A stretch of 64,000 bases of DNA from a virus. Under the pieces are notes generated by a model. The model had not been told where the DNA came from. It made no database searches and was given only the letters and a program-made list of their open reading frames with translations. Positions 1 through 64,000 of this stretch are shown in pieces. Each line of letters opens with the position of its first letter. Positions within the stretch are counted from its first letter, which is position 1. The stretch covers positions 1 through 64,000 of the IMG/VR virus record IMGVR_UViG_3300032770_000012. The stretch is one strand, 5' to 3'. The translations under genes were made by a program, and so were the position numbers.

Positions 1-28
1 TAGCGTTTGTCCAGACTGGACTGGAGTG

Positions 29-406
29 TTATGACTTAGCGTAGTTAGGAAAGAGTCCCCGCATCGCAACACCAGCTTCTCTACGATACATAAAACCAAT
101 TACATCACGCTTCTGTTCGAAGGTGAAGGACGCCCACAGGAACGACGGCAGACCAACAAAGTCCGGGTAAACCCATCTCGGCTTACCTCCAAGCGTGTGA
201 AAGCCGATGCGGTCGATCACCCGGATCGTAAGCTCTATGGGGTCTCCGATCAACTTGGCGGTGTAATAGGTCTCCCCGCCTGACTGGAATGAATCTCCCT
301 GCGTGAATTCGGTTCCGGGGATCAGTTTCCCAAGCAGGGCCACGCTTTCCGTGAACGCGGTGGGGTTGTTGTGCTTGTCGGTCCTGTATTGGTCGGCTGG
401 AGTCAT
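29..406 (-). CDS. Putative lysozyme-like endolysin / muralytic protein
   Basis: RTDKHNNPTA resembles the R-x-NNP motif of phage lysozyme-like proteins; overlaps the holin-like gene by 4 nt. Confidence 0.45.
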   Translation of the reverse strand: MTPADQYRTDKHNNPTAFTESVALLGKLIPGTEFTQGDSFQSGGETYYTAKLIGDPIELTIRVIDRIGFHTLGGKPRWVYPDFVGLPSFLWASFTFEQKRDVIGFMYRREAGVAMRGLFPNYAKS

Positions 407-657
407 GGCTTTATTGACGTGTCGGACACTATTCTGGTCGCAGCCTCCGGAGTCGCCGCTCTCGTCCCTCCGGATACGTCATGGTCTTTGCTCAGTACGC
501 CAATGGCGAACACTATGAGAGCGATCTGAACTTTGGGATCGTGTATCGCCGCAGAGAACGAGGAATCGCTGACGGCCTGCCAGGCCGCGACGAATGCCGA
601 TAGCAATCCGGCTACGGTGGTCTTCCAGGACGTAATGCTCGGCAGTTTAATGGTCAC
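403..657 (-). CDS. Putative holin
   Basis: 84 aa, two hydrophobic helices, SWKTTVAGLL...SKDHDVSGG pattern typical of small phage holins. Confidence 0.55.
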   Translation of the reverse strand: MTIKLPSITSWKTTVAGLLSAFVAAWQAVSDSSFSAAIHDPKVQIALIVFAIGVLSKDHDVSGGTRAATPEAATRIVSDTSIKP

Positions 658-660
658 GGT

Positions 661-1368
661 TCATTCTATACCGCATCGCGCGCTTACGTCCATCCAGGCG
701 AGCCACTGAGGCCGGTTGGCAGCACTACCGCCGTCGGTCCCTCTCCGGATTGGCGCGGCAGGCGGAGATGGTGGCAAACAGGCAACCACATCGATCACCT
801 GGAATGCCTTGATCCTTTGCCCGCTGATGTTCTTCAATACGTCCACCCCCTGCGGGACAAAGGTAACAAGCAATCCGCCGACATTGATCGGCCCTACCCT
901 TGCGGCTTGCACGCCTTGCTTCCGCAGTTTCTTGGCCGCTTTCCACGATCCTCCGGCCCAGACAGCATACATGGAGTTTTCCGTGCAGGCATTGGTGCTC
1001 GGGGCGACCGTTCCGTTCAACGGCAGGACCGGTGGTACGCTCCCAGGATTCGGAGCGCCTTTGGCAATGATTGGAGCCACGGTGTGATCGTAAAACGTAT
1101 GTCCGGTAGCAAGCCCAACCTCAATCGCCGTACTCATGGCGACCGCTCCCGAGAGTCCTCCGATCAGAACTCCGATCGATCCGTCCGAGAGGATTTCTCC
1201 AGCAATGTTGTGCCAGTTCAAGCCGCTCCTGGTGTCGATGATGGCCTGACCAGCGGAGGGAGAAATATACTGGATGCCATTTTCTGACGCGGCCTGGTAG
1301 AGTAACCCGGCAGGAACAGATTGTGCGGCGAGTACCGGAGCAAGCCCAACGATCAACGCCAGCTTCAT
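661..1368 (-). CDS. Exported hypothetical protein (Sec signal peptide)
   Basis: N-terminus MKLALIVGLAPVLAA/Q. Confidence 0.6.
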   Translation of the reverse strand: MKLALIVGLAPVLAAQSVPAGLLYQAASENGIQYISPSAGQAIIDTRSGLNWHNIAGEILSDGSIGVLIGGLSGAVAMSTAIEVGLATGHTFYDHTVAPIIAKGAPNPGSVPPVLPLNGTVAPSTNACTENSMYAVWAGGSWKAAKKLRKQGVQAARVGPINVGGLLVTFVPQGVDVLKNISGQRIKAFQVIDVVACLPPSPPAAPIRRGTDGGSAANRPQWLAWMDVSARCGIE

Positions 1369-1371
1369 GGC

Positions 1372-1980
1372 TTATTGTTTCTGCCAATATGTGCTGCGTC
1401 CCATTCCGTTCGACACGACATCGAGCACATAGGTTCCGGTCGAATCCTTGTATGGCTCTCCGTACTTGGCTCCGCCAGCTTCATACTCAAGCGTTGCTGG
1501 ATAATTCGGAAGATAGATGTCTCCCACCGCGAGCGGGCCGATTGGGCTCTGGTTTGGCGGAACAGGGATCGGGGCGGGTGGCGGATTGAAGGGCGGATAG
1601 TCAGCCAGGTTGATCGAGACCTTGATGCTTCCAGGTGGTGGAATAGTGGGGTACGGTCCTAGTGTTCCAGGAGTGTCTAGCCCTGGCTCGGAGTACTGCC
1701 CCGGCATCCCGAGACCGGGCTGTAAGGCCGAGGGCACCCAGATCAGTCCAGCCGCAAGGCGCTGTTCCATGCAAAGAAATGGGTCCCAACCAAATGCCAT
1801 GATCGGAGCGTCGATCAGGAATCCTCTACGTGCGAGTATTGCAGCGCGCCCGGCGCGCGCCGCGATGTTCTGCTCGCTGTCGTCGGGAAGCGCCAATAGC
1901 GCGGCTATCTCCGGAGGCTGCGAGGCGAGATAGGCCGCATTGAACGTTTGTTGCTGCGTAGGAGTCGGGGAGTTGGGCAT
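1372..1980 (-). CDS. Pro-rich hypothetical phage protein
   Basis: ATG 1980 just after the upstream stop; tight operon spacing. Confidence 0.65.
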   Translation of the reverse strand: MPNSPTPTQQQTFNAAYLASQPPEIAALLALPDDSEQNIAARAGRAAILARRGFLIDAPIMAFGWDPFLCMEQRLAAGLIWVPSALQPGLGMPGQYSEPGLDTPGTLGPYPTIPPPGSIKVSINLADYPPFNPPPAPIPVPPNQSPIGPLAVGDIYLPNYPATLEYEAGGAKYGEPYKDSTGTYVLDVVSNGMGRSTYWQKQ

Positions 1981-1993
1981 TATCTTGTGATCC

Positions 1994-2608
1994 TCATTGC
2001 ATTCTGAAAACGGTTCGGTCAAAGAACAGCCAGTAGAACTTTCCCGCCGCAAGCGCGCCCGGCTTCGGGTCGGTCGTTCCGTCATTCTGCTTGATTGCTC
2101 GCGGTCCAAGGCTGCTAATGTTGAGCGTCGCCGGGCCAGCGCTGGAAACGTCCGGTCGGAATACGACGAACTGCCCTTCCACATAGGCCGTCGCCTGCGT
2201 CAGATTGCAGCTATAGGCGGCTGTCCCTGCCTTCGAGGCGCAATACCACGGTTGTCCACTCTGGGCGTTGAGGATGCTAAGAGCGACAGCGGTATCCAAA
2301 GATGCGGTGCATACGGTCTGGCTCGCAGCGCTTGTTTTGCAAGTGACTACGATTCCCACGCCAGAACCGAGAGTGATGTTAGAGCCGGAACCGCTTCCGG
2401 GCGGTCCCTGCGGCCCTGCTGGACCAGTTGCTCCAGTTGCTCCAGTTGCTCCAGTTGCTCCGGTTGCTCCAGCGGGGCCAGCGGGGCCAGCGGGGCCGGT
2501 GCATTGCAATGTTGGAGGATTGGTTGCGGAGACCGTGCATGGCAGCATGATCTGGATTCCCTGCGCAGAGGCGATTGATCCGAACAGCAGAAGAACTCCT
2601 AGTTTCAT
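1994..2608 (-). CDS. Collagen-like fibre protein with signal peptide and tail-fibre-type C-terminal domain
   Basis: MKLGVLLLFGSIASA/Q; about 11 G-X-Y triplets; ATLNISSLGPRAIKQNDG motif of phage fibre domains. Confidence 0.75.
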   Translation of the reverse strand: MKLGVLLLFGSIASAQGIQIMLPCTVSATNPPTLQCTGPAGPAGPAGATGATGATGATGATGPAGPQGPPGSGSGSNITLGSGVGIVVTCKTSAASQTVCTASLDTAVALSILNAQSGQPWYCASKAGTAAYSCNLTQATAYVEGQFVVFRPDVSSAGPATLNISSLGPRAIKQNDGTTDPKPGALAAGKFYWLFFDRTVFRMQ

Positions 2609-5600
2609 AGCGACAAATCATTGGCGGTTGCTATCACAGCGCCAGAGGAATCCAAGAACAGAATTTGATAGTAGAGTTTTCCGATCGCCGGGTCCCAAGG
2701 GATTGTGACCGATCCGGTGGAACTATTTATCGTTTGCGCTGCGCTGTTCGCGAGAGCGTATGGCGTGTGAGCGTAGCGAATCTGGATTGAGGCTGCATTG
2801 CCCAAGTTCACATTGAGCGTTGGAGGATTGTATTCTGCCGCTCCATTGTTGGCGCATAAATAGATGACCGTTCCGCCCGTTGGGAACGTGGGGGTATCTG
2901 ACGTTGCTCCTACTGCTAGTTGCGTGACCGTAATCCCGTTGACGCTGTGCAGAACGTACCGAATCGGCGCTTGACCCGCGACCGTGCAACCGGAGATGTC
3001 AATCGTCCGGCTGATTGGTGCGCCGAATGCGGATTGAATCAGCAGTAAATTGCCTTTGCTGGACGACCGCAGATCGCAGTCGAACCAAAACCCAAGACCA
3101 GGACAACCGTTGGCGGCTGGGGTGCCGTACAGATAGCCGGTTTGCGCGAAGCGCTGCGAAGCCAGTTGCGGAGTAGCATGAGCCCAATATCCCGCCATCA
3201 TCGAGCTGTCGCCGTTGTCATAGAACGGATGAATAGACGGCTGTAGTTCGTGAGCTGTGCTGTTGACTGCGAGAGTTGCTGCACTGTAATAACTGAAACT
3301 GTTGTACGGGCCGATATTGTCATAGAGCCGGGTGCCGGTACCGCGTGCTACGGCGGCTTGCATGTCAATCCATGCACCTTGGTAAGGTCCAGTCAGGGTC
3401 TCTTCGCTGCCACCCTCCGAGGACTGATACGCCGAGTAGAGCCCTTTGTGGTACTCGGCGTCCGGGTAAAGCTGTACACTTATCGTTCCGGAGGCGTCAC
3501 CAGACGGCAGGTATTCCATGACTTTGCTGGTGGTGTTGCAGTTCGGGTCTGGCAACGGGACCATTGTACTTGGAGAATAAAACGTGGTGGAGTTATAGTA
3601 ACTCGCACCGGCTCCTATGACACCTGTGAGAGTAAAATCCTGACCATTGTGGATGCAATGGTCCGTGGCGGGCAAGTTAAAATTATCGACGTGCCCGCCG
3701 CCCTGCGTTGTCAAGGTAATATTTGTCAGGGACAAAACACTGCCGTCAGACCAGTGCATTGTCCCGCCACTACCTTCGTCAGTCTTGACCTGCCCGCCAC
3801 TCGACGTGGCTCCGTTGCCGTTGGTGGCAAGAGTGAACTCTGTTGGGCTCACAATCGATGCCACCGTATAGGTCCCGCTGTTCAGAGACGTCATCCCGGT
3901 GACGCCAGTAAAGCTCACCAGGCTATTGACAGTAAGGTTATTGGCTGTGCTGGTCACAACATCGACCGGCACGCCAGATCCAGTGGTGATAGTCGTGATC
4001 GATCTGGGACCTCCACCCGGCACCAAATGCGCGCCCTCGCGGGCCACCCGAAGTGTGGTAGAGGTAGGCGCTGCGGTTACGCAAAACGTAGCGTTCCAAT
4101 CTGAGTTACTCGAACCACTGATAACTAACTGGGTCCCGCAGTGGCCGATGACATTACGGATGCCGTGATCGGACGGAAAAGTGCATGTGTCTCCACTGCA
4201 ACTCGTGCCGCTCAGAGAGTTTGGTTCGGCAAGGTAATAGTCGGACAGAATCCCGCCCACTTGACCTAGAAATGCTCGCTGACTTCCGGCGTTACCGATG
4301 ACGGCGCGGAATTCATAGGCTGGATTCCCTGTGATTGCGTTCCCGCCTGGTCGTAGGTTAATGAGGTCTACCAGTTGCGCGAGTTGCGGAGTGTTGGTAC
4401 GCCCGATACCAATGTAAACTTCACAAAAATCTGAAAAGCTGGAATTGCCGCAGTACATAGGGGAAGGTAGAATATTTCCACCATTCTGATTTGACGCCAT
4501 CGGATGCCCAATAGTCGGATGCGGATTAGCGGCCCTCAATTGAGAAATCAGGGTGTTATAAATTGAATTCGGCATGAAGTCTTTCGCGGCGTCTTCCTGA
4601 TGCCAAGCGAAAGTGTTGATAGTACCAGAAGCAATGTCAAGGTTAGTGGCACCGCTGGGCGCGGTAAACGTGTTCCCGGACCCAAGGCTATACGCGCCTG
4701 GATTGGAGTCAAGCGCTGTGCCTGTTCCTGAGATACTGAACTTGCGGTTGCAGTTCGCATAGTCCATGCCGAAGCTTGTGTATGGTCCGCCCGCAAAGGT
4801 CAGAGAAGGCCATGTGATTGTGCCTATCGGAGGGGTTGCGTTGTTGGTAGTGATCCTTGTAGGGCCACTGGTTGCCCCAATAGTTCCTACCGGACCTGGA
4901 TAGGTGAGTTGCTGGTAATTTCCTTCGTCATGACCGCTGAAACCGATGGCATTGTGAGGGAGCCAATAGCCTGCCACCCAAGACATAGGGGCCTTGGTCC
5001 ACCCTGCGTTGTTGTTGTAGCCGATTGTATAAGCCCAGAAATAATCGGCTGTGCTGCCCAAACCGTCAGGATAACCGTTTCCGGCGCTATTGCAAGACAA
5101 CTCGCCACTCAAGACCGGATGAAAATACAACGGTGCCCCATTCGTGTAGTTCGCGTAGTTGGTCCATTTTGCAATGTAATTTTGAACGTCGGTTTTGAAA
5201 GTGTTTTCCGAGGTCGCCATTGCAGTTTCGCCTGTCGCACCTGGTTCAACCGAATTAAACCCTGCTACTGTATAGGCAACTCCGAAAAGGGAGAGGCGAT
5301 TCTGGATGAGAGGATCGGCAAAACCAGACAGGGTTGATGAAGTGTTAAAGGAGTCCGCCAGCCACATGCAATCGGAAGCGCTCGTGCAGGTGGTGTGAAT
5401 CTGCCCATCGGTTCCGAAATGCGGAATGGGGCCGGGTGAATTATTCACCATTCCGTAGATAGACACCGTAGGTCCGGTCGATGGTGTCATGATGCCGCTG
5501 ACTGTCGCCGTGACGATACAGAGTCCGAAGTTGACTCCAGATGTTGCACTGACCAGTCCTGAACTGTTGACCGAACAGATGCGAGTGCTCGCAGGGTTCG

Positions 5601-6453
5601 ACTGGTTAACTGTAGTAATATCCGTGGTTCCCCACGTTACAGAGGAGCATGCGCCGCCGTCCGAGCCATCCGCGTTGCGTTTCTTGCACGTAAGCTGAAT
5701 CGTTCCGTTTGCCGGAATGGTCCAGTTTATCGGGCTGATAATCGCCTCACTCGCTGTGGTTGAGTTGGAGAACGTGATTTGCTTGCACCACTCACCCAAT
5801 GGCGCATGAAGTGTATTGTCCTTTGTGAACATACACACTAGGTGCGATCCGTTGGGCCATGCCGAGGAATCGAGTATCGCACTCGTGGGTGATCCTTGGC
5901 CCGAGTTACGATAATCTCCGTCCACTGAGGTATTGAGCGACTTGCTGTCGGTACCGGAGTTCGTTCCCGTGAAACTCGCCGAGAAATTGCACTTGCCGGT
6001 CCAGGTCGTGGTCGTACACCCCGAACCTCCTGTACCGTTGGTCACCGTCAAAGCCGAGAAGTAAATCTGCGATGGCGTGTACCGAAAGGCGTTATTGATC
6101 GTGATGCCGGTATTTGTCGCGGTGCAGAGCAAGCTGTTCGCGGCATCGTACACGTTGACTGTGATCCAGCCATAACCCGGCGTATCGAATCGTAGGTTGG
6201 TGTTCCATGTCATTGACCACTGCGGTTGGCCGGAAGTGAGCCAGATGCGACTACCCGGAGATGGTTGCGTGTCGCCATCGAAAATCACTTCGACGGAATG
6301 GGCTGATGGAGCGCCGCTGATGCTTCCCGTGATGTTGTACGCTAGGCCGTTTATAGTTGCATTGCTGGCCGGGGTAGTGACGGGGCAGGTCGGAACTGCG
6401 TACAGTTCCGTGGCACAAAGAACAAGGAAGGAAACGATAATTTTATTGAACAT
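2605..6453 (-). CDS. Large exported multidomain protein: Ig-like domains, possible glycoside-hydrolase-like core, E1_FCCH-like repeats
   Basis: Signal MFNKIIVSFLVLCATELYA; N-terminal Ig-like beta segments; FSGHDEG; VSFTGVTGMTSLNSGTYTV repeat type seen in phage tail proteins; many Cys pairs. Confidence 0.6.
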   Translation of the reverse strand: MFNKIIVSFLVLCATELYAVPTCPVTTPASNATINGLAYNITGSISGAPSAHSVEVIFDGDTQPSPGSRIWLTSGQPQWSMTWNTNLRFDTPGYGWITVNVYDAANSLLCTATNTGITINNAFRYTPSQIYFSALTVTNGTGGSGCTTTTWTGKCNFSASFTGTNSGTDSKSLNTSVDGDYRNSGQGSPTSAILDSSAWPNGSHLVCMFTKDNTLHAPLGEWCKQITFSNSTTASEAIISPINWTIPANGTIQLTCKKRNADGSDGGACSSVTWGTTDITTVNQSNPASTRICSVNSSGLVSATSGVNFGLCIVTATVSGIMTPSTGPTVSIYGMVNNSPGPIPHFGTDGQIHTTCTSASDCMWLADSFNTSSTLSGFADPLIQNRLSLFGVAYTVAGFNSVEPGATGETAMATSENTFKTDVQNYIAKWTNYANYTNGAPLYFHPVLSGELSCNSAGNGYPDGLGSTADYFWAYTIGYNNNAGWTKAPMSWVAGYWLPHNAIGFSGHDEGNYQQLTYPGPVGTIGATSGPTRITTNNATPPIGTITWPSLTFAGGPYTSFGMDYANCNRKFSISGTGTALDSNPGAYSLGSGNTFTAPSGATNLDIASGTINTFAWHQEDAAKDFMPNSIYNTLISQLRAANPHPTIGHPMASNQNGGNILPSPMYCGNSSFSDFCEVYIGIGRTNTPQLAQLVDLINLRPGGNAITGNPAYEFRAVIGNAGSQRAFLGQVGGILSDYYLAEPNSLSGTSCSGDTCTFPSDHGIRNVIGHCGTQLVISGSSNSDWNATFCVTAAPTSTTLRVAREGAHLVPGGGPRSITTITTGSGVPVDVVTSTANNLTVNSLVSFTGVTGMTSLNSGTYTVASIVSPTEFTLATNGNGATSSGGQVKTDEGSGGTMHWSDGSVLSLTNITLTTQGGGHVDNFNLPATDHCIHNGQDFTLTGVIGAGASYYNSTTFYSPSTMVPLPDPNCNTTSKVMEYLPSGDASGTISVQLYPDAEYHKGLYSAYQSSEGGSEETLTGPYQGAWIDMQAAVARGTGTRLYDNIGPYNSFSYYSAATLAVNSTAHELQPSIHPFYDNGDSSMMAGYWAHATPQLASQRFAQTGYLYGTPAANGCPGLGFWFDCDLRSSSKGNLLLIQSAFGAPISRTIDISGCTVAGQAPIRYVLHSVNGITVTQLAVGATSDTPTFPTGGTVIYLCANNGAAEYNPPTLNVNLGNAASIQIRYAHTPYALANSAAQTINSSTGSVTIPWDPAIGKLYYQILFLDSSGAVIATANDLSL

Positions 6454-7630
6454 AAGCCGCATTCATCTGGCCCCCGCCCGCGCTAGCTGTCCACGGGGCC
6501 GCGCCATCGAGGATCAGGACAAACGGCAGGATCGCCGTCGCAGTGTCGGTGAATGTGATGCCGTCCGAAGTGGCCGTCTGAACCGTTGCACCGAACGGTG
6601 TCAATGCTTCTGAGGCTGCGGCGCTATCGATGGTATAGGTTACCGTGTCCCATCTATTGGACGACGTGTCGGACTGCGTACTCTCGCACATTGTCACCCG
6701 CACGGTCGTCCCGCCAGCAATCGTCTGTGTTGAAGTGAATGATTGCCGCAACCATCCCTGGTTAGTGGTCGTGAGTCCAGCGAATTGGGCGTGAGCCACA
6801 CCGTTGGTGTGCGCCAACAGAGTTGGGGTTGTTGTCCCGCCCGTATAAATGCAGTACTGAAGGTTTCCGGTCGGAGTGCCTACCTCGCGGTTTATCCACA
6901 TCGATACGCCGGTCACTTGCAGTGTGACGTTCGCGGGAAGCGTAAACTTTACGCCGATCTGATTGGCTGCGAACACACCGTTGGTCGTGCCGGTTTGCGC
7001 ATAGTTGGTCGCAAGGAATCCGTCGTGGGTCGAATCACTCCAATCCAACCTTAATCCCCAAATGTTGTAGTTTACGCTCGCACCGGTCCATGTACTTCCT
7101 GAATCTGTTGATACCTCGCTGGCCCAAGTGAGCGCTGCAACGCTTGTAAGCCCGGTCTGTGCGGAGGCATTGGCCCCTCCGTATACGCTCAGGTAGTTGC
7201 TCGCGGGCGTTCCGTTTGCGTTCTTGATGACGACCCAGTACTGCGTCCCGGCTGTGTAACTCCCCGTGAACCCGTTGAAGACCACTGTGCCGGTTACTAC
7301 GGTGGCCGGGGTTGTCGATGTCGAGGTTTCAAGAACCGTGCCTGATGGCGTGCTGGTACCGCCCGCTACCGGGGTAGTCGATTCAATGCTGGCCGTGATG
7401 TCACCGGAGCCCAATGTGCCGGTAACGATACCTGATACTGCGAGAGTGCTCAGCGTCTTCGTTGCCTGAGGCACGAAGGAAAAGGCGCACCATCTGCCTG
7501 CTGCGCTGGTTGCACATGAGACTCGATTGGGCCCGCTGTTTGGAATGAACCCCACAAACTGCGGGAAGCGGCTGCCTTGCGCGAGTAGCGAATTGCAGGA
7601 AATTGCGAGGAGTAGAAACAAGCGTTTCAT
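6443..7630 (-). CDS. Exported beta-rich virion-region protein
   Basis: MKRLFLLLAISCNSLLA/Q; Thr/Ser/Gly-rich; YTAGTQYWVVI strand motif. Confidence 0.65.
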   Translation of the reverse strand: MKRLFLLLAISCNSLLAQGSRFPQFVGFIPNSGPNRVSCATSAAGRWCAFSFVPQATKTLSTLAVSGIVTGTLGSGDITASIESTTPVAGGTSTPSGTVLETSTSTTPATVVTGTVVFNGFTGSYTAGTQYWVVIKNANGTPASNYLSVYGGANASAQTGLTSVAALTWASEVSTDSGSTWTGASVNYNIWGLRLDWSDSTHDGFLATNYAQTGTTNGVFAANQIGVKFTLPANVTLQVTGVSMWINREVGTPTGNLQYCIYTGGTTTPTLLAHTNGVAHAQFAGLTTTNQGWLRQSFTSTQTIAGGTTVRVTMCESTQSDTSSNRWDTVTYTIDSAAASEALTPFGATVQTATSDGITFTDTATAILPFVLILDGAAPWTASAGGGQMNAAYVQ

Positions 7631-7631
7631 A

Positions 7632-10196
7632 TTAGTTAGCAGCAATCGATACGTTGGCGTTCACCGAATTGATGCTGGCGAATCCTGATGCCACGAAACA
7701 GAATTCCGTCACGCCGGTCACGCTGGTGCTCCACGACGTAAGCGTCGTGTCGCGCTTTTCCGCCACCGTCGTCATGGTTTCGCCACCATTGGAAATATCC
7801 GACGTTGAACCAACGCCCGTGTAAGAGCTAAGCGCGACGGTCTGAACTTTGACCGTTACAGTGCCTGCGGTGCCCCCGTCTCCGGTGGACATTTGGAAGG
7901 AATTTATTGTGCCCGTGAAATCGACCGGAACACAAGCCGTCGTCGCTCCTGGGGTCAACGTGGCTCCTACATGCCGTAAGACTTGGTTGGCGGGCAGTTG
8001 CGATGCGGTCGCTGAGCCGCTGAGATTGCTGAAGGCTAACTGAGCGCAGTTGTTTGAACCGCTGGTCCAACCTTGCGACCAATTGTTGCCTGTGCAGGCC
8101 GACGCGGTGTTCGCCGCCGCCGCCGTTCCGAGCGCGCCGCCATCAGTAAGGGTGACTTTTCCGCTGACCACGGCAACTGTGACATTGTGACCATTGGTCG
8201 GAGCGGAAGCGAATGGCGCGACGATTCCATCCGCTCCATCCCAGATATGCACGTTGGTATTGGTGGTGTCGTAACCGATGTTGTTCGCTGAAGTGGCCGC
8301 GAAATTAGAAGCGGCGGGGAGCTTGGTATTGGCAGCCGAAAAATCTTGTAGCCCGGTAGAGTAAGTATTGGCCTGCCCGGTGCCCACTAGGTTTCCGGTC
8401 GGTGCGGTAAGCGATGTTCCCCAGGCTGAGCCAGTGGACACCGCGATGCCCGCTGGTGGATACACCATGCCGCCGCCGCCACTCGAACTACCCATCAGTT
8501 CAAAGACGCAATGCGTCAGTGTTGGAGGGCTACAACCGCCACCGGAGGACTGCAAGGTGATCCACTGAGGTTGATTGGCGATCAGTGCGCCCCCAGGATC
8601 GGTCGATCCATCAGGATTCTTAATGTTTACTTGACCTAGGGTATCGATGTTGACATTGCAACTCGAACTGCAAGTCGTGTCCACGTTTAGCACGAACACT
8701 TGACCTATCGTGTAGGTACTGAGCGTCCTCGCCGCACTCAGGGAACACGTATAATTCGTGTTGCCAGTAATCGAGTTGCAGTAAAGCGGCGCTCCGCTCT
8801 GAGCCGCCGCAATTGTTAATGCGAAGCCGGTGTCTAAGCTGGGAAGCGCAACCCCACCTCCAGAGTTGGTCAACGTGAATCCTGTACCGAAATTTAGCGT
8901 CGAACAAGTGAATCCGCCTGCCCCACTCAGTTCGCAAGTGAGAGATCCGCCTCCGCCGCCTGTGTACTGCGGAATGTTTAGCGTGTTGCCGACAAGTGTG
9001 GCCGGGCCGCTACTGCCCGTGGTGGTCAGTGTCAAGGCTCCTTGGTACACCGGAATATTCAGGGTGTTGGTCGCCTGCGTATAGGTCGCAGCGTTGGATG
9101 TCCCCGTCGTCGTCAAGGTAATCGGCAAATTCGTTAAGTTGGCAGCGCTGCCGTTGTTGACCAGCAGAGTTCCTCCTGCGGTCGGAAACGTCCACGTGCT
9201 AGAAGACGGGATCGCGAAGACCGCGCTGAATGCTCCGGTTGTGCTGAAATTTCCGGAGAGCGACACGGTCTTGCCGCCGATCGAAGCGACGGTGCAATTC
9301 GGCATTGTTCCGGATAGATCCCCGCCGCAAGCCGTCGATGTCGTCACCGTCCCTAACATGGTATTGACCTGTGATGCGCTCAGCGCGGTCACTGGTCCGG
9401 ACGCGCCCGTGTTGTTTCCGGGTATTGAGTGGGCCGCAATATTAGCCATCCCGCTCAATGGCAAACTCGTGGCATGAGTCAGTACCAAGGTCGTCGGCGT
9501 ACCGAGATCGGCACTTACCGAGGTACCACAGGAGAAGGCGTCGGTGCTTTGCGTGTAATTCAGATGATTGCCAGCAGAATCTACGCAGTCCGATATTACC
9601 GAGGCCCCGAACACGGCTGGTGTCGCCCCATTGCTGATAAGCGTCGCGTGAGCAGGGGCCGCGTTCAAGGCCGCACCGAGCCCACCGTAGGTAGTCCCGA
9701 TAACCGTACCGTGCCATACCCCGGTCGTGATTGTGCCGATGCTGGAGAGCGCCGAGAGCGTCGTTACGGAGGCGTCCACTTTGCCGTTGAATGTGGCCCA
9801 ATCGGCAGCGGTCAGAAGTCCTCGATTACTGGCGGAGGCCGAAGGAAGATTGAAGGTATGGGTTGTGGCGGCGCTGGAGATGCTGAAGTCGGTACCGGAC
9901 GTGCCTATTGCAAAACTTTGCGTTGCGTCAGTCAGGCCATTCAATGACGCGATCCCGACTCCTCCAGCCGTTCCCTGCGCTTCCCAAGTGTTCGTAGCAA
10001 TGCAGTAGTAGATGCGATTGCCGGATACGCAACCATTGCCCGTGCAAAGATAAACGGATCGATGGGCGACGCACGTTGCCGGACGACTTGCCAGCGGTCC
10101 AGCACCTACCGTTCGCCAGTTAGGATCAGGCGGGAAACTGCTCCCCTGGCCAAATAATACCGCCGTGGCGAATACAAAAGCTGCGAATGTTCTCAT
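7632..10196 (-). CDS. Tail-fibre-like protein with signal peptide
   Basis: MRTFAAFVFATAVLFG/Q; ASASNRGLLTAADWATFNGK, ITTGVWHGT and duplicated LTTTG..ATL..TLNIP motifs typical of phage fibres. Confidence 0.75.
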   Translation of the reverse strand: MRTFAAFVFATAVLFGQGSSFPPDPNWRTVGAGPLASRPATCVAHRSVYLCTGNGCVSGNRIYYCIATNTWEAQGTAGGVGIASLNGLTDATQSFAIGTSGTDFSISSAATTHTFNLPSASASNRGLLTAADWATFNGKVDASVTTLSALSSIGTITTGVWHGTVIGTTYGGLGAALNAAPAHATLISNGATPAVFGASVISDCVDSAGNHLNYTQSTDAFSCGTSVSADLGTPTTLVLTHATSLPLSGMANIAAHSIPGNNTGASGPVTALSASQVNTMLGTVTTSTACGGDLSGTMPNCTVASIGGKTVSLSGNFSTTGAFSAVFAIPSSSTWTFPTAGGTLLVNNGSAANLTNLPITLTTTGTSNAATYTQATNTLNIPVYQGALTLTTTGSSGPATLVGNTLNIPQYTGGGGGSLTCELSGAGGFTCSTLNFGTGFTLTNSGGGVALPSLDTGFALTIAAAQSGAPLYCNSITGNTNYTCSLSAARTLSTYTIGQVFVLNVDTTCSSSCNVNIDTLGQVNIKNPDGSTDPGGALIANQPQWITLQSSGGGCSPPTLTHCVFELMGSSSGGGGMVYPPAGIAVSTGSAWGTSLTAPTGNLVGTGQANTYSTGLQDFSAANTKLPAASNFAATSANNIGYDTTNTNVHIWDGADGIVAPFASAPTNGHNVTVAVVSGKVTLTDGGALGTAAAANTASACTGNNWSQGWTSGSNNCAQLAFSNLSGSATASQLPANQVLRHVGATLTPGATTACVPVDFTGTINSFQMSTGDGGTAGTVTVKVQTVALSSYTGVGSTSDISNGGETMTTVAEKRDTTLTSWSTSVTGVTEFCFVASGFASINSVNANVSIAAN

Positions 10197-10250
10197 GAAC
10201 TCTCCGCCGCCTGTCCCGCGTTTTACGGAAAGTCCAGACTGGACAATTGC

Positions 10251-10568
10251 TTACTTGCCAGCAGGTTGAGCCGCGCTCGGAACCTCGGCGCAGACGAGTT
10301 GTCCATTCTGCGGAATGCGCTGGATCGTCATCTTGGTATGCTTTAACTGCCCGCGAGCCTCGCATTTCTTTTCGTCCCGGTCGGCCCAGGTGTTCAACTC
10401 CGCTTGGTCGCGCGAAATCTTGTCGAGAAATTTATTGTACGTTGCCGTTCGCTCGGAGATTTCATTCACCAGATCCATGGCCGGATCACTGTGCCTGAAA
10501 TACACAAACCCGCTCACGGCTAAGCCGCACAGAATCACTGCCCCGGTGAGTGTCAGGAAGATTTTCAT
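10251..10568 (-). CDS. Membrane-anchored coiled-coil protein
   Basis: N-terminal TM helix followed by a helical segment; TTGATT-17-TAGACT promoter 8 nt upstream. Confidence 0.55.
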   Translation of the reverse strand: MKIFLTLTGAVILCGLAVSGFVYFRHSDPAMDLVNEISERTATYNKFLDKISRDQAELNTWADRDEKKCEARGQLKHTKMTIQRIPQNGQLVCAEVPSAAQPAGK

Positions 10569-10601
10569 TGGATCTCAGTCTACGCCAGAATCGCTTTCAA
10601 A

Positions 10602-11252
10602 TCAACGCATAGCAGCCAGGGACTGCTGGACTTCCTCAAGCAAAGCCTCCGTCATGATGCACTTGCCGATCTCCACTCCTATGTCGTAGATAAACTGGCA
10701 CATCCTCGCTCGTCCAAGATCCTTGTTCTCCCCGTCCATGGAGAAGATTCGCGCTAGGATGCCGTACTTTATGAACGCTGTAAAAGTATCCGGGATCACT
10801 TCGACCGTGCTCGATAGCGTGGGGCTCATGTTAGAAAGTCCGGAAGTTCCAATGATCGTCAGGGTCCCGTTAAAGTTCGGGGTCGGGTAGATCACGAATT
10901 GCTTCATCTGGACCCGATCCTTCCACCATTGACGCGGCGCATCGCGCTGCGCTCTCCAGTTGGGCGTAGCAAACGATACGTCTTCCTGCTCGGACGGCCA
11001 GAGCCAATTGTTATTGCAAAAGACATGATGCAGATCGAGGATGCTGTCCGGGAACGTATAGGTATTATTATTGGCCGTGAATCCGCCGCTGATGCTGACC
11101 GCTGTTTTGATAAGACCGGTCTTTTGCAAGAAGTCCTGCATTGTCTCCACGTAGAAACCCAGAAAATCACCCTGCGTTGTGATGCCAAGTTGCAGCCCGC
11201 CTGGTTCAAGGAGCGTGTTGCAGACTTGCAGATAGATCGTGTTTACGATCAT
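10602..11252 (-). CDS. Head-tail adaptor-like protein
   Basis: Helix-beta-helix layout with YTFPDSILDL, IYPTP and FIKYGILAR motifs; located in the structural operon. Confidence 0.65.
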   Translation of the reverse strand: MIVNTIYLQVCNTLLEPGGLQLGITTQGDFLGFYVETMQDFLQKTGLIKTAVSISGGFTANNNTYTFPDSILDLHHVFCNNNWLWPSEQEDVSFATPNWRAQRDAPRQWWKDRVQMKQFVIYPTPNFNGTLTIIGTSGLSNMSPTLSSTVEVIPDTFTAFIKYGILARIFSMDGENKDLGRARMCQFIYDIGVEIGKCIMTEALLEEVQQSLAAMR

Positions 11253-11887
11253 TTTCGCTCCAGAACGTTGAAGCCGTAGCGCGGCATCCCGGCCATAATC
11301 CAGTCGCCAAGTTCCTTCAGCTTTGCCGCGAGCACCTTATAGCGCTGAGTGGCATCTGCGAATACCTTGCCGCCCTCGGCTAATTGCAGGGCGATTACGG
11401 CGTGCTCGACAACCACGTCGGCGAACTGGTCGGGTAGTACGGCGGTATCCCCAGAATTGACCAACTGGGCTTGTTCTGCCACGCCAGCTACTTCGAGGAG
11501 ATTCCCCCCGTTCGGGTCAGCCGGTACGATCGCGAACAACTTGATTCCGAGCGGAACCCAGTAAGCTGGCGGGCCATTACCCGGAAGACCGCCGAGCCAC
11601 GCCGCGAACTGCTGTGCTGTGGCGTTGGCTGGGCTCTTGAATAGTTCCGTACCGGCCCAGAACACATCAGTCGGATACAGGATCGGACTCGGGACAGAGT
11701 AGAGAACTTGGTTTGCTACGGTGTTGCCAGCCGATTGCCGCGTCTGTGCGAATCCCTTGAATGCCGCCGCGATACGGAGGGCCTCATTCGTCGCGTCGTC
11801 AACCTCGCCGGACGGATAGAACGCGGTATCGTTTTCCAGTCTGGACCAGATGAGGGATTCGAACGTCGCTAGGGTGATGGCGGGCAT
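11249..11887 (-). CDS. Head-tail adaptor-like protein
   Basis: ITLATFESLIWSRLE..FY..EVDDATNEA start and LPDQFADVVVEHAV end typical of adaptors. Confidence 0.65.
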   Translation of the reverse strand: MPAITLATFESLIWSRLENDTAFYPSGEVDDATNEALRIAAAFKGFAQTRQSAGNTVANQVLYSVPSPILYPTDVFWAGTELFKSPANATAQQFAAWLGGLPGNGPPAYWVPLGIKLFAIVPADPNGGNLLEVAGVAEQAQLVNSGDTAVLPDQFADVVVEHAVIALQLAEGGKVFADATQRYKVLAAKLKELGDWIMAGMPRYGFNVLERK

Positions 11888-11890
11888 TCA

Positions 11891-12133
11891 TTACTTGACG
11901 ATTGCGTCGTCCGGTCCGGAAGTATGTCCTCCCCGGCCAAGGAGTTTTCGCGCTCGGCGCTGAATCTCATACCGCCTGTCATCAATCGAGCGCGGAAGTG
12001 GCGTCTGCCCCTTGTCCCACATTCTGGCCTCGTCCTGTTCGTTCAGGTTGGCCCTGGTCGCTTCTCCCAGCACCGTCTTACCGGCATGGTCCAAGGGCCA
12101 GCCCGCGCCATCAACAACGTATCTGCGTGCCAT
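11891..12133 (-). CDS. Hypothetical protein
   Basis: AAGGA RBS; fits operon spacing. Confidence 0.55.
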   Translation of the reverse strand: MARRYVVDGAGWPLDHAGKTVLGEATRANLNEQDEARMWDKGQTPLPRSIDDRRYEIQRRARKLLGRGGHTSGPDDAIVK

Positions 12134-12181
12134 TTACGATTCCTTTCTCATACGTGGTTTTGTCCTGACCAGCTTGCGCTA

Positions 12182-13342
12182 TTATCCCCATCCCACGCCA
12201 GCCACATCTACGTGACTTTGCCAATAATCGTAGCTGAACGACTGGAACAGCGAGTCGTATTCGCGTTCATAGTCATGCGTGGCCTTGGCTTCGTCCTGGT
12301 TGATTGCAAGCGTCCAGCCGTCCTTGTACTTCGCGTCAAAGTCTTTGGCGAGTACCGGATTGAACCAGGGATCTTTCTCCGCGATCCGGCTTCTGAGCGC
12401 CGTTGCGATCGCGCCATCGGTGAACAGAACCGGGTTTATGAACGGCGGCGGCTGGTCGTTCATGCTCACCAGATCCGGCCAGCCCTTGGCGTACAGATAG
12501 CGCAGGGCGTATTGGCTGGTAGGCGGGGGCCACACTTCGTACTGCATGTTGCCGCTCTCGTCTGGGCCAAGATCCACCACCATTTGAGGGGAATTGTACG
12601 AAGTCCGCTGCGGGTCCATCGTTTCAAGAAAGGTGTACTTGATGTCAAAGAACAGTGGAATTCCCTGAGTCGGGTCCACTACGGCAAGTATTCGTTTCAG
12701 ATCCGGACCAGGCGTCACGTATCGCTGGATAATCTGATAGGACTGCTTCGCGGACGAGGCTACCGCCGCTCCGGCCCATGGCTGGTCAACTTCGAGCGAT
12801 GTCGCACTGCGCACGCTCCGAATCGTCATGACGGGCGTATTGTTCATGGCCTGGAACTGCTGACCGGCTAGCGATGAGCACTGAACGGTCTCCGCAGCGC
12901 TATGCGTGTTCTGGAACTTGGCTGTGAACGTGGAGCCGGTCACTAGCCGCACGGCCACGGCTTCCTGGTTTCCGCCGCCCGCGTTCAACAGCAGGAACAT
13001 GCCCGGCTTGATCCCTGTCATGGAGGCTGGCGTGGCGTCAAATATTCCGGTCTGCGAAACGGCGGCGCTCAGCGTGGTATTGATTACGTCATTGATCGGC
13101 CAGGCCGTGCTGACGCCGGTAATCAGGCTCGATCCGGTCGTGGTCCAGATGGTTCCGGTGCTGTATTGGTTGGGGAAATTCCAAACTCCCCGCTGCATGA
13201 GGTCGGTCCAAAATGGACGCGAATCGATCACTTCCCGAATACGGTCATTGATCCAACGGGCAATCTGGCCGGGCTGCGCGTTCTGCTTTACATCGCGAAC
13301 GCGACCGATCATAGTCGCCAAGTTGTCTCGATAGAATGCCAT
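12182..13342 (-). CDS. Head-tail adaptor-like protein with beta-rich insertion
   Basis: WINDRIREV helix, YSTGTI..TTGSSLITGVST insert, EVWPPP..LRYLY end. Confidence 0.6.
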   Translation of the reverse strand: MAFYRDNLATMIGRVRDVKQNAQPGQIARWINDRIREVIDSRPFWTDLMQRGVWNFPNQYSTGTIWTTTGSSLITGVSTAWPINDVINTTLSAAVSQTGIFDATPASMTGIKPGMFLLLNAGGGNQEAVAVRLVTGSTFTAKFQNTHSAAETVQCSSLAGQQFQAMNNTPVMTIRSVRSATSLEVDQPWAGAAVASSAKQSYQIIQRYVTPGPDLKRILAVVDPTQGIPLFFDIKYTFLETMDPQRTSYNSPQMVVDLGPDESGNMQYEVWPPPTSQYALRYLYAKGWPDLVSMNDQPPPFINPVLFTDGAIATALRSRIAEKDPWFNPVLAKDFDAKYKDGWTLAINQDEAKATHDYEREYDSLFQSFSYDYWQSHVDVAGVGWG

Positions 13343-13348
13343 GGGGCC

Positions 13349-14173
13349 TCATACGGAAACGGCAATTGATTCAAGCCACTGTGCGTGGTCGTTCTCGTGG
13401 ACCTCGGGGATGTCGATTTGCCACGTCCTCAGGGCATTCTTGAGCCGAGTGATTTTTCCGATCCGCCAGGTCTTGCCGTCTCTCTCAAAGTAATTCCCCT
13501 GATCGTTCGGGGCAGCGCATTCCACAACCTGATCCTCGATCGGATCGGTATAGCAGTGGTGAACGTAGACATCCGGGAACAGATTGACCTTGGTCGAAAT
13601 CTCTCTGATCGTGGTGAACTTGAGCCCGTACTTCGCGATATTCCTGGAAGCAATGTAGTCGTCAATCAGGTGCTCTGCCCCGATCCTGGGAGGAGAGATC
13701 CGTTCATGGTTGCTCGGAATGATGTTTGAAAGCGCTTCCTCGACCGACAAATCGTCCAGTGGTCGCCACAGATCCACACACCATTCCGAGCCTATAGTGA
13801 ACCAGTTGCAACTTGAAATGTGCCGACCATCGCGATGAAAAAACCGGTCGTACCGCCAGCGCAGACCGGCCATGTCGCTGCCGTTGTGCGCTACTGTGTC
13901 CTTCGGCAGGTGGTTGGTGACATCGAACATGTCCGGGTGAACGAGAGCATCCGAGTCCAGGAAAATCGACCACTCGTCGCCGCGTGTTTGAGCGAGCGCA
14001 TAGATCTGAAATTTTTCTACGGTCAAGGGCCATTCCGGGAAGGCGCGGCGGGTTATGACGCAGAACTCGGCACCGATCTTATCGGCGTAATGCTTCAGAA
14101 GTGGATAGGTTAACCGGCAGATCTCAGGCGAATAGTTGCCGCCAACATTTAGCGTGTAGAGCGTTTTGCGCAT
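13349..14173 (-). CDS. GT-A fold glycosyltransferase-like protein
   Basis: YADKIGAEF, EKFQI and IFLDSDALV (DxD) motifs. Confidence 0.7.
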   Translation of the reverse strand: MRKTLYTLNVGGNYSPEICRLTYPLLKHYADKIGAEFCVITRRAFPEWPLTVEKFQIYALAQTRGDEWSIFLDSDALVHPDMFDVTNHLPKDTVAHNGSDMAGLRWRYDRFFHRDGRHISSCNWFTIGSEWCVDLWRPLDDLSVEEALSNIIPSNHERISPPRIGAEHLIDDYIASRNIAKYGLKFTTIREISTKVNLFPDVYVHHCYTDPIEDQVVECAAPNDQGNYFERDGKTWRIGKITRLKNALRTWQIDIPEVHENDHAQWLESIAVSV

Positions 14174-14198
14174 TCCTCATCTTAAGCCAAGTGCGGCC

Positions 14199-14714
14199 CT
14201 ACGTGACCGAAACCGTACCCATGGTGGCTACCAACCAGTACTGCGTGCCATCACTCTGAACGATACATCCTGCTTTGTCGGTGGCGAGTACCGCGTTGTT
14301 GCCAGCGTCGAGTGCGGCAGCGCCCCCGAGCAACGTCGCGTTGTTTCCGCCAACACGCTTGAAGCGGAATGACTTTGCCCCAATCGTCCCTGGGGATGGA
14401 AGCCGGACGCTTACGGCACCTCCGGTCGTATCGATTTCCACAAAGCTATCCGACTGGATAATCGCGGAATTGTTCGAAGAGGTCGAGCGTGTCATGTCGC
14501 CGCCGCTAATTCCAGCAAAGACGGCGGTCCCGGTCGCGCCAGCGGTGACACATCGCCATAGGGCCGGTCCGGTAGAACCGGTGTTTATGATGATGTCTCC
14601 GACCTTCCAGCCGCCAGCCGGTGCGGGATCGGTGCCCGATGGAGCGGCTGTGCCGAAAGCATAGAAGTTTCCGGCGTTGCTCGCGAGCCTTCCAACGAAC
14701 TGTTCTAGGGCCAC
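14199..14714 (-). CDS. Virion fibre / decoration protein
   Basis: GTAAP..WKVGDII..WRCVTAG and VEIDTTGGAVSVRLP..QSDGTQYW motifs. Confidence 0.6.
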   Translation of the reverse strand: MALEQFVGRLASNAGNFYAFGTAAPSGTDPAPAGGWKVGDIIINTGSTGPALWRCVTAGATGTAVFAGISGGDMTRSTSSNNSAIIQSDSFVEIDTTGGAVSVRLPSPGTIGAKSFRFKRVGGNNATLLGGAAALDAGNNAVLATDKAGCIVQSDGTQYWLVATMGTVSVT

Positions 14715-14722
14715 GTTTCCTC

Positions 14723-15208
14723 CTACACTCCGCTCTGCGTCAGAGATCCTGGGGTCGAACTCGGCTGGAAGTAGCAGATCAGAATATCGACCTGCCCAGC
14801 GGTCGCGTTGTTGTTGGTATCCGAGGTTGGCGTGAAGACCGCCACGACGTTCTTTCCGGTGGTCCGCACGCCGAGCTTCATCGGGGCGGTTTCCTGTGGA
14901 GTCGTGTTGTTGGCGAACACGTTGGCGGCGGTCGTCCAGAACGTAGCATTGCTGCCGTCCCCTAACGACATCGTCATCGCGCCAAGCGATCCGCCCGTAA
15001 GCCCGATAGGTGAATTCACCGAGATGTACATGATGAATCCGCCCGGCAAAATCAGCAGGGACTTCCCGTTGCCGTCCTGAAGCGTCAGGTTACCTGCCAC
15101 TCCGGACGCGGTCGTCAAGGTTTGGAGATCCTTGTAGGTAATCGAATACTTCTTGTAGGAGGGTGCGCCTCCTAGACTCGATGCGATTTCTGTTGCTGGA
15201 GTAAGCAT
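14723..15208 (-). CDS. Capsid decoration (cement) protein candidate
   Basis: Beta-rich 161 aa ending ATAGQVDILICY; close downstream of the major capsid gene. Confidence 0.55.
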   Translation of the reverse strand: MLTPATEIASSLGGAPSYKKYSITYKDLQTLTTASGVAGNLTLQDGNGKSLLILPGGFIMYISVNSPIGLTGGSLGAMTMSLGDGSNATFWTTAANVFANNTTPQETAPMKLGVRTTGKNVVAVFTPTSDTNNNATAGQVDILICYFQPSSTPGSLTQSGV

Positions 15209-15220
15209 AAATTGTTCCCT

Positions 15221-16201
15221 CTAGTTGATCGTTACCGGCAACTCCCTTTCTTCTGGTGATTCGATCTCCACGGACCCTGCAATACCCGTTACCGAACGGC
15301 TCCGCGCTTCCTCAATCAGGTCGATGGTCTTCAGGTAACGACCACCCCAAAATACTTCACAACAAAAATCCAGCGCCTCAGGCCGAACCGTAGTCAGACC
15401 GCAGAGGTAAGCGGCGACGCGCCCCATGTAATGGTGGACGCGGGAGTGGGCGGATACGCCCGGCAGGACCGCGAGGTTGCTCACGGCGTTTTCCCGCTTG
15501 TTGAGGTTGATGTGGTGGACCTTCTCTCCGGGCCTGAGAGAGCGTCCTAGCGCTTTCTCGGCTACCAAGCGGTGCTCCTGGACATAGCCGTCAGATGTCG
15601 CGGCTGGATGATCCGGCTTCCTGATGCGGATATATCCGCCAGCCTCTGTCTTCCATGCGTATCGCTCGCGATTAGTGGTGAGCCTGCGGTGATGACATTC
15701 AGTCCTGTCGATCTGCAATCCAAAGCGGATCAGGTTTTGACGAACAGTCGATTCTCCGCAGCCAAATTCCTTCGCCACCTTCTCCATGGTCCATTTCTTT
15801 ACGATGTAGAGATCTCGCAGCTTTTCCTCTGGCAGATGGACCGAAATCCTTCCACCAAGCGGGCGGGCTTTAATGCTGTAATGGCGCAACCAATTCGAGA
15901 TCGTCATCTGAATCACACCGTGCATCTTGGCAATCTGCTTTTGAGACAAACCTTGCTCGACATACAACTTATGCAATTCGGCCTTTGTCAAAAAAACTTT
16001 TCGCCTGGGATTTGGGGGCGCAGTCGATGCTCTCGCTTGTCTGTGGGAGTAGGGATTAGCGAGCCCGTATTTTTGTCTCCAGTGCATCACGGTAACTGGA
16101 CAGACGCCATACTCGGCAGCGAGAGCGGTGTCTGTTTTCTTTTCCTCACACACAGCTTTTCTGAGAATTTCAACAGTCGGGATTTTGGAGGTTTTATTCA
16201 T
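15221..16201 (-). CDS. HNH homing endonuclease with three N-terminal HTH modules
   Basis: GYVQEHRLVAE..VHHINLNKRENAVSNL; repeated L..LY....S/T..IA..GV HTH units; ATG 16201 after AGAGGA. Confidence 0.85.
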   Translation of the reverse strand: MNKTSKIPTVEILRKAVCEEKKTDTALAAEYGVCPVTVMHWRQKYGLANPYSHRQARASTAPPNPRRKVFLTKAELHKLYVEQGLSQKQIAKMHGVIQMTISNWLRHYSIKARPLGGRISVHLPEEKLRDLYIVKKWTMEKVAKEFGCGESTVRQNLIRFGLQIDRTECHHRRLTTNRERYAWKTEAGGYIRIRKPDHPAATSDGYVQEHRLVAEKALGRSLRPGEKVHHINLNKRENAVSNLAVLPGVSAHSRVHHYMGRVAAYLCGLTTVRPEALDFCCEVFWGGRYLKTIDLIEEARSRSVTGIAGSVEIESPEERELPVTIN

Positions 16202-16224
16202 TCCTCTATTGTAATCTATTATTC

Positions 16225-17193
16225 TCAAAAGAGCGCGGACGAAATTTTGAAAGATGAGCGCGGATCTGGGCAGACCAAATTGCAAGCGACAACATACTGG
16301 CCTGCCAAGTCGAGTGACCGCTGGTCGCCCTTAAATCCGGTGAACCCAAAACTGAACAACTCATCATCGGAGAAGTACCACTCGATGTACTTCGTGTTCA
16401 GGCCGTACATGAAACCGGACGGCATGTAGCGGTCAACCACCACATCGGCCCCGGCGTTGAACCGGAAGTTGGCAAAGCCGACTTGTCCAAGATCAGTTGA
16501 GTTGTTGTCGTTGAAGCGCTGCAACGGCTGAAGCGCCTGCCAGATCAACTGGAAGCCGTTGATGGTGGACGGTATCAGGTCCACATGATCCGGCCCGAAC
16601 CATGCGTTGGTGTACGCCGTGTTGAGCGCGGTCAGGTTGAATCCGCTGAGGCTCGCCACGTAGGAGTTGAGCCCGCCGACCGTGCCGACCGGCGTGATAT
16701 CGTTTCTGGTCTGCCCGCCGACGGATGGGTAGGTGTTGCCGTCATCAAACCACTCGGCGAAGCCGTTTAGCGCCAAGCTGCGGCCAGGATCTTGCGCCGA
16801 CAGGTACATGTCGGTCGCCAGCATTTCCACCATGCGCTGAGCGGCGTTCTCGAACTTGAGCGAGACTTGATTGAACACCGAGGCCGCGCCACGGTTCTTC
16901 ATGCCATCCCACCGGTAGATGGTGATGTTGAGCCCATAGCCCTTCATGTCAACCAGCAACGCCGATTCAGTCGTCACAAAGTCCAGCGGGAAGGCCGCGC
17001 CGCGACCGAACGCACCGCCAAGGAGCTTGCCGACAATGATGGTGCGCTGAATCTGCAAGCCGCCAGTGAAGCGCTCCATCTGATTGGTGTGCAACCGCAC
17101 GAAGACCGGCGAGTTTTTGTAGATGATGTCCGTCGCGCGGGGCACCACCATGTTCGTTACGTACGCTTGCAAATCAGGTAATTGGAGTGACAT
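16225..17193 (-). CDS. Major capsid protein
   Basis: 322 aa directly after the scaffold; FTGGLQIQ, LNGFAEW..VGGQTR and GFANFRFN..VVVDRY..MYGLNTKY motifs. Confidence 0.85.
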   Translation of the reverse strand: MSLQLPDLQAYVTNMVVPRATDIIYKNSPVFVRLHTNQMERFTGGLQIQRTIIVGKLLGGAFGRGAAFPLDFVTTESALLVDMKGYGLNITIYRWDGMKNRGAASVFNQVSLKFENAAQRMVEMLATDMYLSAQDPGRSLALNGFAEWFDDGNTYPSVGGQTRNDITPVGTVGGLNSYVASLSGFNLTALNTAYTNAWFGPDHVDLIPSTINGFQLIWQALQPLQRFNDNNSTDLGQVGFANFRFNAGADVVVDRYMPSGFMYGLNTKYIEWYFSDDELFSFGFTGFKGDQRSLDLAGQYVVACNLVCPDPRSSFKISSALF

Positions 17194-17234
17194 ACGTTAT
17201 TGATTCAGGCCACTTATTTGTGGCGCTCCTCTCC

Positions 17235-18197
17235 TCAAATCTTTCCTACCAGCGTCCCCTCTTTTTCCAGAATGTCCGCCGCCACTTGAGCGTCGAACCC
17301 TGATCCGAGCGGGGTCTTCATTGCCGCTTCGACTGTTGAGTCTTCGGGCTTATTGGCCCGGTCCCGCAGTAATCTCTCGGCGAACTTGGACATCGGCTGA
17401 GCATTGCCGCCCTGCCCTTGATCGGTCGGTGAGCGATGGGTGGCCGCTGCTTCTGCCGCCTTCCTGTCGTCCTCCAGCTTCTTCCGATCGGCTTCCAGCT
17501 TGGCCTTTTCGACCGCGAGGCGCTTGGGCGCTACCCACTCTTCATAGGCTTTGCCCGTAATATCCTTCAAGCGGTCGTCGTTCTCCTGGGCGAACCGCAG
17601 AAACTCCTGCATGTTCGGGATCTCGCCCTCAAATTCCTTTTGGTACTTCGCCAGCACTTCCGCGCCTTTGCCGAACATGTACTCAAAGGCCAATCCTTGC
17701 TTGTTCACGCGATCTTCGAGCGCCTTCACGAACTTTGGCGTCTTGCCATCCGCTTCCATGCCGAACACCGAATCCGGCAGTACGGCCTTCAGGTCGTCCC
17801 GCGAAATATAGCCCTTCTTCTTCAGTTGTTCTTCGACTTGTTCAAACGTCATGTCAGCCCCTTGTCCCGCTTCCAGTTCCCTGATTCGTGCATCCCGCTG
17901 AGAAATGCTCGCAATGGCCTGTGCTTCGCGCTTGGTCATCCCCGCCTCCGGGTCCCAACCGCCAGCCGCGTTGAAGTAGTTCTCCCACGTCTTCAGCCTC
18001 GCGTCCCAGTCCGTTATCTTCTCGTCACGTTCCGCGATCTGACGCCGATGAGACTCCATTTGGCGTGAAAACTCATCTTGCCTCAAGACCGCCTCGTCCA
18101 GCTTCGGGTACTTTTCCAAGGTTTGCTGAATCGTCAGCGTCCCAAATTCCTCGGACGGTACCTTCAACTCACTCAAAACTTCTGCAAATCTGCCCAT
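17235..18197 (-). CDS. Scaffolding protein
   Basis: Charged helical protein with LRQDEFSRQM motif upstream of the capsid gene; AAGGGG RBS before ATG 18197. Confidence 0.7.
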   Translation of the reverse strand: MGRFAEVLSELKVPSEEFGTLTIQQTLEKYPKLDEAVLRQDEFSRQMESHRRQIAERDEKITDWDARLKTWENYFNAAGGWDPEAGMTKREAQAIASISQRDARIRELEAGQGADMTFEQVEEQLKKKGYISRDDLKAVLPDSVFGMEADGKTPKFVKALEDRVNKQGLAFEYMFGKGAEVLAKYQKEFEGEIPNMQEFLRFAQENDDRLKDITGKAYEEWVAPKRLAVEKAKLEADRKKLEDDRKAAEAAATHRSPTDQGQGGNAQPMSKFAERLLRDRANKPEDSTVEAAMKTPLGSGFDAQVAADILEKEGTLVGKI

Positions 18198-18213
18198 GTC
18201 CCTTGTCCCCTTG

Positions 18214-18570
18214 TTAAGCTGCGGCGGCTCCGATTCCAGGCGGCGGGGCCTCTGCCGGATTCGGGGCTCCGGGATTCGGCGCTGCCGAAGCCCTTCCCTT
18301 TTGTAGTGAATCCAACTCTTTGTCGAGTCCCTTGCCTGCGTTGAAAATTGACTCAATGAACGGGATTGTGCTCGGAGCCACTTGACGCGCAATCCGCATT
18401 GCTTGTCCCGCTGTTTCTGCTAACTGCCCTACAATCTGCCGCAACACCTGCATGCCTTCCCCGGATTGCCCGCCACTCGGCATCTGCGCGTAACGCGACA
18501 TGGCCGACTCAGCCGTTTGAGGCTCTGGCCTTAGCTCGGGAGGTAGTGGCGGTGTGGCGGCAGCGGCCAT
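18214..18570 (-). CDS. Hypothetical head-module protein
   Basis: Pro/Ala-rich, in the operon before the scaffold. Confidence 0.6.
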   Translation of the reverse strand: MAAAATPPLPPELRPEPQTAESAMSRYAQMPSGGQSGEGMQVLRQIVGQLAETAGQAMRIARQVAPSTIPFIESIFNAGKGLDKELDSLQKGRASAAPNPGAPNPAEAPPPGIGAAAA

Positions 18571-18571
18571 C

Positions 18572-18862
18572 TTACTTTCGCTCTGCCTTCTTGCTGTACG
18601 GGAAAACCTTGGTCTTCAGGTACAACGGGGACATCGGAGTGACACTGCCTTCCGCTAGATTTGCCTGCTTCGGAGGGAGTGCATCGCCAACTCGTTGAAT
18701 TGTCCCGGTCTTGCTGTCCCATGGACCGCCCTTTGGGGCTTTGTCCACCGGGATAGCGTCTCCAACGCGCTGGTACGTACCGCTCTTTCCACCGGACTGA
18801 ACCGGCTCGCCTTTGCGCGGCACCGAAGGCATAGCGTCGCCGACTCTTTCGTAGGTCGCCAT
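18572..18862 (-). CDS. Small protein with three T-x-x-RVGDA-x-P repeats
   Basis: ATYERVGDAMP, GTYQRVGDAIP, GTIQRVGDALP. Confidence 0.65.
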   Translation of the reverse strand: MATYERVGDAMPSVPRKGEPVQSGGKSGTYQRVGDAIPVDKAPKGGPWDSKTGTIQRVGDALPPKQANLAEGSVTPMSPLYLKTKVFPYSKKAERK

Positions 18863-18864
18863 GA

Positions 18865-18936
18865 CTACATCCGGGTGTAGGACGGCCCGCTCACGCGGGT
18901 CTTCTTGCCCCGGCCCTTGCCCTTTCTCTTTGCCAT
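18865..18936 (-). CDS. 23-aa basic peptide MAKRKGKGRGKKTRVSGPSYTRM
   Basis: AGGAG RBS 8 nt upstream; stop 2 nt before the next ATG; below the ORF-track cutoff. Confidence 0.6.
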   Translation of the reverse strand: MAKRKGKGRGKKTRVSGPSYTRM

Positions 18937-19045
18937 TGTTTGTGCTCCTGGAGAGAAAATGTGGCGGCGAACTTCCTTTGTTCAACCCGGCATCGTGCCC
19001 TAATCGCCGCCGCTTAGGACAGGATCATCGCCGAAGCGCGACGGG

Positions 19046-19087
19046 TTACTTCCGGCTCTTTTTGCGGCCCTTTTTATGACGTGCCAT
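19046..19087 (-). CDS. 13-aa basic peptide MARHKKGRKKSRK
   Basis: Strong AAGGAGG RBS upstream of the ATG. Confidence 0.55.
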   Translation of the reverse strand: MARHKKGRKKSRK

Positions 19088-19198
19088 GATGAAATCCCTC
19101 CTTTCGCTAGAAATCAACAAGTTACCCTGTTCGATGTTTAGTTAAAACCAGGAGCGGGGGTAATGTCAATAGCTAATGGACAAAAAAGTCGTTTAGGC

Positions 19199-19978
19199 TT
19201 AATTGTTTACAACAATAGATTGGGGCTGGTCGGGTTTCTTCGGACGGCCTCGCTTAATTGCAATCCCGAACTCGATACACAAAAGGGACACGTATTGCCG
19301 CGTGACTCCTAGCAATTGCGCTATGGCGGCACACTTCTCCCCTTTTCGAAGATGCACTTTGATGAATTCAATACGCCGAAGCTTATCGTGCGGCGCATCC
19401 TTCAGCGGCTTAAGCGGCTGTATAACTTCCCGTTGGCATGAAGGTCCTGGGGCCACGCCCAAAGCCTGATCTACGCTCCAGCCGCGTTTGATTCTACCAA
19501 TGACAACGTCGCTGGATAGGCCGTGCAGTTCGGCCAGTTCGCAGAGCAATCTTTCCTCCTCGCCAAATTTTACCCTCAGGGTATTCTCTCGATTTCTGAC
19601 CTGTTGTTTTTGGGTTGCCCACCGAACATTGCCGGGTTCGTAGTTGCCCTTGTTGTCAGGGTAGCGGTCCAGGGTGTGCCGAGCGGATGGGCGCTCTCCA
19701 ATGTCTCCTACAAACGTGCTGAAGCTGTCTATCCACCTCTGGAATACTCCGATTCCCTTTCCTCCGTAATACTTGTATGCGGTGTGGCGCGGATTATAAC
19801 AACGAGCCATCATTGCCGCATAACTTTTGTAGGTCAGCGTGTTGCGCTTGCCGTGCGCTTCCGGGTACTTTCTCGGCAGCGGTGATCTTCGGTGATAATT
19901 TGGGTTTGGAATCCGCTTACTGGACGCCGCGCGTCGAGAGCGCATTTCAGCGGCATGGAATTCAAGTTCTGAATTCAC
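19199..19978 (-). CDS. HNH endonuclease with C-terminal HTH
   Basis: YKSYAAMMARC..YYGGKGI..TLDRYPDNKGNYEPGNVRWAT. Confidence 0.85.
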   Translation of the reverse strand: MNSELEFHAAEMRSRRAASSKRIPNPNYHRRSPLPRKYPEAHGKRNTLTYKSYAAMMARCYNPRHTAYKYYGGKGIGVFQRWIDSFSTFVGDIGERPSARHTLDRYPDNKGNYEPGNVRWATQKQQVRNRENTLRVKFGEEERLLCELAELHGLSSDVVIGRIKRGWSVDQALGVAPGPSCQREVIQPLKPLKDAPHDKLRRIEFIKVHLRKGEKCAAIAQLLGVTRQYVSLLCIEFGIAIKRGRPKKPDQPQSIVVNN

Positions 19979-20041
19979 CGTGAGGTAATGACTCAGTTTA
20001 CCGCCCCACCAATTTCAGTTGCAATGTTATTCTGTCTCTAA

Positions 20042-20857
20042 ATGTTGCTCGCCCTGGCGCTGTCCGAAATGTTACTGGCGCTAGCGCTATTCCAAAAAAG
20101 ACCGCTCGCCGCGCTCTACATGGCAGTCGCGGTATATTCGGCACTTCACTACGATCCGACCGGTCTGTATTGGTTCGTCCTGATTGCTTTCATGAGCGAT
20201 TGCGCCCGCGCTCTCATGGTCGCGGAAGCGGCGTTTGATTCCATGCGTGGGGTTGATCGGCCCTATGGCCGTACTCTGCTATCGTCCTTTGCGCTACTGA
20301 TGGGCTTCCTCGCCTGGAAAATAACAGTGGACCTGGACGACTGGTTCGGTCCTTGGATCGCCCCGTTCGGAACTTTTCACCGGTACGGTTGGTTTGTCAC
20401 CCTGCATGTGCGCTGGATCATATCGGTCGCCTTCTTTTGCGGAGCATTGGGCTTGGCGATGTGGTGGCTCATGGAGCCCGGAAAGGCTAAGCAGGCGCAT
20501 GGCATGCGGGTCCTCGGCTATGTTTGGATAGCGATTCCTGGAGCACTATCGCGGTGGTCAATCCCGAACGAACAGCCGTGGGGCCCCATCAAACAGCAGA
20601 TAGGGCAAGCCTCGACGCTCGCCCTGTTGCTTTACACGCTAGGCTGGCTGTGGACTTACAGAATTCCGGCCCTCACCATGATCCATGCGGCAAGGAAGAT
20701 CGCCGCTCCCGCAATCAGGGCTATGGATACATCCTTGATGAATTGGCTCTTAGTCATGGAACCGCCGAGAATCCCCAAGCGACTCCTCAATGACTTCAAG
20801 CCTTCGGTCGAGGGACCTGACGGTATCAGCAATCGTTGGTCCGTTCGGTCGCGGTGA
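20042..20857 (+). CDS. Polytopic membrane protein on the strand opposite the late operon (moron-like)
   Basis: About 6-7 hydrophobic helices; TG-n-TATTCT extended -10 close to the ATG. Confidence 0.6.
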   Translation: MLLALALSEMLLALALFQKRPLAALYMAVAVYSALHYDPTGLYWFVLIAFMSDCARALMVAEAAFDSMRGVDRPYGRTLLSSFALLMGFLAWKITVDLDDWFGPWIAPFGTFHRYGWFVTLHVRWIISVAFFCGALGLAMWWLMEPGKAKQAHGMRVLGYVWIAIPGALSRWSIPNEQPWGPIKQQIGQASTLALLLYTLGWLWTYRIPALTMIHAARKIAAPAIRAMDTSLMNWLLVMEPPRIPKRLLNDFKPSVEGPDGISNRWSVRSR

Positions 20858-20995
20858 GAAGCAGATAGATTCAAGGTCTTTAACACGGCTTTCTATTTCC
20901 TTCGGCCCGAATACTCTTGCTAGCAAGCGGGACACCAGAACGATCGCCGAAGCAAAAGCGCCGAAGGTCGTCGGCTTGCTGAATTCGTCCATCAT
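20750..20995 (-). CDS. Small membrane / coiled-coil protein
   Basis: One TM helix followed by a coiled coil. Confidence 0.45.
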   Translation of the reverse strand: MMDEFSKPTTFGAFASAIVLVSRLLARVFGPKEIESRVKDLESICFSPRPNGPTIADTVRSLDRRLEVIEESLGDSRRFHD

Positions 20996-21022
20996 TGAGA
21001 TTCACGGCGCTCGCTCTGCGCT

Positions 21023-21232
21023 TTATTTTGGAGGTCCCTGCGGGGGCGTGCCAGCGCCGGGCCGCGCAACGAAGTAACGCACAAGAAATTCTCCGAGACT
21101 TTGCGCCCCTTGACCGCTGATTCCGGGGATGTCCTTTTGGAGTTCTTCGGTAATTTCTACCGCATTGTAGGCATCAATTTTCTGCTGGGATTTTGTTACG
21201 TCGTTATAGTCATTATCGCCTTTGGCTTGCAT
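21023..21232 (-). CDS. Hypothetical protein
   Basis: AGGAGG RBS. Confidence 0.55.
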   Translation of the reverse strand: MQAKGDNDYNDVTKSQQKIDAYNAVEITEELQKDIPGISGQGAQSLGEFLVRYFVARPGAGTPPQGPPK

Positions 21233-21264
21233 CCGGCCTCCTGTCTGGACAGTTTACACGGATG

Positions 21265-21483
21265 TCACTTCGAATGCACACTATATTTCGCGGTAGGGTA
21301 TCGGGCGAAATATCGATGCCAAAATCGATCTGTGCATCGACCGAGCGGCAGAGGACCTGGATACGCTCCCTGCGATGGCCTGGATGGGGCGCTCGCCAGA
21401 GACCAGACCGCTTGCCGTGGCAGAAATGTCCAGAACTGGACATCTTCGGGATGACCAACGCGGACCAGAAAGATATCGATCAT
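21265..21483 (-). CDS. Hypothetical protein
   Basis: ATGA overlap with the upstream gene. Confidence 0.45.
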   Translation of the reverse strand: MIDIFLVRVGHPEDVQFWTFLPRQAVWSLASAPSRPSQGAYPGPLPLGRCTDRFWHRYFARYPTAKYSVHSK

Positions 21484-21659
21484 GCGCGATGCTTTAGTGC
21501 TTTCAGAATCCGATTTACTTCTTCGGTCCGTTTGTCGTCATCCTCATCGGAACGCTCTATTCTTGGGGGATTGTCTCGCTTCAGATAGGAGTCCGAGAGT
21601 GTTCGCCGCGCTGCGGAGCTAGCACGATCCGGTCCGCTCGCCATATCGTCAAGGCGCAT
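21480..21659 (-). CDS. 59-aa hypothetical protein (MRLDDMASG...)
   Basis: TAATG overlap with the portal stop; below the ORF-track cutoff. Confidence 0.5.
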   Translation of the reverse strand: MRLDDMASGPDRASSAARRTLSDSYLKRDNPPRIERSDEDDDKRTEEVNRILKALKHRA

Positions 21660-23548
21660 TAGATCGGGCTCCCTGTACGTTGGCTCCGTGTCATGCGGGG
21701 TGTTCTGCCCGGCGCTTGAGGCATTGCGGAATGTTCGGCTTTCAGGCGCGCTAAGATTTGTTCCGTTTCCTGGCGACCAAAACCAGCTTTTCTCAACAGC
21801 GTCTCCGTATCTAATTTACCCAAACGGGCCAATACCAGCGCAATCTGTTGCTCCCGATCTTTAGAAGATCCCAGCAAAGATCCGGCCACGATCTCTATGG
21901 AGAAGTTTCGCCAAAATACCTCCTTTGCCATACCTGCCGGGATCATCGTGTCCGGGTCCCAGTCGCAGTCCTCGATTACCTGACCATCGGTGCCTAGGAT
22001 CTCGATACGGGATTTGAGATTAAAATATTGCAAACAATTTGAAACGGCCTGGATTCCGCTCTCGCCCAAGAACGCCTCAATGAACCGGCCTTCCAGCCTG
22101 AAGTGACTGCCTTGCGAGTCGCGCATCTGCTCGACCGTGTCCGCTCCTGGGACCTGTTTCTTTTTGGCAAGCTGCGTCATGTCCAGGTTTCCGGCGTGGC
22201 CCTGGAAGGCGGGCAGTAAGTATTGCAGGAGGAATTGCATTACGTAGGCCGGGATTTCCGGGGCCTGCAAGGTGCGGATATCCTTGGTCGGATCGGCGTT
22301 CGGCATCATGCGCAGCTTGGCCCCCGGTATGTCCGGGAAAAAGCGGTCCCAATCGGCGTCGGCAATCGCGCCTTTGCGGCCTGCTATCGTTGGCCGGATG
22401 GCCCTGCGGATCATCTCGATCACGCCTGCCGGGATTTCATTGAGTGCGTCCTGGAGTGGCATGAGATTCCGGTACTTTGACAACCCGCGCGGTGCCCACA
22501 CTACCGGATCGAGCATCAACATGGCGAAGGGATACAGCCCATGGAAGTATGGGTTTGGTCCGTCGTATAGCGGTCGGTCGCCGCCGAATACCAGGAGCCG
22601 TTTGCGCGGAAACAGCTTTTGTCCGGGCTTCACCAAGTACCAGTAGTTGTGCTCGAACGGAGAAAGATTGGGGTCTCGCACCAGTTTTGTTTCGCGGCTG
22701 TCGTTGGTGCTGTCGTCCTCAATCCAATACTCCTCAAGCGGAATGATCGGATAGAGCGCCGTGTCGGATTGCTCCCCCGGACCTTCCACCCTGCGGACTC
22801 TCATCCAGCGCTTCATGGAGGGCGATAATGAAGACCATTGGTACTGCGGCAAGTGCGCTGGCCGCTCGTAAGGCGTGGCGCTTCGCTGTTCGTTGTAGGA
22901 AACGGAGTAGCGCTCCAGGCCATCGGCTTTGTTGCCGAATAACTTCCTGAAGTACTGAATGGTCTTGTGGAGCCGGTAGAGCACTCCGCTTGCAAGCTGA
23001 ATGTTGTTCCCGCAGTGCAGCGGCAACACCGTATCCATGCCGCACGGCGTCACGATCAGACGCGCAGCGCTCACCCCGTCAATGCCGGATACGGCTCCTA
23101 GTTTCCAGAACCCGCAGCCGAACATTGCGTGATCGATCACCTCTGCGAGCGACAGATCGATGCGGCTGCGGTTCCACTCGTGCAGAATGATGTTGGTCAG
23201 GACATCGGCGGTCTTCTTGAATCCTTCGTGCGATGAGCGCACCGTCATCGTAGGACGGATGTCGGTGTATTGCGCTCGGGCGTCCTTGCGGGCTTTTGAA
23301 AGTTGGTTGTCAACGAATCGATTCAGATGCCGGGGCAGGTTCGGGCGGCGTTTCCACTGGTCCCCTTCGAGCGCATCGATATAGTCGCGGACCTTCTCGA
23401 ACTCGCGCGACATCCGAAGTTCCTCAAGGGCTTCTTCCTTGAAGGCTTCCTTCCACTGGATCATCTTGCGGTCGTACTGATCGGGGTAGTCGAGCGTCCC
23501 GGACTTAGACCGCTCCAGCGGAGATCTCGGCATTAGGACAGCGGCCAT
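21659..23548 (-). CDS. Portal protein
   Basis: 629 aa; FGCGFWKL, LEEYW, LYDGPNPYFHGLYPF and LMPLQDALN motifs of P22-like portals; lies between terminase and capsid genes. Confidence 0.85.
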   Translation of the reverse strand: MAAVLMPRSPLERSKSGTLDYPDQYDRKMIQWKEAFKEEALEELRMSREFEKVRDYIDALEGDQWKRRPNLPRHLNRFVDNQLSKARKDARAQYTDIRPTMTVRSSHEGFKKTADVLTNIILHEWNRSRIDLSLAEVIDHAMFGCGFWKLGAVSGIDGVSAARLIVTPCGMDTVLPLHCGNNIQLASGVLYRLHKTIQYFRKLFGNKADGLERYSVSYNEQRSATPYERPAHLPQYQWSSLSPSMKRWMRVRRVEGPGEQSDTALYPIIPLEEYWIEDDSTNDSRETKLVRDPNLSPFEHNYWYLVKPGQKLFPRKRLLVFGGDRPLYDGPNPYFHGLYPFAMLMLDPVVWAPRGLSKYRNLMPLQDALNEIPAGVIEMIRRAIRPTIAGRKGAIADADWDRFFPDIPGAKLRMMPNADPTKDIRTLQAPEIPAYVMQFLLQYLLPAFQGHAGNLDMTQLAKKKQVPGADTVEQMRDSQGSHFRLEGRFIEAFLGESGIQAVSNCLQYFNLKSRIEILGTDGQVIEDCDWDPDTMIPAGMAKEVFWRNFSIEIVAGSLLGSSKDREQQIALVLARLGKLDTETLLRKAGFGRQETEQILARLKAEHSAMPQAPGRTPRMTRSQRTGSPI

Positions 23549-23615
23549 GGCTCAAAGTATACGGCAATCTTCAGCGTTTATCCAGGCTGGACAATATGCT
23601 TCAGACCACCGCGCC

Positions 23616-24341
23616 TCAGCATGGCCCGGCTCCGAGCAGCTTCATGGTGCAGGCTGGAGTTGCGCCAGCGCTGGCCGCTTTGAAACTAACTACGGCTCCG
23701 ACATAGTAATTGTTGTTTCCGCCCATACTGGCAGTCACACTACTTTGCGTGGAAGAGACTATTTTGTCTTCGGTTGCTCCATAGCCGTTGCCGTCCACGG
23801 CTTCCAGGCCATAACCTGTGCCTGCCGTAAACGTCTGCGAACCGTTGCCACCAAGGCCGTACAGTATGACTTCATTTGCCACCGTCGTAGAAAACGACGG
23901 AGATGTCACCGTGCCGCTCGTGTTACCGCCCTGGCCGACATCTGCGTCTTGCGGGGCGGACGTATCCAAACCGGAGTATTGCAGAACATATATGCAGGGG
24001 TAAGAAAAGGAACCGCCTGTCGGGGTGAGTTTTACAACATTGCTGGAATTCCCGCTGATGTTTTTGGCGTAGAACCACTGCCCCTTGGCACCCGAATCGC
24101 CGCGTGTGTAGGCGGTCACGCCGCTATAGCTGTTTCCAGCCGTATCGCTCACTGACACGGTGGTACTGGTTGTGGACCAAAAAGCGTAAACCGCGATGAG
24201 ATTGCCGCCCGTATGATTCTGCGCGGTGGCCGAAATGTTGGCTTGTGAGCCATTAAGACATGCCGCGGTCTTGTTGACCAGCGTGATCGCCATCAACATT
24301 GGGCTCAACGATATGAGCAACAGTAATTTACTGAACCACAT
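23616..24341 (-). CDS. Exported beta-rich virion-region protein
   Basis: Signal MWFSKLLLLISLSPMLMA; GGNLIAV..VSDTAGNSY and QYSGL motifs. Confidence 0.65.
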   Translation of the reverse strand: MWFSKLLLLISLSPMLMAITLVNKTAACLNGSQANISATAQNHTGGNLIAVYAFWSTTSTTVSVSDTAGNSYSGVTAYTRGDSGAKGQWFYAKNISGNSSNVVKLTPTGGSFSYPCIYVLQYSGLDTSAPQDADVGQGGNTSGTVTSPSFSTTVANEVILYGLGGNGSQTFTAGTGYGLEAVDGNGYGATEDKIVSSTQSSVTASMGGNNNYYVGAVVSFKAASAGATPACTMKLLGAGPC

Positions 24342-24795
24342 AACTAAAGCCACCACTCAACTGCGTCGATCCGCTGATGAAGATGCAGACGTCATCGGCG
24401 TTCGTCGCCTCCTGCGCGAAGGCATGCCCGCCCTCAGCAATCACACGCCCGCCATTGGCCGCTACGTTCCAGCCGCCCGCTGCGGTCGTGCCACCGCTCA
24501 AGCCAGGGAACGCAGCCGTCGAAGTGCCGCACGTCGAGCCTGTGCCTTCCACCACCGCATAATTCTGAGCCGTGCCGCCGTTCTGGTCGTTCCAGGAGCA
24601 GAAGTACACCTTCTTGGCGCTCGTGCCGGTGATGATCTTGGTGTTTCCAGTAAGCGAGAATGTGCCCCACGTGGGCGTGTTGGTCAGGCATGGGTCCGCG
24701 TAGACGGCGGCACCGCCAAGCTGAGACTGATTGATGGGCTGCTGGGCGAACACGAGCAGCGCGAAACCAATTAGGATTGGTGCGATCCAGCGCAT
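24328..24795 (-). CDS. Exported small beta-sandwich protein
   Basis: MRWIAPILIGFALLVFA/Q; four Cys. Confidence 0.65.
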   Translation of the reverse strand: MRWIAPILIGFALLVFAQQPINQSQLGGAAVYADPCLTNTPTWGTFSLTGNTKIITGTSAKKVYFCSWNDQNGGTAQNYAVVEGTGSTCGTSTAAFPGLSGGTTAAGGWNVAANGGRVIAEGGHAFAQEATNADDVCIFISGSTQLSGGFSYVVQ

Positions 24796-24891
24796 CTCAT
24801 CTACCCTTTTTCAGCTATGAACTGGCACACGATCAGAGCAGCTATAGCGATCACGCAAACTGCTATCACGGCTGGTCCAAACCATTTCATG

Positions 24892-25536
24892 CTAGTTGTA
24901 GTAGGCGGACACAGAGAATGTCGTGGTGCAGCCGGTCGTCGTCGCGCCAGAGTCGCTTGTTGCTCCGGCGTATGCGATGCCAGTGGCAAAATTCTCGTAT
25001 GCGAGGCCCGAAGCCGGAACAACGACGGTCAGCCCGGCCTGCACAAGTATTGAGTCAACTACTGAGGTTCCCGCTGTTGGCGTGCCCGCGTTGTTGAATA
25101 GCTGGAGCCAGCACGGAACAGTGCCGCTGTTCCCTAAGACAAGAGCGTACAGATTGCCGCCGCTGGCCTTGATGTTTCCTGCGGCCGCGCTCGCATTGTG
25201 AAACTTCGTGAAAGCATAGGTCGAAGACGACTGCGGCGTAGGCGTGCCGATGCTGGCGGCGTTCGTAACGAATGCGTTGACGCCCGGTACGAGTACTGCG
25301 CCAGGCGACGTGCCGTAGTTCGCCATTGCGCCCAATGTTCCGCCCGCCCAGGTCGTCACTCCCACAACCCCGGTGCCATCTGTCGGAAGCTCGACACGGA
25401 GAGCGCCAGCCGCCGTGCCGTGGCCGAGCAGCACGGCTCCGCCACCGTTCACGGTCTGGAGTTGGATCGGCTGTTGCGCAAACACTGCCGTTCCAGCGAG
25501 AACTAGAATGGCAAGAACGTTTCTTAGGACTTTCAT
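24892..25536 (-). CDS. Exported decoration / spike-like protein
   Basis: MKVLRNVLAILVLAGTAVFA/Q; C-terminal IKASGGNLY..WLQLFN domain common in phage structural regions. Confidence 0.65.
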   Translation of the reverse strand: MKVLRNVLAILVLAGTAVFAQQPIQLQTVNGGGAVLLGHGTAAGALRVELPTDGTGVVGVTTWAGGTLGAMANYGTSPGAVLVPGVNAFVTNAASIGTPTPQSSSTYAFTKFHNASAAAGNIKASGGNLYALVLGNSGTVPCWLQLFNNAGTPTAGTSVVDSILVQAGLTVVVPASGLAYENFATGIAYAGATSDSGATTTGCTTTFSVSAYYN

Positions 25537-25841
25537 TTCTTTGCTCCTTCATCTGCCTTCGGTGCGGCCTTTTTCCTGTTGACCGTTAGGCTATTCACGT
25601 CCACTTCGCACGCGCCATCCGGTACTATCCCGGCATAGGCGCAGGCCATGTAGAATCCCAACTGCTCATCTTTTTGCGCGATCTGCATTCTCAAAATGAC
25701 GGCTCGCATGTTCAATTCGTCAACCTGCCTGGTCAGTTCTCCGATGCGCTTCAGTAGCATCGCCGAGTCTGGATCTTGCGGGCAGTTGTCCTGCGCTACG
25801 AGGAGCACGGACGCCAAAAACATCACGATCAGAAGTTTCAT
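25533..25841 (-). CDS. Exported coiled-coil protein
   Basis: MKLLIVMFLASVLLVA/Q followed by a coiled coil. Confidence 0.55.
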   Translation of the reverse strand: MKLLIVMFLASVLLVAQDNCPQDPDSAMLLKRIGELTRQVDELNMRAVILRMQIAQKDEQLGFYMACAYAGIVPDGACEVDVNSLTVNRKKAAPKADEGAKK

Positions 25842-25971
25842 TGCTGCTTCGATGCCCGATGCCGCGCCATGCGGTCGAGCCAGTTCCTGATACTTTTTAC
25901 AGCCGTCATTATTGGCGCGGCGGCCAAAATCAAAACACAAATCGTGATTACGTCCAGTTCGATTCCAGCCA

Positions 25972-26733
25972 TCATGCTGTAAACTCCGATACGCTCAGAG
26001 ATCCGCCAGCAGCACTTGAGGCCACCTGGATCGGACCAGTCCAAAGCGTATCTTCGATAGGAGGGCTCGATCCGTCCGCTGGCGTCCCACATGCGGGCAG
26101 AACGCGATGAAAGTTGGCTGGACCTGCCGTACCAGTCCCATAAAGAACGAAGAATTTGGTCGTGCCAGCGTTCTGTAGCGTAAAGCGCTTCCGGTTAGCG
26201 TTGGTTGCTAGAACCTGAACGGACCCTGTTCCGATGGTCGTCGGCCCAGCCGCGCTGACAGTCGAACTCGTGGGCGGGGCGACGGTCAGGGAGCCAGCCA
26301 CATTGAGCGCACCGGCTGTACTACTGATCGGATTGCCCTGTCCATCGAGCAACTCTACTGGCTGCGGAGTGGTTCCGGTCGGATCGACTCTGATCGGAGC
26401 CGCAAGAACTCCGATTTCAGAGCCGGATGAATTTCTCAAGTTGCCGTGCAGCGCTCTGTAAGCGGTGATTCTTGCGGCTGCGCGTTGTCCGGAACTCAGG
26501 ACGGAAAGACCGTCATTGAACACCCCCGCCGCTGTCGTGATGCTTGAGATCCCGGCGCTGAATACACTCTCGTCGGTCGATGACTCTCCGCCACCGCCAC
26601 CGCCGCCACCGCTGATCCGAAGGTTGCCGTTCAGGTCGCAGGTGAAATTGACAATCTCGCCTTCACTGAAAGTTGGGGGCGCAGCCGTAGCGATAGCCCC
26701 ACGAATGAGTTGACCTTGTTGGATTGTGCTCAT
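25972..26733 (-). CDS. Virion structural protein (no signal peptide)
   Basis: C-terminal VLATNANRKRFTLQNAGT beta-sandwich motif. Confidence 0.6.
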   Translation of the reverse strand: MSTIQQGQLIRGAIATAAPPTFSEGEIVNFTCDLNGNLRISGGGGGGGGESSTDESVFSAGISSITTAAGVFNDGLSVLSSGQRAAARITAYRALHGNLRNSSGSEIGVLAAPIRVDPTGTTPQPVELLDGQGNPISSTAGALNVAGSLTVAPPTSSTVSAAGPTTIGTGSVQVLATNANRKRFTLQNAGTTKFFVLYGTGTAGPANFHRVLPACGTPADGSSPPIEDTLWTGPIQVASSAAGGSLSVSEFTA

Positions 26734-27035
26734 TCAGCGCTTTCCTGATTGCCTAGGTCTAGATCTCCCGACGGCCAGCGTACAGCGAGCCCAGGAGTTC
26801 TTAGCGCCTCATCGATGTCAGGGTGTCCAGGCGTCCTTATGCCCACTCGTTCGCCATTCGTTCTTAATATTTCAACTCTTCCGGTAGGATCGACAGGAAC
26901 CGCAGTAACATGAGTCTCTACGGTATTTCGAGTTGCGATCAAACTCTTGCGGCTGCAAAGCATGATCCATAGCGGAATCGCGTTCACGATCAGAAGTAGT
27001 AAAACGGCAACCTCGAAGGCACCCAAAGATTCCAT
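26730..27035 (-). CDS. Membrane-anchored hypothetical protein
   Basis: N-terminal TM helix. Confidence 0.55.
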   Translation of the reverse strand: MESLGAFEVAVLLLLIVNAIPLWIMLCSRKSLIATRNTVETHVTAVPVDPTGRVEILRTNGERVGIRTPGHPDIDEALRTPGLAVRWPSGDLDLGNQESAE

Positions 27036-27102
27036 GGTTCGCCTTAAAGTTTACGTCCGACGCTACCAGTAAATCAATGGCTTTGTACGGTCTGGACAAA
27101 CG

Positions 27103-27600
27103 CTACGGGGCGTCGATGAAGGCAGCGGGCCGCGACGGAGTCGGGGGCGGGTCCGGTTCTTTGTCGGGCATCAGTTCGGCGGGAACGCTGGTCCAGGAAC
27201 CCGGCATGCCCTGAGTTGACCAGCCTTTGCCGTCCGGTTTGATCTCCATGTGCTGCGGCAGATCGGTTGGATTGTGGACCCCCTCGGATTTGCAGAAGGC
27301 ATTTAGTTCCTGGAACGTATTGATTCGGACCCGCTCAGGTTTTCCGCTCAGAGTGTTCCGCCGTTTCCAGGCCCAGAATCCGCCATCGATACTCTTCTGC
27401 TCGGCGGTCTTGGAAGCGTAACGCTGACTAATCGATCCAGAAAATGGCATGTTGAACGAAGAATAGACGCGCTTCAATTGCGTGCCGCAGGCTTGGCAAT
27501 TCGGCGGATCGATGCCGGTCGGATGCTCCAGCCATTCGACGGCTAGGCCGTAGTAGCGGCAGGAGTCCTTCGGGCAGGCGCTTTCTAGGAGTTTAGCCAT
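27103..27600 (-). CDS. FmdB-like zinc-ribbon protein
   Basis: CPKDSC...CQACGTQLKRVYS. Confidence 0.6.
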   Translation of the reverse strand: MAKLLESACPKDSCRYYGLAVEWLEHPTGIDPPNCQACGTQLKRVYSSFNMPFSGSISQRYASKTAEQKSIDGGFWAWKRRNTLSGKPERVRINTFQELNAFCKSEGVHNPTDLPQHMEIKPDGKGWSTQGMPGSWTSVPAELMPDKEPDPPPTPSRPAAFIDAP

Positions 27601-27892
27601 GGACGCCTTCCACGCCAACCCGATCGCAATCCGTGTCATATCGGAAGACACATCTGCTGACGAAAGTCTTGCCTTCTGGCGCGTTGAGAGCGGTATTCAG
27701 AAATTCGCATCCGCTAATCGTGCAGCACCTTCCAAGCACGAGACGCTGAGGATTTGACTTATCCGACGAGAACACGCAGTCGATAATTGTGCTGTAGTCG
27801 GCCAACACAACCTGGCGCGATAGCTTTATCTCACTTCCCGCTGGTATGGGAAGCCCCATCTCGCAACGCATGATGAGTTCTCTTTCGTCCAC
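27593..27892 (-). CDS. Hypothetical protein
   Basis: Operon spacing. Confidence 0.45.
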   Translation of the reverse strand: MDERELIMRCEMGLPIPAGSEIKLSRQVVLADYSTIIDCVFSSDKSNPQRLVLGRCCTISGCEFLNTALNAPEGKTFVSRCVFRYDTDCDRVGVEGVHG

Positions 27893-27895
27893 GGT

Positions 27896-28213
27896 CTACG
27901 CCTTTGTTCCGGAGATAGTGACGGACCACACTTTGAATGGCACATCCGGGCCCATTGCCGACAGAGAGACGATGGTTGTTTCTGCGGGAACATCCATCTT
28001 TACAACGCCCCTATCCGGGGAAGGAAAGATGTAAGTCTCATCGATCGTAAGGCCGCAAGAATTTATCATCTTGATTACGAGACCGGCCTTTGAAACACAG
28101 TCGATCAGCGCAACTCTGCCGTTTCTCTGAGCGGGGGCGGCTTCGCCTTTCGGGGCTATGAAAAGCCCGAGCGTCACTGCCCAAATTCGGGAAAGCAGGT
28201 CACGGCGATTCAC
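27896..28213 (-). CDS. Hypothetical protein with Tat-like signal
   Basis: GTG start in a GTGA overlap; NRRDLL twin-arginine motif, h-region and EAA cleavage site. Confidence 0.5.
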   Translation of the reverse strand: MNRRDLLSRIWAVTLGLFIAPKGEAAPAQRNGRVALIDCVSKAGLVIKMINSCGLTIDETYIFPSPDRGVVKMDVPAETTIVSLSAMGPDVPFKVWSVTISGTKA

Positions 28214-28776
28214 GCCTTTGCTCCAATCGGTTCCTCGAATGGCATGGCCTCGGTCAGCCCGGCTTTGTCTCTGATCCAGTTTGCAAGATCGCTTCCGTGC
28301 ATGACCTCCATACCCAAGACACCCTGAAGCATCAGCCAATCTCCTTCAGAAAAAGCAACGCTCGGCTCCGGAGCGGGGATCGAGTAGAACGTTCCGTTGT
28401 TCAACATCTGCTCGATATCCCGCTGGACAAGATCGTTCAGCGAGATGCCTTTGAAGTCGGCTATGGCCTGGATGGGTCCTACCCGGCATGGGTCCAGCGA
28501 GAACCGCAGGATGACATTACCTCGGTCGCGGTCCCGTGCGTATTCGACATCGCGGATCAGATCGTCTGCATTCAGCAATGCGCAACCGGCATCCCGAATA
28601 CGCTTGACGGCGCTCGCCGTCAGCATGACTCCTCCGTTCGCCAACTGGCGCACTAGATCGGCTGTCACCATGCGGACTTTGTCTTCGGTTGAGGATGGCC
28701 CTTCGATCGAGTTAGCGACGGTATCGGCTTGTTTGTCGGTGAGTTCGATTGCGACCGGAACTACTAGTTTCGCCAT
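28210..28776 (-). CDS. Hypothetical protein
   Basis: AAGGGA RBS directly after TerL. Confidence 0.65.
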   Translation of the reverse strand: MAKLVVPVAIELTDKQADTVANSIEGPSSTEDKVRMVTADLVRQLANGGVMLTASAVKRIRDAGCALLNADDLIRDVEYARDRDRGNVILRFSLDPCRVGPIQAIADFKGISLNDLVQRDIEQMLNNGTFYSIPAPEPSVAFSEGDWLMLQGVLGMEVMHGSDLANWIRDKAGLTEAMPFEEPIGAKA

Positions 28777-28791
28777 TGTTCGTTTGTCCCT

Positions 28792-31068
28792 TCAGACTCG
28801 ATTCTGCTCCCATTGATTGTACTCCTCATCAATTTTGTTTCCAAGCAGGATCTGGTCTAGGTCCAGGATCACTTCTCGCTTTTCGCTCATGCCAACGCGC
28901 TTACCGAGCAGGAGAATGAAGCCGCATTTCAGGCAGCGCTCGCCTTCGGGGTCTTCCGATCCCCACTCGTTACCGCACCGCTGGCAGATCATGAGCCACG
29001 GGAGATTCTCGGCTTTGCCGGTGTCCGTCCGGATCGGAATATAGCCCAGATTCGGATCGTACTCGTTTTCGTGCGCCGTATAGTCGGCGATCATGGTGGC
29101 TAAAATCTCGTCATCGTGCATTCCCTCGGCAGCGCCCGCCGATTTACTCGCGAATTCTTCCTTTTGGAATGTCTTTAGTTCCTCAACGCAGTTGTCGCTG
29201 CGAATTTCGATCAGGCGCGCCTTGAGCCGCATTGCCATGTTTTCATAGAGTCGCGGCTTGGAATTGGCCTGCGTGATCCAGTGGTACTTGTTCGATTGCA
29301 CGCTACTCACGGAATCCAGGTGCTTCCAACGGTAGAGATTCGGGTAAGACAATTGCAGGCGGACTGTGTCTCCACAGGTCTGGTAGGTGTTGTACTCGAT
29401 CGACATCAACGCTTCGTTGTACCAGAGTCCTAGATAGTTCGCGATGTAGGCGAGTTCAATGGAAGTCACCAGATTCGAACGAAACGTTGCGACTTGGACG
29501 TCCGGACCATGCGCTCCTCCGAGCCTGATAACGGCCACCACCGAGTAGTCGGCTTCCGATGAAGTCTCGCCCATGCCGCCAGCGACGTCAACGCCGCAAG
29601 CGTATTCCGAACCTGGATTCGGCCATTCCCAGATTCTCAAGTTGCTCGTTTCGAATCGGTGATCCAGATCGCAGCCAGCGGCCCAACACTTTGATCCGAT
29701 CTCTTGGCCGCTGTCCTGATGCCGGATGATTTCCTTCACGCCGTGGAACTTGCCCTGCCGGTCAAGAAAGCCTTCAGCGGTCGGGGGACGCACGCAGCTA
29801 TCGGCGTACTGCTGCATTTCGAGCGTAAAGACGTTCAGGCCGTGAAGCTGGAAACTCTCTTCCGCCGTTGAAGTCAACTCTTCCCGAAGTGTCTTGAGTG
29901 ACTCTATATCCTTCTCGGCATTCACGCGCTCGTTCCACATCCAGCACAACTGCGGATTGGAAAGCATGTACGGCTTGAGAATCCCTGTGTTGCATGTTCG
30001 GCACTTCGCCCCAATGGTCGATGCCCCCATGTAAACCGAGGCATGCCACATCCCGCAAGGCTCGAAGTCGCATTTGACCCATTCGGAAGCGACGCGGTTT
30101 CGCATGTCGATTTCGGGCTGATCCGGCCTCCATCCTCCAGGCGGGGCCATTACGCGAGTCTTCTCCATGAAGTAAGGCAGGAACAAGGCTTTCCACTTTG
30201 ATCGCTCCCCGAGTTCTACGCACTTCCTCCACCACTTATGACTCCAGCTTCCAGCGTTCTTTCCGGTCGATTCGGCGACGGCGATTGTGTCGGGACTTTC
30301 AATCAATGCCTTGCCGATATCGCCCTCGATGGCGTCCCTAACTTTTTCTTGCTGCCAATCGCAGAACTCCGAGCAATGTACGCCAGATAACGGTAGCCCT
30401 TGCCCGATTCCGGAATACTGGGTAGCGGCTTGGACCGTGATACGTGAGTTCAATCCAGGCTCCTTGCGGCGGGCCTCCAGGTCTGGATTTTCAAACACGA
30501 TCCCGCCGTCGAACGTGCGATTGGATGTCATGGGCTTCATCCACCAAGGCACGTGATCGTAAATGTGCAGCATGATCGAGAACAGATACTCGGCGTGCGG
30601 AGCATCGCGCGAAACCACTAGCGAAATGGTGTTCGGCCAGAACATCGTGCGCCACGCGATCAGAGCCTCGATCAATGTGGAACTTCCCAATTGGCGACCT
30701 TTGATGATGAGCAGGCGCTGTGCTTTGCCTTGAGCCTTCAGCCGTAGCAGTTCTTCCAGGATCAACTCTTGTGATTCCCAAAGCTGAAACGGCATCTCCT
30801 GCCGGGTATGCTTGTGCGCGATGCGGAAGTAGTTGCGGGCGGCGTAGCGAAAGTCCAGGGCGCACATCCGCATCTGCTCGTGGATGGCCTGTAGTTCTTT
30901 GTTTGTCAGGTTCTCCCAGTTGTGGATCTTGTTGTCCTGGTCGAAGTGCCGGATTAGCTCCCCGATGCCGGGATCGCGCCTCCAGATCGCGGTGTGTTTT
31001 GGTATGTAGGCCGGAGCCTTGGTGATCTCTGAATATTGCTCGACCGCTTCGGGGCCGCTGACAACCAT
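28792..31068 (-). CDS. terL: Terminase large subunit
   Basis: IIKGRQLGSST Walker A, VHCSE Walker B, ESTG coupling motif, GVDVAGG..DYS and HDD nuclease motifs. Confidence 0.92.
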   Translation of the reverse strand: MVVSGPEAVEQYSEITKAPAYIPKHTAIWRRDPGIGELIRHFDQDNKIHNWENLTNKELQAIHEQMRMCALDFRYAARNYFRIAHKHTRQEMPFQLWESQELILEELLRLKAQGKAQRLLIIKGRQLGSSTLIEALIAWRTMFWPNTISLVVSRDAPHAEYLFSIMLHIYDHVPWWMKPMTSNRTFDGGIVFENPDLEARRKEPGLNSRITVQAATQYSGIGQGLPLSGVHCSEFCDWQQEKVRDAIEGDIGKALIESPDTIAVAESTGKNAGSWSHKWWRKCVELGERSKWKALFLPYFMEKTRVMAPPGGWRPDQPEIDMRNRVASEWVKCDFEPCGMWHASVYMGASTIGAKCRTCNTGILKPYMLSNPQLCWMWNERVNAEKDIESLKTLREELTSTAEESFQLHGLNVFTLEMQQYADSCVRPPTAEGFLDRQGKFHGVKEIIRHQDSGQEIGSKCWAAGCDLDHRFETSNLRIWEWPNPGSEYACGVDVAGGMGETSSEADYSVVAVIRLGGAHGPDVQVATFRSNLVTSIELAYIANYLGLWYNEALMSIEYNTYQTCGDTVRLQLSYPNLYRWKHLDSVSSVQSNKYHWITQANSKPRLYENMAMRLKARLIEIRSDNCVEELKTFQKEEFASKSAGAAEGMHDDEILATMIADYTAHENEYDPNLGYIPIRTDTGKAENLPWLMICQRCGNEWGSEDPEGERCLKCGFILLLGKRVGMSEKREVILDLDQILLGNKIDEEYNQWEQNRV

Positions 31069-31073
31069 CGGCC

Positions 31074-31481
31074 TTACTCTTCTACGGCGGATTCCTGGGA
31101 TACGTTGCGCATCTGCCGAATGATGGCGTCGAAACCTCGCGAGTAGGTATTGGCCTGTGAGATGTTGGCGTTGTTATTGTTGATGACCACTCCGCCACCG
31201 GTTTTCAAGATCCCGTAGGACTCCAGCATCTTCTCGGCAGCGCGGATGTCGCCCATCGCCATGGCCTTGCGCAAGCACTCCATGGCCTCAGGGATTACGA
31301 CCGGCCCATACAAGGCCAGCACTTTCTCGATGTACTTCACGATCCGCTTAGGAGTGACATTCCTCGGCCTGATCGATGGGTCGCTGAGCGGGACAACCTC
31401 CTGCGAGTGATTGCCGTTGCCGTTTACGGACATGGCCGCGCCGTTGACCGGCGTGAGTTGCGGAGCCTTGCGTCTCGCCAT
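31074..31481 (-). CDS. Terminase small subunit candidate
   Basis: Helical 135 aa directly upstream of TerL; GDIRAAEKML motif. Confidence 0.55.
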   Translation of the reverse strand: MARRKAPQLTPVNGAAMSVNGNGNHSQEVVPLSDPSIRPRNVTPKRIVKYIEKVLALYGPVVIPEAMECLRKAMAMGDIRAAEKMLESYGILKTGGGVVINNNNANISQANTYSRGFDAIIRQMRNVSQESAVEE

Positions 31482-31485
31482 GGCG

Positions 31486-31857
31486 CTATGGCGCTAATCG
31501 CGCCCAACCGTGGATGAAATCGTTGGCGACATCTTGGTCCATGAAGTAGTCTCCGACGTGATAGGTGGCTCCGCCGATATTGTTCTCCAGCACCCACGAT
31601 TCTCCGGGACGGATGACTCGGATCACACCGACCAGCGTCGCCTTGTTCATGGTCTGCGTCCCGATGTAGATGTTTCCCTGATTCGACAAGTCCGCAATGA
31701 GTTCCATGGAATTCGCCCACAGGTCCCGAGATATCCCCCCATCGATGGTCCAGTTTCCATAAAGCGAAGGGTAATTGGCTGTTAGCCTGATCGGGGTGTT
31801 CGGAGCGGTGGTTAGTTTACCGAGCGGGAATGGGCTAATCGTCGGCGGCGTTGCCAT
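31486..31857 (-). CDS. Hypothetical beta-rich protein, leaderless
   Basis: TTGCAA-18-TAGACT-7-ATG; NQGNIYIG motif. Confidence 0.6.
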   Translation of the reverse strand: MATPPTISPFPLGKLTTAPNTPIRLTANYPSLYGNWTIDGGISRDLWANSMELIADLSNQGNIYIGTQTMNKATLVGVIRVIRPGESWVLENNIGGATYHVGDYFMDQDVANDFIHGWARLAP

Positions 31858-31897
31858 CGGCCTTAGTCTACAGCGGAATCCAGGCCGTTTGCAAGAA

Positions 31898-32260
31898 CTA
31901 CGGTTGCGATAGGAGCGCCGTCTCCATCCATTGGGCCAGCATATCAAGCGGACTGCTCGCCATGGGGATGCCCTTGCTACGCGTCAAACCGAATGGCTCA
32001 AAGTGTAGATTCTTAAGTTTTTCCACGATCTTTGAGAGCGGCACTCCATGCTGAAGCGAGATGCTGATCATAATGCCGAGTGCGTCCAGCAGTCCACGCT
32101 CCAGCGAACCAACCTGACCGGCCTTAAGAAATACCTCTCCGACCGAACCGTCTTCCATGAATCCAATAATGGCGTACATGGTGAGCGTGCTGATCTCCAG
32201 CTTAACGGTCCTGGATTCTCGTTCGAGCGGCATCCTTCGATGGATGAGTGCGGGCATCAT
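31898..32260 (-). CDS. Stand-alone TSCPD domain (NrdJ C-terminal-like)
   Basis: GEVFLKAGQVGS..ISISLQHGVPL..FEPFG..ASSPLD. Confidence 0.8.
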   Translation of the reverse strand: MMPALIHRRMPLERESRTVKLEISTLTMYAIIGFMEDGSVGEVFLKAGQVGSLERGLLDALGIMISISLQHGVPLSKIVEKLKNLHFEPFGLTRSKGIPMASSPLDMLAQWMETALLSQP

Positions 32261-32471
32261 GGGTACGCTATTTCGTGGAATCGGATCTCCCTGACTTCAG
32301 ACATTGGCCGCGAGTAATTTACTTGCCCAAAGTCGTTTAAGGTTTGAAGTTTTAACCCATCCGACCTGAGGCGCTTGCAATTTGAAAAGTATGTCACATC
32401 TTCTCGGATGACTCCCGGCACTACGCTCTCACGTTTCGTTACTACAGCGACTCCCTCTCTGTAACATTGCT

Positions 32472-33290
32472 TCATCGGTCGATCGATACCTCTCCCCTGA
32501 TGATGTCGTCGGTCCTCATGCTGAAGGCCGAAGTGTTCAGCGGAACCTTGGACGGCATGTTCTTTGGTCTGGGCTTGAAAACCACTACGGCTTGCCGCTT
32601 GATATCCTCGATTGCTTTGTCCAGATCTGGACAAATCGGAGTAAGGGCGGTCTGAAACAGGTGCGAGCATCCAAGACCAATCACGGCAGCGCCGGGGCTC
32701 CTGAGCGCCGTACGCGGCAATTCCTTGGTATTGGTGATGATTCCTGACTCGCGGCCCGCCTCGTTCGAAGAGTTATTTTCAACCCCGGACAGCCGGTAAA
32801 CCAGCTTCACGGCAGAGTAGTCCCTGGATTCGGTCCATCCTGGAATGAATTCGGTGCTCATGGCGAGTTCGATTTCGTGCTCGGAACCTTCCGGCACGAC
32901 CCTGATAAGTGGCGGGGCGTTCCCTTTGAGCCATTCGATCAGGTCCTCGGGTTTCCAGTAGTTGTATTCGACGGCTTCCGGGGTAGAACGCCGCTTGTTG
33001 ATGTGGTGGTCAACCTCCGGCGCTTCTCCCGCCGCAATGATGGCGGCTCCGGAGTACTCGCGCTTCTCGGGCCTGGAATCGCGCTCGTCCACTACCGCTG
33101 CCGATGCGGGAAGTTGCATGAGTTTTGGCGCTGGAGTTTCGGTGCGACCCGGATCTCCTTCGTCCACCGAATCCATTTCCTGAAGGAACTTGATGCTGTC
33201 CACAATCGCCTGTGCACGATCCGGGTCGCCCAGTCCCTTGGAGCGCTTCAGACCGACGAGAACGGCTTGCTTGACTTGTTGTTCGGTCAC
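32472..33290 (-). CDS. Hypothetical protein
   Basis: 272-aa ORF within the operon. Confidence 0.6.
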   Translation of the reverse strand: MTEQQVKQAVLVGLKRSKGLGDPDRAQAIVDSIKFLQEMDSVDEGDPGRTETPAPKLMQLPASAAVVDERDSRPEKREYSGAAIIAAGEAPEVDHHINKRRSTPEAVEYNYWKPEDLIEWLKGNAPPLIRVVPEGSEHEIELAMSTEFIPGWTESRDYSAVKLVYRLSGVENNSSNEAGRESGIITNTKELPRTALRSPGAAVIGLGCSHLFQTALTPICPDLDKAIEDIKRQAVVVFKPRPKNMPSKVPLNTSAFSMRTDDIIRGEVSIDR

Positions 33291-33294
33291 GATT

Positions 33295-33723
33295 TTACCC
33301 TGTCATCTTGAAATTCCAGGCATCGCCATGAACTTGGCGCTCGGCGCGCTCCCTTGGAATTCCGTTTGCCACCATCTCGGTTATCGCGGCTTCCCGGTCA
33401 ACGTCGGCGGCGTCGGGCTCTGCAGAACCGGGGGCCTCTCCGCCGATCAAGGCCCGCTGGAAAGATCCCACGCTCTTTTCGAGCGACGTAGTCGCCTCCA
33501 CCTGGGTCCTTCCGATTTCAATGAATCCCTTCACTAAAGCCGGTATCGCGCTGAAGGACTCGTTTTCGCGGAGTGAGGCAAGTTCCTTGGTGAGTTGCTC
33601 TCCGGTTTCGATCAGAGATCGGATTGCTCGCATGAACTTTAAGAAGCCCATGACGAGGAGCGCCAGAACCACGATCAAGACCACAAAACCGAGTGTTCCT
33701 AGAACCGCCGCGACAACCGCCAT
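33295..33723 (-). CDS. Membrane-anchored coiled-coil protein, leaderless
   Basis: N-terminal TM; TTGACG-17-TACAGT-6-ATG. Confidence 0.6.
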   Translation of the reverse strand: MAVVAAVLGTLGFVVLIVVLALLVMGFLKFMRAIRSLIETGEQLTKELASLRENESFSAIPALVKGFIEIGRTQVEATTSLEKSVGSFQRALIGGEAPGSAEPDAADVDREAAITEMVANGIPRERAERQVHGDAWNFKMTG

Positions 33724-33735
33724 GAGTCTACTGTA

Positions 33736-33758
33736 TTGACGATTTATGTAAACGTCAA
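33736..33758. promoter_or_regulatory. Overlapping divergent promoters on the inverted repeat TTGACG-N11-CGTCAA
   Basis: Each arm is a -35 box; -10 boxes TACAGT (minus) and TAGTAT (plus) lie 6 nt before the ATGs. Confidence 0.65.
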
Positions 33759-33771
33759 GTAGTATAAGGCG

Positions 33772-33948
33772 ATGGCGCGAAAGAAACTTCCCGAAGGTCA
33801 GGGCCGGGTCCCGTTACAGGTGAGAGTCAAAGAGACCACCAAACGCTTCTTGCAAAGCCTGGGCCAGAAGAACGAAGGCCATGCGGTCGATCTGCTGGTG
33901 GACATGGTCCCTAAACAGCCGGGTAAACAAGCTGGCGCGACGAAATAA
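33772..33948 (+). CDS. 58-aa ribbon-helix-helix regulator
   Basis: RVPLQVRVKETTKRFLQSLG..GHAVDLLV; below the ORF-track cutoff. Confidence 0.65.
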   Translation: MARKKLPEGQGRVPLQVRVKETTKRFLQSLGQKNEGHAVDLLVDMVPKQPGKQAGATK

Positions 33949-34055
33949 GATCGGGAACTTCGGCGAGGCTCCGGAACTTTCGCCCCTTCCTCACCTTATT
34001 CCCTTTGTCGCGGGACAAACGACGTAATCATAGTGGCCCAGATGCGGACCGGAAG

Positions 34056-34379
34056 TCAAGACTCCAGGAACACCATTGCGGCGGCGCAAATCTCCGAGCA
34101 CATGGCGAGTACCTCAAAGTCAACTCGGTCGAGACTTTCATCCAGTTCCATGGATCGTTTGTGGTTCAAGAAATTCTGCGGCAGGAGGGCCAGTTCACCG
34201 TATGCCTCGATCAGCCTGGGGTGGAATTCCTGGTAGAATCCGTCGCATTGCTCGATCAGCCTCTTCAAGTCTTCCTGGGACCAGTTGCGCAACGGGCCTA
34301 GAGTGGCCCCGTTTACTCCTGCATCGATAGCGCGCTTGAGTTCTGGATAGTCGTCCAGTCTGAACTTGGTTGTTTTCAT
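34056..34379 (-). CDS. Hypothetical protein
   Basis: ATGA overlap with the upstream gene. Confidence 0.55.
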   Translation of the reverse strand: MKTTKFRLDDYPELKRAIDAGVNGATLGPLRNWSQEDLKRLIEQCDGFYQEFHPRLIEAYGELALLPQNFLNHKRSMELDESLDRVDFEVLAMCSEICAAAMVFLES

Positions 34380-34570
34380 AACCTTCGTTTCAGGGGAAGA
34401 TATACGCTCATTTTTGGATCTTCCAGGAGCGCTTTGACTTCTGGGTCTTGGAGCAATCCCTGGATTGCGCTTTTGTCGGCCTCCCTGCCATCGACCGAGA
34501 ATAGTTCTTCAGCATGGGCCGCAATCGAGGCCAATTTGATGAAGAGACTGTCTAGTCTGGACTTTTTCAT
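34376..34570 (-). CDS. Hypothetical protein (MKKSRLDS...)
   Basis: IKLASIAAHAEE..YLPLKR resembles a small phage protein family. Confidence 0.5.
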   Translation of the reverse strand: MKKSRLDSLFIKLASIAAHAEELFSVDGREADKSAIQGLLQDPEVKALLEDPKMSVYLPLKRRL

Positions 34571-34753
34571 AGACCGATCAATCATTCCAGGGACACCAGC
34601 CCCGTTCGGGTTGATACCGAGCGCAGATCCTACGCTCCCATTGCTCCATTGCGGGACATTCCTCATCAAGATCGAGGCAGCGGAATTGTGCCCCTGCGAG
34701 CGGCCCTGGTATTCGGGGTACATACTCCTCAATGTGAACACAGTCAGGCTCGC

Positions 34754-35035
34754 TCACGATGCCTTTTCCCGTGTGTATACGATATGGCCCAATTCCTCAA
34801 GGCGCTTGATTCCCTCGGAGATCACGAACGAGGTGTACTGATGATTGTTGGCCCGGATCATCTTCTGCACTTGCCAAATGGTCTTGCCGCGCCGCAGGAA
34901 TGCGAGCGCCGCTTTCATATCGCGAGTCCATTTATTGCGCTTGAACTCCGTCAAAGAATCCGGGATTGGAGGAAATCCCGGTTTTATCGAGGCGTACCCC
35001 TTCGCTATGAGATTTCGGAGTTCACGCCCGGTCAT
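34754..35035 (-). CDS. Hypothetical basic protein
   Basis: Directly follows the ParB-like gene. Confidence 0.5.
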   Translation of the reverse strand: MTGRELRNLIAKGYASIKPGFPPIPDSLTEFKRNKWTRDMKAALAFLRRGKTIWQVQKMIRANNHQYTSFVISEGIKRLEELGHIVYTREKAS

Positions 35036-35036
35036 T

Positions 35037-35711
35037 TTAGATCGCTACCGACCGTATCCGCGAGCCCATGGTGAACTCGAATTCTTTGAATCGCTCCATG
35101 CTATTCAACAGATTCAGGATGTCGTCGGGCGTGATGAATTCCTGGTCCAACCACTGCCGGAGAGTTTCGATCTCGGTCGGCTTTTCTTCCTTGGCCTGAC
35201 CCGGCTTCCGGCGCTTGTGGCCGGAGACCTTTACTTCGTCTTCTCCGGAGCGAATGCTTTTGACCAAGCCTGCCGAGACATTCAGCAGTTGGGCCAGCGT
35301 CGCGTCGCCCTTGCGCCGCAGTTCCGTGATCGACAGCGCGTGCTTTACAATCTTGCGCTTGTCCGCATTATTCAGCTTTGAGCCGTGCTTGGCGTTCTTG
35401 CTGACTCCCAGAAGGAACGCCTTCAGGTCGCTCTCGGACGGGTCCCTGAGGATGTGGATATTGGCCGGTATGACTTCTCGGCCCTCCCGCTCGTGAGCCA
35501 ATTTGCGATGCTCCCCATCGGCCAGCTTAAGTTGGTCGTCCGTGTCGGCAAAGACCTCGATAGGGTCCAGGTCCCTGCCGTCCCGAAGAATGGCTTGGTA
35601 TTCCTCTACCAGCGACTCACTGATGCGCACGCGCTGCCGGATCTCTGGCACGATCACGATATCAGCGATGGGGATTTTCTTTGTCTGAATTTCTTCCTCG
35701 GGCTTAGCCAT
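35037..35711 (-). CDS. ParB/Srx N-terminal domain protein with HTH
   Basis: LDPIEV..LADGEHRKLA, NAKHG, DATLAQLLNVSAGLV. Confidence 0.85.
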   Translation of the reverse strand: MAKPEEEIQTKKIPIADIVIVPEIRQRVRISESLVEEYQAILRDGRDLDPIEVFADTDDQLKLADGEHRKLAHEREGREVIPANIHILRDPSESDLKAFLLGVSKNAKHGSKLNNADKRKIVKHALSITELRRKGDATLAQLLNVSAGLVKSIRSGEDEVKVSGHKRRKPGQAKEEKPTEIETLRQWLDQEFITPDDILNLLNSMERFKEFEFTMGSRIRSVAI

Positions 35712-35752
35712 GATTCAAGGATGCAAGAGAAAGGCGTTTTTGTCAACAAGAA

Positions 35753-36769
35753 TCAGGACAGGAAGTCGGGGACTGGTTCCTCGTCCATTGATAGTTCGGC
35801 GATCGCTGGATCGGCCAACAGGCTAAGCTGGTCGTCGTCAGGATCTTGTTCGGCCTTCTCTACATTCCTGACGGCCTGACGATAGTAGCTGGCCTTCAAT
35901 TCCGCTCCGATCCCACGTCTACCTTGACGCACGGCGCAATATACTTCGGAACCAACCCCAAGGAACGGTGTGAACACGGTCTCGCCTGGGTTTGATCTGA
36001 GCACTAGGCATCGATCAATCACGTCAAGCTGTAATGGATGGATGTGCTTTTCGTCCTCTTGGTCGCGGGCTTCCTTGTAGGGGAGCACGCGATCTATCCG
36101 AATGTCATCCCAGAATGCCGAGGCGTATTGCCTCCAAATCCAATGGGAATAGCGGTTCTCGGTCTGCTTTCCGGTCCATCCGCGATAGCGCAGAAATTCT
36201 TGCGGTACTTTCCGAGATCCGTAGTACTTCAGCAATCCGTTGGGGTGCTCTATCGGAATTGGGTTCCTGCCGTGCCTGCGGAAGACCAGCAGATAATCGG
36301 CGCTCGCCACACTACAAAGAGACGAGTCTTCCACGATGGTCTTGTGCGCGAGCCCTTTGGTGAGGGTTCTGTTTCGGACCAGCAGCGGCTCTTTCCAGAC
36401 ATGATAGCGGGCGATGTAGTTGAATCCGTGGCGTCCATGTAGCCGAATGATGTCTCCTGGGAAATCGACCAAGTGATCCCGCCCGGTATTTCCTGAAGGA
36501 ACGTCCATGCAGTGAACCGCTGTCATGCGACCGGGCATCGTGATCCGTTCGATTTGCTGGACCACAAATTCGTAGTGCTTGAAAAATTGCTGATAGTCCA
36601 TGGAATTGGACAGGTCCCGTTCGTCAGAGGAATATTGGAACAATCCTCCGAATGGTGGGGAGTATATCGACAGATGGATCTTGGCATCCGGTAGATCCTT
36701 CATCACCGCGATGCAGTCTCCCGAATACAAGGCGTACTTGTCGGTAACGCTCTGGTCGCTCACAGCCAT
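35753..36769 (-). CDS. DNA amino-methyltransferase (N4C/N6A, beta class)
   Basis: SIYSPPF catalytic motif, KHIHPLQ, VFTPFLGVGS SAM-binding motif. Confidence 0.9.
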   Translation of the reverse strand: MAVSDQSVTDKYALYSGDCIAVMKDLPDAKIHLSIYSPPFGGLFQYSSDERDLSNSMDYQQFFKHYEFVVQQIERITMPGRMTAVHCMDVPSGNTGRDHLVDFPGDIIRLHGRHGFNYIARYHVWKEPLLVRNRTLTKGLAHKTIVEDSSLCSVASADYLLVFRRHGRNPIPIEHPNGLLKYYGSRKVPQEFLRYRGWTGKQTENRYSHWIWRQYASAFWDDIRIDRVLPYKEARDQEDEKHIHPLQLDVIDRCLVLRSNPGETVFTPFLGVGSEVYCAVRQGRRGIGAELKASYYRQAVRNVEKAEQDPDDDQLSLLADPAIAELSMDEEPVPDFLS

Positions 36770-36867
36770 TTTGGAATCTCCATATCACGCTCGTTTCTGA
36801 CCTTCTTGAAGCCCATTGCATCGTTCATGTGGGCAATCAATTCACGGAACATTTGTTCGGCCTGTCC
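36760..36867 (-). pseudogene. C-terminal remnant of an SNF2-like helicase gene
   Basis: Startless frame GQAEQMFRELIAHMNDA...IPKWL* overlapping the methylase start; resembles ends of helicases that precede this methylase family. Confidence 0.55.
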
Positions 36868-37141
36868 GCGCGCTCTCGGGCGGTGCGTTCGTCGGCCAGC
36901 GCTTGCTCCAGCGTCATAATTTTATCGATCAACTTGGCATATCCTTCCGCTTCAAGCGGGGTCATACCTACAGAGGTAATGCGCTCGCTCAACGTCTTCT
37001 CAGCCACGGGATTTCTCCTTTCGGCTTGGCCAACGAGGCAACCCAACCGCCTCACGCGCATTATTCATTAGCACCCAGTCTTCGTGGATGTCAGAGTCTT
37101 CATCCACAGCGCGTACGTCCACGCAGTCCATCAGGCCCTTG

Positions 37142-37978
37142 TCATGCTTTCGCCCTCAATATGATCGACATCGAATTACAAATCTTTCGCCTCACGCCAA
37201 AGCTTAGCCGCTGGCAGGCGCATTCCAGTCGGTAGAACGGCAGCGGCCAGCGAGCCAGTCTCCTGAACCGGGCCTCGCCCGATACAAACGGCGTTCCCCA
37301 CAAGACGAGCCTCTCTACTTCAAGCCCCGCCCGATCGGCGATCCGCGTCATCTCCTCGGGTGTTATCAGGTATAAGTGCCCATCGGCGTCAGGTTTAAAC
37401 TGTATCGCTTTGAGTGCCTCGACGTCTTTCACCTGGGAGTAGGTCGGGAGCCTGGACCTAAAGTACGCCCCATTGGGAGTCGTTAGCAAGATGCGGCCTT
37501 CTGGGGTCAGCAAGCGCCGCAAGTGCTGTGCGAAAGCCACCGCATCTGCGACGTGCTCGATGATTTCGCACGCGGTCACTAGATCGAACTTTCCGATGGT
37601 CTTCGGTTCCAAATCGAAGACGTTGCCGGGCAGAACCTCAACGAACTTTCCGTTATGGTAGTTGGCAATCGCGGCCCGCAGTGGTTCCGGTCTGAGATCA
37701 TTTGCTGCGACCCGACTGCCGCTCAACTGAAGGCACGCGCTCAAGGCACCGTCCCCGGCTGCAACCTCCAGCACTCGCTTGGGATTCAACTCCCGTGCCA
37801 TGTTCAGCGCAAGCAGCGCACGCAGCCGACCATAAGCTGCGTGAGACGGGAGATGACACGTACCGTAGTTCCAGCCGTCTACGTCTCCGGCCTTGAACGA
37901 TAACGGACGGATTGTCGATAGCCCGGACCGGCACACGTTTTCAAAGAGTTCTCCGGGCGGGAATGGTTTGGCTGTCAT
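37142..37978 (-). CDS. Class I SAM-dependent methyltransferase (small-molecule / glycan type)
   Basis: VLEVAAGDG, FDLVTACEIIEHV, GRILLTTPN. Confidence 0.85.
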   Translation of the reverse strand: MTAKPFPPGELFENVCRSGLSTIRPLSFKAGDVDGWNYGTCHLPSHAAYGRLRALLALNMARELNPKRVLEVAAGDGALSACLQLSGSRVAANDLRPEPLRAAIANYHNGKFVEVLPGNVFDLEPKTIGKFDLVTACEIIEHVADAVAFAQHLRRLLTPEGRILLTTPNGAYFRSRLPTYSQVKDVEALKAIQFKPDADGHLYLITPEEMTRIADRAGLEVERLVLWGTPFVSGEARFRRLARWPLPFYRLECACQRLSFGVRRKICNSMSIILRAKA

Positions 37979-38265
37979 TCTGCAAGACCTTTATCGGGGA
38001 CCCAGATCGGCCTGATGGGTTCCTCAGTGATACTGGACCAGCGGGAGAACCTTCCCGATTTACCGTCGATAACTCCGAAGATATCGATTTTGTGATCCTG
38101 GCAGATCATGATGTGGTCGAATACCTGCCAGCCTTCCGGAAAACTCGGGGACGGGAGAGACATCCCGGCGTAGTAATAACCGAGCGGGATGTCCCTGGCG
38201 GCTCCGCAGACCGAGCAGGTGACCCTACAGATGACATCGCAGGGGAAGTTGATCACGGTGCTCAT
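37975..38265 (-). CDS. Small Cys-containing hypothetical protein
   Basis: CSVCG..PEGW..ICQDH. Confidence 0.5.
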   Translation of the reverse strand: MSTVINFPCDVICRVTCSVCGAARDIPLGYYYAGMSLPSPSFPEGWQVFDHIMICQDHKIDIFGVIDGKSGRFSRWSSITEEPIRPIWVPDKGLAE

Positions 38266-38495
38266 TGGGTTTTGTCCAGATCTGGACGTAATTCACAGGC
38301 GATTTCCTCGCGCTTTTCTATGGACCGGATAGCGCGCTGCACGGCGTTCAGGAATTCGTCGTAGGGGGCGTAGTATCTTGGCCGTTCAGACTCTTCGCGC
38401 CGGAGGATCTCGCGCCACTGCGCGATGGTGAACTCGGCAGTAACCTTCAGCCGGATGTCGTCGGGATTGGAGCAGGCCACGGTGACGTTAATCAT
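38262..38495 (-). CDS. Hypothetical protein
   Basis: ATGA overlap with the downstream gene. Confidence 0.5.
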   Translation of the reverse strand: MINVTVACSNPDDIRLKVTAEFTIAQWREILRREESERPRYYAPYDEFLNAVQRAIRSIEKREEIACELRPDLDKTQ

Positions 38496-38888
38496 GGTGA
38501 GTAGCCTTGGATTCGGGCGCGTCCCAGGCGAGTTTCAGAGCGGCGGGGTCGGTCATAAATGCTTTCCCCAGATCATCCAGCCGATCTCAATTCCGACGAC
38601 GATCCAAGCCAATGACGCGAACCACCAACTGCTAAGGATGCGCTTCCAGGGGATTCTATGCCGTTGCTTAGACCAGCCTTCAATGTAATCTGGATCGTCG
38701 CTTTTCACTTCGCTCTCCCCTCTCTCCGCGCCTCACGCCTGCGCTTCTTGCCCCACAGGCGCTCCCGGCGCTTCTCCATCTCCTCGGCGGTCGGCACGCG
38801 CTCGGGTCCGCGACGGGTCCGCCAATCGGCAGGAAGGCGATTCTGCGGCGTGTCGCCCCAACCGAGTCTGATCATCTCGTCCAGTTCG

Positions 38889-39101
38889 TCAGTATGGGTC
38901 ATCAACGTTCTTTCTGAGGCCCGAAGTTTTAATCAACTGATCGTCGATCAGCTGCTGGATTCGTCTCTCGATGTACCACATCGGAACTGCGCCATCACGC
39001 ATTTCGACGAACTCCCCGCGCTTCTCTCCTGGTATCCAGACCCGCTTTTGCATGCCGCGCAGACCGATCAATGTTTCTAATTCTGTGCGCATAGCCGTCA
39101 T
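38889..39101 (-). CDS. Hypothetical protein
   Basis: ATGA overlap with the reconstructed upstream gene end. Confidence 0.45.
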   Translation of the reverse strand: MTAMRTELETLIGLRGMQKRVWIPGEKRGEFVEMRDGAVPMWYIERRIQQLIDDQLIKTSGLRKNVDDPY

Positions 39102-39182
39102 TCCCCCGCCTTTCCCGGCCCGCCACGCAAATTAGGGCAATAATTAACTTGACAAATCCACGGTTTCGGCATACACTGAATC

Positions 39183-40160
39183 ATGGCCAGCGAACCGAAA
39201 ACTCTCCAAGAAGCGCTGATCTACTTCGCCGACCCGAAGAACTGCCGTGAGTACCTTGTCGCGCGGCGCTGGCCGAATGGCGTCACCTGCCCGCGCTGTG
39301 GTAGCGACAAGGTTGCATTCCTTGAAAAGTACAATCGCTGGCAGTGCAGTGCGAAAACTCATAAGGATCGGCAGTTCACTTCCAAAACCGGAACGATCTT
39401 TGAAGACTCTCCGCTTGGCTTAGACAAATGGCTTGCAGCAATGTGGCTGCTGGTGAACTGCAAGAACGGCATCTCCAGTTACGAAGTGTCGCGCGATCTG
39501 AAAGTCTCGCAGAAATCCGCTTGGCACATGCTGCACAGAATCAGGCTCGCCACGCAGGATAAAGCGACTGGCGGGAAGCTGTCCGGGGAAGTCGAGATCG
39601 ATGAGACCTTCATTGGTGGCAAAGCACGGAACATGCATAAGGGGAAACGCGAAGAGAACATCACCGGCACGGGCGGCAAAGACAAGACCGCCGTCATGGG
39701 CATGGTGGAACGCGGCGGCAAGGTTCGTTTGCAGGTAGTGGACAACCGGCGCAAGAAGGAATTGCAGAAGCAAGTTCGCGAACACGTCGAAGCTGGCGCG
39801 GCGATCTTCACTGACGAACTGAAATCCTACGACGGTCTGGAATCCGATTATCAGCACGCCGTCATCAATCACGCCGTTGAATACGCGGACGGCAACGTCC
39901 ACACCAACACAATGGAGAACTTTTGGAGTCTCCTGAAGCGCGGATTGCACGGAACCTATATCAGCGTGGAACCGTTCCATCTTTTTCGTTACCTGGATGA
40001 GCAGGCATTCCGCTACAACAACCGCAAGGATAATGAGGGCGAAACGTTGACCGACAGTGACCGCTTTGATTTGGTCGTCCGACAGATCGTAGGAAAGCGC
40101 TTGACTTGGGCCGAAGTCACCGGCAAGGTGAAGGAAATTCCGCCGTCATCCGCTAACTAA
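39183..40160 (+). CDS. tnp: IS1595-family DDE transposase
   Basis: CPRCGS Zn ribbon, VEIDETFIGG, IFTDE..SY, HTNTMENFWSLLKRG, YLDEQAFRYN. Confidence 0.95.
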   Translation: MASEPKTLQEALIYFADPKNCREYLVARRWPNGVTCPRCGSDKVAFLEKYNRWQCSAKTHKDRQFTSKTGTIFEDSPLGLDKWLAAMWLLVNCKNGISSYEVSRDLKVSQKSAWHMLHRIRLATQDKATGGKLSGEVEIDETFIGGKARNMHKGKREENITGTGGKDKTAVMGMVERGGKVRLQVVDNRRKKELQKQVREHVEAGAAIFTDELKSYDGLESDYQHAVINHAVEYADGNVHTNTMENFWSLLKRGLHGTYISVEPFHLFRYLDEQAFRYNNRKDNEGETLTDSDRFDLVVRQIVGKRLTWAEVTGKVKEIPPSSAN

Positions 40161-40421
40161 GAAGGAATCAAAGCGCCAACAGCGCGGGAAACGCAAAAGG
40201 GTCTAGCACTCTCCAAAACGGAGTGCTGTTTTCTTGTTTGACACGATCCATCTCGGTAGTAGAATGGAGGATAGTCCTTGACTGATTGGGGACGCCGTAG
40301 AAATTGGCGTCCCGCGCGGTAGGTAAGAAGGGCCTGAACAACCCAATCCTACCGTCCTCCCCCGCAAAAAGTCAAGCAATAAAATGGACGAGAGAACTGT
40401 GTCTGAATCGAAGGAGAGCAT

Positions 40422-40829
40422 ATGGCGATCACCCACAAATATACGTTGATCTGCGATGACGTGCGGCAAGAGAACAACGGCAAGCTTATTGTTATTGGAC
40501 TTTATCTACCGGACATCGCAGCTTTTCAAATCCCGGTATTGCTTCCTTCGCTAACGTTCATCCAGGCACTGGAGTCAGACCGTCCAGGCCAATGGACGTT
40601 CCGTATGAAGTTGACACATCTAGAGTCGGGTCATCAGGTTGCTGAAGCAATGGGAGCAATCAATGTTGCGCAGCCCGGTCTTGCCGTCAGCGTGGTTAAG
40701 TTCGGCAATGTGACGTTTGATCGCCTAGGTACCTACAATATGACGCTGACAATTGAGGAGCACCGAGAGCCGATACTGGTATCGTTCAACGTTATCCTCG
40801 CCCCTCAGCCACAGCAGCCAAAGCCCTAG
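40422..40829 (+). CDS. IS cargo, DUF6941-like beta-sandwich protein
   Basis: LICDDVRQENNGKLIVIGLY motif; AAGGAG RBS. Confidence 0.7.
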   Translation: MAITHKYTLICDDVRQENNGKLIVIGLYLPDIAAFQIPVLLPSLTFIQALESDRPGQWTFRMKLTHLESGHQVAEAMGAINVAQPGLAVSVVKFGNVTFDRLGTYNMTLTIEEHREPILVSFNVILAPQPQQPKP

Positions 40830-41173
40830 CTAAAACATGGAACTTTTGGATTGGCCCCAACAGAGGTTGTACCCGATGATGTATAGCTGTGGCCGCCGTT
40901 GGACGCCACAAGATCCAGGATCTGCACTGGGTTGGGTTCTGCGTGTTTCTTGCTCAGAAAGGACAGATTCGTTTTTAAAACATCGCATGAGATCTTGCCC
41001 TGCTCTGCATATAGAAACTGCCACTCGATTTGGTGAGCTAGAGTCTCTGCCTCTTCATCGTTCGATTGGTGGACATCGCGGAGGATCAAGGCGAACCAGT
41101 GGCGGAACGCTTCTGGTGTATCGTCTCCAGCAACGTACCGCGTCAACCGTTCCCTTATTTCATTCGTGAGCAT
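40826..41173 (-). CDS. IS cargo, small helical protein
   Basis: RYVAGDDTPEAFRHWF helical-bundle pattern. Confidence 0.45.
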   Translation of the reverse strand: MLTNEIRERLTRYVAGDDTPEAFRHWFALILRDVHQSNDEEAETLAHQIEWQFLYAEQGKISCDVLKTNLSFLSKKHAEPNPVQILDLVASNGGHSYTSSGTTSVGANPKVPCFS

Positions 41174-41177
41174 CGCC

Positions 41178-41483
41178 ATGGCTAGACCTCCAGACAAGGT
41201 TCAAAGTTTATCAAAGACGGAGATGGAGCACAAGTTCTCAGAAGCGAACGCCTTCCTGGGAAACTGCAAACCACTACCAATCAGGTTCTCTCCTAATCGT
41301 ATTGTAGTGCATAAGCGGGAACGAGGATTTAGGTACGTTCGCCTAGATGATCCTAGTGAAACCACTGTCGCTATTGTTTACTTTTACGTAGGCCCTGACG
41401 GAGAAGAGCAAAGAAGCGTCCGCTTGCTCGTGATCGATGATATTACGTACACGCTCGAAGCCATAGAACTGCCGCGCGAATAG
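41178..41483 (+). CDS. IS cargo, hypothetical protein
   Basis: 101-aa ORF with protein-like composition. Confidence 0.45.
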   Translation: MARPPDKVQSLSKTEMEHKFSEANAFLGNCKPLPIRFSPNRIVVHKRERGFRYVRLDDPSETTVAIVYFYVGPDGEEQRSVRLLVIDDITYTLEAIELPRE

Positions 41484-41501
41484 CGTTACCATGGAAATCG
41501 G

Positions 41502-41666
41502 ATGAAACCAGCCCTTCCGCCTATTCAAGTCCCCGGCTCCACGCCCTTCCAGAAGATGGACAACTTATTCCGTGCCGTGATCTCGGTTCCTAAGACCGAG
41601 ATCGACCGGCGCGAAAAGGAGTGGAAGCGACGGCGCAGCAAGAAACGGAAGGCAGCGAAACTATAG
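41502..41666 (+). CDS. 54-aa basic ORF of a type often seen inside IS1595 elements
   Basis: MDNLFRAVISVPKTEIDRREKEWKRRR. Confidence 0.5.
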   Translation: MKPALPPIQVPGSTPFQKMDNLFRAVISVPKTEIDRREKEWKRRRSKKRKAAKL

Positions 41667-41842
41667 CAGCCTTATGGACGAGCACCAGAGGACAATGTGG
41701 AAGCGGCGTAGCATATTATCCGAGCTTACCTCGTTCGTACTCTACTGTTGCGCCCTGGTCCTGTTTTTCATGCTCATCGCAGGGGCTGCAAAGGATTGGC
41801 GCGCTGGTCTGCAAAAACTCCATAACGGGGCCGCCTTTGGCT

Positions 41843-41878
41843 CCAAATAACTAGCCACAACCAAATAGCTAGCCACAA
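41843..41878 (+). repeat. 18-bp tandem duplication (1 mismatch) near the IS right end
   Basis: CCAAATAACTAGCCACAA CCAAATAGCTAGCCACAA. Confidence 0.8.
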
Positions 41879-41913
41879 CCCGGCCTGTCACGCCGATCCC
41901 AGAGTAAGGCCGG

Positions 41914-42189
41914 TCACATGGATTTGTCAACGTAGTTATTGCCCAAATTAGAACAAATCGCGGCTGATAATTTCCAGAGGCCCCACACGATAAGAACCGC
42001 GCCGCAAGCCAGCCCCGCTGGGGTCATGACATTTCCGAAAAGCCACATGATTATAGCGGTCTTGTCGCTATAAGAAAACCTGGCGCTCCACCATACTCTA
42101 TCGGGGACCTTGATCACAACCAGCGACGCCAATCCTGCCATGAGCACGACGAACACTGTTGCCGTGCAAACCGTTTTACGCAGACTCAT
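41914..42189 (-). CDS. Two-TM membrane protein whose 3' end was replaced by the IS insertion
   Basis: Removing the IS and one TSD restores ...ICSNLRGGPGKAGE*. Confidence 0.65.
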   Translation of the reverse strand: MSLRKTVCTATVFVVLMAGLASLVVIKVPDRVWWSARFSYSDKTAIIMWLFGNVMTPAGLACGAVLIVWGLWKLSAAICSNLGNNYVDKSM

Positions 42190-42440
42190 TCCCCCGCCTT
42201 TCCCGGCTCAGCCATTGGTAATTTCTTTTGCCCCGCTGCTTCGCGTTCTTTCCGCTGATGACGCGCTAGTCTCCGGTTCATTTCCTCGCGGTAGGGACAC
42301 TCGAAATCGCAATCCTCAGAACCGGCCATCGAGCATGCCCCGGTCTGATCGGCTCCGCAGTCGAAGTCCCATTCCTCTTCCCAATCGCCCTCATCGTACT
42401 CGTCGTCATCAAAATACTCTTCCGGCATCGGCTCAGCCAT
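42186..42440 (-). CDS. Small acidic Cys-rich protein
   Basis: CGADQTGACSMAGSEDCDFECP; GGAGG RBS. Confidence 0.6.
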   Translation of the reverse strand: MAEPMPEEYFDDDEYDEGDWEEEWDFDCGADQTGACSMAGSEDCDFECPYREEMNRRLARHQRKEREAAGQKKLPMAEPGKAGE

Positions 42441-43194
42441 TGGAGACCTCCAGTTGGGGCGTCTTGGGTATGGCGCCGAGCCTTACTAACTTTGCTCGCT
42501 CCCATTTGTGTCGTGGGCATCTAGTGCCACTCCAGCGACCGTTCGCTTTGTTTAGAACTTTTATAGCCAACTCCGTGCATCCAGGCTCGCAACAAATAAT
42601 CGCGTTAGTACGTTTTCGTAATGGCTCATTGTTCTCGATCAAAATCTCTCTTACGCGGGAGAGATTGCATCCCAAGGCTGCGGCCACTTTTTGTAGTGAT
42701 AAATTTCTTCGGTAGAGTTCAATAACGAGATCTTGATCGATAGTCCTGATTGATTCAGCGAAACAGTCCTTTGAACAAAATCGAACCCGTTTTGATCTGA
42801 CACTATTAGCCAACACGAATTGTCGTCCGCACTGTTGGCAAATTTTGGTCCACGCATCTGTCCCGCTAAGAGCCTTTTGCATGGCCGTGTCCACCCTGGC
42901 GAGAGCGCGGTTATAATCTTCAAGCGAGAGACCCAATTTACTTTGAATCTTCGCATCGGCACGAAACTCGACAAGTTTCATTCTGGCGATGGCGCGCTCG
43001 TTACCGTGTAGGTGGGCTTTTGAGAATAATGCGAACAATCGCTGCCTGCGTGGCGCATCGGCGTTTCGTTTTACAGCATGTCGCTTTGTGTCGAGCGCCC
43101 TTTTAGACCTATAGAGGTCAGGGTTTTGAGCCCGTCTTCGCCGGGCCCCTTCAGCCGCCTTTTGTCTGGCAATGACAGGATCTTTATAGGGCAC
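42433..43194 (-). CDS. Zn-finger / HTH DNA-binding protein
   Basis: PYKDP start, CQQCG..FCSKDC, LSLQKVAAALGC HTH. Confidence 0.6.
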   Translation of the reverse strand: MPYKDPVIARQKAAEGARRRRAQNPDLYRSKRALDTKRHAVKRNADAPRRQRLFALFSKAHLHGNERAIARMKLVEFRADAKIQSKLGLSLEDYNRALARVDTAMQKALSGTDAWTKICQQCGRQFVLANSVRSKRVRFCSKDCFAESIRTIDQDLVIELYRRNLSLQKVAAALGCNLSRVREILIENNEPLRKRTNAIICCEPGCTELAIKVLNKANGRWSGTRCPRHKWERAKLVRLGAIPKTPQLEVSNG

Positions 43195-44074
43195 CACGCG
43201 CCTCCATGGCAGCCACTTCTTGTGCATACAGCGCCCGTAACAAAGCGCCCCCAAAATCTGTGGTGTCGGCGATAGATTCGCGGAGCAACTCCCCGTCCTC
43301 AAATTTTGGTTTGTCAATAGAGATCGGGCCCCATTTAGATTTGAATAAGCGGTAGAAACTGCGAATCCCGGCACCGCGCGCTCTCTCAAGGTCTTCGGTC
43401 GTTATGATTCCTCCAACTAACGCAAGGCACAGATCTTGGCACACATCGCAGCGCACGTCGTAAGGAAGTGACTTAGGCACGAAGTCATTTACCGCCTTGA
43501 TAATCGGGTCGTCCGTGTTTCCGAACGGCCAGACTTCTGATAGCGGCTTCCACTCCCATTTCGATCTACCCCGTGGAATATATACGGATCTCCGCTGTCC
43601 GGCAAGCACTCCAGAGAAATGGGATCTTACAAAGGCTTGGCGAGCAGGGCTGTTTTTATATCGTTCCGCGCACCATCCTTTGTGGCCAGAAGGTTGGCCG
43701 CATCCACACAGCGGATTCATGCCAGCAGCTCTGAGTTCGCGCATATATTTCTGCGCCGTTCCTTTTGCTACACCCGCCATCTCAGATGCTTTTCGTATAC
43801 TGTGCCCGTCGGTCAGAGCCTGAATCAAGGTTCTTTGTTTTTCGCTTTCAATGACCCGTCCAGTGCGCCCATCGGCGCGCGGTTCAGTCAGGATGCGGCG
43901 ATGGGCAGCGCATCTATATCTCTGCCTGCCGTCGCGACTAAAGCCGAAGCGGAGTGCCTCTATTTTGCAGATCGGACAGATCACTTGCGCTCTCGAACCT
44001 CCATCGAAACCTATAATCAAATTTTCTCGAACAACTCCCGCGAAACCCCATTGCTTTGGATCTCGATCCCCCAA
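43184..44074 (-). CDS. Chimeric regulator: IS1-like Zn ribbon and HTH with a sigma-like C-terminus (start may be GTG near 43985)
   Basis: CPIC..FGFSRDGRQRYRC, GHSIRKASEMAGVAKGT, DVCQDLCLAL, SIDKP. Confidence 0.55.
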   Translation of the reverse strand: MGDRDPKQWGFAGVVRENLIIGFDGGSRAQVICPICKIEALRFGFSRDGRQRYRCAAHRRILTEPRADGRTGRVIESEKQRTLIQALTDGHSIRKASEMAGVAKGTAQKYMRELRAAGMNPLCGCGQPSGHKGWCAERYKNSPARQAFVRSHFSGVLAGQRRSVYIPRGRSKWEWKPLSEVWPFGNTDDPIIKAVNDFVPKSLPYDVRCDVCQDLCLALVGGIITTEDLERARGAGIRSFYRLFKSKWGPISIDKPKFEDGELLRESIADTTDFGGALLRALYAQEVAAMEARGAL

Positions 44075-44234
44075 CTTTCTCGAACTTCCAAATTCATAAC
44101 CCCTTTGTTTCCGTCTCCGATCCTTGTAAGTGGTAGACTACAATTGATCCGACAGTCAATTGATTATCCGCCTATCCTGTTGATATAACATCACTTCCTT
44201 CTGAAAATCCCCGAGGTTATTACGAGAAATCCGT

Positions 44235-44477
44235 TCATGCTGGATAGTTCCTTAGCTCTGCCGCATCTTCAGCAAGGTTCAACTTTCGAGCGCTCGCGAC
44301 CATAGCTCCGTCCCAGACGCCCTGTAGGTAAGCCGATGCAGACAGATTGGTCAAATCCACTGTCCCTAGCGATGCGAGATTTGCGGCAAACTTCACGAAG
44401 GGCTCCATGCGCCGCACAGCAAAAGCGTAGTGCTCGTGCGGAACTTCGATACGCTCAATGGGTAATCTCTGTTTCAT
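44235..44477 (-). CDS. Hypothetical protein
   Basis: SAYLQGVWDG motif. Confidence 0.5.
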   Translation of the reverse strand: MKQRLPIERIEVPHEHYAFAVRRMEPFVKFAANLASLGTVDLTNLSASAYLQGVWDGAMVASARKLNLAEDAAELRNYPA

Positions 44478-44676
44478 TTTTTTCGATCCGCGAGGCGGCC
44501 TCATGCAATGTCGTGAACGTATGATCCTGTCCCGGTCTGTAGTGCCCGGCCCATCGCTCCGCCCGTAAACAGAACCTGCCGTCCTCGATGTAGAAGCATG
44601 GCGGTCCACCGTTTTGACGAACCTGCTCCCAATCGGCAACCGCGCACGCCTCTAGAAACTCCTCTCTCTTGCTCAC
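44455..44676 (-). CDS. Hypothetical protein
   Basis: ADWEQVRQNGGPPCF..FCLRAERWAGH; GTGA overlap with the upstream gene. Confidence 0.55.
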   Translation of the reverse strand: MSKREEFLEACAVADWEQVRQNGGPPCFYIEDGRFCLRAERWAGHYRPGQDHTFTTLHEAASRIEKNETEITH

Positions 44677-44864
44677 TGCTTCACCCCTCCCGGCTCGTCG
44701 GCCCAGTGCGTAGGCTCGTAATACACGTACATGCTCTTGTCTGGAAAGAACCAGAGCCGACCGAACCGCACGAGCGGCTGGACGTTTCGCTCTCCATGCT
44801 AATCGTGAATCTTGGTGAGCACCTCGACATTCTCGGGCGCGGTGGCAATTGGTTGCCAGTTCAT
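44673..44864 (-). pseudogene. DUF551-like gene with an internal TAG
   Basis: MNWQPIATAPE..TKIHD*HGERN..MYVYYEPTHW; TAG at 44799-44801; both ends overlap neighbouring genes. Confidence 0.7.
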
Positions 44865-45373
44865 TGGGCGTTTTGCTCCCTGAGCCATCGCTGCCAAGCT
44901 GCATCGCCCGGCTTTGCGCCTTCCGGTGGACCGCCAGGGCCCTTGGCCGGAGCGCGCTTCTTAACCGCAGGCGGATTCTCCACCGGGACCATGTTGCGCA
45001 CCCGTGGCGGACTCACGGAGCGCTCAATGTTCTCGGCTATACCGGCCTGAATGCGCTCGATCTCAGGAGTTGGATCGGGCGGAAGCGCCTCTGGATTCGG
45101 ATTCGCTTTCCTCGATCGCCTGTGCGGCGCTGGATCGTCATGACTACCCTCGGCAGCGCCCAAAAGAGCCCTGGGACTTCCCGTAGCCAACGCGAGAGGC
45201 TCTACAAACTCCGCCGTTAGAACCTCAGTCTTTGTAGCCAGCGAATCAAGCGCATCCTCCACTGCCACCCGGCACCAATCCGATATCGTCCGCCGCCCTC
45301 TACGCGCAGCCGCATTGATCCGCCCGTATACCTCAGGCTCTACCATGATCTTAATCTGGTTCGTTCTGGGCAT
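44861..45373 (-). CDS. Ribbon-helix-helix regulator with disordered tail
   Basis: QIKIMVEPEVYGRINAAARRGRRTISDWCRVAV; TTGACA-17-CATACT promoter upstream. Confidence 0.7.
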   Translation of the reverse strand: MPRTNQIKIMVEPEVYGRINAAARRGRRTISDWCRVAVEDALDSLATKTEVLTAEFVEPLALATGSPRALLGAAEGSHDDPAPHRRSRKANPNPEALPPDPTPEIERIQAGIAENIERSVSPPRVRNMVPVENPPAVKKRAPAKGPGGPPEGAKPGDAAWQRWLREQNAQ

Positions 45374-45691
45374 GATTGTTACCTTTAGTACCGATTGGTT
45401 ACTAGCTGTGACTAGTATGGACCGATCGGGACAGAGTGTCAATATTTGTTACTTATTTTTTGTTGGGGGTGGGAGGTTAGGCCGCGCCGGGCGCGGCCAT
45501 GGGTGGGCCCTAAACCTCTGTGCCTCTGTCTGGCTACCGGAGAATCGCCCGAGCGCTCGCGAAACGTAACAAAAAGGGTTCCAGATTGAGGATAAGTAAG
45601 TCACCTGTTATCAACGAAAGAATCGTGTCGATGGCTATTAACAATATGGTCCCTTTGTGTTACACTGGCGAGCGAAAGGGGACAAACGACT

Positions 45692-46315
45692 ATGAAAGTC
45701 GCCATATATGCCCGCGTGTCCAGGGACGATAAGGACAAGGACGGGAAACAAGTACAACATCTTGAGAATCAATTACTTGCACTGAGGGAGTTCTGTCTAA
45801 TGCGGGATTGGACCATCGTACACGAGTACACTGATATGGTCTCCGGAAAGTCCGGCGAGCGAGAGCAGCTAAAGGCAATGCTTACAGCGGCATCGCGGCA
45901 TAGGTTCAATGCTCTGCTGGTCTGGTCTCTTGATCGCCTGACACGCGAGGGAATTGGTCCAACGTTCGATTACATCAGGCGATTACAGGACTACGGTGTA
46001 GACTTTATCTCATACAAAGAAGAGCACTTCCGTACTACTGGCGCAACCGGAAAGCTAATGCTAGCCATCGCTGCGTGGATTGCAGAGCAGGAGCGTCAGC
46101 GTCTTTCCGAGCGTACTAAGGCGGGTCTTGAAAGGGTCCGGCGGGCAGGTACAGTCCTAGGTCGTCCGCGATCCGTGGATATCGTCAAGGATGGAGCGTT
46201 GATACGTTCTCGCCGGGCGGGTGGTGATAGTATCTCATCTATTGCCAATGAATTAGGGGTATCTGGAATGACTATCAGGCGATACTTGGGGGGTTCCAGG
46301 TCGGTCTCAGACTAG
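45692..46315 (+). CDS. Small serine recombinase (resolvase / invertase)
   Basis: YARVS, LDRLTR, ERTKAGL..GRP, C-terminal HTH. Confidence 0.93.
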   Translation: MKVAIYARVSRDDKDKDGKQVQHLENQLLALREFCLMRDWTIVHEYTDMVSGKSGEREQLKAMLTAASRHRFNALLVWSLDRLTREGIGPTFDYIRRLQDYGVDFISYKEEHFRTTGATGKLMLAIAAWIAEQERQRLSERTKAGLERVRRAGTVLGRPRSVDIVKDGALIRSRRAGGDSISSIANELGVSGMTIRRYLGGSRSVSD

Positions 46316-46382
46316 TTCTTCTCTCTGATCGTCTTAGTATGCTCTCTACGGTGTTGATTATAGGCGTAATATAGTCTTGCTA

Positions 46383-46430
46383 GGATGCAAGAAAAACCTT
46401 GCAAACATCGGGATACTTGTTTACACTTAT
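46383..46430 (+). promoter_or_regulatory. Early promoter 1 with upstream GGATGCAAG box
   Basis: TTGCAA-17-TACACT; homologous to 49612-49659. Confidence 0.7.
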
Positions 46431-46448
46431 CTCTAGGAGACGGCTTCA

Positions 46449-46841
46449 ATGAGTTCAATCGATCTGGAAACCTTTGGGCAAGCTTACATCGGATGTGCTT
46501 TGTGGGCATCCACTACCGAAAACGGCGAACCGCTGGACAGTGAACATGATTCAGGCGATATCGCGCCAGAAACCAAAGCTCAAATGCTGGCTGACTGTGC
46601 CGACTTTCAAACCGCTAATACTGAACTACTTAGCCAGTGGTATGAGCAGTGCGGCGAATCAACAGAACGCGCTGGACATGACTTCTGGCTGACCCGCAAC
46701 CGCCATGGCGCTGGCTTCTGGGACCGATGGGCCAGCGGTACGCCCCAGGCTAAGATCGGCCAGCAATTGACCGATGCCGCACACGCCTACGGCTCCTATG
46801 ATCTCTACATCGGAGACGATGGACTGATATACGGCCAGTAG
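46449..46841 (+). CDS. Conserved phage early protein
   Basis: AGHDFWLTRNRHGAGFWDR motif; AGGAGA RBS. Confidence 0.75.
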   Translation: MSSIDLETFGQAYIGCALWASTTENGEPLDSEHDSGDIAPETKAQMLADCADFQTANTELLSQWYEQCGESTERAGHDFWLTRNRHGAGFWDRWASGTPQAKIGQQLTDAAHAYGSYDLYIGDDGLIYGQ

Positions 46842-46909
46842 CTCGCGTCCGCAGGGATTCTTACAAGTCCCTGCCATGAGAGCTATTTAGCCTCAATTAA
46901 GGAGACGAA

Positions 46910-47419
46910 ATGACACTTTCAGAACTTCCAGCCGGTTTGACCGCAAGCCATACCAGTATGGCGATTATCGCGCGTACTAAAGATGCCATATTTGTACGCC
47001 TTCCCGAGTTCTTGCAGCGCTCCTGCGATGGTTGCTCATGCGACTATTGCAAGGCCCATCCGGATAAAACGCCTGCGTGGGATACCTTAGTCGTTCCTAT
47101 TCGCTGCGATCCGCGCAAGGCCGACTTCACCTATACCGTGCATATGCCGGACCCGCAAACCTTTAAGGCTTACATGGCCAGCAAGAAGGCCGCTAAAACC
47201 GTTACCGATTCCGACGCTCCAACTGGGAAGGCCACTGCGTTCACCGCTCATGATGCCGATGGGAAAGCTTACCGCTGGACATTCTGGCGCGACGGTGATT
47301 ACTGGATGTTGCGCGATTACACCGGCTATCTTCGCACGTTGGAGCATACCTGGATCGACTCAGTACCGCGAATCAAGTCTATCCTTGAAGGCCACGGAAT
47401 GACCGCTGATATCAGCTAG
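46910..47419 (+). CDS. Early hypothetical protein
   Basis: AAGGAGACG RBS. Confidence 0.65.
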   Translation: MTLSELPAGLTASHTSMAIIARTKDAIFVRLPEFLQRSCDGCSCDYCKAHPDKTPAWDTLVVPIRCDPRKADFTYTVHMPDPQTFKAYMASKKAAKTVTDSDAPTGKATAFTAHDADGKAYRWTFWRDGDYWMLRDYTGYLRTLEHTWIDSVPRIKSILEGHGMTADIS

Positions 47420-47490
47420 GTGAGTGACGCGCGCTAACCCACGCTACAGCGCAGGGTTAGTGGGATTCATTCCCAGAAAGAGGCAACACA

Positions 47491-48060
47491 ATGGCACGCT
47501 ACCAAAAACAGCGAATCAATTATCCCATCGGTTCAATTAGCTCTGGAACCATGAATCCAGACGACTTGATTCCAACGTTTTGCAGTGAGTTGGAGTCTTT
47601 AGCCAAACAATCGGGCATCGTTCCGGCGAGACAGCGCAAGGCGCATTTAAAACTGGTTCGCGATATTACAAGCCGGATGGATGGCGAGAGCTATCACGAC
47701 TCCAAGATGACTTTCGCCGGGCTTAGCGGTGAAGAGTCCTTTGCCGATGACGATCTGGACGCGCTATTCGACGCACTCGGCGAGTATGCCGGTCCTTACT
47801 TCTATTTCGGTGCGCATCCTGGAGATGGTGCGGACTACGGGTTCTGGCTTAGTGAATCGTGGGATGAGGACTTCTATGACGCACCATGTTGGGGGCTCGA
47901 AAAGTCGCGTAAACAGCAGCCGTCATCAATCAAGGTAGAAGACTTGCCCGACGTTCCTTCATGGTTCCGTGGTGAAGTGGCAGTCGTCAACGATCACGGC
48001 AACGTAACGCTTTACCGCAAGACTTCCCGTGCGCTCCATGAGATCTGGTCCATTGTCTAG
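47491..48060 (+). CDS. Conserved phage early protein
   Basis: GSISSGTM..DLIPTF and YFGAHPGDGADYGFW motifs. Confidence 0.75.
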   Translation: MARYQKQRINYPIGSISSGTMNPDDLIPTFCSELESLAKQSGIVPARQRKAHLKLVRDITSRMDGESYHDSKMTFAGLSGEESFADDDLDALFDALGEYAGPYFYFGAHPGDGADYGFWLSESWDEDFYDAPCWGLEKSRKQQPSSIKVEDLPDVPSWFRGEVAVVNDHGNVTLYRKTSRALHEIWSIV

Positions 48061-48384
48061 TGGCCTGCGTCCGAGCGCTCTTTAGGAGCGCTCCATGAAG
48101 GCCATTAGCTTTCAATTCAACACTATCAGGAGAACTTTACTATGCTCGAAAACCCGATGTACCTGTCCAATCCTTCAGAACCGGAACACTTTGACGAAGC
48201 ACAAGTCTGGAAAGCGCAACATGAGCGATCTGTCGATTTAAAATAGACCGTGAGACTTGCCGGGCGCACACTTGAGGAAAAACCATGCAAACTAAAGGTT
48301 TAGAGCGCGAGTGATCTGTATCATACGGCATTCTGAGGAGTGCCGTATCAGGAGATTCACTCCATAGGAGACGATTTAAAAACC

Positions 48385-48705
48385 ATGAAAACACAAGCTT
48401 TAGACTTGCATACTGAGATTCGATCCAACGGTAGCAAGTGGTACGGCGAAGAGCCGGACAACATCGAAACCCTGCTAGGAGTCCTCGCCGAGTGCAAGCT
48501 CGATGAGCGACACTTTGACGGGTTCATTCATCATGACGCGGGCTACCGTGAAGTGTATTTTTTCGGCAATTTTGAAGACGTTTCGCACGTCTTCAGTATC
48601 CATAGCAACGATCCGGCTGTAGTCGCTCCATTGACTAAGGCTATCGTGTCTAACATCTTGCGCCAGCATCCACGCATCAATGCGCGCATTCGGAGGGACT
48701 TCTAG
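48385..48705 (+). CDS. Early hypothetical protein
   Basis: FFGNFEDVSHVFSI motif. Confidence 0.65.
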   Translation: MKTQALDLHTEIRSNGSKWYGEEPDNIETLLGVLAECKLDERHFDGFIHHDAGYREVYFFGNFEDVSHVFSIHSNDPAVVAPLTKAIVSNILRQHPRINARIRRDF

Positions 48706-48707
48706 CC

Positions 48708-48902
48708 ATGATTACAACCGAATTGACCGCGCGCCAGCAGGCTATCATCGGCCTGCTGTGGGACTCCATGAAACGCGATCCAGAACACAAGGACCGCGTG
48801 CGTACCTCATGGGGGACTAAGACTAAGCTGGGACTCGCCTTATGCGTTGAGCGCATTTTCGAAGAACACCCAGCCGGGAAGGAGTCACAAGCCAATGGCT
48901 AA
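48708..48902 (+). CDS. Early hypothetical protein
   Basis: GGAGG RBS; RTSWGTKTKLGL. Confidence 0.6.
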   Translation: MITTELTARQQAIIGLLWDSMKRDPEHKDRVRTSWGTKTKLGLALCVERIFEEHPAGKESQANG

Positions 48903-49236
48903 GACAATTACGCGTGACTTCGCGCCAGCAGACCGCTATCTCTACGACTTCAGGTATTGCACCGTGGCGAACGGCTGGGCGCAAGTGGACACTTCCCAAG
49001 ACGCGAGCTACTTCGGCCAATGGGTTAACCCTGTCAAACGTCAAGTCTTCGCTTATGTTGAGGGAGACTTGATTCTAACCCATGTAGACACGGATTCCGA
49101 GCTACAGGCCGAATTCGCTGAAATGAAACGCTGGAATGAACAGCAAGGCCATAGATTCCTCGGAATCGATCCGGGATTCAGCGAGTCCCTGAAGGCTTCG
49201 CTAATCTCCGCTGGCCTGCAAGAATACTTGCACTAA
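48895..49236 (+). CDS. Conserved mobile-element early protein
   Basis: DRYLYDF..GWAQVDTSQDASYFGQWVNP..EGD; AAGGAG RBS. Confidence 0.7.
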   Translation: MAKTITRDFAPADRYLYDFRYCTVANGWAQVDTSQDASYFGQWVNPVKRQVFAYVEGDLILTHVDTDSELQAEFAEMKRWNEQQGHRFLGIDPGFSESLKASLISAGLQEYLH

Positions 49237-49249
49237 CCGAGACTAGCGC

Positions 49250-49291
49250 GCCCGGTATCTCTTGCGCAAGAGGAATACCGGGCATTTTTTT
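49250..49291 (+). terminator. Rho-independent terminator
   Basis: GCCCGGTAT..ATACCGGGC stem followed by a T7 tract. Confidence 0.8.
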
Positions 49292-49611
49292 GTTCGGGCA
49301 CCTCCGACATGGCGCGCTCCTCTCCGCGCGTTCCTGGCCAGCGCCAGCGCGCGCAGTGAGCCTTTTAATCGCTGCGCGCGCCCGAGGTTCCACGTGACAC
49401 CTTGGCCGGTTTGTCCAGACTGGACGATTTTTTTTGCGCTCGCTCGGCGAGCTTGCCCAATTATCCGAAATCCCATGATGGTTCAAAAAAAATCAACGGA
49501 CTACGGAAGTTTAGAGCACTCCACCGCGCGGGGATTGCTTTCCAGAAAAATTGCCGCGACTAAGGTTTAGACTTCATACCGTTGAAAACATTAGATCCCA
49601 ATGATTAGAGC

Positions 49612-49659
49612 GATGCAAGAAAAACATTGACAAGTGCGCTGATAGTTGTTTACAGTTAT
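49612..49659 (+). promoter_or_regulatory. Early promoter 2 with upstream GATGCAAG box
   Basis: TTGACA-18-TACAGT. Confidence 0.75.
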
Positions 49660-49675
49660 TTTAAAGAGAGACGAC

Positions 49676-49954
49676 ATGGCCCATAACATCGACTACGTTG
49701 AGACTCATCGCGAGGAGTGGTTTGAAATCCAGGTATCGCGCGCCGGTACTCACGATTGGAACGCGACCGGCGAGCAAGCCGACACGTTGGCCGGGATCTT
49801 GGATAAACTCTCCAAACAGGACCCGCGCGGACAGAACGCTTTTGAATACCGGGCGGTTCTCAAGACATTGACGGAGCGAGTAGTTACGCTCACTCAGATA
49901 CCGCCCGCTGCACCACAGAAAGGAGGCCCTATAGAGAACAAATCAGTAGTCTAA
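49676..49954 (+). CDS. Early hypothetical protein
   Basis: GAGAGACG RBS. Confidence 0.6.
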   Translation: MAHNIDYVETHREEWFEIQVSRAGTHDWNATGEQADTLAGILDKLSKQDPRGQNAFEYRAVLKTLTERVVTLTQIPPAAPQKGGPIENKSVV

Positions 49955-50021
49955 GCGCGCGCCTAGAGCACTTGGGGTGCTCTGGCTCGCGGGCGTTTAG
50001 GCCCAACAAAGGAGACGACTT

Positions 50022-50231
50022 ATGCATAGAACGTTTTGCATTGAACGCATTCAAACCGGGGAGCGCGGTATTCAGTACTGGCTTTCCTACGATGACGAGA
50101 TTTACACGCTCGCCGAAGGCAATGAGCGTATGCGTTTTCTCATTCAGAATCAGCCGGATTGCGACTTTAGGCTGATTGAGATTTTGAGTCACAGCGTAGA
50201 CTTGCGGCAAGCGCACGGGGGTTCCCGATGA
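50022..50231 (+). CDS. Early hypothetical protein
   Basis: AAGGAGACG RBS. Confidence 0.55.
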   Translation: MHRTFCIERIQTGERGIQYWLSYDDEIYTLAEGNERMRFLIQNQPDCDFRLIEILSHSVDLRQAHGGSR

Positions 50232-51226
50232 CGCCAGCTTGCCCGGTTAAACCATCCGAACTCGTGCGCGCCTTAACGCTGCTCTATGAGGCCCGCCATC
50301 CGGCGCATGTCTGGGGAAGCCCAGGGACGGGGAAGTCCAGCGTTATGGCGCAAGTCGCTGACTCGCTTGGCATTCAGCTTATCGACGTGCGCGCCGTCCT
50401 GCTCGATCCGGTGGACTTGCGGGGACTGCCGCATATCAACGGCGGCGGGCGCTCGCATTGGGCCATCCCTGACTTTCTGCCGCGCGAGGGCGCTGGCATT
50501 CTGTTTTTCGATGAGGCCAACCGAAGCGCGCCATTGGTCCAGAACGGATTGCTTCAGATCACGCTCGACCGTCGCTTGGGCGAATACCGGCTACCTGACG
50601 GTTGGTGTTGCATGCTGGCCGGTAACCGCGAGTCGGACGGCGGCGGCGTCACAAAGCTCAATTCGGCGCTGTCTAGCAGGTTGACTCACCTAGACTTACA
50701 GGTCGATATGGACGATTGGTGCAAGTGGGCGCTGAGCGCCGATGTTGAGCCGCCCGTGGTAGCGTTCCTGCGATTCAGGCCGGAACTGCTGGACAAGTTC
50801 GACCGCACCGCTCGCGCCTATCCTAATCCGCGCTCCTGGAGCTTTGTTTCCCGGATCGTGGCGAGCCATCCGGACGCTACCGTCGAGCACGCGCTATTTG
50901 CGGGCACGGTCGGCGAAGGTGCTGCTACCGAGTTCTCAGCCTTCATGCGGCTTTATCGGACCTTGCCAGACATGGATGCCATCATCGCGAAACCGGACAA
51001 AGCGCCGGTACCGGATCGCCCGGAAACACTGTTTGCTGTAGCGTCCGCGCTGGCGCGCAAAGCTAACGTCCAAAACTGGGCGCGCATCCTGACCTATGCC
51101 GAACGACTGCCGGAGGAATTTTCCATCTACATGGTGAAAGATTCCGTCATGATCCACCGCGAATTGAACGAAACAAAGGAGTTGACTAAGTACCTGATCG
51201 CTCACAGCGACGTTGCCTTGGCGTGA
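50228..51226 (+). CDS. MoxR / dynein-related AAA+ ATPase
   Basis: GSPGTGKS Walker A, ILFFDE Walker B, AGN, ALSSRL, PNPRSW. Confidence 0.9.
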   Translation: MTPACPVKPSELVRALTLLYEARHPAHVWGSPGTGKSSVMAQVADSLGIQLIDVRAVLLDPVDLRGLPHINGGGRSHWAIPDFLPREGAGILFFDEANRSAPLVQNGLLQITLDRRLGEYRLPDGWCCMLAGNRESDGGGVTKLNSALSSRLTHLDLQVDMDDWCKWALSADVEPPVVAFLRFRPELLDKFDRTARAYPNPRSWSFVSRIVASHPDATVEHALFAGTVGEGAATEFSAFMRLYRTLPDMDAIIAKPDKAPVPDRPETLFAVASALARKANVQNWARILTYAERLPEEFSIYMVKDSVMIHRELNETKELTKYLIAHSDVALA

Positions 51227-51294
51227 GTGCCCGCTTGCAGCGGATTCCACGGAGTCCGCTGCCGGGGGACGCATTCCCCATACAGGAGACGAAC

Positions 51295-52142
51295 ATGGAC
51301 AGTATTACTTCGAAAGCAATGCTCACATCGCTGAGCATCCGCGCTTGGACGGCGGTGAGGCATGACCGCAAGGTCAGTGCCGAAGTAGCGGCGGCGCATA
51401 ACTCGGACGTTCACTTTGGACGTTACAATAAATCGCTGGTCGCGGCCAGCGCCCTGGAACAACTGAAAAAAATAGGCAGTGCCGCACGCTTAGAGCACTA
51501 CCATCGCACGCTCCCCTGGTCAGAGGACGGCTACCGGATTTTGTCGAGCGCCGGGTATTTCCCCGCACTCAGTACGAGGCGGCAGTCCAAGACTTTTGTT
51601 CGGCTTATCCGCAGTACGTGGCGGATGCCAAGCAATCCCTTAACGGTCTGTTCAACGAAGCCGAGTATCCCAAGGCCCACGAGATCGAGCGGAAATTCGG
51701 CTTTGAAATCACCGTGCGCCCGGTTCCCGATGCCGGGGACTTCCGCGTCGATCTGTCAGCGGATGAAACCAACCGCATTCGGCAAGAGATTGAGCTATCG
51801 GTCGAGAACACCGTGAAGGCCGCGATGCAAGACGCCTTTATCCGGCTCAGGGATGTGGTGGGCCATATGGCCGAAAGATTGACGCTCTATACCGAAGCGC
51901 CTAACGGCAAAGTGGTTAACCCATTCCGCGATACCGTTGTAACCAACATCACGGATTTGCTGGACGTCCTGCCGTCGCTCAACTTGACTGGCTCGCCAGA
52001 GCTTGACGCATTTGCCGATGAAGTGCGGTCCAAGCTGGCGAACTTCAGCCCCGACCAACTGCGCAATTCCGCCGTCATCCGCAATTCGACCAAAGAAGCC
52101 GCTGCCGAGATCCTCAAGAAAATGGAGGACTTCCTGAAATGA
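51295..52142 (+). pseudogene. DUF3150-like phage protein split by a -1 frame change near 51560
   Basis: MDSITSKAML..TLPWSEDGYRIL..GYF continues in another frame as RTQYEAAV..FNEAEYP..PVPDAGDFRVDL. Confidence 0.75.
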
Positions 52143-52396
52143 ACGAGGCTTTCACGCACGCTCGTAAGGGCGACAAATTCTTTAAGTTCGTCTGGCTTTC
52201 GAATCTTGGCACGGAATATTCCAGCGGTCGCGACGTGGCTGAGGCCTTCGGAAGCGCCGGTTACAGTGCTGGAGCGCTAGCGGCTTTGGATTATCACGCC
52301 GAAGTTTTCCCCTGTAAAGACTGCGATTTTATTGGGGATTCCAAGGCCGATCTGACAAAGCACAAGCGCTCTTGTGGAAAGAAGGTATCAGCATGA
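52139..52396 (+). CDS. Hypothetical protein with C2HC zinc finger
   Basis: CKDC..HKRSC; ATGA overlaps at both ends. Confidence 0.55.
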   Translation: MNEAFTHARKGDKFFKFVWLSNLGTEYSSGRDVAEAFGSAGYSAGALAALDYHAEVFPCKDCDFIGDSKADLTKHKRSCGKKVSA

Positions 52397-54372
52397 CCAA
52401 ATCACTCCCGATGGATGCTGCCAAGCTGATGAGCCGGGCGCGCACTAAGCTGATGCTCAACCATCCGTGGTTCGGTTCGCTCGCCATGCGCCTGAGAATG
52501 CAGGAGCGCTCCGACATCCCCACTATGGCGACCGACGGAACGTATCTGTTTTATAATCCTACGTTTACGGCGTCATTGAGTGAAGCGGAGCGCTTAGGCG
52601 TGGTTGCACATGAGGTAATGCACGCCTGTTTGGGTCATGTATTTCGTCGCCAAAACCGTGACCCGTATAGGTTTAACGTTTCCTGCGATCTGGCGATTAA
52701 CCCGATACTGATCGAGGCGGGCCTGACTTTGCCCAAGGGCGTGCTGATAGACGACAAGTTTAAAGGCATGTCTGCTGAGGCGATATACGCCCGCCTTCCT
52801 ATCAACCAGCAGGGGGGCGCTGGTAAGGGATCACCGCAATCCGGGGGCGCTCCTAGCGCCCCTAATGGCCGAAGATCGATGGGGAATTGTCCGACTGGCG
52901 AGTTTTGGGACTCACCTTCTATCGGATCTTGTCCAGATCCGGACGCCATGACGGAGCAAGACTGGCGCATTGCGGCTGAGCAGGCTTGCCAGATAGCCCG
53001 TAAAGCCGGTAAACTGCCAGCGAGTCTTGACAGGGCGGTCGAGCAGGGCCGAAAGAGTCGCACGGACTGGCGGGCGCTCTTGCGTGAGTTCATACAATCC
53101 ACCACGCCGAGCGATTATTGCGTCGGGCCGGAAACGATGGTCCTACGAGCAGATCTCACATGGGCACGCGCTGACGAGATCAAGATCGGCGATGAACTAA
53201 TCGGGGTCGATGAACACCCCGCTCGCTCCGTTGACACCAATGTGTATGGGCGGAGACGCGTCCGCGTTTCAGTGGTTGAGTCCGCCCATACCTTCAATTC
53301 CACTAGACTCGCGGTGACTACGGATCGGGGGACAACGATTGTCACCCCCGACCATCGCTTTCTCTGTTTCAAGTCTGGCGGCAAACTCCATTGGAAGTAC
53401 GCAAAGAATCTCCGCCAAAATGATCAAATCAAAATGCTTCTACAACCATGGACCGAGGATTTATCTGACTCATGGCTAGCCGGGATGCTTGATGGTGAAG
53501 GAACATTGACAGCCAATCCGGCGACATCGCCCCGTTCCGGCCTGAACCTCCGCATTAGCCAAGCAGAAGGCCCCGTGCTTGACCGCGCTGTCTCTGAGTT
53601 TGCTAACTTTTCATCAGTTGCGAAACGGATAAAGATATGCAAACCGCCTAGACATCTCGGCTCTCAAGTGATCGGAGAAGTGATAGTCTGTCGTGTGGCA
53701 GATGTTCTCCGTATTATCGGCCAGCACCGACCGACTCGATTGCTGCCAAAAATGCTCGATATGATACGGCGTGGTTATTTTTCTCTGCCTCGCTTGGACA
53801 GGGCCACTGTGCGTAGTGTCACTCTTTGTAAACCTGGATCAGTTGTTGCCATTCAGACCACTACACGCACGCTCATAACTGACGGCCTAATCAGCCACAA
53901 CTGTTGGTGCGCCCCCAGCAGGCGCTACATTTCGCAGGGTTTGTACCTTCCGGGGATCGTTAAGGAAGGCATGGGGCCTATTGTGGTGGCGATCGATACC
54001 AGCGGGTCAATCACGCGCCGGATGCTCAACGTGTTCGCCGCCGAGCTATCGGAGATCCTGACAGAGTGCCGCCCGGAATCGGTGGAGGTCATCTATTGCG
54101 ATGCGGCGGTCCAATCCACGGAGACATTCACGCCCGATGATGGCTTGGTAGAACTCAAGGCCAAGGGCGGCGGCGGCACGGCATTCCGGCCCGTTTTTGA
54201 ATGGGTTGCGGACCATAACTTAGAGCCCGTCGCGATGGTGTATGCTACGGACCTGGAGAGCTTTGACGCGCCCGACGATCCGGGAAGTTATCCGGTTCTG
54301 TGGCTGACGCCGGAGGACGTATCGCGGGGCGTCCCATTTGGCCGTCATGTGCCGGTGGACGTGGAGGATTGA
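52393..54372 (+). CDS. DUF2201-type metallopeptidase-vWA protein containing an intein
   Basis: TMATDG, HEVMH (HExxH), VAIDTSGS MIDAS, GGGGT.F. Confidence 0.9.
   Translation: MTKSLPMDAAKLMSRARTKLMLNHPWFGSLAMRLRMQERSDIPTMATDGTYLFYNPTFTASLSEAERLGVVAHEVMHACLGHVFRRQNRDPYRFNVSCDLAINPILIEAGLTLPKGVLIDDKFKGMSAEAIYARLPINQQGGAGKGSPQSGGAPSAPNGRRSMGNCPTGEFWDSPSIGSCPDPDAMTEQDWRIAAEQACQIARKAGKLPASLDRAVEQGRKSRTDWRALLREFIQSTTPSDYCVGPETMVLRADLTWARADEIKIGDELIGVDEHPARSVDTNVYGRRRVRVSVVESAHTFNSTRLAVTTDRGTTIVTPDHRFLCFKSGGKLHWKYAKNLRQNDQIKMLLQPWTEDLSDSWLAGMLDGEGTLTANPATSPRSGLNLRISQAEGPVLDRAVSEFANFSSVAKRIKICKPPRHLGSQVIGEVIVCRVADVLRIIGQHRPTRLLPKMLDMIRRGYFSLPRLDRATVRSVTLCKPGSVVAIQTTTRTLITDGLISHNCWCAPSRRYISQGLYLPGIVKEGMGPIVVAIDTSGSITRRMLNVFAAELSEILTECRPESVEVIYCDAAVQSTETFTPDDGLVELKAKGGGGTAFRPVFEWVADHNLEPVAMVYATDLESFDAPDDPGSYPVLWLTPEDVSRGVPFGRHVPVDVED
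53119..53901 (+). mobile_element. Intein (261 aa) with LAGLIDADG homing-endonuclease domain
   Basis: Starts CVGPETMV, block B TPDHRF, WLAGMLDGEG, ends LISHN followed by Cys+1. Confidence 0.9.
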
Positions 54373-54716
54373 TTGACGCGGTTCGTTGTGATCTCGGAAG
54401 GTGTTACGTTTCGCGTAGATCGTGTATGGACGCAGATTGGCGAGGTTTATATTTTGTCAAGCGCAAACTGGGGCGCGCCGAGCGGGAGGCGCTCCCGAAG
54501 GTCCGCAACATCTACGACGGCAAACAGGTAACGGTAGAGGACTTACGTGGAATCCCCGCCGATGACGCCAGGGAACTCGCTATGAGGATCATGGTGTTCG
54601 GAGCGGAGATCCATATCGGCATCGATCTCAGCGTCCTGAACAACTACACTCAGAGATACTCAAAGGCAATGGATACGATCTACAAGACCTCTCCGTTGTA
54701 CAAGCTGAAGTCATGA
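54369..54716 (+). CDS. AMRI-motif paralog 1
   Basis: TTG start overlapping the vWA stop; VTVEDLRGIPADDARELAMRIMVFG. Confidence 0.7.
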   Translation: MIDAVRCDLGRCYVSRRSCMDADWRGLYFVKRKLGRAEREALPKVRNIYDGKQVTVEDLRGIPADDARELAMRIMVFGAEIHIGIDLSVLNNYTQRYSKAMDTIYKTSPLYKLKS

Positions 54717-55060
54717 TTATCGCGATGCAGAAGCGCGCCGGATTCGCTACCTACGGGGATAGCATTACAAACGCACTGTCCGATCAGACCTATACCGGCA
54801 GCAACTCTCGCGGGCCGTCCTGGGCGTACTTCGTTGTGACGGAGGAAAAGGACCCTGAGCGGATCTCGTGGCGCTGGCGCGCACATCAGCCGGAAGTTAT
54901 GGTTTTCGAGGGATTTATTCCGAAACTGGAGCAACTCTGGGACGGCAAGGCCGTTACCATCGAGGACTTGCGCGCCGTCGAGTCGGGAGACAAAGAGGCG
55001 GCGGCGTTGGCGCTCCGCATCATGCTGCTCGGAAACGGACGCGACTCGCCACCATTTTAA
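54713..55060 (+). CDS. AMRI-motif paralog 2
   Basis: VTIEDLRAVESGDKEAAALALRIMLLG. Confidence 0.75.
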   Translation: MIIAMQKRAGFATYGDSITNALSDQTYTGSNSRGPSWAYFVVTEEKDPERISWRWRAHQPEVMVFEGFIPKLEQLWDGKAVTIEDLRAVESGDKEAAALALRIMLLGNGRDSPPF

Positions 55061-55096
55061 TCCGTTTTGACCTCCATTCTGATATACTGGTCGGAC

Positions 55097-55534
55097 ATGA
55101 AAATATGCTTTAAGTGTCATTCACTCAAACCTTTGGATGACTTCTATGAACATCCCAAGATGAAGGATGGTCATCTAGGAAAATGCAAGCAGTGCGCAAA
55201 GGATGATTCGAATGCAAGGCGCGCTGAAAAACTTGAATCTGTCAGAGCTTACGACAGAGAGCGCGCACAGAATCCTGCCAGAAAAGCGGCGGTACGTCGC
55301 TATGTGAGGGCGCGAAACTTGCGCTATCCGCAGAAACGAAAAGCTAGAATCGCTGTCGGCAACGCTATACGGGACGGATTATTGGTCAAGCTGCCATGCG
55401 TTCGGTGCGGCGACGAAAACGTGGAAGCCCATCACCATGATTACTCAAAGCCTCTGGAGGTGATTTGGCTGTGCTACCTACATCATAGAGAAATCCACGC
55501 AGAGATAAAACAACAGGCAATTTCAATGGTTTAG
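55097..55534 (+). CDS. Zn-finger HNH-like endonuclease inserted in the paralog array
   Basis: CFKC..FY..CKQC, CVRCG..EAHHHDYSKPL..WLC..HH; TG-n-TATACT upstream. Confidence 0.8.
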   Translation: MKICFKCHSLKPLDDFYEHPKMKDGHLGKCKQCAKDDSNARRAEKLESVRAYDRERAQNPARKAAVRRYVRARNLRYPQKRKARIAVGNAIRDGLLVKLPCVRCGDENVEAHHHDYSKPLEVIWLCYLHHREIHAEIKQQAISMV

Positions 55535-55537
55535 AGC

Positions 55538-55780
55538 ATGGGAATCTACGCAAAGAGCGGCAAGTACATGGATGTATATCGGGCTGAATTCTTCTCCGGT
55601 CACTGGCGCTGGCGCTGGCTGACAATCAGAAAACGCCAATCAACTTATTGCCTTAAAGCTAAAGTGGTTCATGGTGTCTATTCCGCCGCTTTTGTCACGG
55701 TCGAGCATCTCGCGCAATTCCCGCAAACTGATGAGGTTAAAGCGCTGTCCATGCGTATCCTGATGGGGATCGGACAATGA
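55538..55780 (+). CDS. AMRI-motif paralog 3
   Basis: VTVEHLAQFPQTDEVKALSMRILMG. Confidence 0.75.
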   Translation: MGIYAKSGKYMDVYRAEFFSGHWRWRWLTIRKRQSTYCLKAKVVHGVYSAAFVTVEHLAQFPQTDEVKALSMRILMGIGQ

Positions 55781-56175
55781 AACTGCCGAAATTATACTGC
55801 CGGTCCGATGCCGGTCGAGTCTTTATGCTGGATTTGCGATACACCTACAATTTACACATTGAGTGGCGGCGGCATGGGGGGATCTTATTCCAATCCGAGA
55901 GCCAACTACCATTTACTCCGGCTGCCGCCGTTTTAGTATGGTCTCCATTTTTGCTGCGCATTGAGGAAACCAAAACTATTGGAATCACACCGTTTATACG
56001 CATGCTTGAGGAAACCAAAACTATTGGAATCACACCGTTTATACGCATGCAAGACAGAGGAGAGCCGAATCCGGCAAATTCTGTTCTGTTCAGAATAGAG
56101 GACTTGAAGCACTTCCCGCAAACCGATGAACTGAAGGAATTTGCCATGCGGCTGACGTTGGGGTTGCCGGAATGA
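55777..56175 (+). CDS. AMRI-motif paralog 4
   Basis: FRIEDLKHFPQTDELKEFAMRLTLG. Confidence 0.75.
   Translation: MKLPKLYCRSDAGRVFMLDLRYTYNLHIEWRRHGGILFQSESQLPFTPAAAVLVWSPFLLRIEETKTIGITPFIRMLEETKTIGITPFIRMQDRGEPNPANSVLFRIEDLKHFPQTDELKEFAMRLTLGLPE
55961..56050 (+). repeat. Perfect 45-bp in-frame tandem duplication
   Basis: TTGAGGAAACCAAAACTATTGGAATCACACCGTTTATACGCATGC twice. Confidence 0.95.
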
Positions 56176-56438
56176 TATTGTGCCGGGACGCAAGCGGGGT
56201 AATTGTGCGCTTGTTTTCGGAGGAGGGGTTCTATTGGTGGGAGGCAGCATGGCTGGCGGCGGTCTGGTGTTCTCCGGAGGAAGCAATCCCTATGGTAGAA
56301 CAGATCTCTGTTCCGGACGATTGGCGTGGTCTTATGCGGTTTCCTGTCAAACTAGAACACTTAGAAACTTTAGAGCAGACCGACGAACTCAGGGAGGTCG
56401 CCATGCGGATCATGCTCGGGATCGGAGCGCCGGAATGA
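56172..56438 (+). CDS. AMRI-motif paralog 5
   Basis: VKLEHLETLEQTDELREVAMRIMLG. Confidence 0.75.
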   Translation: MILCRDASGVIVRLFSEEGFYWWEAAWLAAVWCSPEEAIPMVEQISVPDDWRGLMRFPVKLEHLETLEQTDELREVAMRIMLGIGAPE

Positions 56439-56734
56439 TGGATCTGCCGAAGTTATTCACGCGGGGCGGGGCGAACGGACCGTATTGGCAGCTTCAACGA
56501 CTGGTACTGGATGCTCCAGACCGGCCCGTCCGCTTCGTCTTTCAATGGGCCAATGTGCAGCACGAATACTTCCGAACTGAAATTCTCAAGGGGGCCGCTG
56601 TTTCCCAAATGCTGATGCAGCGGTTGCCCAATAGGATTCACAACCCGTTCCGGCTGGAAGATCTGAAGGGCTTCCCTCAGACCAACGAAATTCGGGAATT
56701 CGCCATGCGAATTGCGCTCGGTTTGGAACCGTAG
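56435..56734 (+). CDS. AMRI-motif paralog 6
   Basis: ATGA overlap; FRLEDLKGFPQTNEIREFAMRIALG. Confidence 0.75.
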   Translation: MMDLPKLFTRGGANGPYWQLQRLVLDAPDRPVRFVFQWANVQHEYFRTEILKGAAVSQMLMQRLPNRIHNPFRLEDLKGFPQTNEIREFAMRIALGLEP

Positions 56735-56886
56735 CATTCTCGCCCTTTGACGGCCAAAATTCACGCCGATTTGTTGGGCACTTTTGGTCAAAACTAGGGT
56801 TTCGATGCGTCCAAGGGGCCAGAAACGTGCCGAAAATTTGACTTCTTTGTTCTGGCGATGCTAGGCTTTGCCTAGCACCCAAAAAA

Positions 56887-57468
56887 ATGAATCTGGCAAA
56901 AAGAGAGCGGACGAAACTTGGACGACTTCTCCTCGAAATTCAAGTAAGACAATGGGAAGAGGAAAAGCGCCTGTTCAAAAAGCCCGTCGAATATCACGGT
57001 CTCAGCGGGACTCCAGAATATAGATCCTGGAGCGCAATGATTTCAAGATGTCTCAACCCTAGAAACGATTCGTTTGACAACTACGGCGGTCGCGGTATCA
57101 AGGTGTGTTATCGATGGAGAGAATCCTTCGTTGCTTTCTACAAGGATATGGGTCCGAAACCAAGGCGCGGCCTGTCAATCGATCGCATTGACAACAATGG
57201 TAACTACGAGCCCGGAAATTGTCGTTGGGCTGGTACTTTTGAACAATCTCGCAATATGAGGAAGAACATTCTTATTGAGCACGATGGTCGCACGCACATC
57301 ATCAGCGATTGGGCTGTTTTAAGCGGGATACCATTGAGTTTACTGAGCTACCGTCTCAAGCGTGGTTGGTCTTTTGATCGAGCTATTTCTACTCCGGTAG
57401 CCAAGTCTGTTCCGCGCCAGCGCCCTTCGCTTCAGTTGGACCCGGTGTGCGGTCCGATGACCGCTTAA
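56887..57468 (+). CDS. HNH endonuclease
   Basis: YRSWSAMISRC..YGGRGI..SIDRIDNNGNYEPGNCRWA. Confidence 0.85.
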   Translation: MNLAKRERTKLGRLLLEIQVRQWEEEKRLFKKPVEYHGLSGTPEYRSWSAMISRCLNPRNDSFDNYGGRGIKVCYRWRESFVAFYKDMGPKPRRGLSIDRIDNNGNYEPGNCRWAGTFEQSRNMRKNILIEHDGRTHIISDWAVLSGIPLSLLSYRLKRGWSFDRAISTPVAKSVPRQRPSLQLDPVCGPMTA

Positions 57469-57880
57469 CCGAGCCCTTCGTGTCCAGACTGGACGGATCG
57501 AAGTAATCGGCTAGTTTGGGGGCCTTCTTACGGACCTTCTTGGACAGCATTTCCTCGCGGACTTTCTGGGTTCGTGCGATCATCTGGTCGGGCGGCAACT
57601 CCATGAAGGCTTCCATCAGGTAGTTGACCCGCTCCATGACGTAGACTAGATACTCGACCGACTCGGACAGCCAGCGTAGGCTTTGTTCGGTGCGGTGGGG
57701 TACCAGCACATGGGCGGCGACCTGCTTAACGTATTGCGGATGGCAACCTACAGCCTTAGCGATCTCTTCGTTCTTGACGCCCTTGTCCAGCATATCCCTA
57801 ATCGCGGCGGCTCTGGACTCGTACTGACCCCATGGCTTCTTGCGGTTCCTGGGTGTTTTTTCTTGCATCCTAGCGGACAT
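57389..57880 (-). CDS. HTH transcription regulator (repressor candidate)
   Basis: IRDMLDKGVKNEEIAKAVGCHPQYVKQV; divergent from the 57956 operon. Confidence 0.65.
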   Translation of the reverse strand: MSARMQEKTPRNRKKPWGQYESRAAAIRDMLDKGVKNEEIAKAVGCHPQYVKQVAAHVLVPHRTEQSLRWLSESVEYLVYVMERVNYLMEAFMELPPDQMIARTQKVREEMLSKKVRKKAPKLADYFDPSSLDTKGSVKRSSDRTPGPTEAKGAGAEQTWLPE

Positions 57881-57903
57881 TCTACCACGGTTCACTATTC
57901 TTG

Positions 57904-57933
57904 TTGACAACAATTACAGGATGCAAGTAAAAT
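57904..57933 (+). promoter_or_regulatory. Promoter of the recombination / replication operon
   Basis: TTGACA-18-TAAAAT with AGGATGCAAG in the spacer. Confidence 0.75.
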
Positions 57934-57955
57934 GCAGATGGAGACGACGTAACGC

Positions 57956-58159
57956 ATGACCCCTACAAAGAGCGTAATGCTGCGAGCGTTACTGGCGCAA
58001 ATCTCTTACCGGCTGGCCGACACCTATCAGATCAGTTCCGGTTTAGGCGGGCGATCAGTGGACATCAACGAACTGGCGAGCACAATCCAGGAATCGGCGG
58101 AGACGTTCGAGAAAGATAATCGCGGACAGTTTGAATTCAAGGCGGCTCCCCGTGCTTGA
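57956..58159 (+). CDS. Hypothetical protein
   Basis: GGAGACG RBS. Confidence 0.5.
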   Translation: MTPTKSVMLRALLAQISYRLADTYQISSGLGGRSVDINELASTIQESAETFEKDNRGQFEFKAAPRA

Positions 58160-58461
58160 CGCGCTGGTCCCCATGCCGCCGTCACTCGCCGATCCCGATG
58201 CGCTTTGTAAGTGCGGCAATCGGGCCGGGGACCATGTTATATCCGGCCATTGCGCATGGTGCGGATGCACCGGATTTGTACCTGCGGAGGCCGCATGAGC
58301 TTGGGCGATAAGATTGTCGATCATCCGAGTTTCGGAATGGTTGGAGCGAGTCATGTTAGCTCTACCGGCACAAAGGCCGAACAGGTCAAGACGATTTTCG
58401 TAGAGCCTTACATTGCGCATACACGCGCCCTGAAACTAATCGAAAACAAGGAAGCAAAGAC

Positions 58462-60060
58462 ATGCCAGATATAACGGTGCGGCAACCGCAGCAACAGATT
58501 ACCGTGGAGCGGGGAAAAGATATGTTTCCCGACGACGCCGAGCTTTCCAAGATGTGGGACATGGCGCGCGCCTTTTCAACCACGAATCTTGTGAGGCGGC
58601 ATCTTCAGAACAATGCGCCTGCGATCTTTTACAGCCTGAACATCGGGAAAGAACTCGGTATCCACTGGAGCCATAGCCTGCGCAGTCTGTACATTACAGA
58701 CAAGGGTGAGGTCGGCGTAGAAGGTAACATCATCGGATCTTTGCTTTGGTCCAAAGGATTCAAGATCACAATCAACGAATCCACCGATAAGCGCGCCGAA
58801 GTAACGATCACGCGGCCCAATGACGGTGGCTCCCATACCGATTCATTCACCATCGAGGAAGCGGCCAAAGCTGGTCTTACACGCCGCTGGAACCGGGATA
58901 AGCAGGAATACGTTGACGACTTCTCTTGGAAAGCGTACCCCAAGGACAAGCTCTATTGGCGCGCCCTGATGCGAACCGCCCGGCGTGTCGCCGTCGATGT
59001 GATGTACGGACTTTATCTTGACGATGAACTTCGCGAGTCCGAGCGCGCCGAACGTGATGCGGCGCTAGCGTCTGGAAACGGAATGCCGTCCGATTCGCAG
59101 TCGGAACAACTCGAAGCAGCCAACCAGTATTACGTCGGGAAGAAACAGCCATCCGTGGAAGCCGAAGCCGAGGCCCATATTGTTTCAGCCGAGCCCGCGC
59201 CGCCCGCTGGTTCCAATGCCGAATTTTCGCAAGCCGCCAAGGAACGTGCGGCTGCTAACAAGAAACCGGAAGCGCCTGCTACAACTGCGTCGTCTCCTGA
59301 TAGTGGTTCGCAGGCCGCTCCGGTCGATCCGGGGAAGGGTCCTGGCGGGCTAACCGGGACGCAGTCACCTTCCCCGGAATCAGAACCTTCTAAGCCCGCC
59401 GCCGATCAGGGCATGGCTGCGGCTGTGAAGGCCAAGATTTTGGAGTTGACCGACAAATGGCCCACGCTATCGCCCGAAGTCGCTAAGCAGAAACTTCAGC
59501 AGGCCGTGAAGGGATGGCACGGAGTCAACCGGCTTCCTACCGACCCCAAGGCGTATCTGTCTCCGCTTGCCGCCATTGAGTGCGCCATGAAGTTCGAAGG
59601 CGGCGTGATCGATCAACTACTGAAGCGGGAACCTGCGCAGTTTGGCAAAGCAGCCAAGACCGCTTTCGATCAGGTCAATGCGAAGATGGCCGACTGGAAA
59701 TGGCCGGGTCCGGTGCGGGCGCTGGCACTGGAGGTTTGGTACCTCCGCATGAGCCCGCTGGAGAGCGATGAGTTTATTGATTGGATTCAGAATACCCTTG
59801 AGATCTCCGGTCTGCCCGAGAAGGATTTGGCACCGTTCTTTGAGTGCGCCCTGATTTCCCGCCAATGTTTCCGGCTGGTGTTGCTATCGCGCAAGCTGAA
59901 TCTGCCCGTCTCGGAGTTAGCAGGATCTTTCTTGCGGGATCAGCCGCATGAGGAGCGCGCTCTTACCAACTGGCTGGACGGTCTGGAAAAGCAGGACACC
60001 ATCAAGACCGAGGATGACGCTCCTACCGATTCCCCGCAAGAAGCGCTGCCCTGGGAGTGA
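58462..60060 (+). CDS. RecT/Redbeta-like single-strand annealing protein with long C-terminal extension
   Basis: GKELGI..LRSLY, FTIEEAAKAGL, WKAYPKDKLYWRA..AR..DVMYGLY..DEL. Confidence 0.75.
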   Translation: MPDITVRQPQQQITVERGKDMFPDDAELSKMWDMARAFSTTNLVRRHLQNNAPAIFYSLNIGKELGIHWSHSLRSLYITDKGEVGVEGNIIGSLLWSKGFKITINESTDKRAEVTITRPNDGGSHTDSFTIEEAAKAGLTRRWNRDKQEYVDDFSWKAYPKDKLYWRALMRTARRVAVDVMYGLYLDDELRESERAERDAALASGNGMPSDSQSEQLEAANQYYVGKKQPSVEAEAEAHIVSAEPAPPAGSNAEFSQAAKERAAANKKPEAPATTASSPDSGSQAAPVDPGKGPGGLTGTQSPSPESEPSKPAADQGMAAAVKAKILELTDKWPTLSPEVAKQKLQQAVKGWHGVNRLPTDPKAYLSPLAAIECAMKFEGGVIDQLLKREPAQFGKAAKTAFDQVNAKMADWKWPGPVRALALEVWYLRMSPLESDEFIDWIQNTLEISGLPEKDLAPFFECALISRQCFRLVLLSRKLNLPVSELAGSFLRDQPHEERALTNWLDGLEKQDTIKTEDDAPTDSPQEALPWE

Positions 60061-60063
60061 TCG

Positions 60064-60474
60064 GTGCCAATCCTTTGCTCGTCCTTCATCAAGTACGCAT
60101 GGGACTCTCGCCCTGGGTCAGGTCATTATACTGCGTTCCAGCTTGAGGCCGTATTCGATCCCAAACGGAGCGTCTGGTTGTGGCAAGAGGTCCGGGAGCA
60201 CACACAGACTCAGATCAAAGACCCGGATAAGCTTTCTGCTGTCTGTTCGAGTTTGGGTCCGCTGATCTTGGATGTTCATCCCTTACAGCCGGTGAAACCC
60301 GAGCAGTTAGAGTTTCTTGGCAGCGATGAGGCCCGAGAACTCGCCATGCGTATCCTGATGGGGATCGGACCTAAAACCGAACCGGAGAAAGATTGGTGGG
60401 ATCGTCCAGATCTGGACAGCCGCACGCAGCGGCTGAAGCTGGCGAATCATCCTCGATTCAAGGTGAACGCATGA
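60064..60474 (+). CDS. AMRI-motif paralog 7 (dispersed copy)
   Basis: VKPEQLEFLGSDEARELAMRILMGIG. Confidence 0.75.
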   Translation: MPILCSSFIKYAWDSRPGSGHYTAFQLEAVFDPKRSVWLWQEVREHTQTQIKDPDKLSAVCSSLGPLILDVHPLQPVKPEQLEFLGSDEARELAMRILMGIGPKTEPEKDWWDRPDLDSRTQRLKLANHPRFKVNA

Positions 60475-60647
60475 AACCGCTGGTCCTTTTGGCGCTCCTT
60501 GCTTTCTCCGCCTGTCCCGGTTCGGTGCCATGTCCGATTGACGGCCTGAGTTCTACCTGGACCGGCAGGAGTCATTACGTCGATGGCGTCATGATCGGCG
60601 CTTACCGCTGCCCGCGAGGGCACACGTTTGAGGTTGCATGCCCGTGA
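60471..60647 (+). CDS. Small putative lipoprotein
   Basis: MKPLVLLALLAFSA/C lipobox; CPID..YRCPRGH. Confidence 0.55.
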   Translation: MKPLVLLALLAFSACPGSVPCPIDGLSSTWTGRSHYVDGVMIGAYRCPRGHTFEVACP

Positions 60648-60835
60648 AGAGGATCATTCGGGACATAGCGCTCGTTATCGCTTCAGTAGAGATTTTGGTT
60701 TTGGTGTGCTTCAGCATCTTCCCGTCTCCTCTACCGGAATACGCAGTTTTGTCGGTTGGGTTTATCGGCGTGATAGCGGCTATTTTGGCTGGTAGCGGGA
60801 GGCACGAATGACTTTTGAGCAGCGCAGGGGAGACA

Positions 60836-61075
60836 ATGGCTGACACTTTCCCGATGGTCAATGTGTCATCGAGCAACATCCAGGCGGTCGGCTGGCAGGC
60901 CGAACGCGAGGGCGATGATGTCGGCACTCTGCGAGTAGCCTTTCGCAATGGCGCGGTGTTCGATTACTCGGATGTGCCGGGCGTGATTTACCAACAACTG
61001 CTGGAATCCCCGAGCGTTGGCAGCTACTTTCACGGCAATATCAAATCGCATTACAACAGCACCAAGGTATCCTGA
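60836..61075 (+). CDS. KTSC domain protein
   Basis: VSSSNIQAVGW..LRVAF..YSDVP..SVGSYF..IK. Confidence 0.9.
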   Translation: MADTFPMVNVSSSNIQAVGWQAEREGDDVGTLRVAFRNGAVFDYSDVPGVIYQQLLESPSVGSYFHGNIKSHYNSTKVS

Positions 61076-61443
61076 TGGCCCGCGATCTACTGTGCCAGAA
61101 ATGCGCTCCGTTGGCTATCGAGAGGCGTTCGAAGATCCGCTTTCCGCTAGAAATGCGGTTGTCCTATAGCGCTATCCGAAGACATTCTGGATTCGGGAAA
61201 ACAGTTGACGTGTCCAGTGCTGGAATGCTCCTCGAACTGGATGGCTTTGTTCCTGCCGGTACGAAGTTGCACCTCCTGCTAGAATGGCCCTGCCTGTTGG
61301 ATTGGAGCGTCCCCATGAGCATGACGGTTGAGACGAGGGTCGTCCGCTGTATCGGGAACCGTGCGGCAGTACGGCTGCTTTCTTATGAGTTCAAGACTCG
61401 CAGGGGCCCGCTCCTCGCGCGAGAGAGAGCGATAGCCTCATGA
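61075..61443 (+). CDS. PilZ domain protein
   Basis: RSKIR (RxxxR) and DVSSAG (DxSxxG) c-di-GMP-binding motifs. Confidence 0.85.
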   Translation: MARDLLCQKCAPLAIERRSKIRFPLEMRLSYSAIRRHSGFGKTVDVSSAGMLLELDGFVPAGTKLHLLLEWPCLLDWSVPMSMTVETRVVRCIGNRAAVRLLSYEFKTRRGPLLARERAIAS

Positions 61444-62060
61444 TCGAATTCGACCCGGTTCGTCACGAGTACTTCTTGGATGACCGCCAGCTTTCCTCAT
61501 TAAGCGAAGTGCGCCGGGCGGCTGGACTGGATGAATTCTTCAATATCGACCAGCAGTATCGGGATCGCGGCAATGCGGTTCACTACGCGACAACTCTAAT
61601 CGATCAGGGCGAGTATGATCCCGATACGACGCATCCCGAGGTCCATCGGTTTGCTTCCGGTTATCTGGCGTTCAAGCGCGAGCACCGGTTTGAGATTGAG
61701 GGTTCCGAGGAGATAGTGTGGTGCCCCTCCATGGGGGTTGCCGGGCGGTTGGACCGGCGCATCGTCATGACAGGGGAGCGGATCATCCTGGATTTCAAAA
61801 GCGGTTCTCTACCGGCGCTGGTCGGCATCCAACTTAACGGCTACAAGTACTTGCTGGCATCCTCGCATTCGATCAAGGCCGATAAAGTGCGCTGCCTGTT
61901 GCTGCCGGGGGATGGCTCTTACCGGCTCGTGAGCCATGTCACGCTGGGAGGAAAGTCCGTCTCGCTCGATGACCCAATGTGGCTCCAGGCTTTTTTTGCG
62001 GCAACCAAATTGTACGGCCTTCGTAAGCAGGCCGGTCTGATCGGGAACGGAGCGCGATGA
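61440..62060 (+). CDS. PD-(D/E)XK nuclease (exonuclease partner of RecT)
   Basis: RGNAVH, AGRLDR, ILDFKSG, QLNGY. Confidence 0.8.
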   Translation: MIEFDPVRHEYFLDDRQLSSLSEVRRAAGLDEFFNIDQQYRDRGNAVHYATTLIDQGEYDPDTTHPEVHRFASGYLAFKREHRFEIEGSEEIVWCPSMGVAGRLDRRIVMTGERIILDFKSGSLPALVGIQLNGYKYLLASSHSIKADKVRCLLLPGDGSYRLVSHVTLGGKSVSLDDPMWLQAFFAATKLYGLRKQAGLIGNGAR

Positions 62061-62193
62061 CCTGCCAGCGCTGTGGCTCGACCCGCGTATTGAACGTGAG
62101 GTTTGAGCATCGGATCGCAGGTAGCTCTCTTGCGCAGCATTGTCTTGACTGCGATACGGTTTACAACGAACGCACCTGGAAGGAAGGAAATCA

Positions 62194-62940
62194 GTGGCAT
62201 CCAGTAAAGAACTCATTGGAACTTTCACCATAGACCTGACCAAATCCTCATCGTCCATTACGGTGGACTTGGCGAGCACAGAACTGGCTAGCCGGGAACT
62301 TCAGGTCAATAGCGAGCAGGCGTTTGAAAATGCGGCGGCGCTGGTCGCCGTCTGCGCGAAGCGGGCCGAACAGGTCGCATCATTCTGGGAACACGACAGA
62401 GATTTGGCGCACCAACTGCACCGCAGCATCACCGGAAAGATCTCCGCCCTACAGGCTCCTTGGATCAAGATTCGGGCCAGCCTTGAGGCCAAGATGAAGG
62501 CGTGGCGTACCGCCCAGGAGCGCGAGCGCCAGAAGCGCGAGCAGGAGGAGCGCCAGCGTGCCGACGAGGAGCGCCGCAAGGTCGAGGAGCAAGCCCGAGC
62601 GCTCAAGATGGCCGGTGAGTACGGATTGGCTAAACAGGTCGTCCAGGAGGCCGAGACCGCCATTGCGCCGAGTTCGGTCCAGCCGTTTGCGCCCAAGTCT
62701 GAATCGGTCACCGAAAAGTGGCCCTGGATCGGCGAAGTCAACGATCTCATGGCGCTCATCAAGGCGATTGCCGAGGGCACGGTTCCGTTAGAATATGAAA
62801 TCAAGGGCGAGATGCGACCCCTGCTCAACGTCGATCAGAATGTGTTGAACCATCTGGCGCGGACCAGACAGGGCGATTTCTCTATCCCTGGATGCAGCGC
62901 CAAGCAGGATCTTAGATTCTCCCGAAAGGCCGGAGTATGA
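62194..62940 (+). CDS. Coiled-coil phage protein
   Basis: AAGGAAGG upstream; long E/R/Q-rich helix. Confidence 0.6.
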   Translation: MASSKELIGTFTIDLTKSSSSITVDLASTELASRELQVNSEQAFENAAALVAVCAKRAEQVASFWEHDRDLAHQLHRSITGKISALQAPWIKIRASLEAKMKAWRTAQERERQKREQEERQRADEERRKVEEQARALKMAGEYGLAKQVVQEAETAIAPSSVQPFAPKSESVTEKWPWIGEVNDLMALIKAIAEGTVPLEYEIKGEMRPLLNVDQNVLNHLARTRQGDFSIPGCSAKQDLRFSRKAGV

Positions 62941-63128
62941 GCGAGCCAACATACAGGGACCTCTTTGACAAATACGGCAGTGAAGCGGCCATGGTTGACG
63001 CGTACTTGGATCACAGGATGACCGACGAAGAAGAAACGAGTGTACGTTTGCGTATGGGCACAGCATTCAACACGGCGGTTCTTCGTGCCGTTTGTGATCG
63101 ATTGACCGCAAGCAAGGCCGATGCCTAG
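62937..63128 (+). CDS. Hypothetical protein
   Basis: ATGA overlap. Confidence 0.45.
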   Translation: MSEPTYRDLFDKYGSEAAMVDAYLDHRMTDEEETSVRLRMGTAFNTAVLRAVCDRLTASKADA

Positions 63129-63171
63129 TCTTAGTCGGTCGAGTCCATTCCGTTTGTCTCCTCGGTAGACT

Positions 63172-64000
63172 ATGGCGGACTATCTTAGACCCTACCAGCG
63201 CCGCGAACTCATCAAGGCGTACCGATCCTGGAAAGCGGGCTGCACGCGGCAACTATGGTGTCTTCCAACGGGGGCGGGGAAAACTTTATGTGCCGCGATC
63301 ATCCCGCAGTGGAAGATTCTGGGAGAAAAGGGCCAATTGTGGTTCCTGGTCCACCTGGACGAACTTGTAGGCCAAGCGGAGCGCACCTTTAAACGGATCA
63401 ACCCAACGCTGCGCGTCGGAATCGAAAAAGCCGAGCAATACGCAAGTCCAGATCTGGATATTGTCATCGCGTCTATACCGAGCGTGGAGCGTAATGACTG
63501 CGAGCGCATCCGGCGCTTTGATCGCCGCCGCATCCGAGCCGTCGTATGCGACGAAGCTCATCACCTAGTCAGCAATCAGCACCGTGCCGTCGTGACGGCC
63601 TTAGGGGTCATGAAGGGCGATCCCGATGCCGATCCTTCCCGTTTGTTCGCGGGCATCACAGCGACGCCCCTGAGGAGTTCCGGGGAGGGCCTAGAGGCAT
63701 TCTTTGACGAGATCACGATCTCGGTCGGGATGCGCGAACTGATGACAACTGGCCCAGAGATCAACGGCTCGATCTATCCCTGGTTGGCGGACGCTGTTGC
63801 TTACCAGATCAACACGGACATCGATCTCGATCAGGTCAAGATTCGGGCGGGCGACTTCATGCCGAAGGATCTTGGCCGTCTCATCAATACGCCGGAGCGC
63901 AATGCTTTGGTTGTGCGCAAATACCAGGAATTCGGATTGGGTTTGCCGGGATTGGCTTTTACTTGCAGCATCGAGCATTCGCATGATCTGGCGAGTGCCT
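63172..64000 (+). CDS. SF2 DEAH-box helicase (runs past the window end)
   Basis: LRPYQ, LPTGAGKT, VCDEAHH, GITATP; absent from the ORF track because it is open-ended. Confidence 0.9.
   Translation, partial: MADYLRPYQRRELIKAYRSWKAGCTRQLWCLPTGAGKTLCAAIIPQWKILGEKGQLWFLVHLDELVGQAERTFKRINPTLRVGIEKAEQYASPDLDIVIASIPSVERNDCERIRRFDRRRIRAVVCDEAHHLVSNQHRAVVTALGVMKGDPDADPSRLFAGITATPLRSSGEGLEAFFDEITISVGMRELMTTGPEINGSIYPWLADAVAYQINTDIDLDQVKIRAGDFMPKDLGRLINTPERNALVVRKYQEFGLGLPGLAFTCSIEHSHDLASA

Follow-up and report, generated by a model that had tools for sequence, protein, structure and literature searches.

Export signals on late, fibre-like proteins of a podovirus-like soil phage: probable folding in the host periplasm

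The structural parts of tailed phages are assembled, according to the textbook view, wholly in the cytoplasm. The locus described here raises the question of whether a phage may send fibre-like proteins across the inner membrane of its host, and of where such proteins would end up. The window is a stretch of 64,000 nucleotides (positions 1 to 64,000 of the IMG/VR record IMGVR_UViG_3300032770_000012), and is part of a complete, podovirus-like genome of 101,193 bp from a soil phage. No published description of this pattern in tailed phages was found.

Leader-bearing genes of the late block

Genes relevant to the analysis are listed below in the order in which they are read. Predicted leader cuts are marked by a slash, and +1 denotes the residue after the cut.

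28792..31068, minus strand: large terminase, leaderless, with which the late block begins
27896..28213, minus strand: 105-aa ORF with a twin-arginine (Tat-like) leader, APA/Q, GTG start
25972..26733, minus strand: 253-aa protein (g253), leaderless, fibre- or spike-like, encoded ahead of the leader cassette both here and in related viral contigs
25533..25841, minus strand: 102-aa leader protein, Gln at +1, coiled-coil-like
24892..25536, minus strand: 214-aa leader protein, with leader, A/QQP, flexible repeats, C-terminal jelly-roll knob and an invariant Cys pair
24328..24795, minus strand: 155-aa leader protein, A/QQP, 4 Cys
23616..24341, minus strand: 241-aa protein with a hydrophobic N-terminus, 4 Cys, cut site uncertain
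21659..23548, minus strand: P22-like portal, leaderless, bordering the small leader cassette
10602..11887, minus strand: two SU10-type adaptor paralogues, leaderless, marking the head-tail junction immediately upstream of the large leader proteins
10251..10568, minus strand: 105-aa protein with N-terminal membrane anchor and coiled coil, i-spanin-like by eye, directly upstream of the 854-aa gene
7632..10196, minus strand: 854-aa leader protein, cut after residue 16, Gln at +1, tail-fibre repeat modules
6443..7630, minus strand: 395-aa leader protein, Gln at +1, two CBM-like beta-sandwich domains
2605..6462, minus strand: 1285-aa leader protein, 26 Cys, start at 6462 or 6453
1994..2608, minus strand: 204-aa leader protein, Gln at +1, collagen-like Gly-X-Y run, three Cys pairs
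661..1368, minus strand: 235-aa leader protein, Gln at +1, internal hydrophobic stretch
29..657, minus strand: gene pair g84 (two hydrophobic helices, holin-like by eye) and g125 (conserved, without family)

Leaders were called by a rule-based scan of our own, not by SignalP; the rule asks for a positive n-region, an uncharged hydrophobic core of 8–16 residues and small residues at -3/-1. Nine ORFs to which the first-pass annotation had assigned Sec-type signals (starts at 1368, 2608, 6462/6453, 7630, 10196, 24341, 24795, 25536 and 25841) were all recovered on the minus strand with those starts, and all nine score as leaders in the scan. Gln is found at +1 of the predicted cut in seven of them, the number originally claimed, and in 8/10 if the twin-arginine ORF is included. 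The latter, read by eye, features N-R-R-D-L-L, a hydrophobic core, a Lys and APA/Q, as expected of the Tat signal proposed at 28213, and there is a 4-nt overlap between its GTG and the upstream stop. Leaders, charged, hydrophobic and of AxA type, mark 10 of the 36 late-block genes and none of the ~105 other ORFs (rule-based scan; Fisher p = 4e-7); the leader genes are labelled "virion-region" by position only. No lipobox was found in the leader proteins, which measure 102–1285 aa; a Cys close to a potential cut occurs in the 241-aa protein alone, in a poor context.

Directly behind the adaptor genes come the large leader genes, spaced by -20 to +1 nt among themselves. The late proteins without leaders include two giant ones (1548 and 1567 aa) and several further unknowns. 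Pfam and PHROGs returned nothing for 8/10 leader proteins, and no match for the giant proteins or the g84/g125 pair; PDB sequence searches were empty. No family was found for the 1285-aa protein, for which an Atlas search was empty as well. Among GenBank phages, relatives were found neither for the 854-, 214- and 395-aa proteins nor for one leaderless member of the 395-aa family. The nearest named cluster of g253 is the PRD1 P5 spike N, which is a lead only. Among lysis functions, neither a standard lysozyme nor an SLT endolysin was found in the phage; the 10251..10568 protein has no family match, and no o-spanin was found.

The phage encodes neither DsbA nor thioredoxin, so that export or folding helpers of its own were ruled out. 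Leaderless paralogues of the leader proteins are likewise missing from the phage. Synthesis of each protein in two forms, with and without leader, was rejected because no internal starts with a ribosome site lie near the cut sites.

The leader genes might be morons or serve lysogenic conversion, being expressed independently and altering the surface of the lysogen, and the small cassette indeed changes genome site among relatives. Such an origin is nonetheless very improbable. Promoter and terminator signals around the leader genes do not rise above chance, and separate expression was rejected on this basis; starts and stops overlap inside the late operon, and no integrase was seen in the phage. 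Moreover, the 214-aa family occurs in only 1/401 Acidobacteriota genomes, which does not fit prophage carriage.

Conservation, cysteines and fibre-like folds

Leaders are kept in homologues. The 214-aa protein has >360 relatives; among the 120 listed, 104 carry a leader, nearly all ending in A/QQP, with Gln at +1 in 84/104, and the Cys pair is invariant. Small residues at -3/-1 and the following Gln are kept in >100 relatives while the hydrophobic core varies freely, which is the signature of a cleaved leader. In related viral contigs taken together, Gln occupies +1 in 55/117 leader ORFs. Leaders are also borne by the homologues P0011, P0023 and P0092.

This pattern bears on the possibility that the N-termini are not cleaved, and act as signal anchors which tether the proteins to the inner membrane, facing periplasm or cytoplasm, until lysis, or that some are false positives of a simple rule. 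All calls come from the rule-based scan only; the 241-aa protein has no clean cut site, the 235-aa protein has a second hydrophobic stretch, and the neighbouring 105-aa protein (10251–10568) clearly has an anchor rather than a leader. The retention of cut-site residues next to a freely drifting core goes against anchors, as do the close Cys pairs of the leader proteins, which point to an oxidising compartment, and uncleaved N-termini are thus held to be improbable. The ten N-termini are best explained as real export signals, nine Sec-type and one Tat-like.

A cassette made up of g253, a small coiled-coil protein, the 214- and 155-aa proteins and a larger leader protein is found again in several viral contigs, at differing sites within structural regions. 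Homologues of the 155-aa protein with the same leader were found in three contigs (L005, L006, L052), and come after the 214-aa gene in other viral contigs; in L008 a similar small leader protein fills the slot of the 102-aa protein. In distant relatives the small cassette is missing, and terminase and portal genes are nearly adjacent. The g84/g125 pair also flanks leader cassettes in L005 and L052, the architecture of the 235-aa protein adjoins this pair in a related contig, and leader cassettes adjoin lysis-type genes both here and in L088.

The 395-aa family differs, as a leader was found in only 24/150 members and most are leaderless. The mature end of the leader form aligns with Met-1 of the leaderless relatives, so that the leader is a pure N-terminal add-on; a Cys pair has been gained where leaderless relatives have Leu. 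This suggests that the 395-aa protein may do the same mature job via a different route.

The mature leader proteins contain 72 Cys in 3520 residues (2.05%, vs 0.98% in the leaderless late proteins). Cys residues are even in number in 7/9 leader proteins, and mostly form pairs spaced 4–20 residues apart. The 854-aa protein has 20 Cys arranged in ten close pairs, its Cys content being 2.4% vs a mean of 0.20% in leaderless fibre homologues. A strict correspondence between Cys-richness and leaders was rejected, P0006 being a Cys-rich homologue without leader.

The mature proteins are fibre-like: between them they have a collagen repeat, modules shared with tail fibres, a knob of jelly-roll type and CBM-like sandwiches in tandem. 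The fibre and collagen motifs and the paired Cys reported in the first-pass annotation are confirmed. The 204-aa protein, which has the collagen repeat, matches tail-fibre PHROGs, and is 43% identical to residues 453–546 of the 854-aa protein, which is composed of modules common to hundreds of phage fibre proteins. The model of the 395-aa protein (pLDDT 89) has its best fold matches in phage baseplate and tail-tip proteins (phi812 baseplate, Z 12.4; Bxb1 tail tip, Z 10.9) and in CBMs; the knob of the 214-aa protein matches C-terminal domains of phage fibre proteins. No tail-anchor domain was recognised in the leader proteins, and most fibre homologues have one where the leader stands here. A word-indexed search found no relatives of the 95 N-terminal residues of the 854-aa protein, which shares the start Q-G-S-x-F-P with the 395-aa protein.

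An Acidobacteriota host is weakly indicated by sequence. The terminase shares 25.6% identity with those of Tunturi phages, and one Bryobacterales bin carries both a related contig and a Glu_cyclase_2 gene. The Q-rule has been described as exclusive to Bacteroidetes (PMC5837995, PMC10653852). Gln was found at the picked site in 26% and 21% of cases in two Acidobacteriota genomes vs 13% in a Hyphomicrobium control; samples are small and enrichment over this alphaproteobacterial control is modest, and a Q-rule in Acidobacteriota is not established. In the structural module of Tunturi 3, a cultured Acidobacteriota podovirus with no homology to this phage, the same scan found leaders in 0/30 genes, and the leaders are thus not a general trait of Acidobacteriota phages.

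Fate of the exported proteins

Leaders on late, fibre-like, Cys-rich proteins imply probable folding in the host periplasm rather than in the cytoplasm. Export and disulfide folding had been proposed from the outset, and this part of the proposal gains from the conservation of leaders, the Cys pattern and the clean add-on of the 395-aa leader; judged from these features, the late fibre-like proteins are very probably exported and folded in the periplasm. The further idea that they are receptor-binding or decoration parts added at lysis is plausible.

The pathway would run as follows. Late in infection, fibre, knob and CBM-type proteins would pass the host inner membrane. Signal peptidase I would take off the leader, mostly exposing a Gln that may cyclise to pyroglutamate, and the host periplasmic oxidising system would close the Cys pairs. 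Breaching of the inner membrane at lysis could then bring the matured proteins into contact with particles already filled with DNA and devoid of fibres, to which they would attach as fibres for host recognition or decoration. In vitro attachment to particles is known for P22 tailspikes and T4 fibres.

That the proteins join particles after lysis is the leading reading, because the record of the cultured phage phi18:3 lists three leader-bearing proteins in virions (MS/MS); the chances are put at one in two. Modules shared with leaderless fibre proteins, and genes which directly follow the adaptor genes with start/stop overlaps, also speak indirectly for addition to the virion. Against docking, the leader proteins have no recognisable virion-anchor domain, the 1548- and 1567-aa proteins and other leaderless unknowns could be the true tail parts, the proteins would be diluted after lysis, and the phi18:3 proteins, which are non-homologous to these, could have been detected as co-purifying material. 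Given export, docking is rated as even or marginally better than even.

The leader proteins might otherwise be exported and never enter the virion, and act in the envelope of the infected cell, where they could attach to or cover glycans of the surface or periplasm and so keep progeny from being trapped on debris, shut out other phages, or help to loosen the envelope or exopolysaccharide at release. Known leader-bearing proteins encoded amid tail genes (T5 Llp, phi80/T1 Cor, lambda Lom) are of that kind. The small cassette, absent in distant relatives and placed at another site in closer ones, behaves as accessory modules do; the 214-aa protein consists of leader, flexible linker and knob, with no visible anchor domain, and leader cassettes lie beside lysis-type genes here and in L088. 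Q-rule leader proteins of Porphyromonas gingivalis phages have been taken as host-surface modifiers (PMC10367356). On the other hand, masking would be a costly use of ten proteins with ~3500 residues in total, among them a modular fibre of 854 aa and one with a collagen triple helix. They have no lipobox of the Llp or Cor type and no evident outer-membrane route. Leaderless homologues are collinear with the mature 395-aa protein, so the same protein works unexported in most phages, and the phi18:3 leader proteins are reported in virions. A role in the envelope is the main rival to docking, and less probable than it.

If fibres do routinely mature in the periplasm, this would explain how phages come by disulfide-stabilised, protease-resistant receptor-binding proteins suited to harsh soils, and infectivity would require a further step after holin triggering. 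Annotation practice would need revision, as pipelines now take a leader as the sign of a non-structural gene, and the recombinant making of phage receptor-binding proteins would be affected. We suggest, tentatively and at somewhat less than even chances, that in this phage and in many unrelated soil and marine phages the host-recognition gear of the virion may be made as Sec substrates, trimmed, perhaps capped with pyroglutamate, given its disulfides in the periplasm, and added to particles built in the cytoplasm only after the inner membrane has been breached; this would amount to a two-compartment assembly pathway for Caudoviricetes. Should the proteins remain in the envelope, they would represent late phage effectors that act on host glycans, as a class both large and widespread. 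In both cases, the question can be tested in a cultured system such as phi18:3, on family-level data (the >360 relatives of the 214-aa protein, and the 395-aa family with its leader and leaderless forms).

Comparison with known systems

T5 Llp, phi80/T1 Cor, and lambda Lom and Bor bear leaders, are encoded beside receptor-binding genes and act in the envelope of infected cells. They are single small lipoproteins or outer-membrane proteins, in contrast to the ten proteins found here, which measure up to 1285 aa, have no lipobox and feature fibre modules.

In the Cellulophaga phage phi18:3 (RefSeq NC_021794), gp085, gp086 and gp087 have Sec-type leaders, two with Gln at +1; the three are marked in the record as virion proteins by MS/MS, and their genes lie directly upstream of the lysis genes, at a distance from those of the head. 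As in the phage described here, three large leader proteins are consecutive, and the ~70-kb phage has two giant virion proteins. In contrast, the phi18:3 host belongs to the Bacteroidota and gp085–087 have few Cys (0–3). No sequence similarity between the two phages was detected by tblastn, and a relation between them was rejected. We know of no discussion of the phi18:3 leaders.

Leaders of P. gingivalis phages expose Gln on proteins of unknown function, which have been interpreted as secreted modifiers of the host (Matrishin et al. 2023, PMC10367356). The Gln-exposing cut is shared with 8/10 proteins here; unlike these, the P. gingivalis phage proteins are not fibre-like proteins of a virion operon. 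The MAT fibres of Bdellovibrio bacteriovorus are trimers resembling phage tail fibres; they carry a signal peptide, and their glycan-binding tips, TNF-like or of beta-sandwich type, bear disulfides (Caulton et al. 2024, PMC10769870). They show that a phage-fibre architecture with disulfide tips can be exported via signal peptides. MAT fibres differ in being encoded by bacterial genes and placed on the predator's own surface, and share a conserved 130-aa domain after the leader, not seen here.

Ordinary podovirus tail fibres, as in SU10-type phages, resemble the leader proteins in layout, with modules in repeats, a run of collagen type and a knob at the C-terminus, and with genes right after those of SU10-type adaptors. 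They are leaderless and feature an N-terminal anchor, whereas in the proteins described here a predicted cleavable leader replaces the anchor and the Cys content is ~10x higher.

Genome and late block

The window takes in the opening 64 kb of one record of 101,193 bp, which the collection rates as a 100% complete virus. Its positions 1-128 recur at 101066-101193 of the record, and this 128-bp direct terminal repeat marks the record as a complete genome, circularly permuted or terminally redundant. Nearly all genes from 29 to 31068 lie on the minus strand, and the late operon runs over the ends of the record into two giant ORFs. The main landmarks are:

28792-31068, minus strand, large terminase
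21659-23548, minus strand, P22-like portal
16225-17193, late gene, major head protein
10602-11887, minus strand, two SU10-type adaptor paralogues
91685-101043 of the whole record (7686-17044 of L001, the segment spanning them), two adjacent giant late proteins of 1567 and 1548 aa, no family match

Terminase, portal, head protein and adaptors identify the phage as podovirus-like. Among cultured phages, Tunturi 1 and 2 of Acidobacteriota come nearest, with a terminase identity of just 25.6% (PMC11924767). HNH homing-endonuclease genes were found at 15221-16201, 19199-19978 and 56887-57468; the insertions in the structural operon adjoin the head protein gene or come after the portal gene, and the second HNH gene has an early-region paralogue at 39% identity. 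A plus-strand island (20042-21588) interrupts the minus-strand late block; several hydrophobic helices mark one of its ORFs (271 aa), and an unusual 1.7-kb gap separates the portal from the next late gene. A 274-aa ORF of the tail module (13349-14173) looks nucleotide-sugar transferase-like by eye; no match was found in Pfam and PHROGs.

Export leaders, their conservation and gene neighbourhood

Leaders were called over the whole genome by our own rule-based scan, not by a trained predictor. The first-pass annotation had assigned export signals to about ten virion-region proteins; all the ORFs that it named exist, each with a charged, hydrophobic, AxA-type N-terminus. Strong leaders are restricted to the late block, where 10 of 36 genes have one vs none of ~105 other ORFs (p = 4e-7); in the cultured podovirus Tunturi 3 the same scan called no leader among the 30 proteins of the structural module. 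The reported preference for Gln after the cut is borne out by 8 of 10 predicted cuts, and the ORF at 28213, singled out for a twin-arginine signal, has an RR motif of the kind seen in Tat signals, its GTG start overlapping the upstream stop. No internal starts giving leaderless isoforms, leaderless paralogues or phage-encoded DsbA or thioredoxin were found in the genome.

Conservation in relatives argues that the leaders are real. Homologues keep them in the case of the 214-aa and 155-aa proteins, and in a minority of the 395-aa family. The 214-aa protein (24892-25536) has 361 relatives; by the rule-based scan, 104 of the 120 listed bear a leader, and Gln is the first mature residue in 84 of these, nearly all cut between A and QQP. 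The hydrophobic core of the leader is free to vary in this family, and two cysteines of the C-terminal domain are invariant. Homologues of the 155-aa protein have the same kind of leader and QQP. The 395-aa protein (6443-7630) belongs to a family of 467 representative clusters, mostly ~370 aa, in which only 24 of 150 listed members have leaders. This family is the most informative case: in its alignment the leader is a clean N-terminal extension, the predicted mature end matches Met-1 of leaderless relatives, and the leader form found here has a Cys pair at positions where other members have Leu.

Mutually unrelated leader proteins of the small cassettes (24892-25536, 24328-24795; 10617-14690 in the related viral contig L008) start, when mature, with Q-Q-P-(I/V), and the 854-aa and 395-aa proteins both with Q-G-S-x-F-P. 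Such a common start may serve as a tag for docking or for blocking proteases.

The five large leader genes lie downstream of the adaptor genes and of a small anchor-plus-coiled-coil gene, are tightly packed (-20 to +1 nt), and are followed by two genes, one for a holin-like product with a pair of hydrophobic helices, the other for a conserved protein of 125 aa. At 658-663 the stop of the 235-aa gene is in frame with the holin-like ORF g84, one codon on; readthrough is unlikely because the two are separate genes in the related contig L005. The four small leader genes reside between terminase and portal, behind g253, a gene for a leaderless fibre- or spike-like protein of 253 aa. The order g253, small coiled-coil leader protein, 214, 155, larger leader protein recurs in viral contigs. 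In the closest relatives, on contigs of up to 96.5 kb that share 39% identity in the portal and 51% in the head protein, the cassette comes after the head genes, in one further contig it adjoins the g84/g125 pair (holin-like and 125-aa genes), and distant relatives with near-adjacent terminase and portal are without it. On a short viral contig, genes for four leader proteins in a row, one of them of the 395-aa family, precede a lysozyme-like gene. Glycosyltransferase-like ORFs directly follow the L008 leader cassette (17260-20593). No promoter or terminator signal was found above chance.

Gln right after the leader cut has been described as exclusive to Bacteroidetes (PMC5837995, PMC10653852), and was noted on proteins of unknown function in P. 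gingivalis phages (PMC10367356). In the samples compared (G001, G003, G402; L057-L086, L127, L136-L155, L100-L109, L156-L169), the frequency of Gln at the picked cut site is 26% for a Bryobacterales bin, 21% for a complete Acidobacteriota genome and 13% for a Hyphomicrobium bin; the excess in Acidobacteriota is suggestive, not significant. Should it persist when whole proteomes are run through a trained predictor, the rule may not be Bacteroidota-exclusive. Host-bin leaders with Gln mostly have Q-T. An Acidobacteriota host is uncertain, because 1 of 401 Acidobacteriota genomes has a member of the 214-aa family, on what may be the contig of a binned phage, and the Gln excess falls short of significance.

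Folds and cysteines of the leader proteins

The fibre and collagen motifs of the first-pass annotation hold for part of the set. The 204-aa protein has a collagen-like run, matches tail-fibre PHROGs, and has a domain of 95 residues in common with the 854-aa protein. The latter is a mosaic whose repeat modules occur in hundreds of phage proteins; the proteins sharing these modules have typical fibre N-termini where the 854-aa protein has its leader. The 1285-, 235-, 241-, 155- and 102-aa proteins match no family (Pfam, PHROGs; Atlas for the first). In the model of the 214-aa protein, a leader helix and flexible repeats precede a jelly-roll predicted with confidence (pLDDT above 90). The jelly-roll matches C-terminal domains in proteins of uncultured phages, a few of them annotated as tail fibre or collagen-repeat, and weakly C1q, CBM36 and Ena; on other viral contigs the same knob forms the end of large fibre-like proteins that have no leader. 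The 395-aa model (pLDDT 89) has two beta-sandwiches, with a phi812 baseplate protein as top match (Z 12.4, rmsd 2.9, 145 aligned), followed by a PBCV-1 minor capsid protein, the Bxb1 tail tip and many carbohydrate-binding modules.

The paired cysteines reported earlier were recovered: mature leader proteins contain 2.05% Cys vs 0.98% in leaderless late proteins, mostly in even counts, with pairs 4-20 residues apart. The 854-aa protein has 2.4% Cys, its leaderless fibre homologues 0.20% on average. Its few homologues with leaders cut between A and Q are Cys-rich as well; P0006, a further homologue, is Cys-rich but bears no leader.

Fate of the leader proteins and known systems

The sequences and models show the anatomy of the leaders and its conservation, a cysteine signature, folds of fibre or lectin type, and genes tied into the late operon. 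Very probably, the leader proteins cross the host inner membrane by Sec or Tat, lose the leader to signal peptidase I and form disulfides in the periplasm. With moderate confidence, the exposed Gln would be cyclised; the one candidate host bin has a glutaminyl cyclase gene.

Docking of the mature proteins on particles, after the inner membrane is breached, is the favoured prediction, since they correspond to phage proteins that lack leaders and are composed of virion modules, their genes hold the fibre position with no other fibre gene recognisable, and a cultured precedent exists in gp085-087 of Cellulophaga phage phi18:3. As the main rival, the leader proteins would act in the envelope and never join the virion. 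Counting against docking, no virion-anchor domain was recognised in the leader proteins, the cassette behaves as a mobile accessory module, and the true tail parts might be the two giants and several other late proteins without leaders.

All three precedent proteins have leaders and, in the RefSeq record of phi18:3, an MS/MS-based annotation as virion proteins. Like the present phage, phi18:3 encodes a pair of giants; its own (1612 and 1935 aa) are virion proteins detected by MS. That such architectures can be exported is shown by Bdellovibrio MAT fibres (PMC10769870). A literature search turned up no account of tailed phages whose fibres bear leaders; the closest published cases are the MAT fibres and the P. 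gingivalis phage note (PMC10367356).
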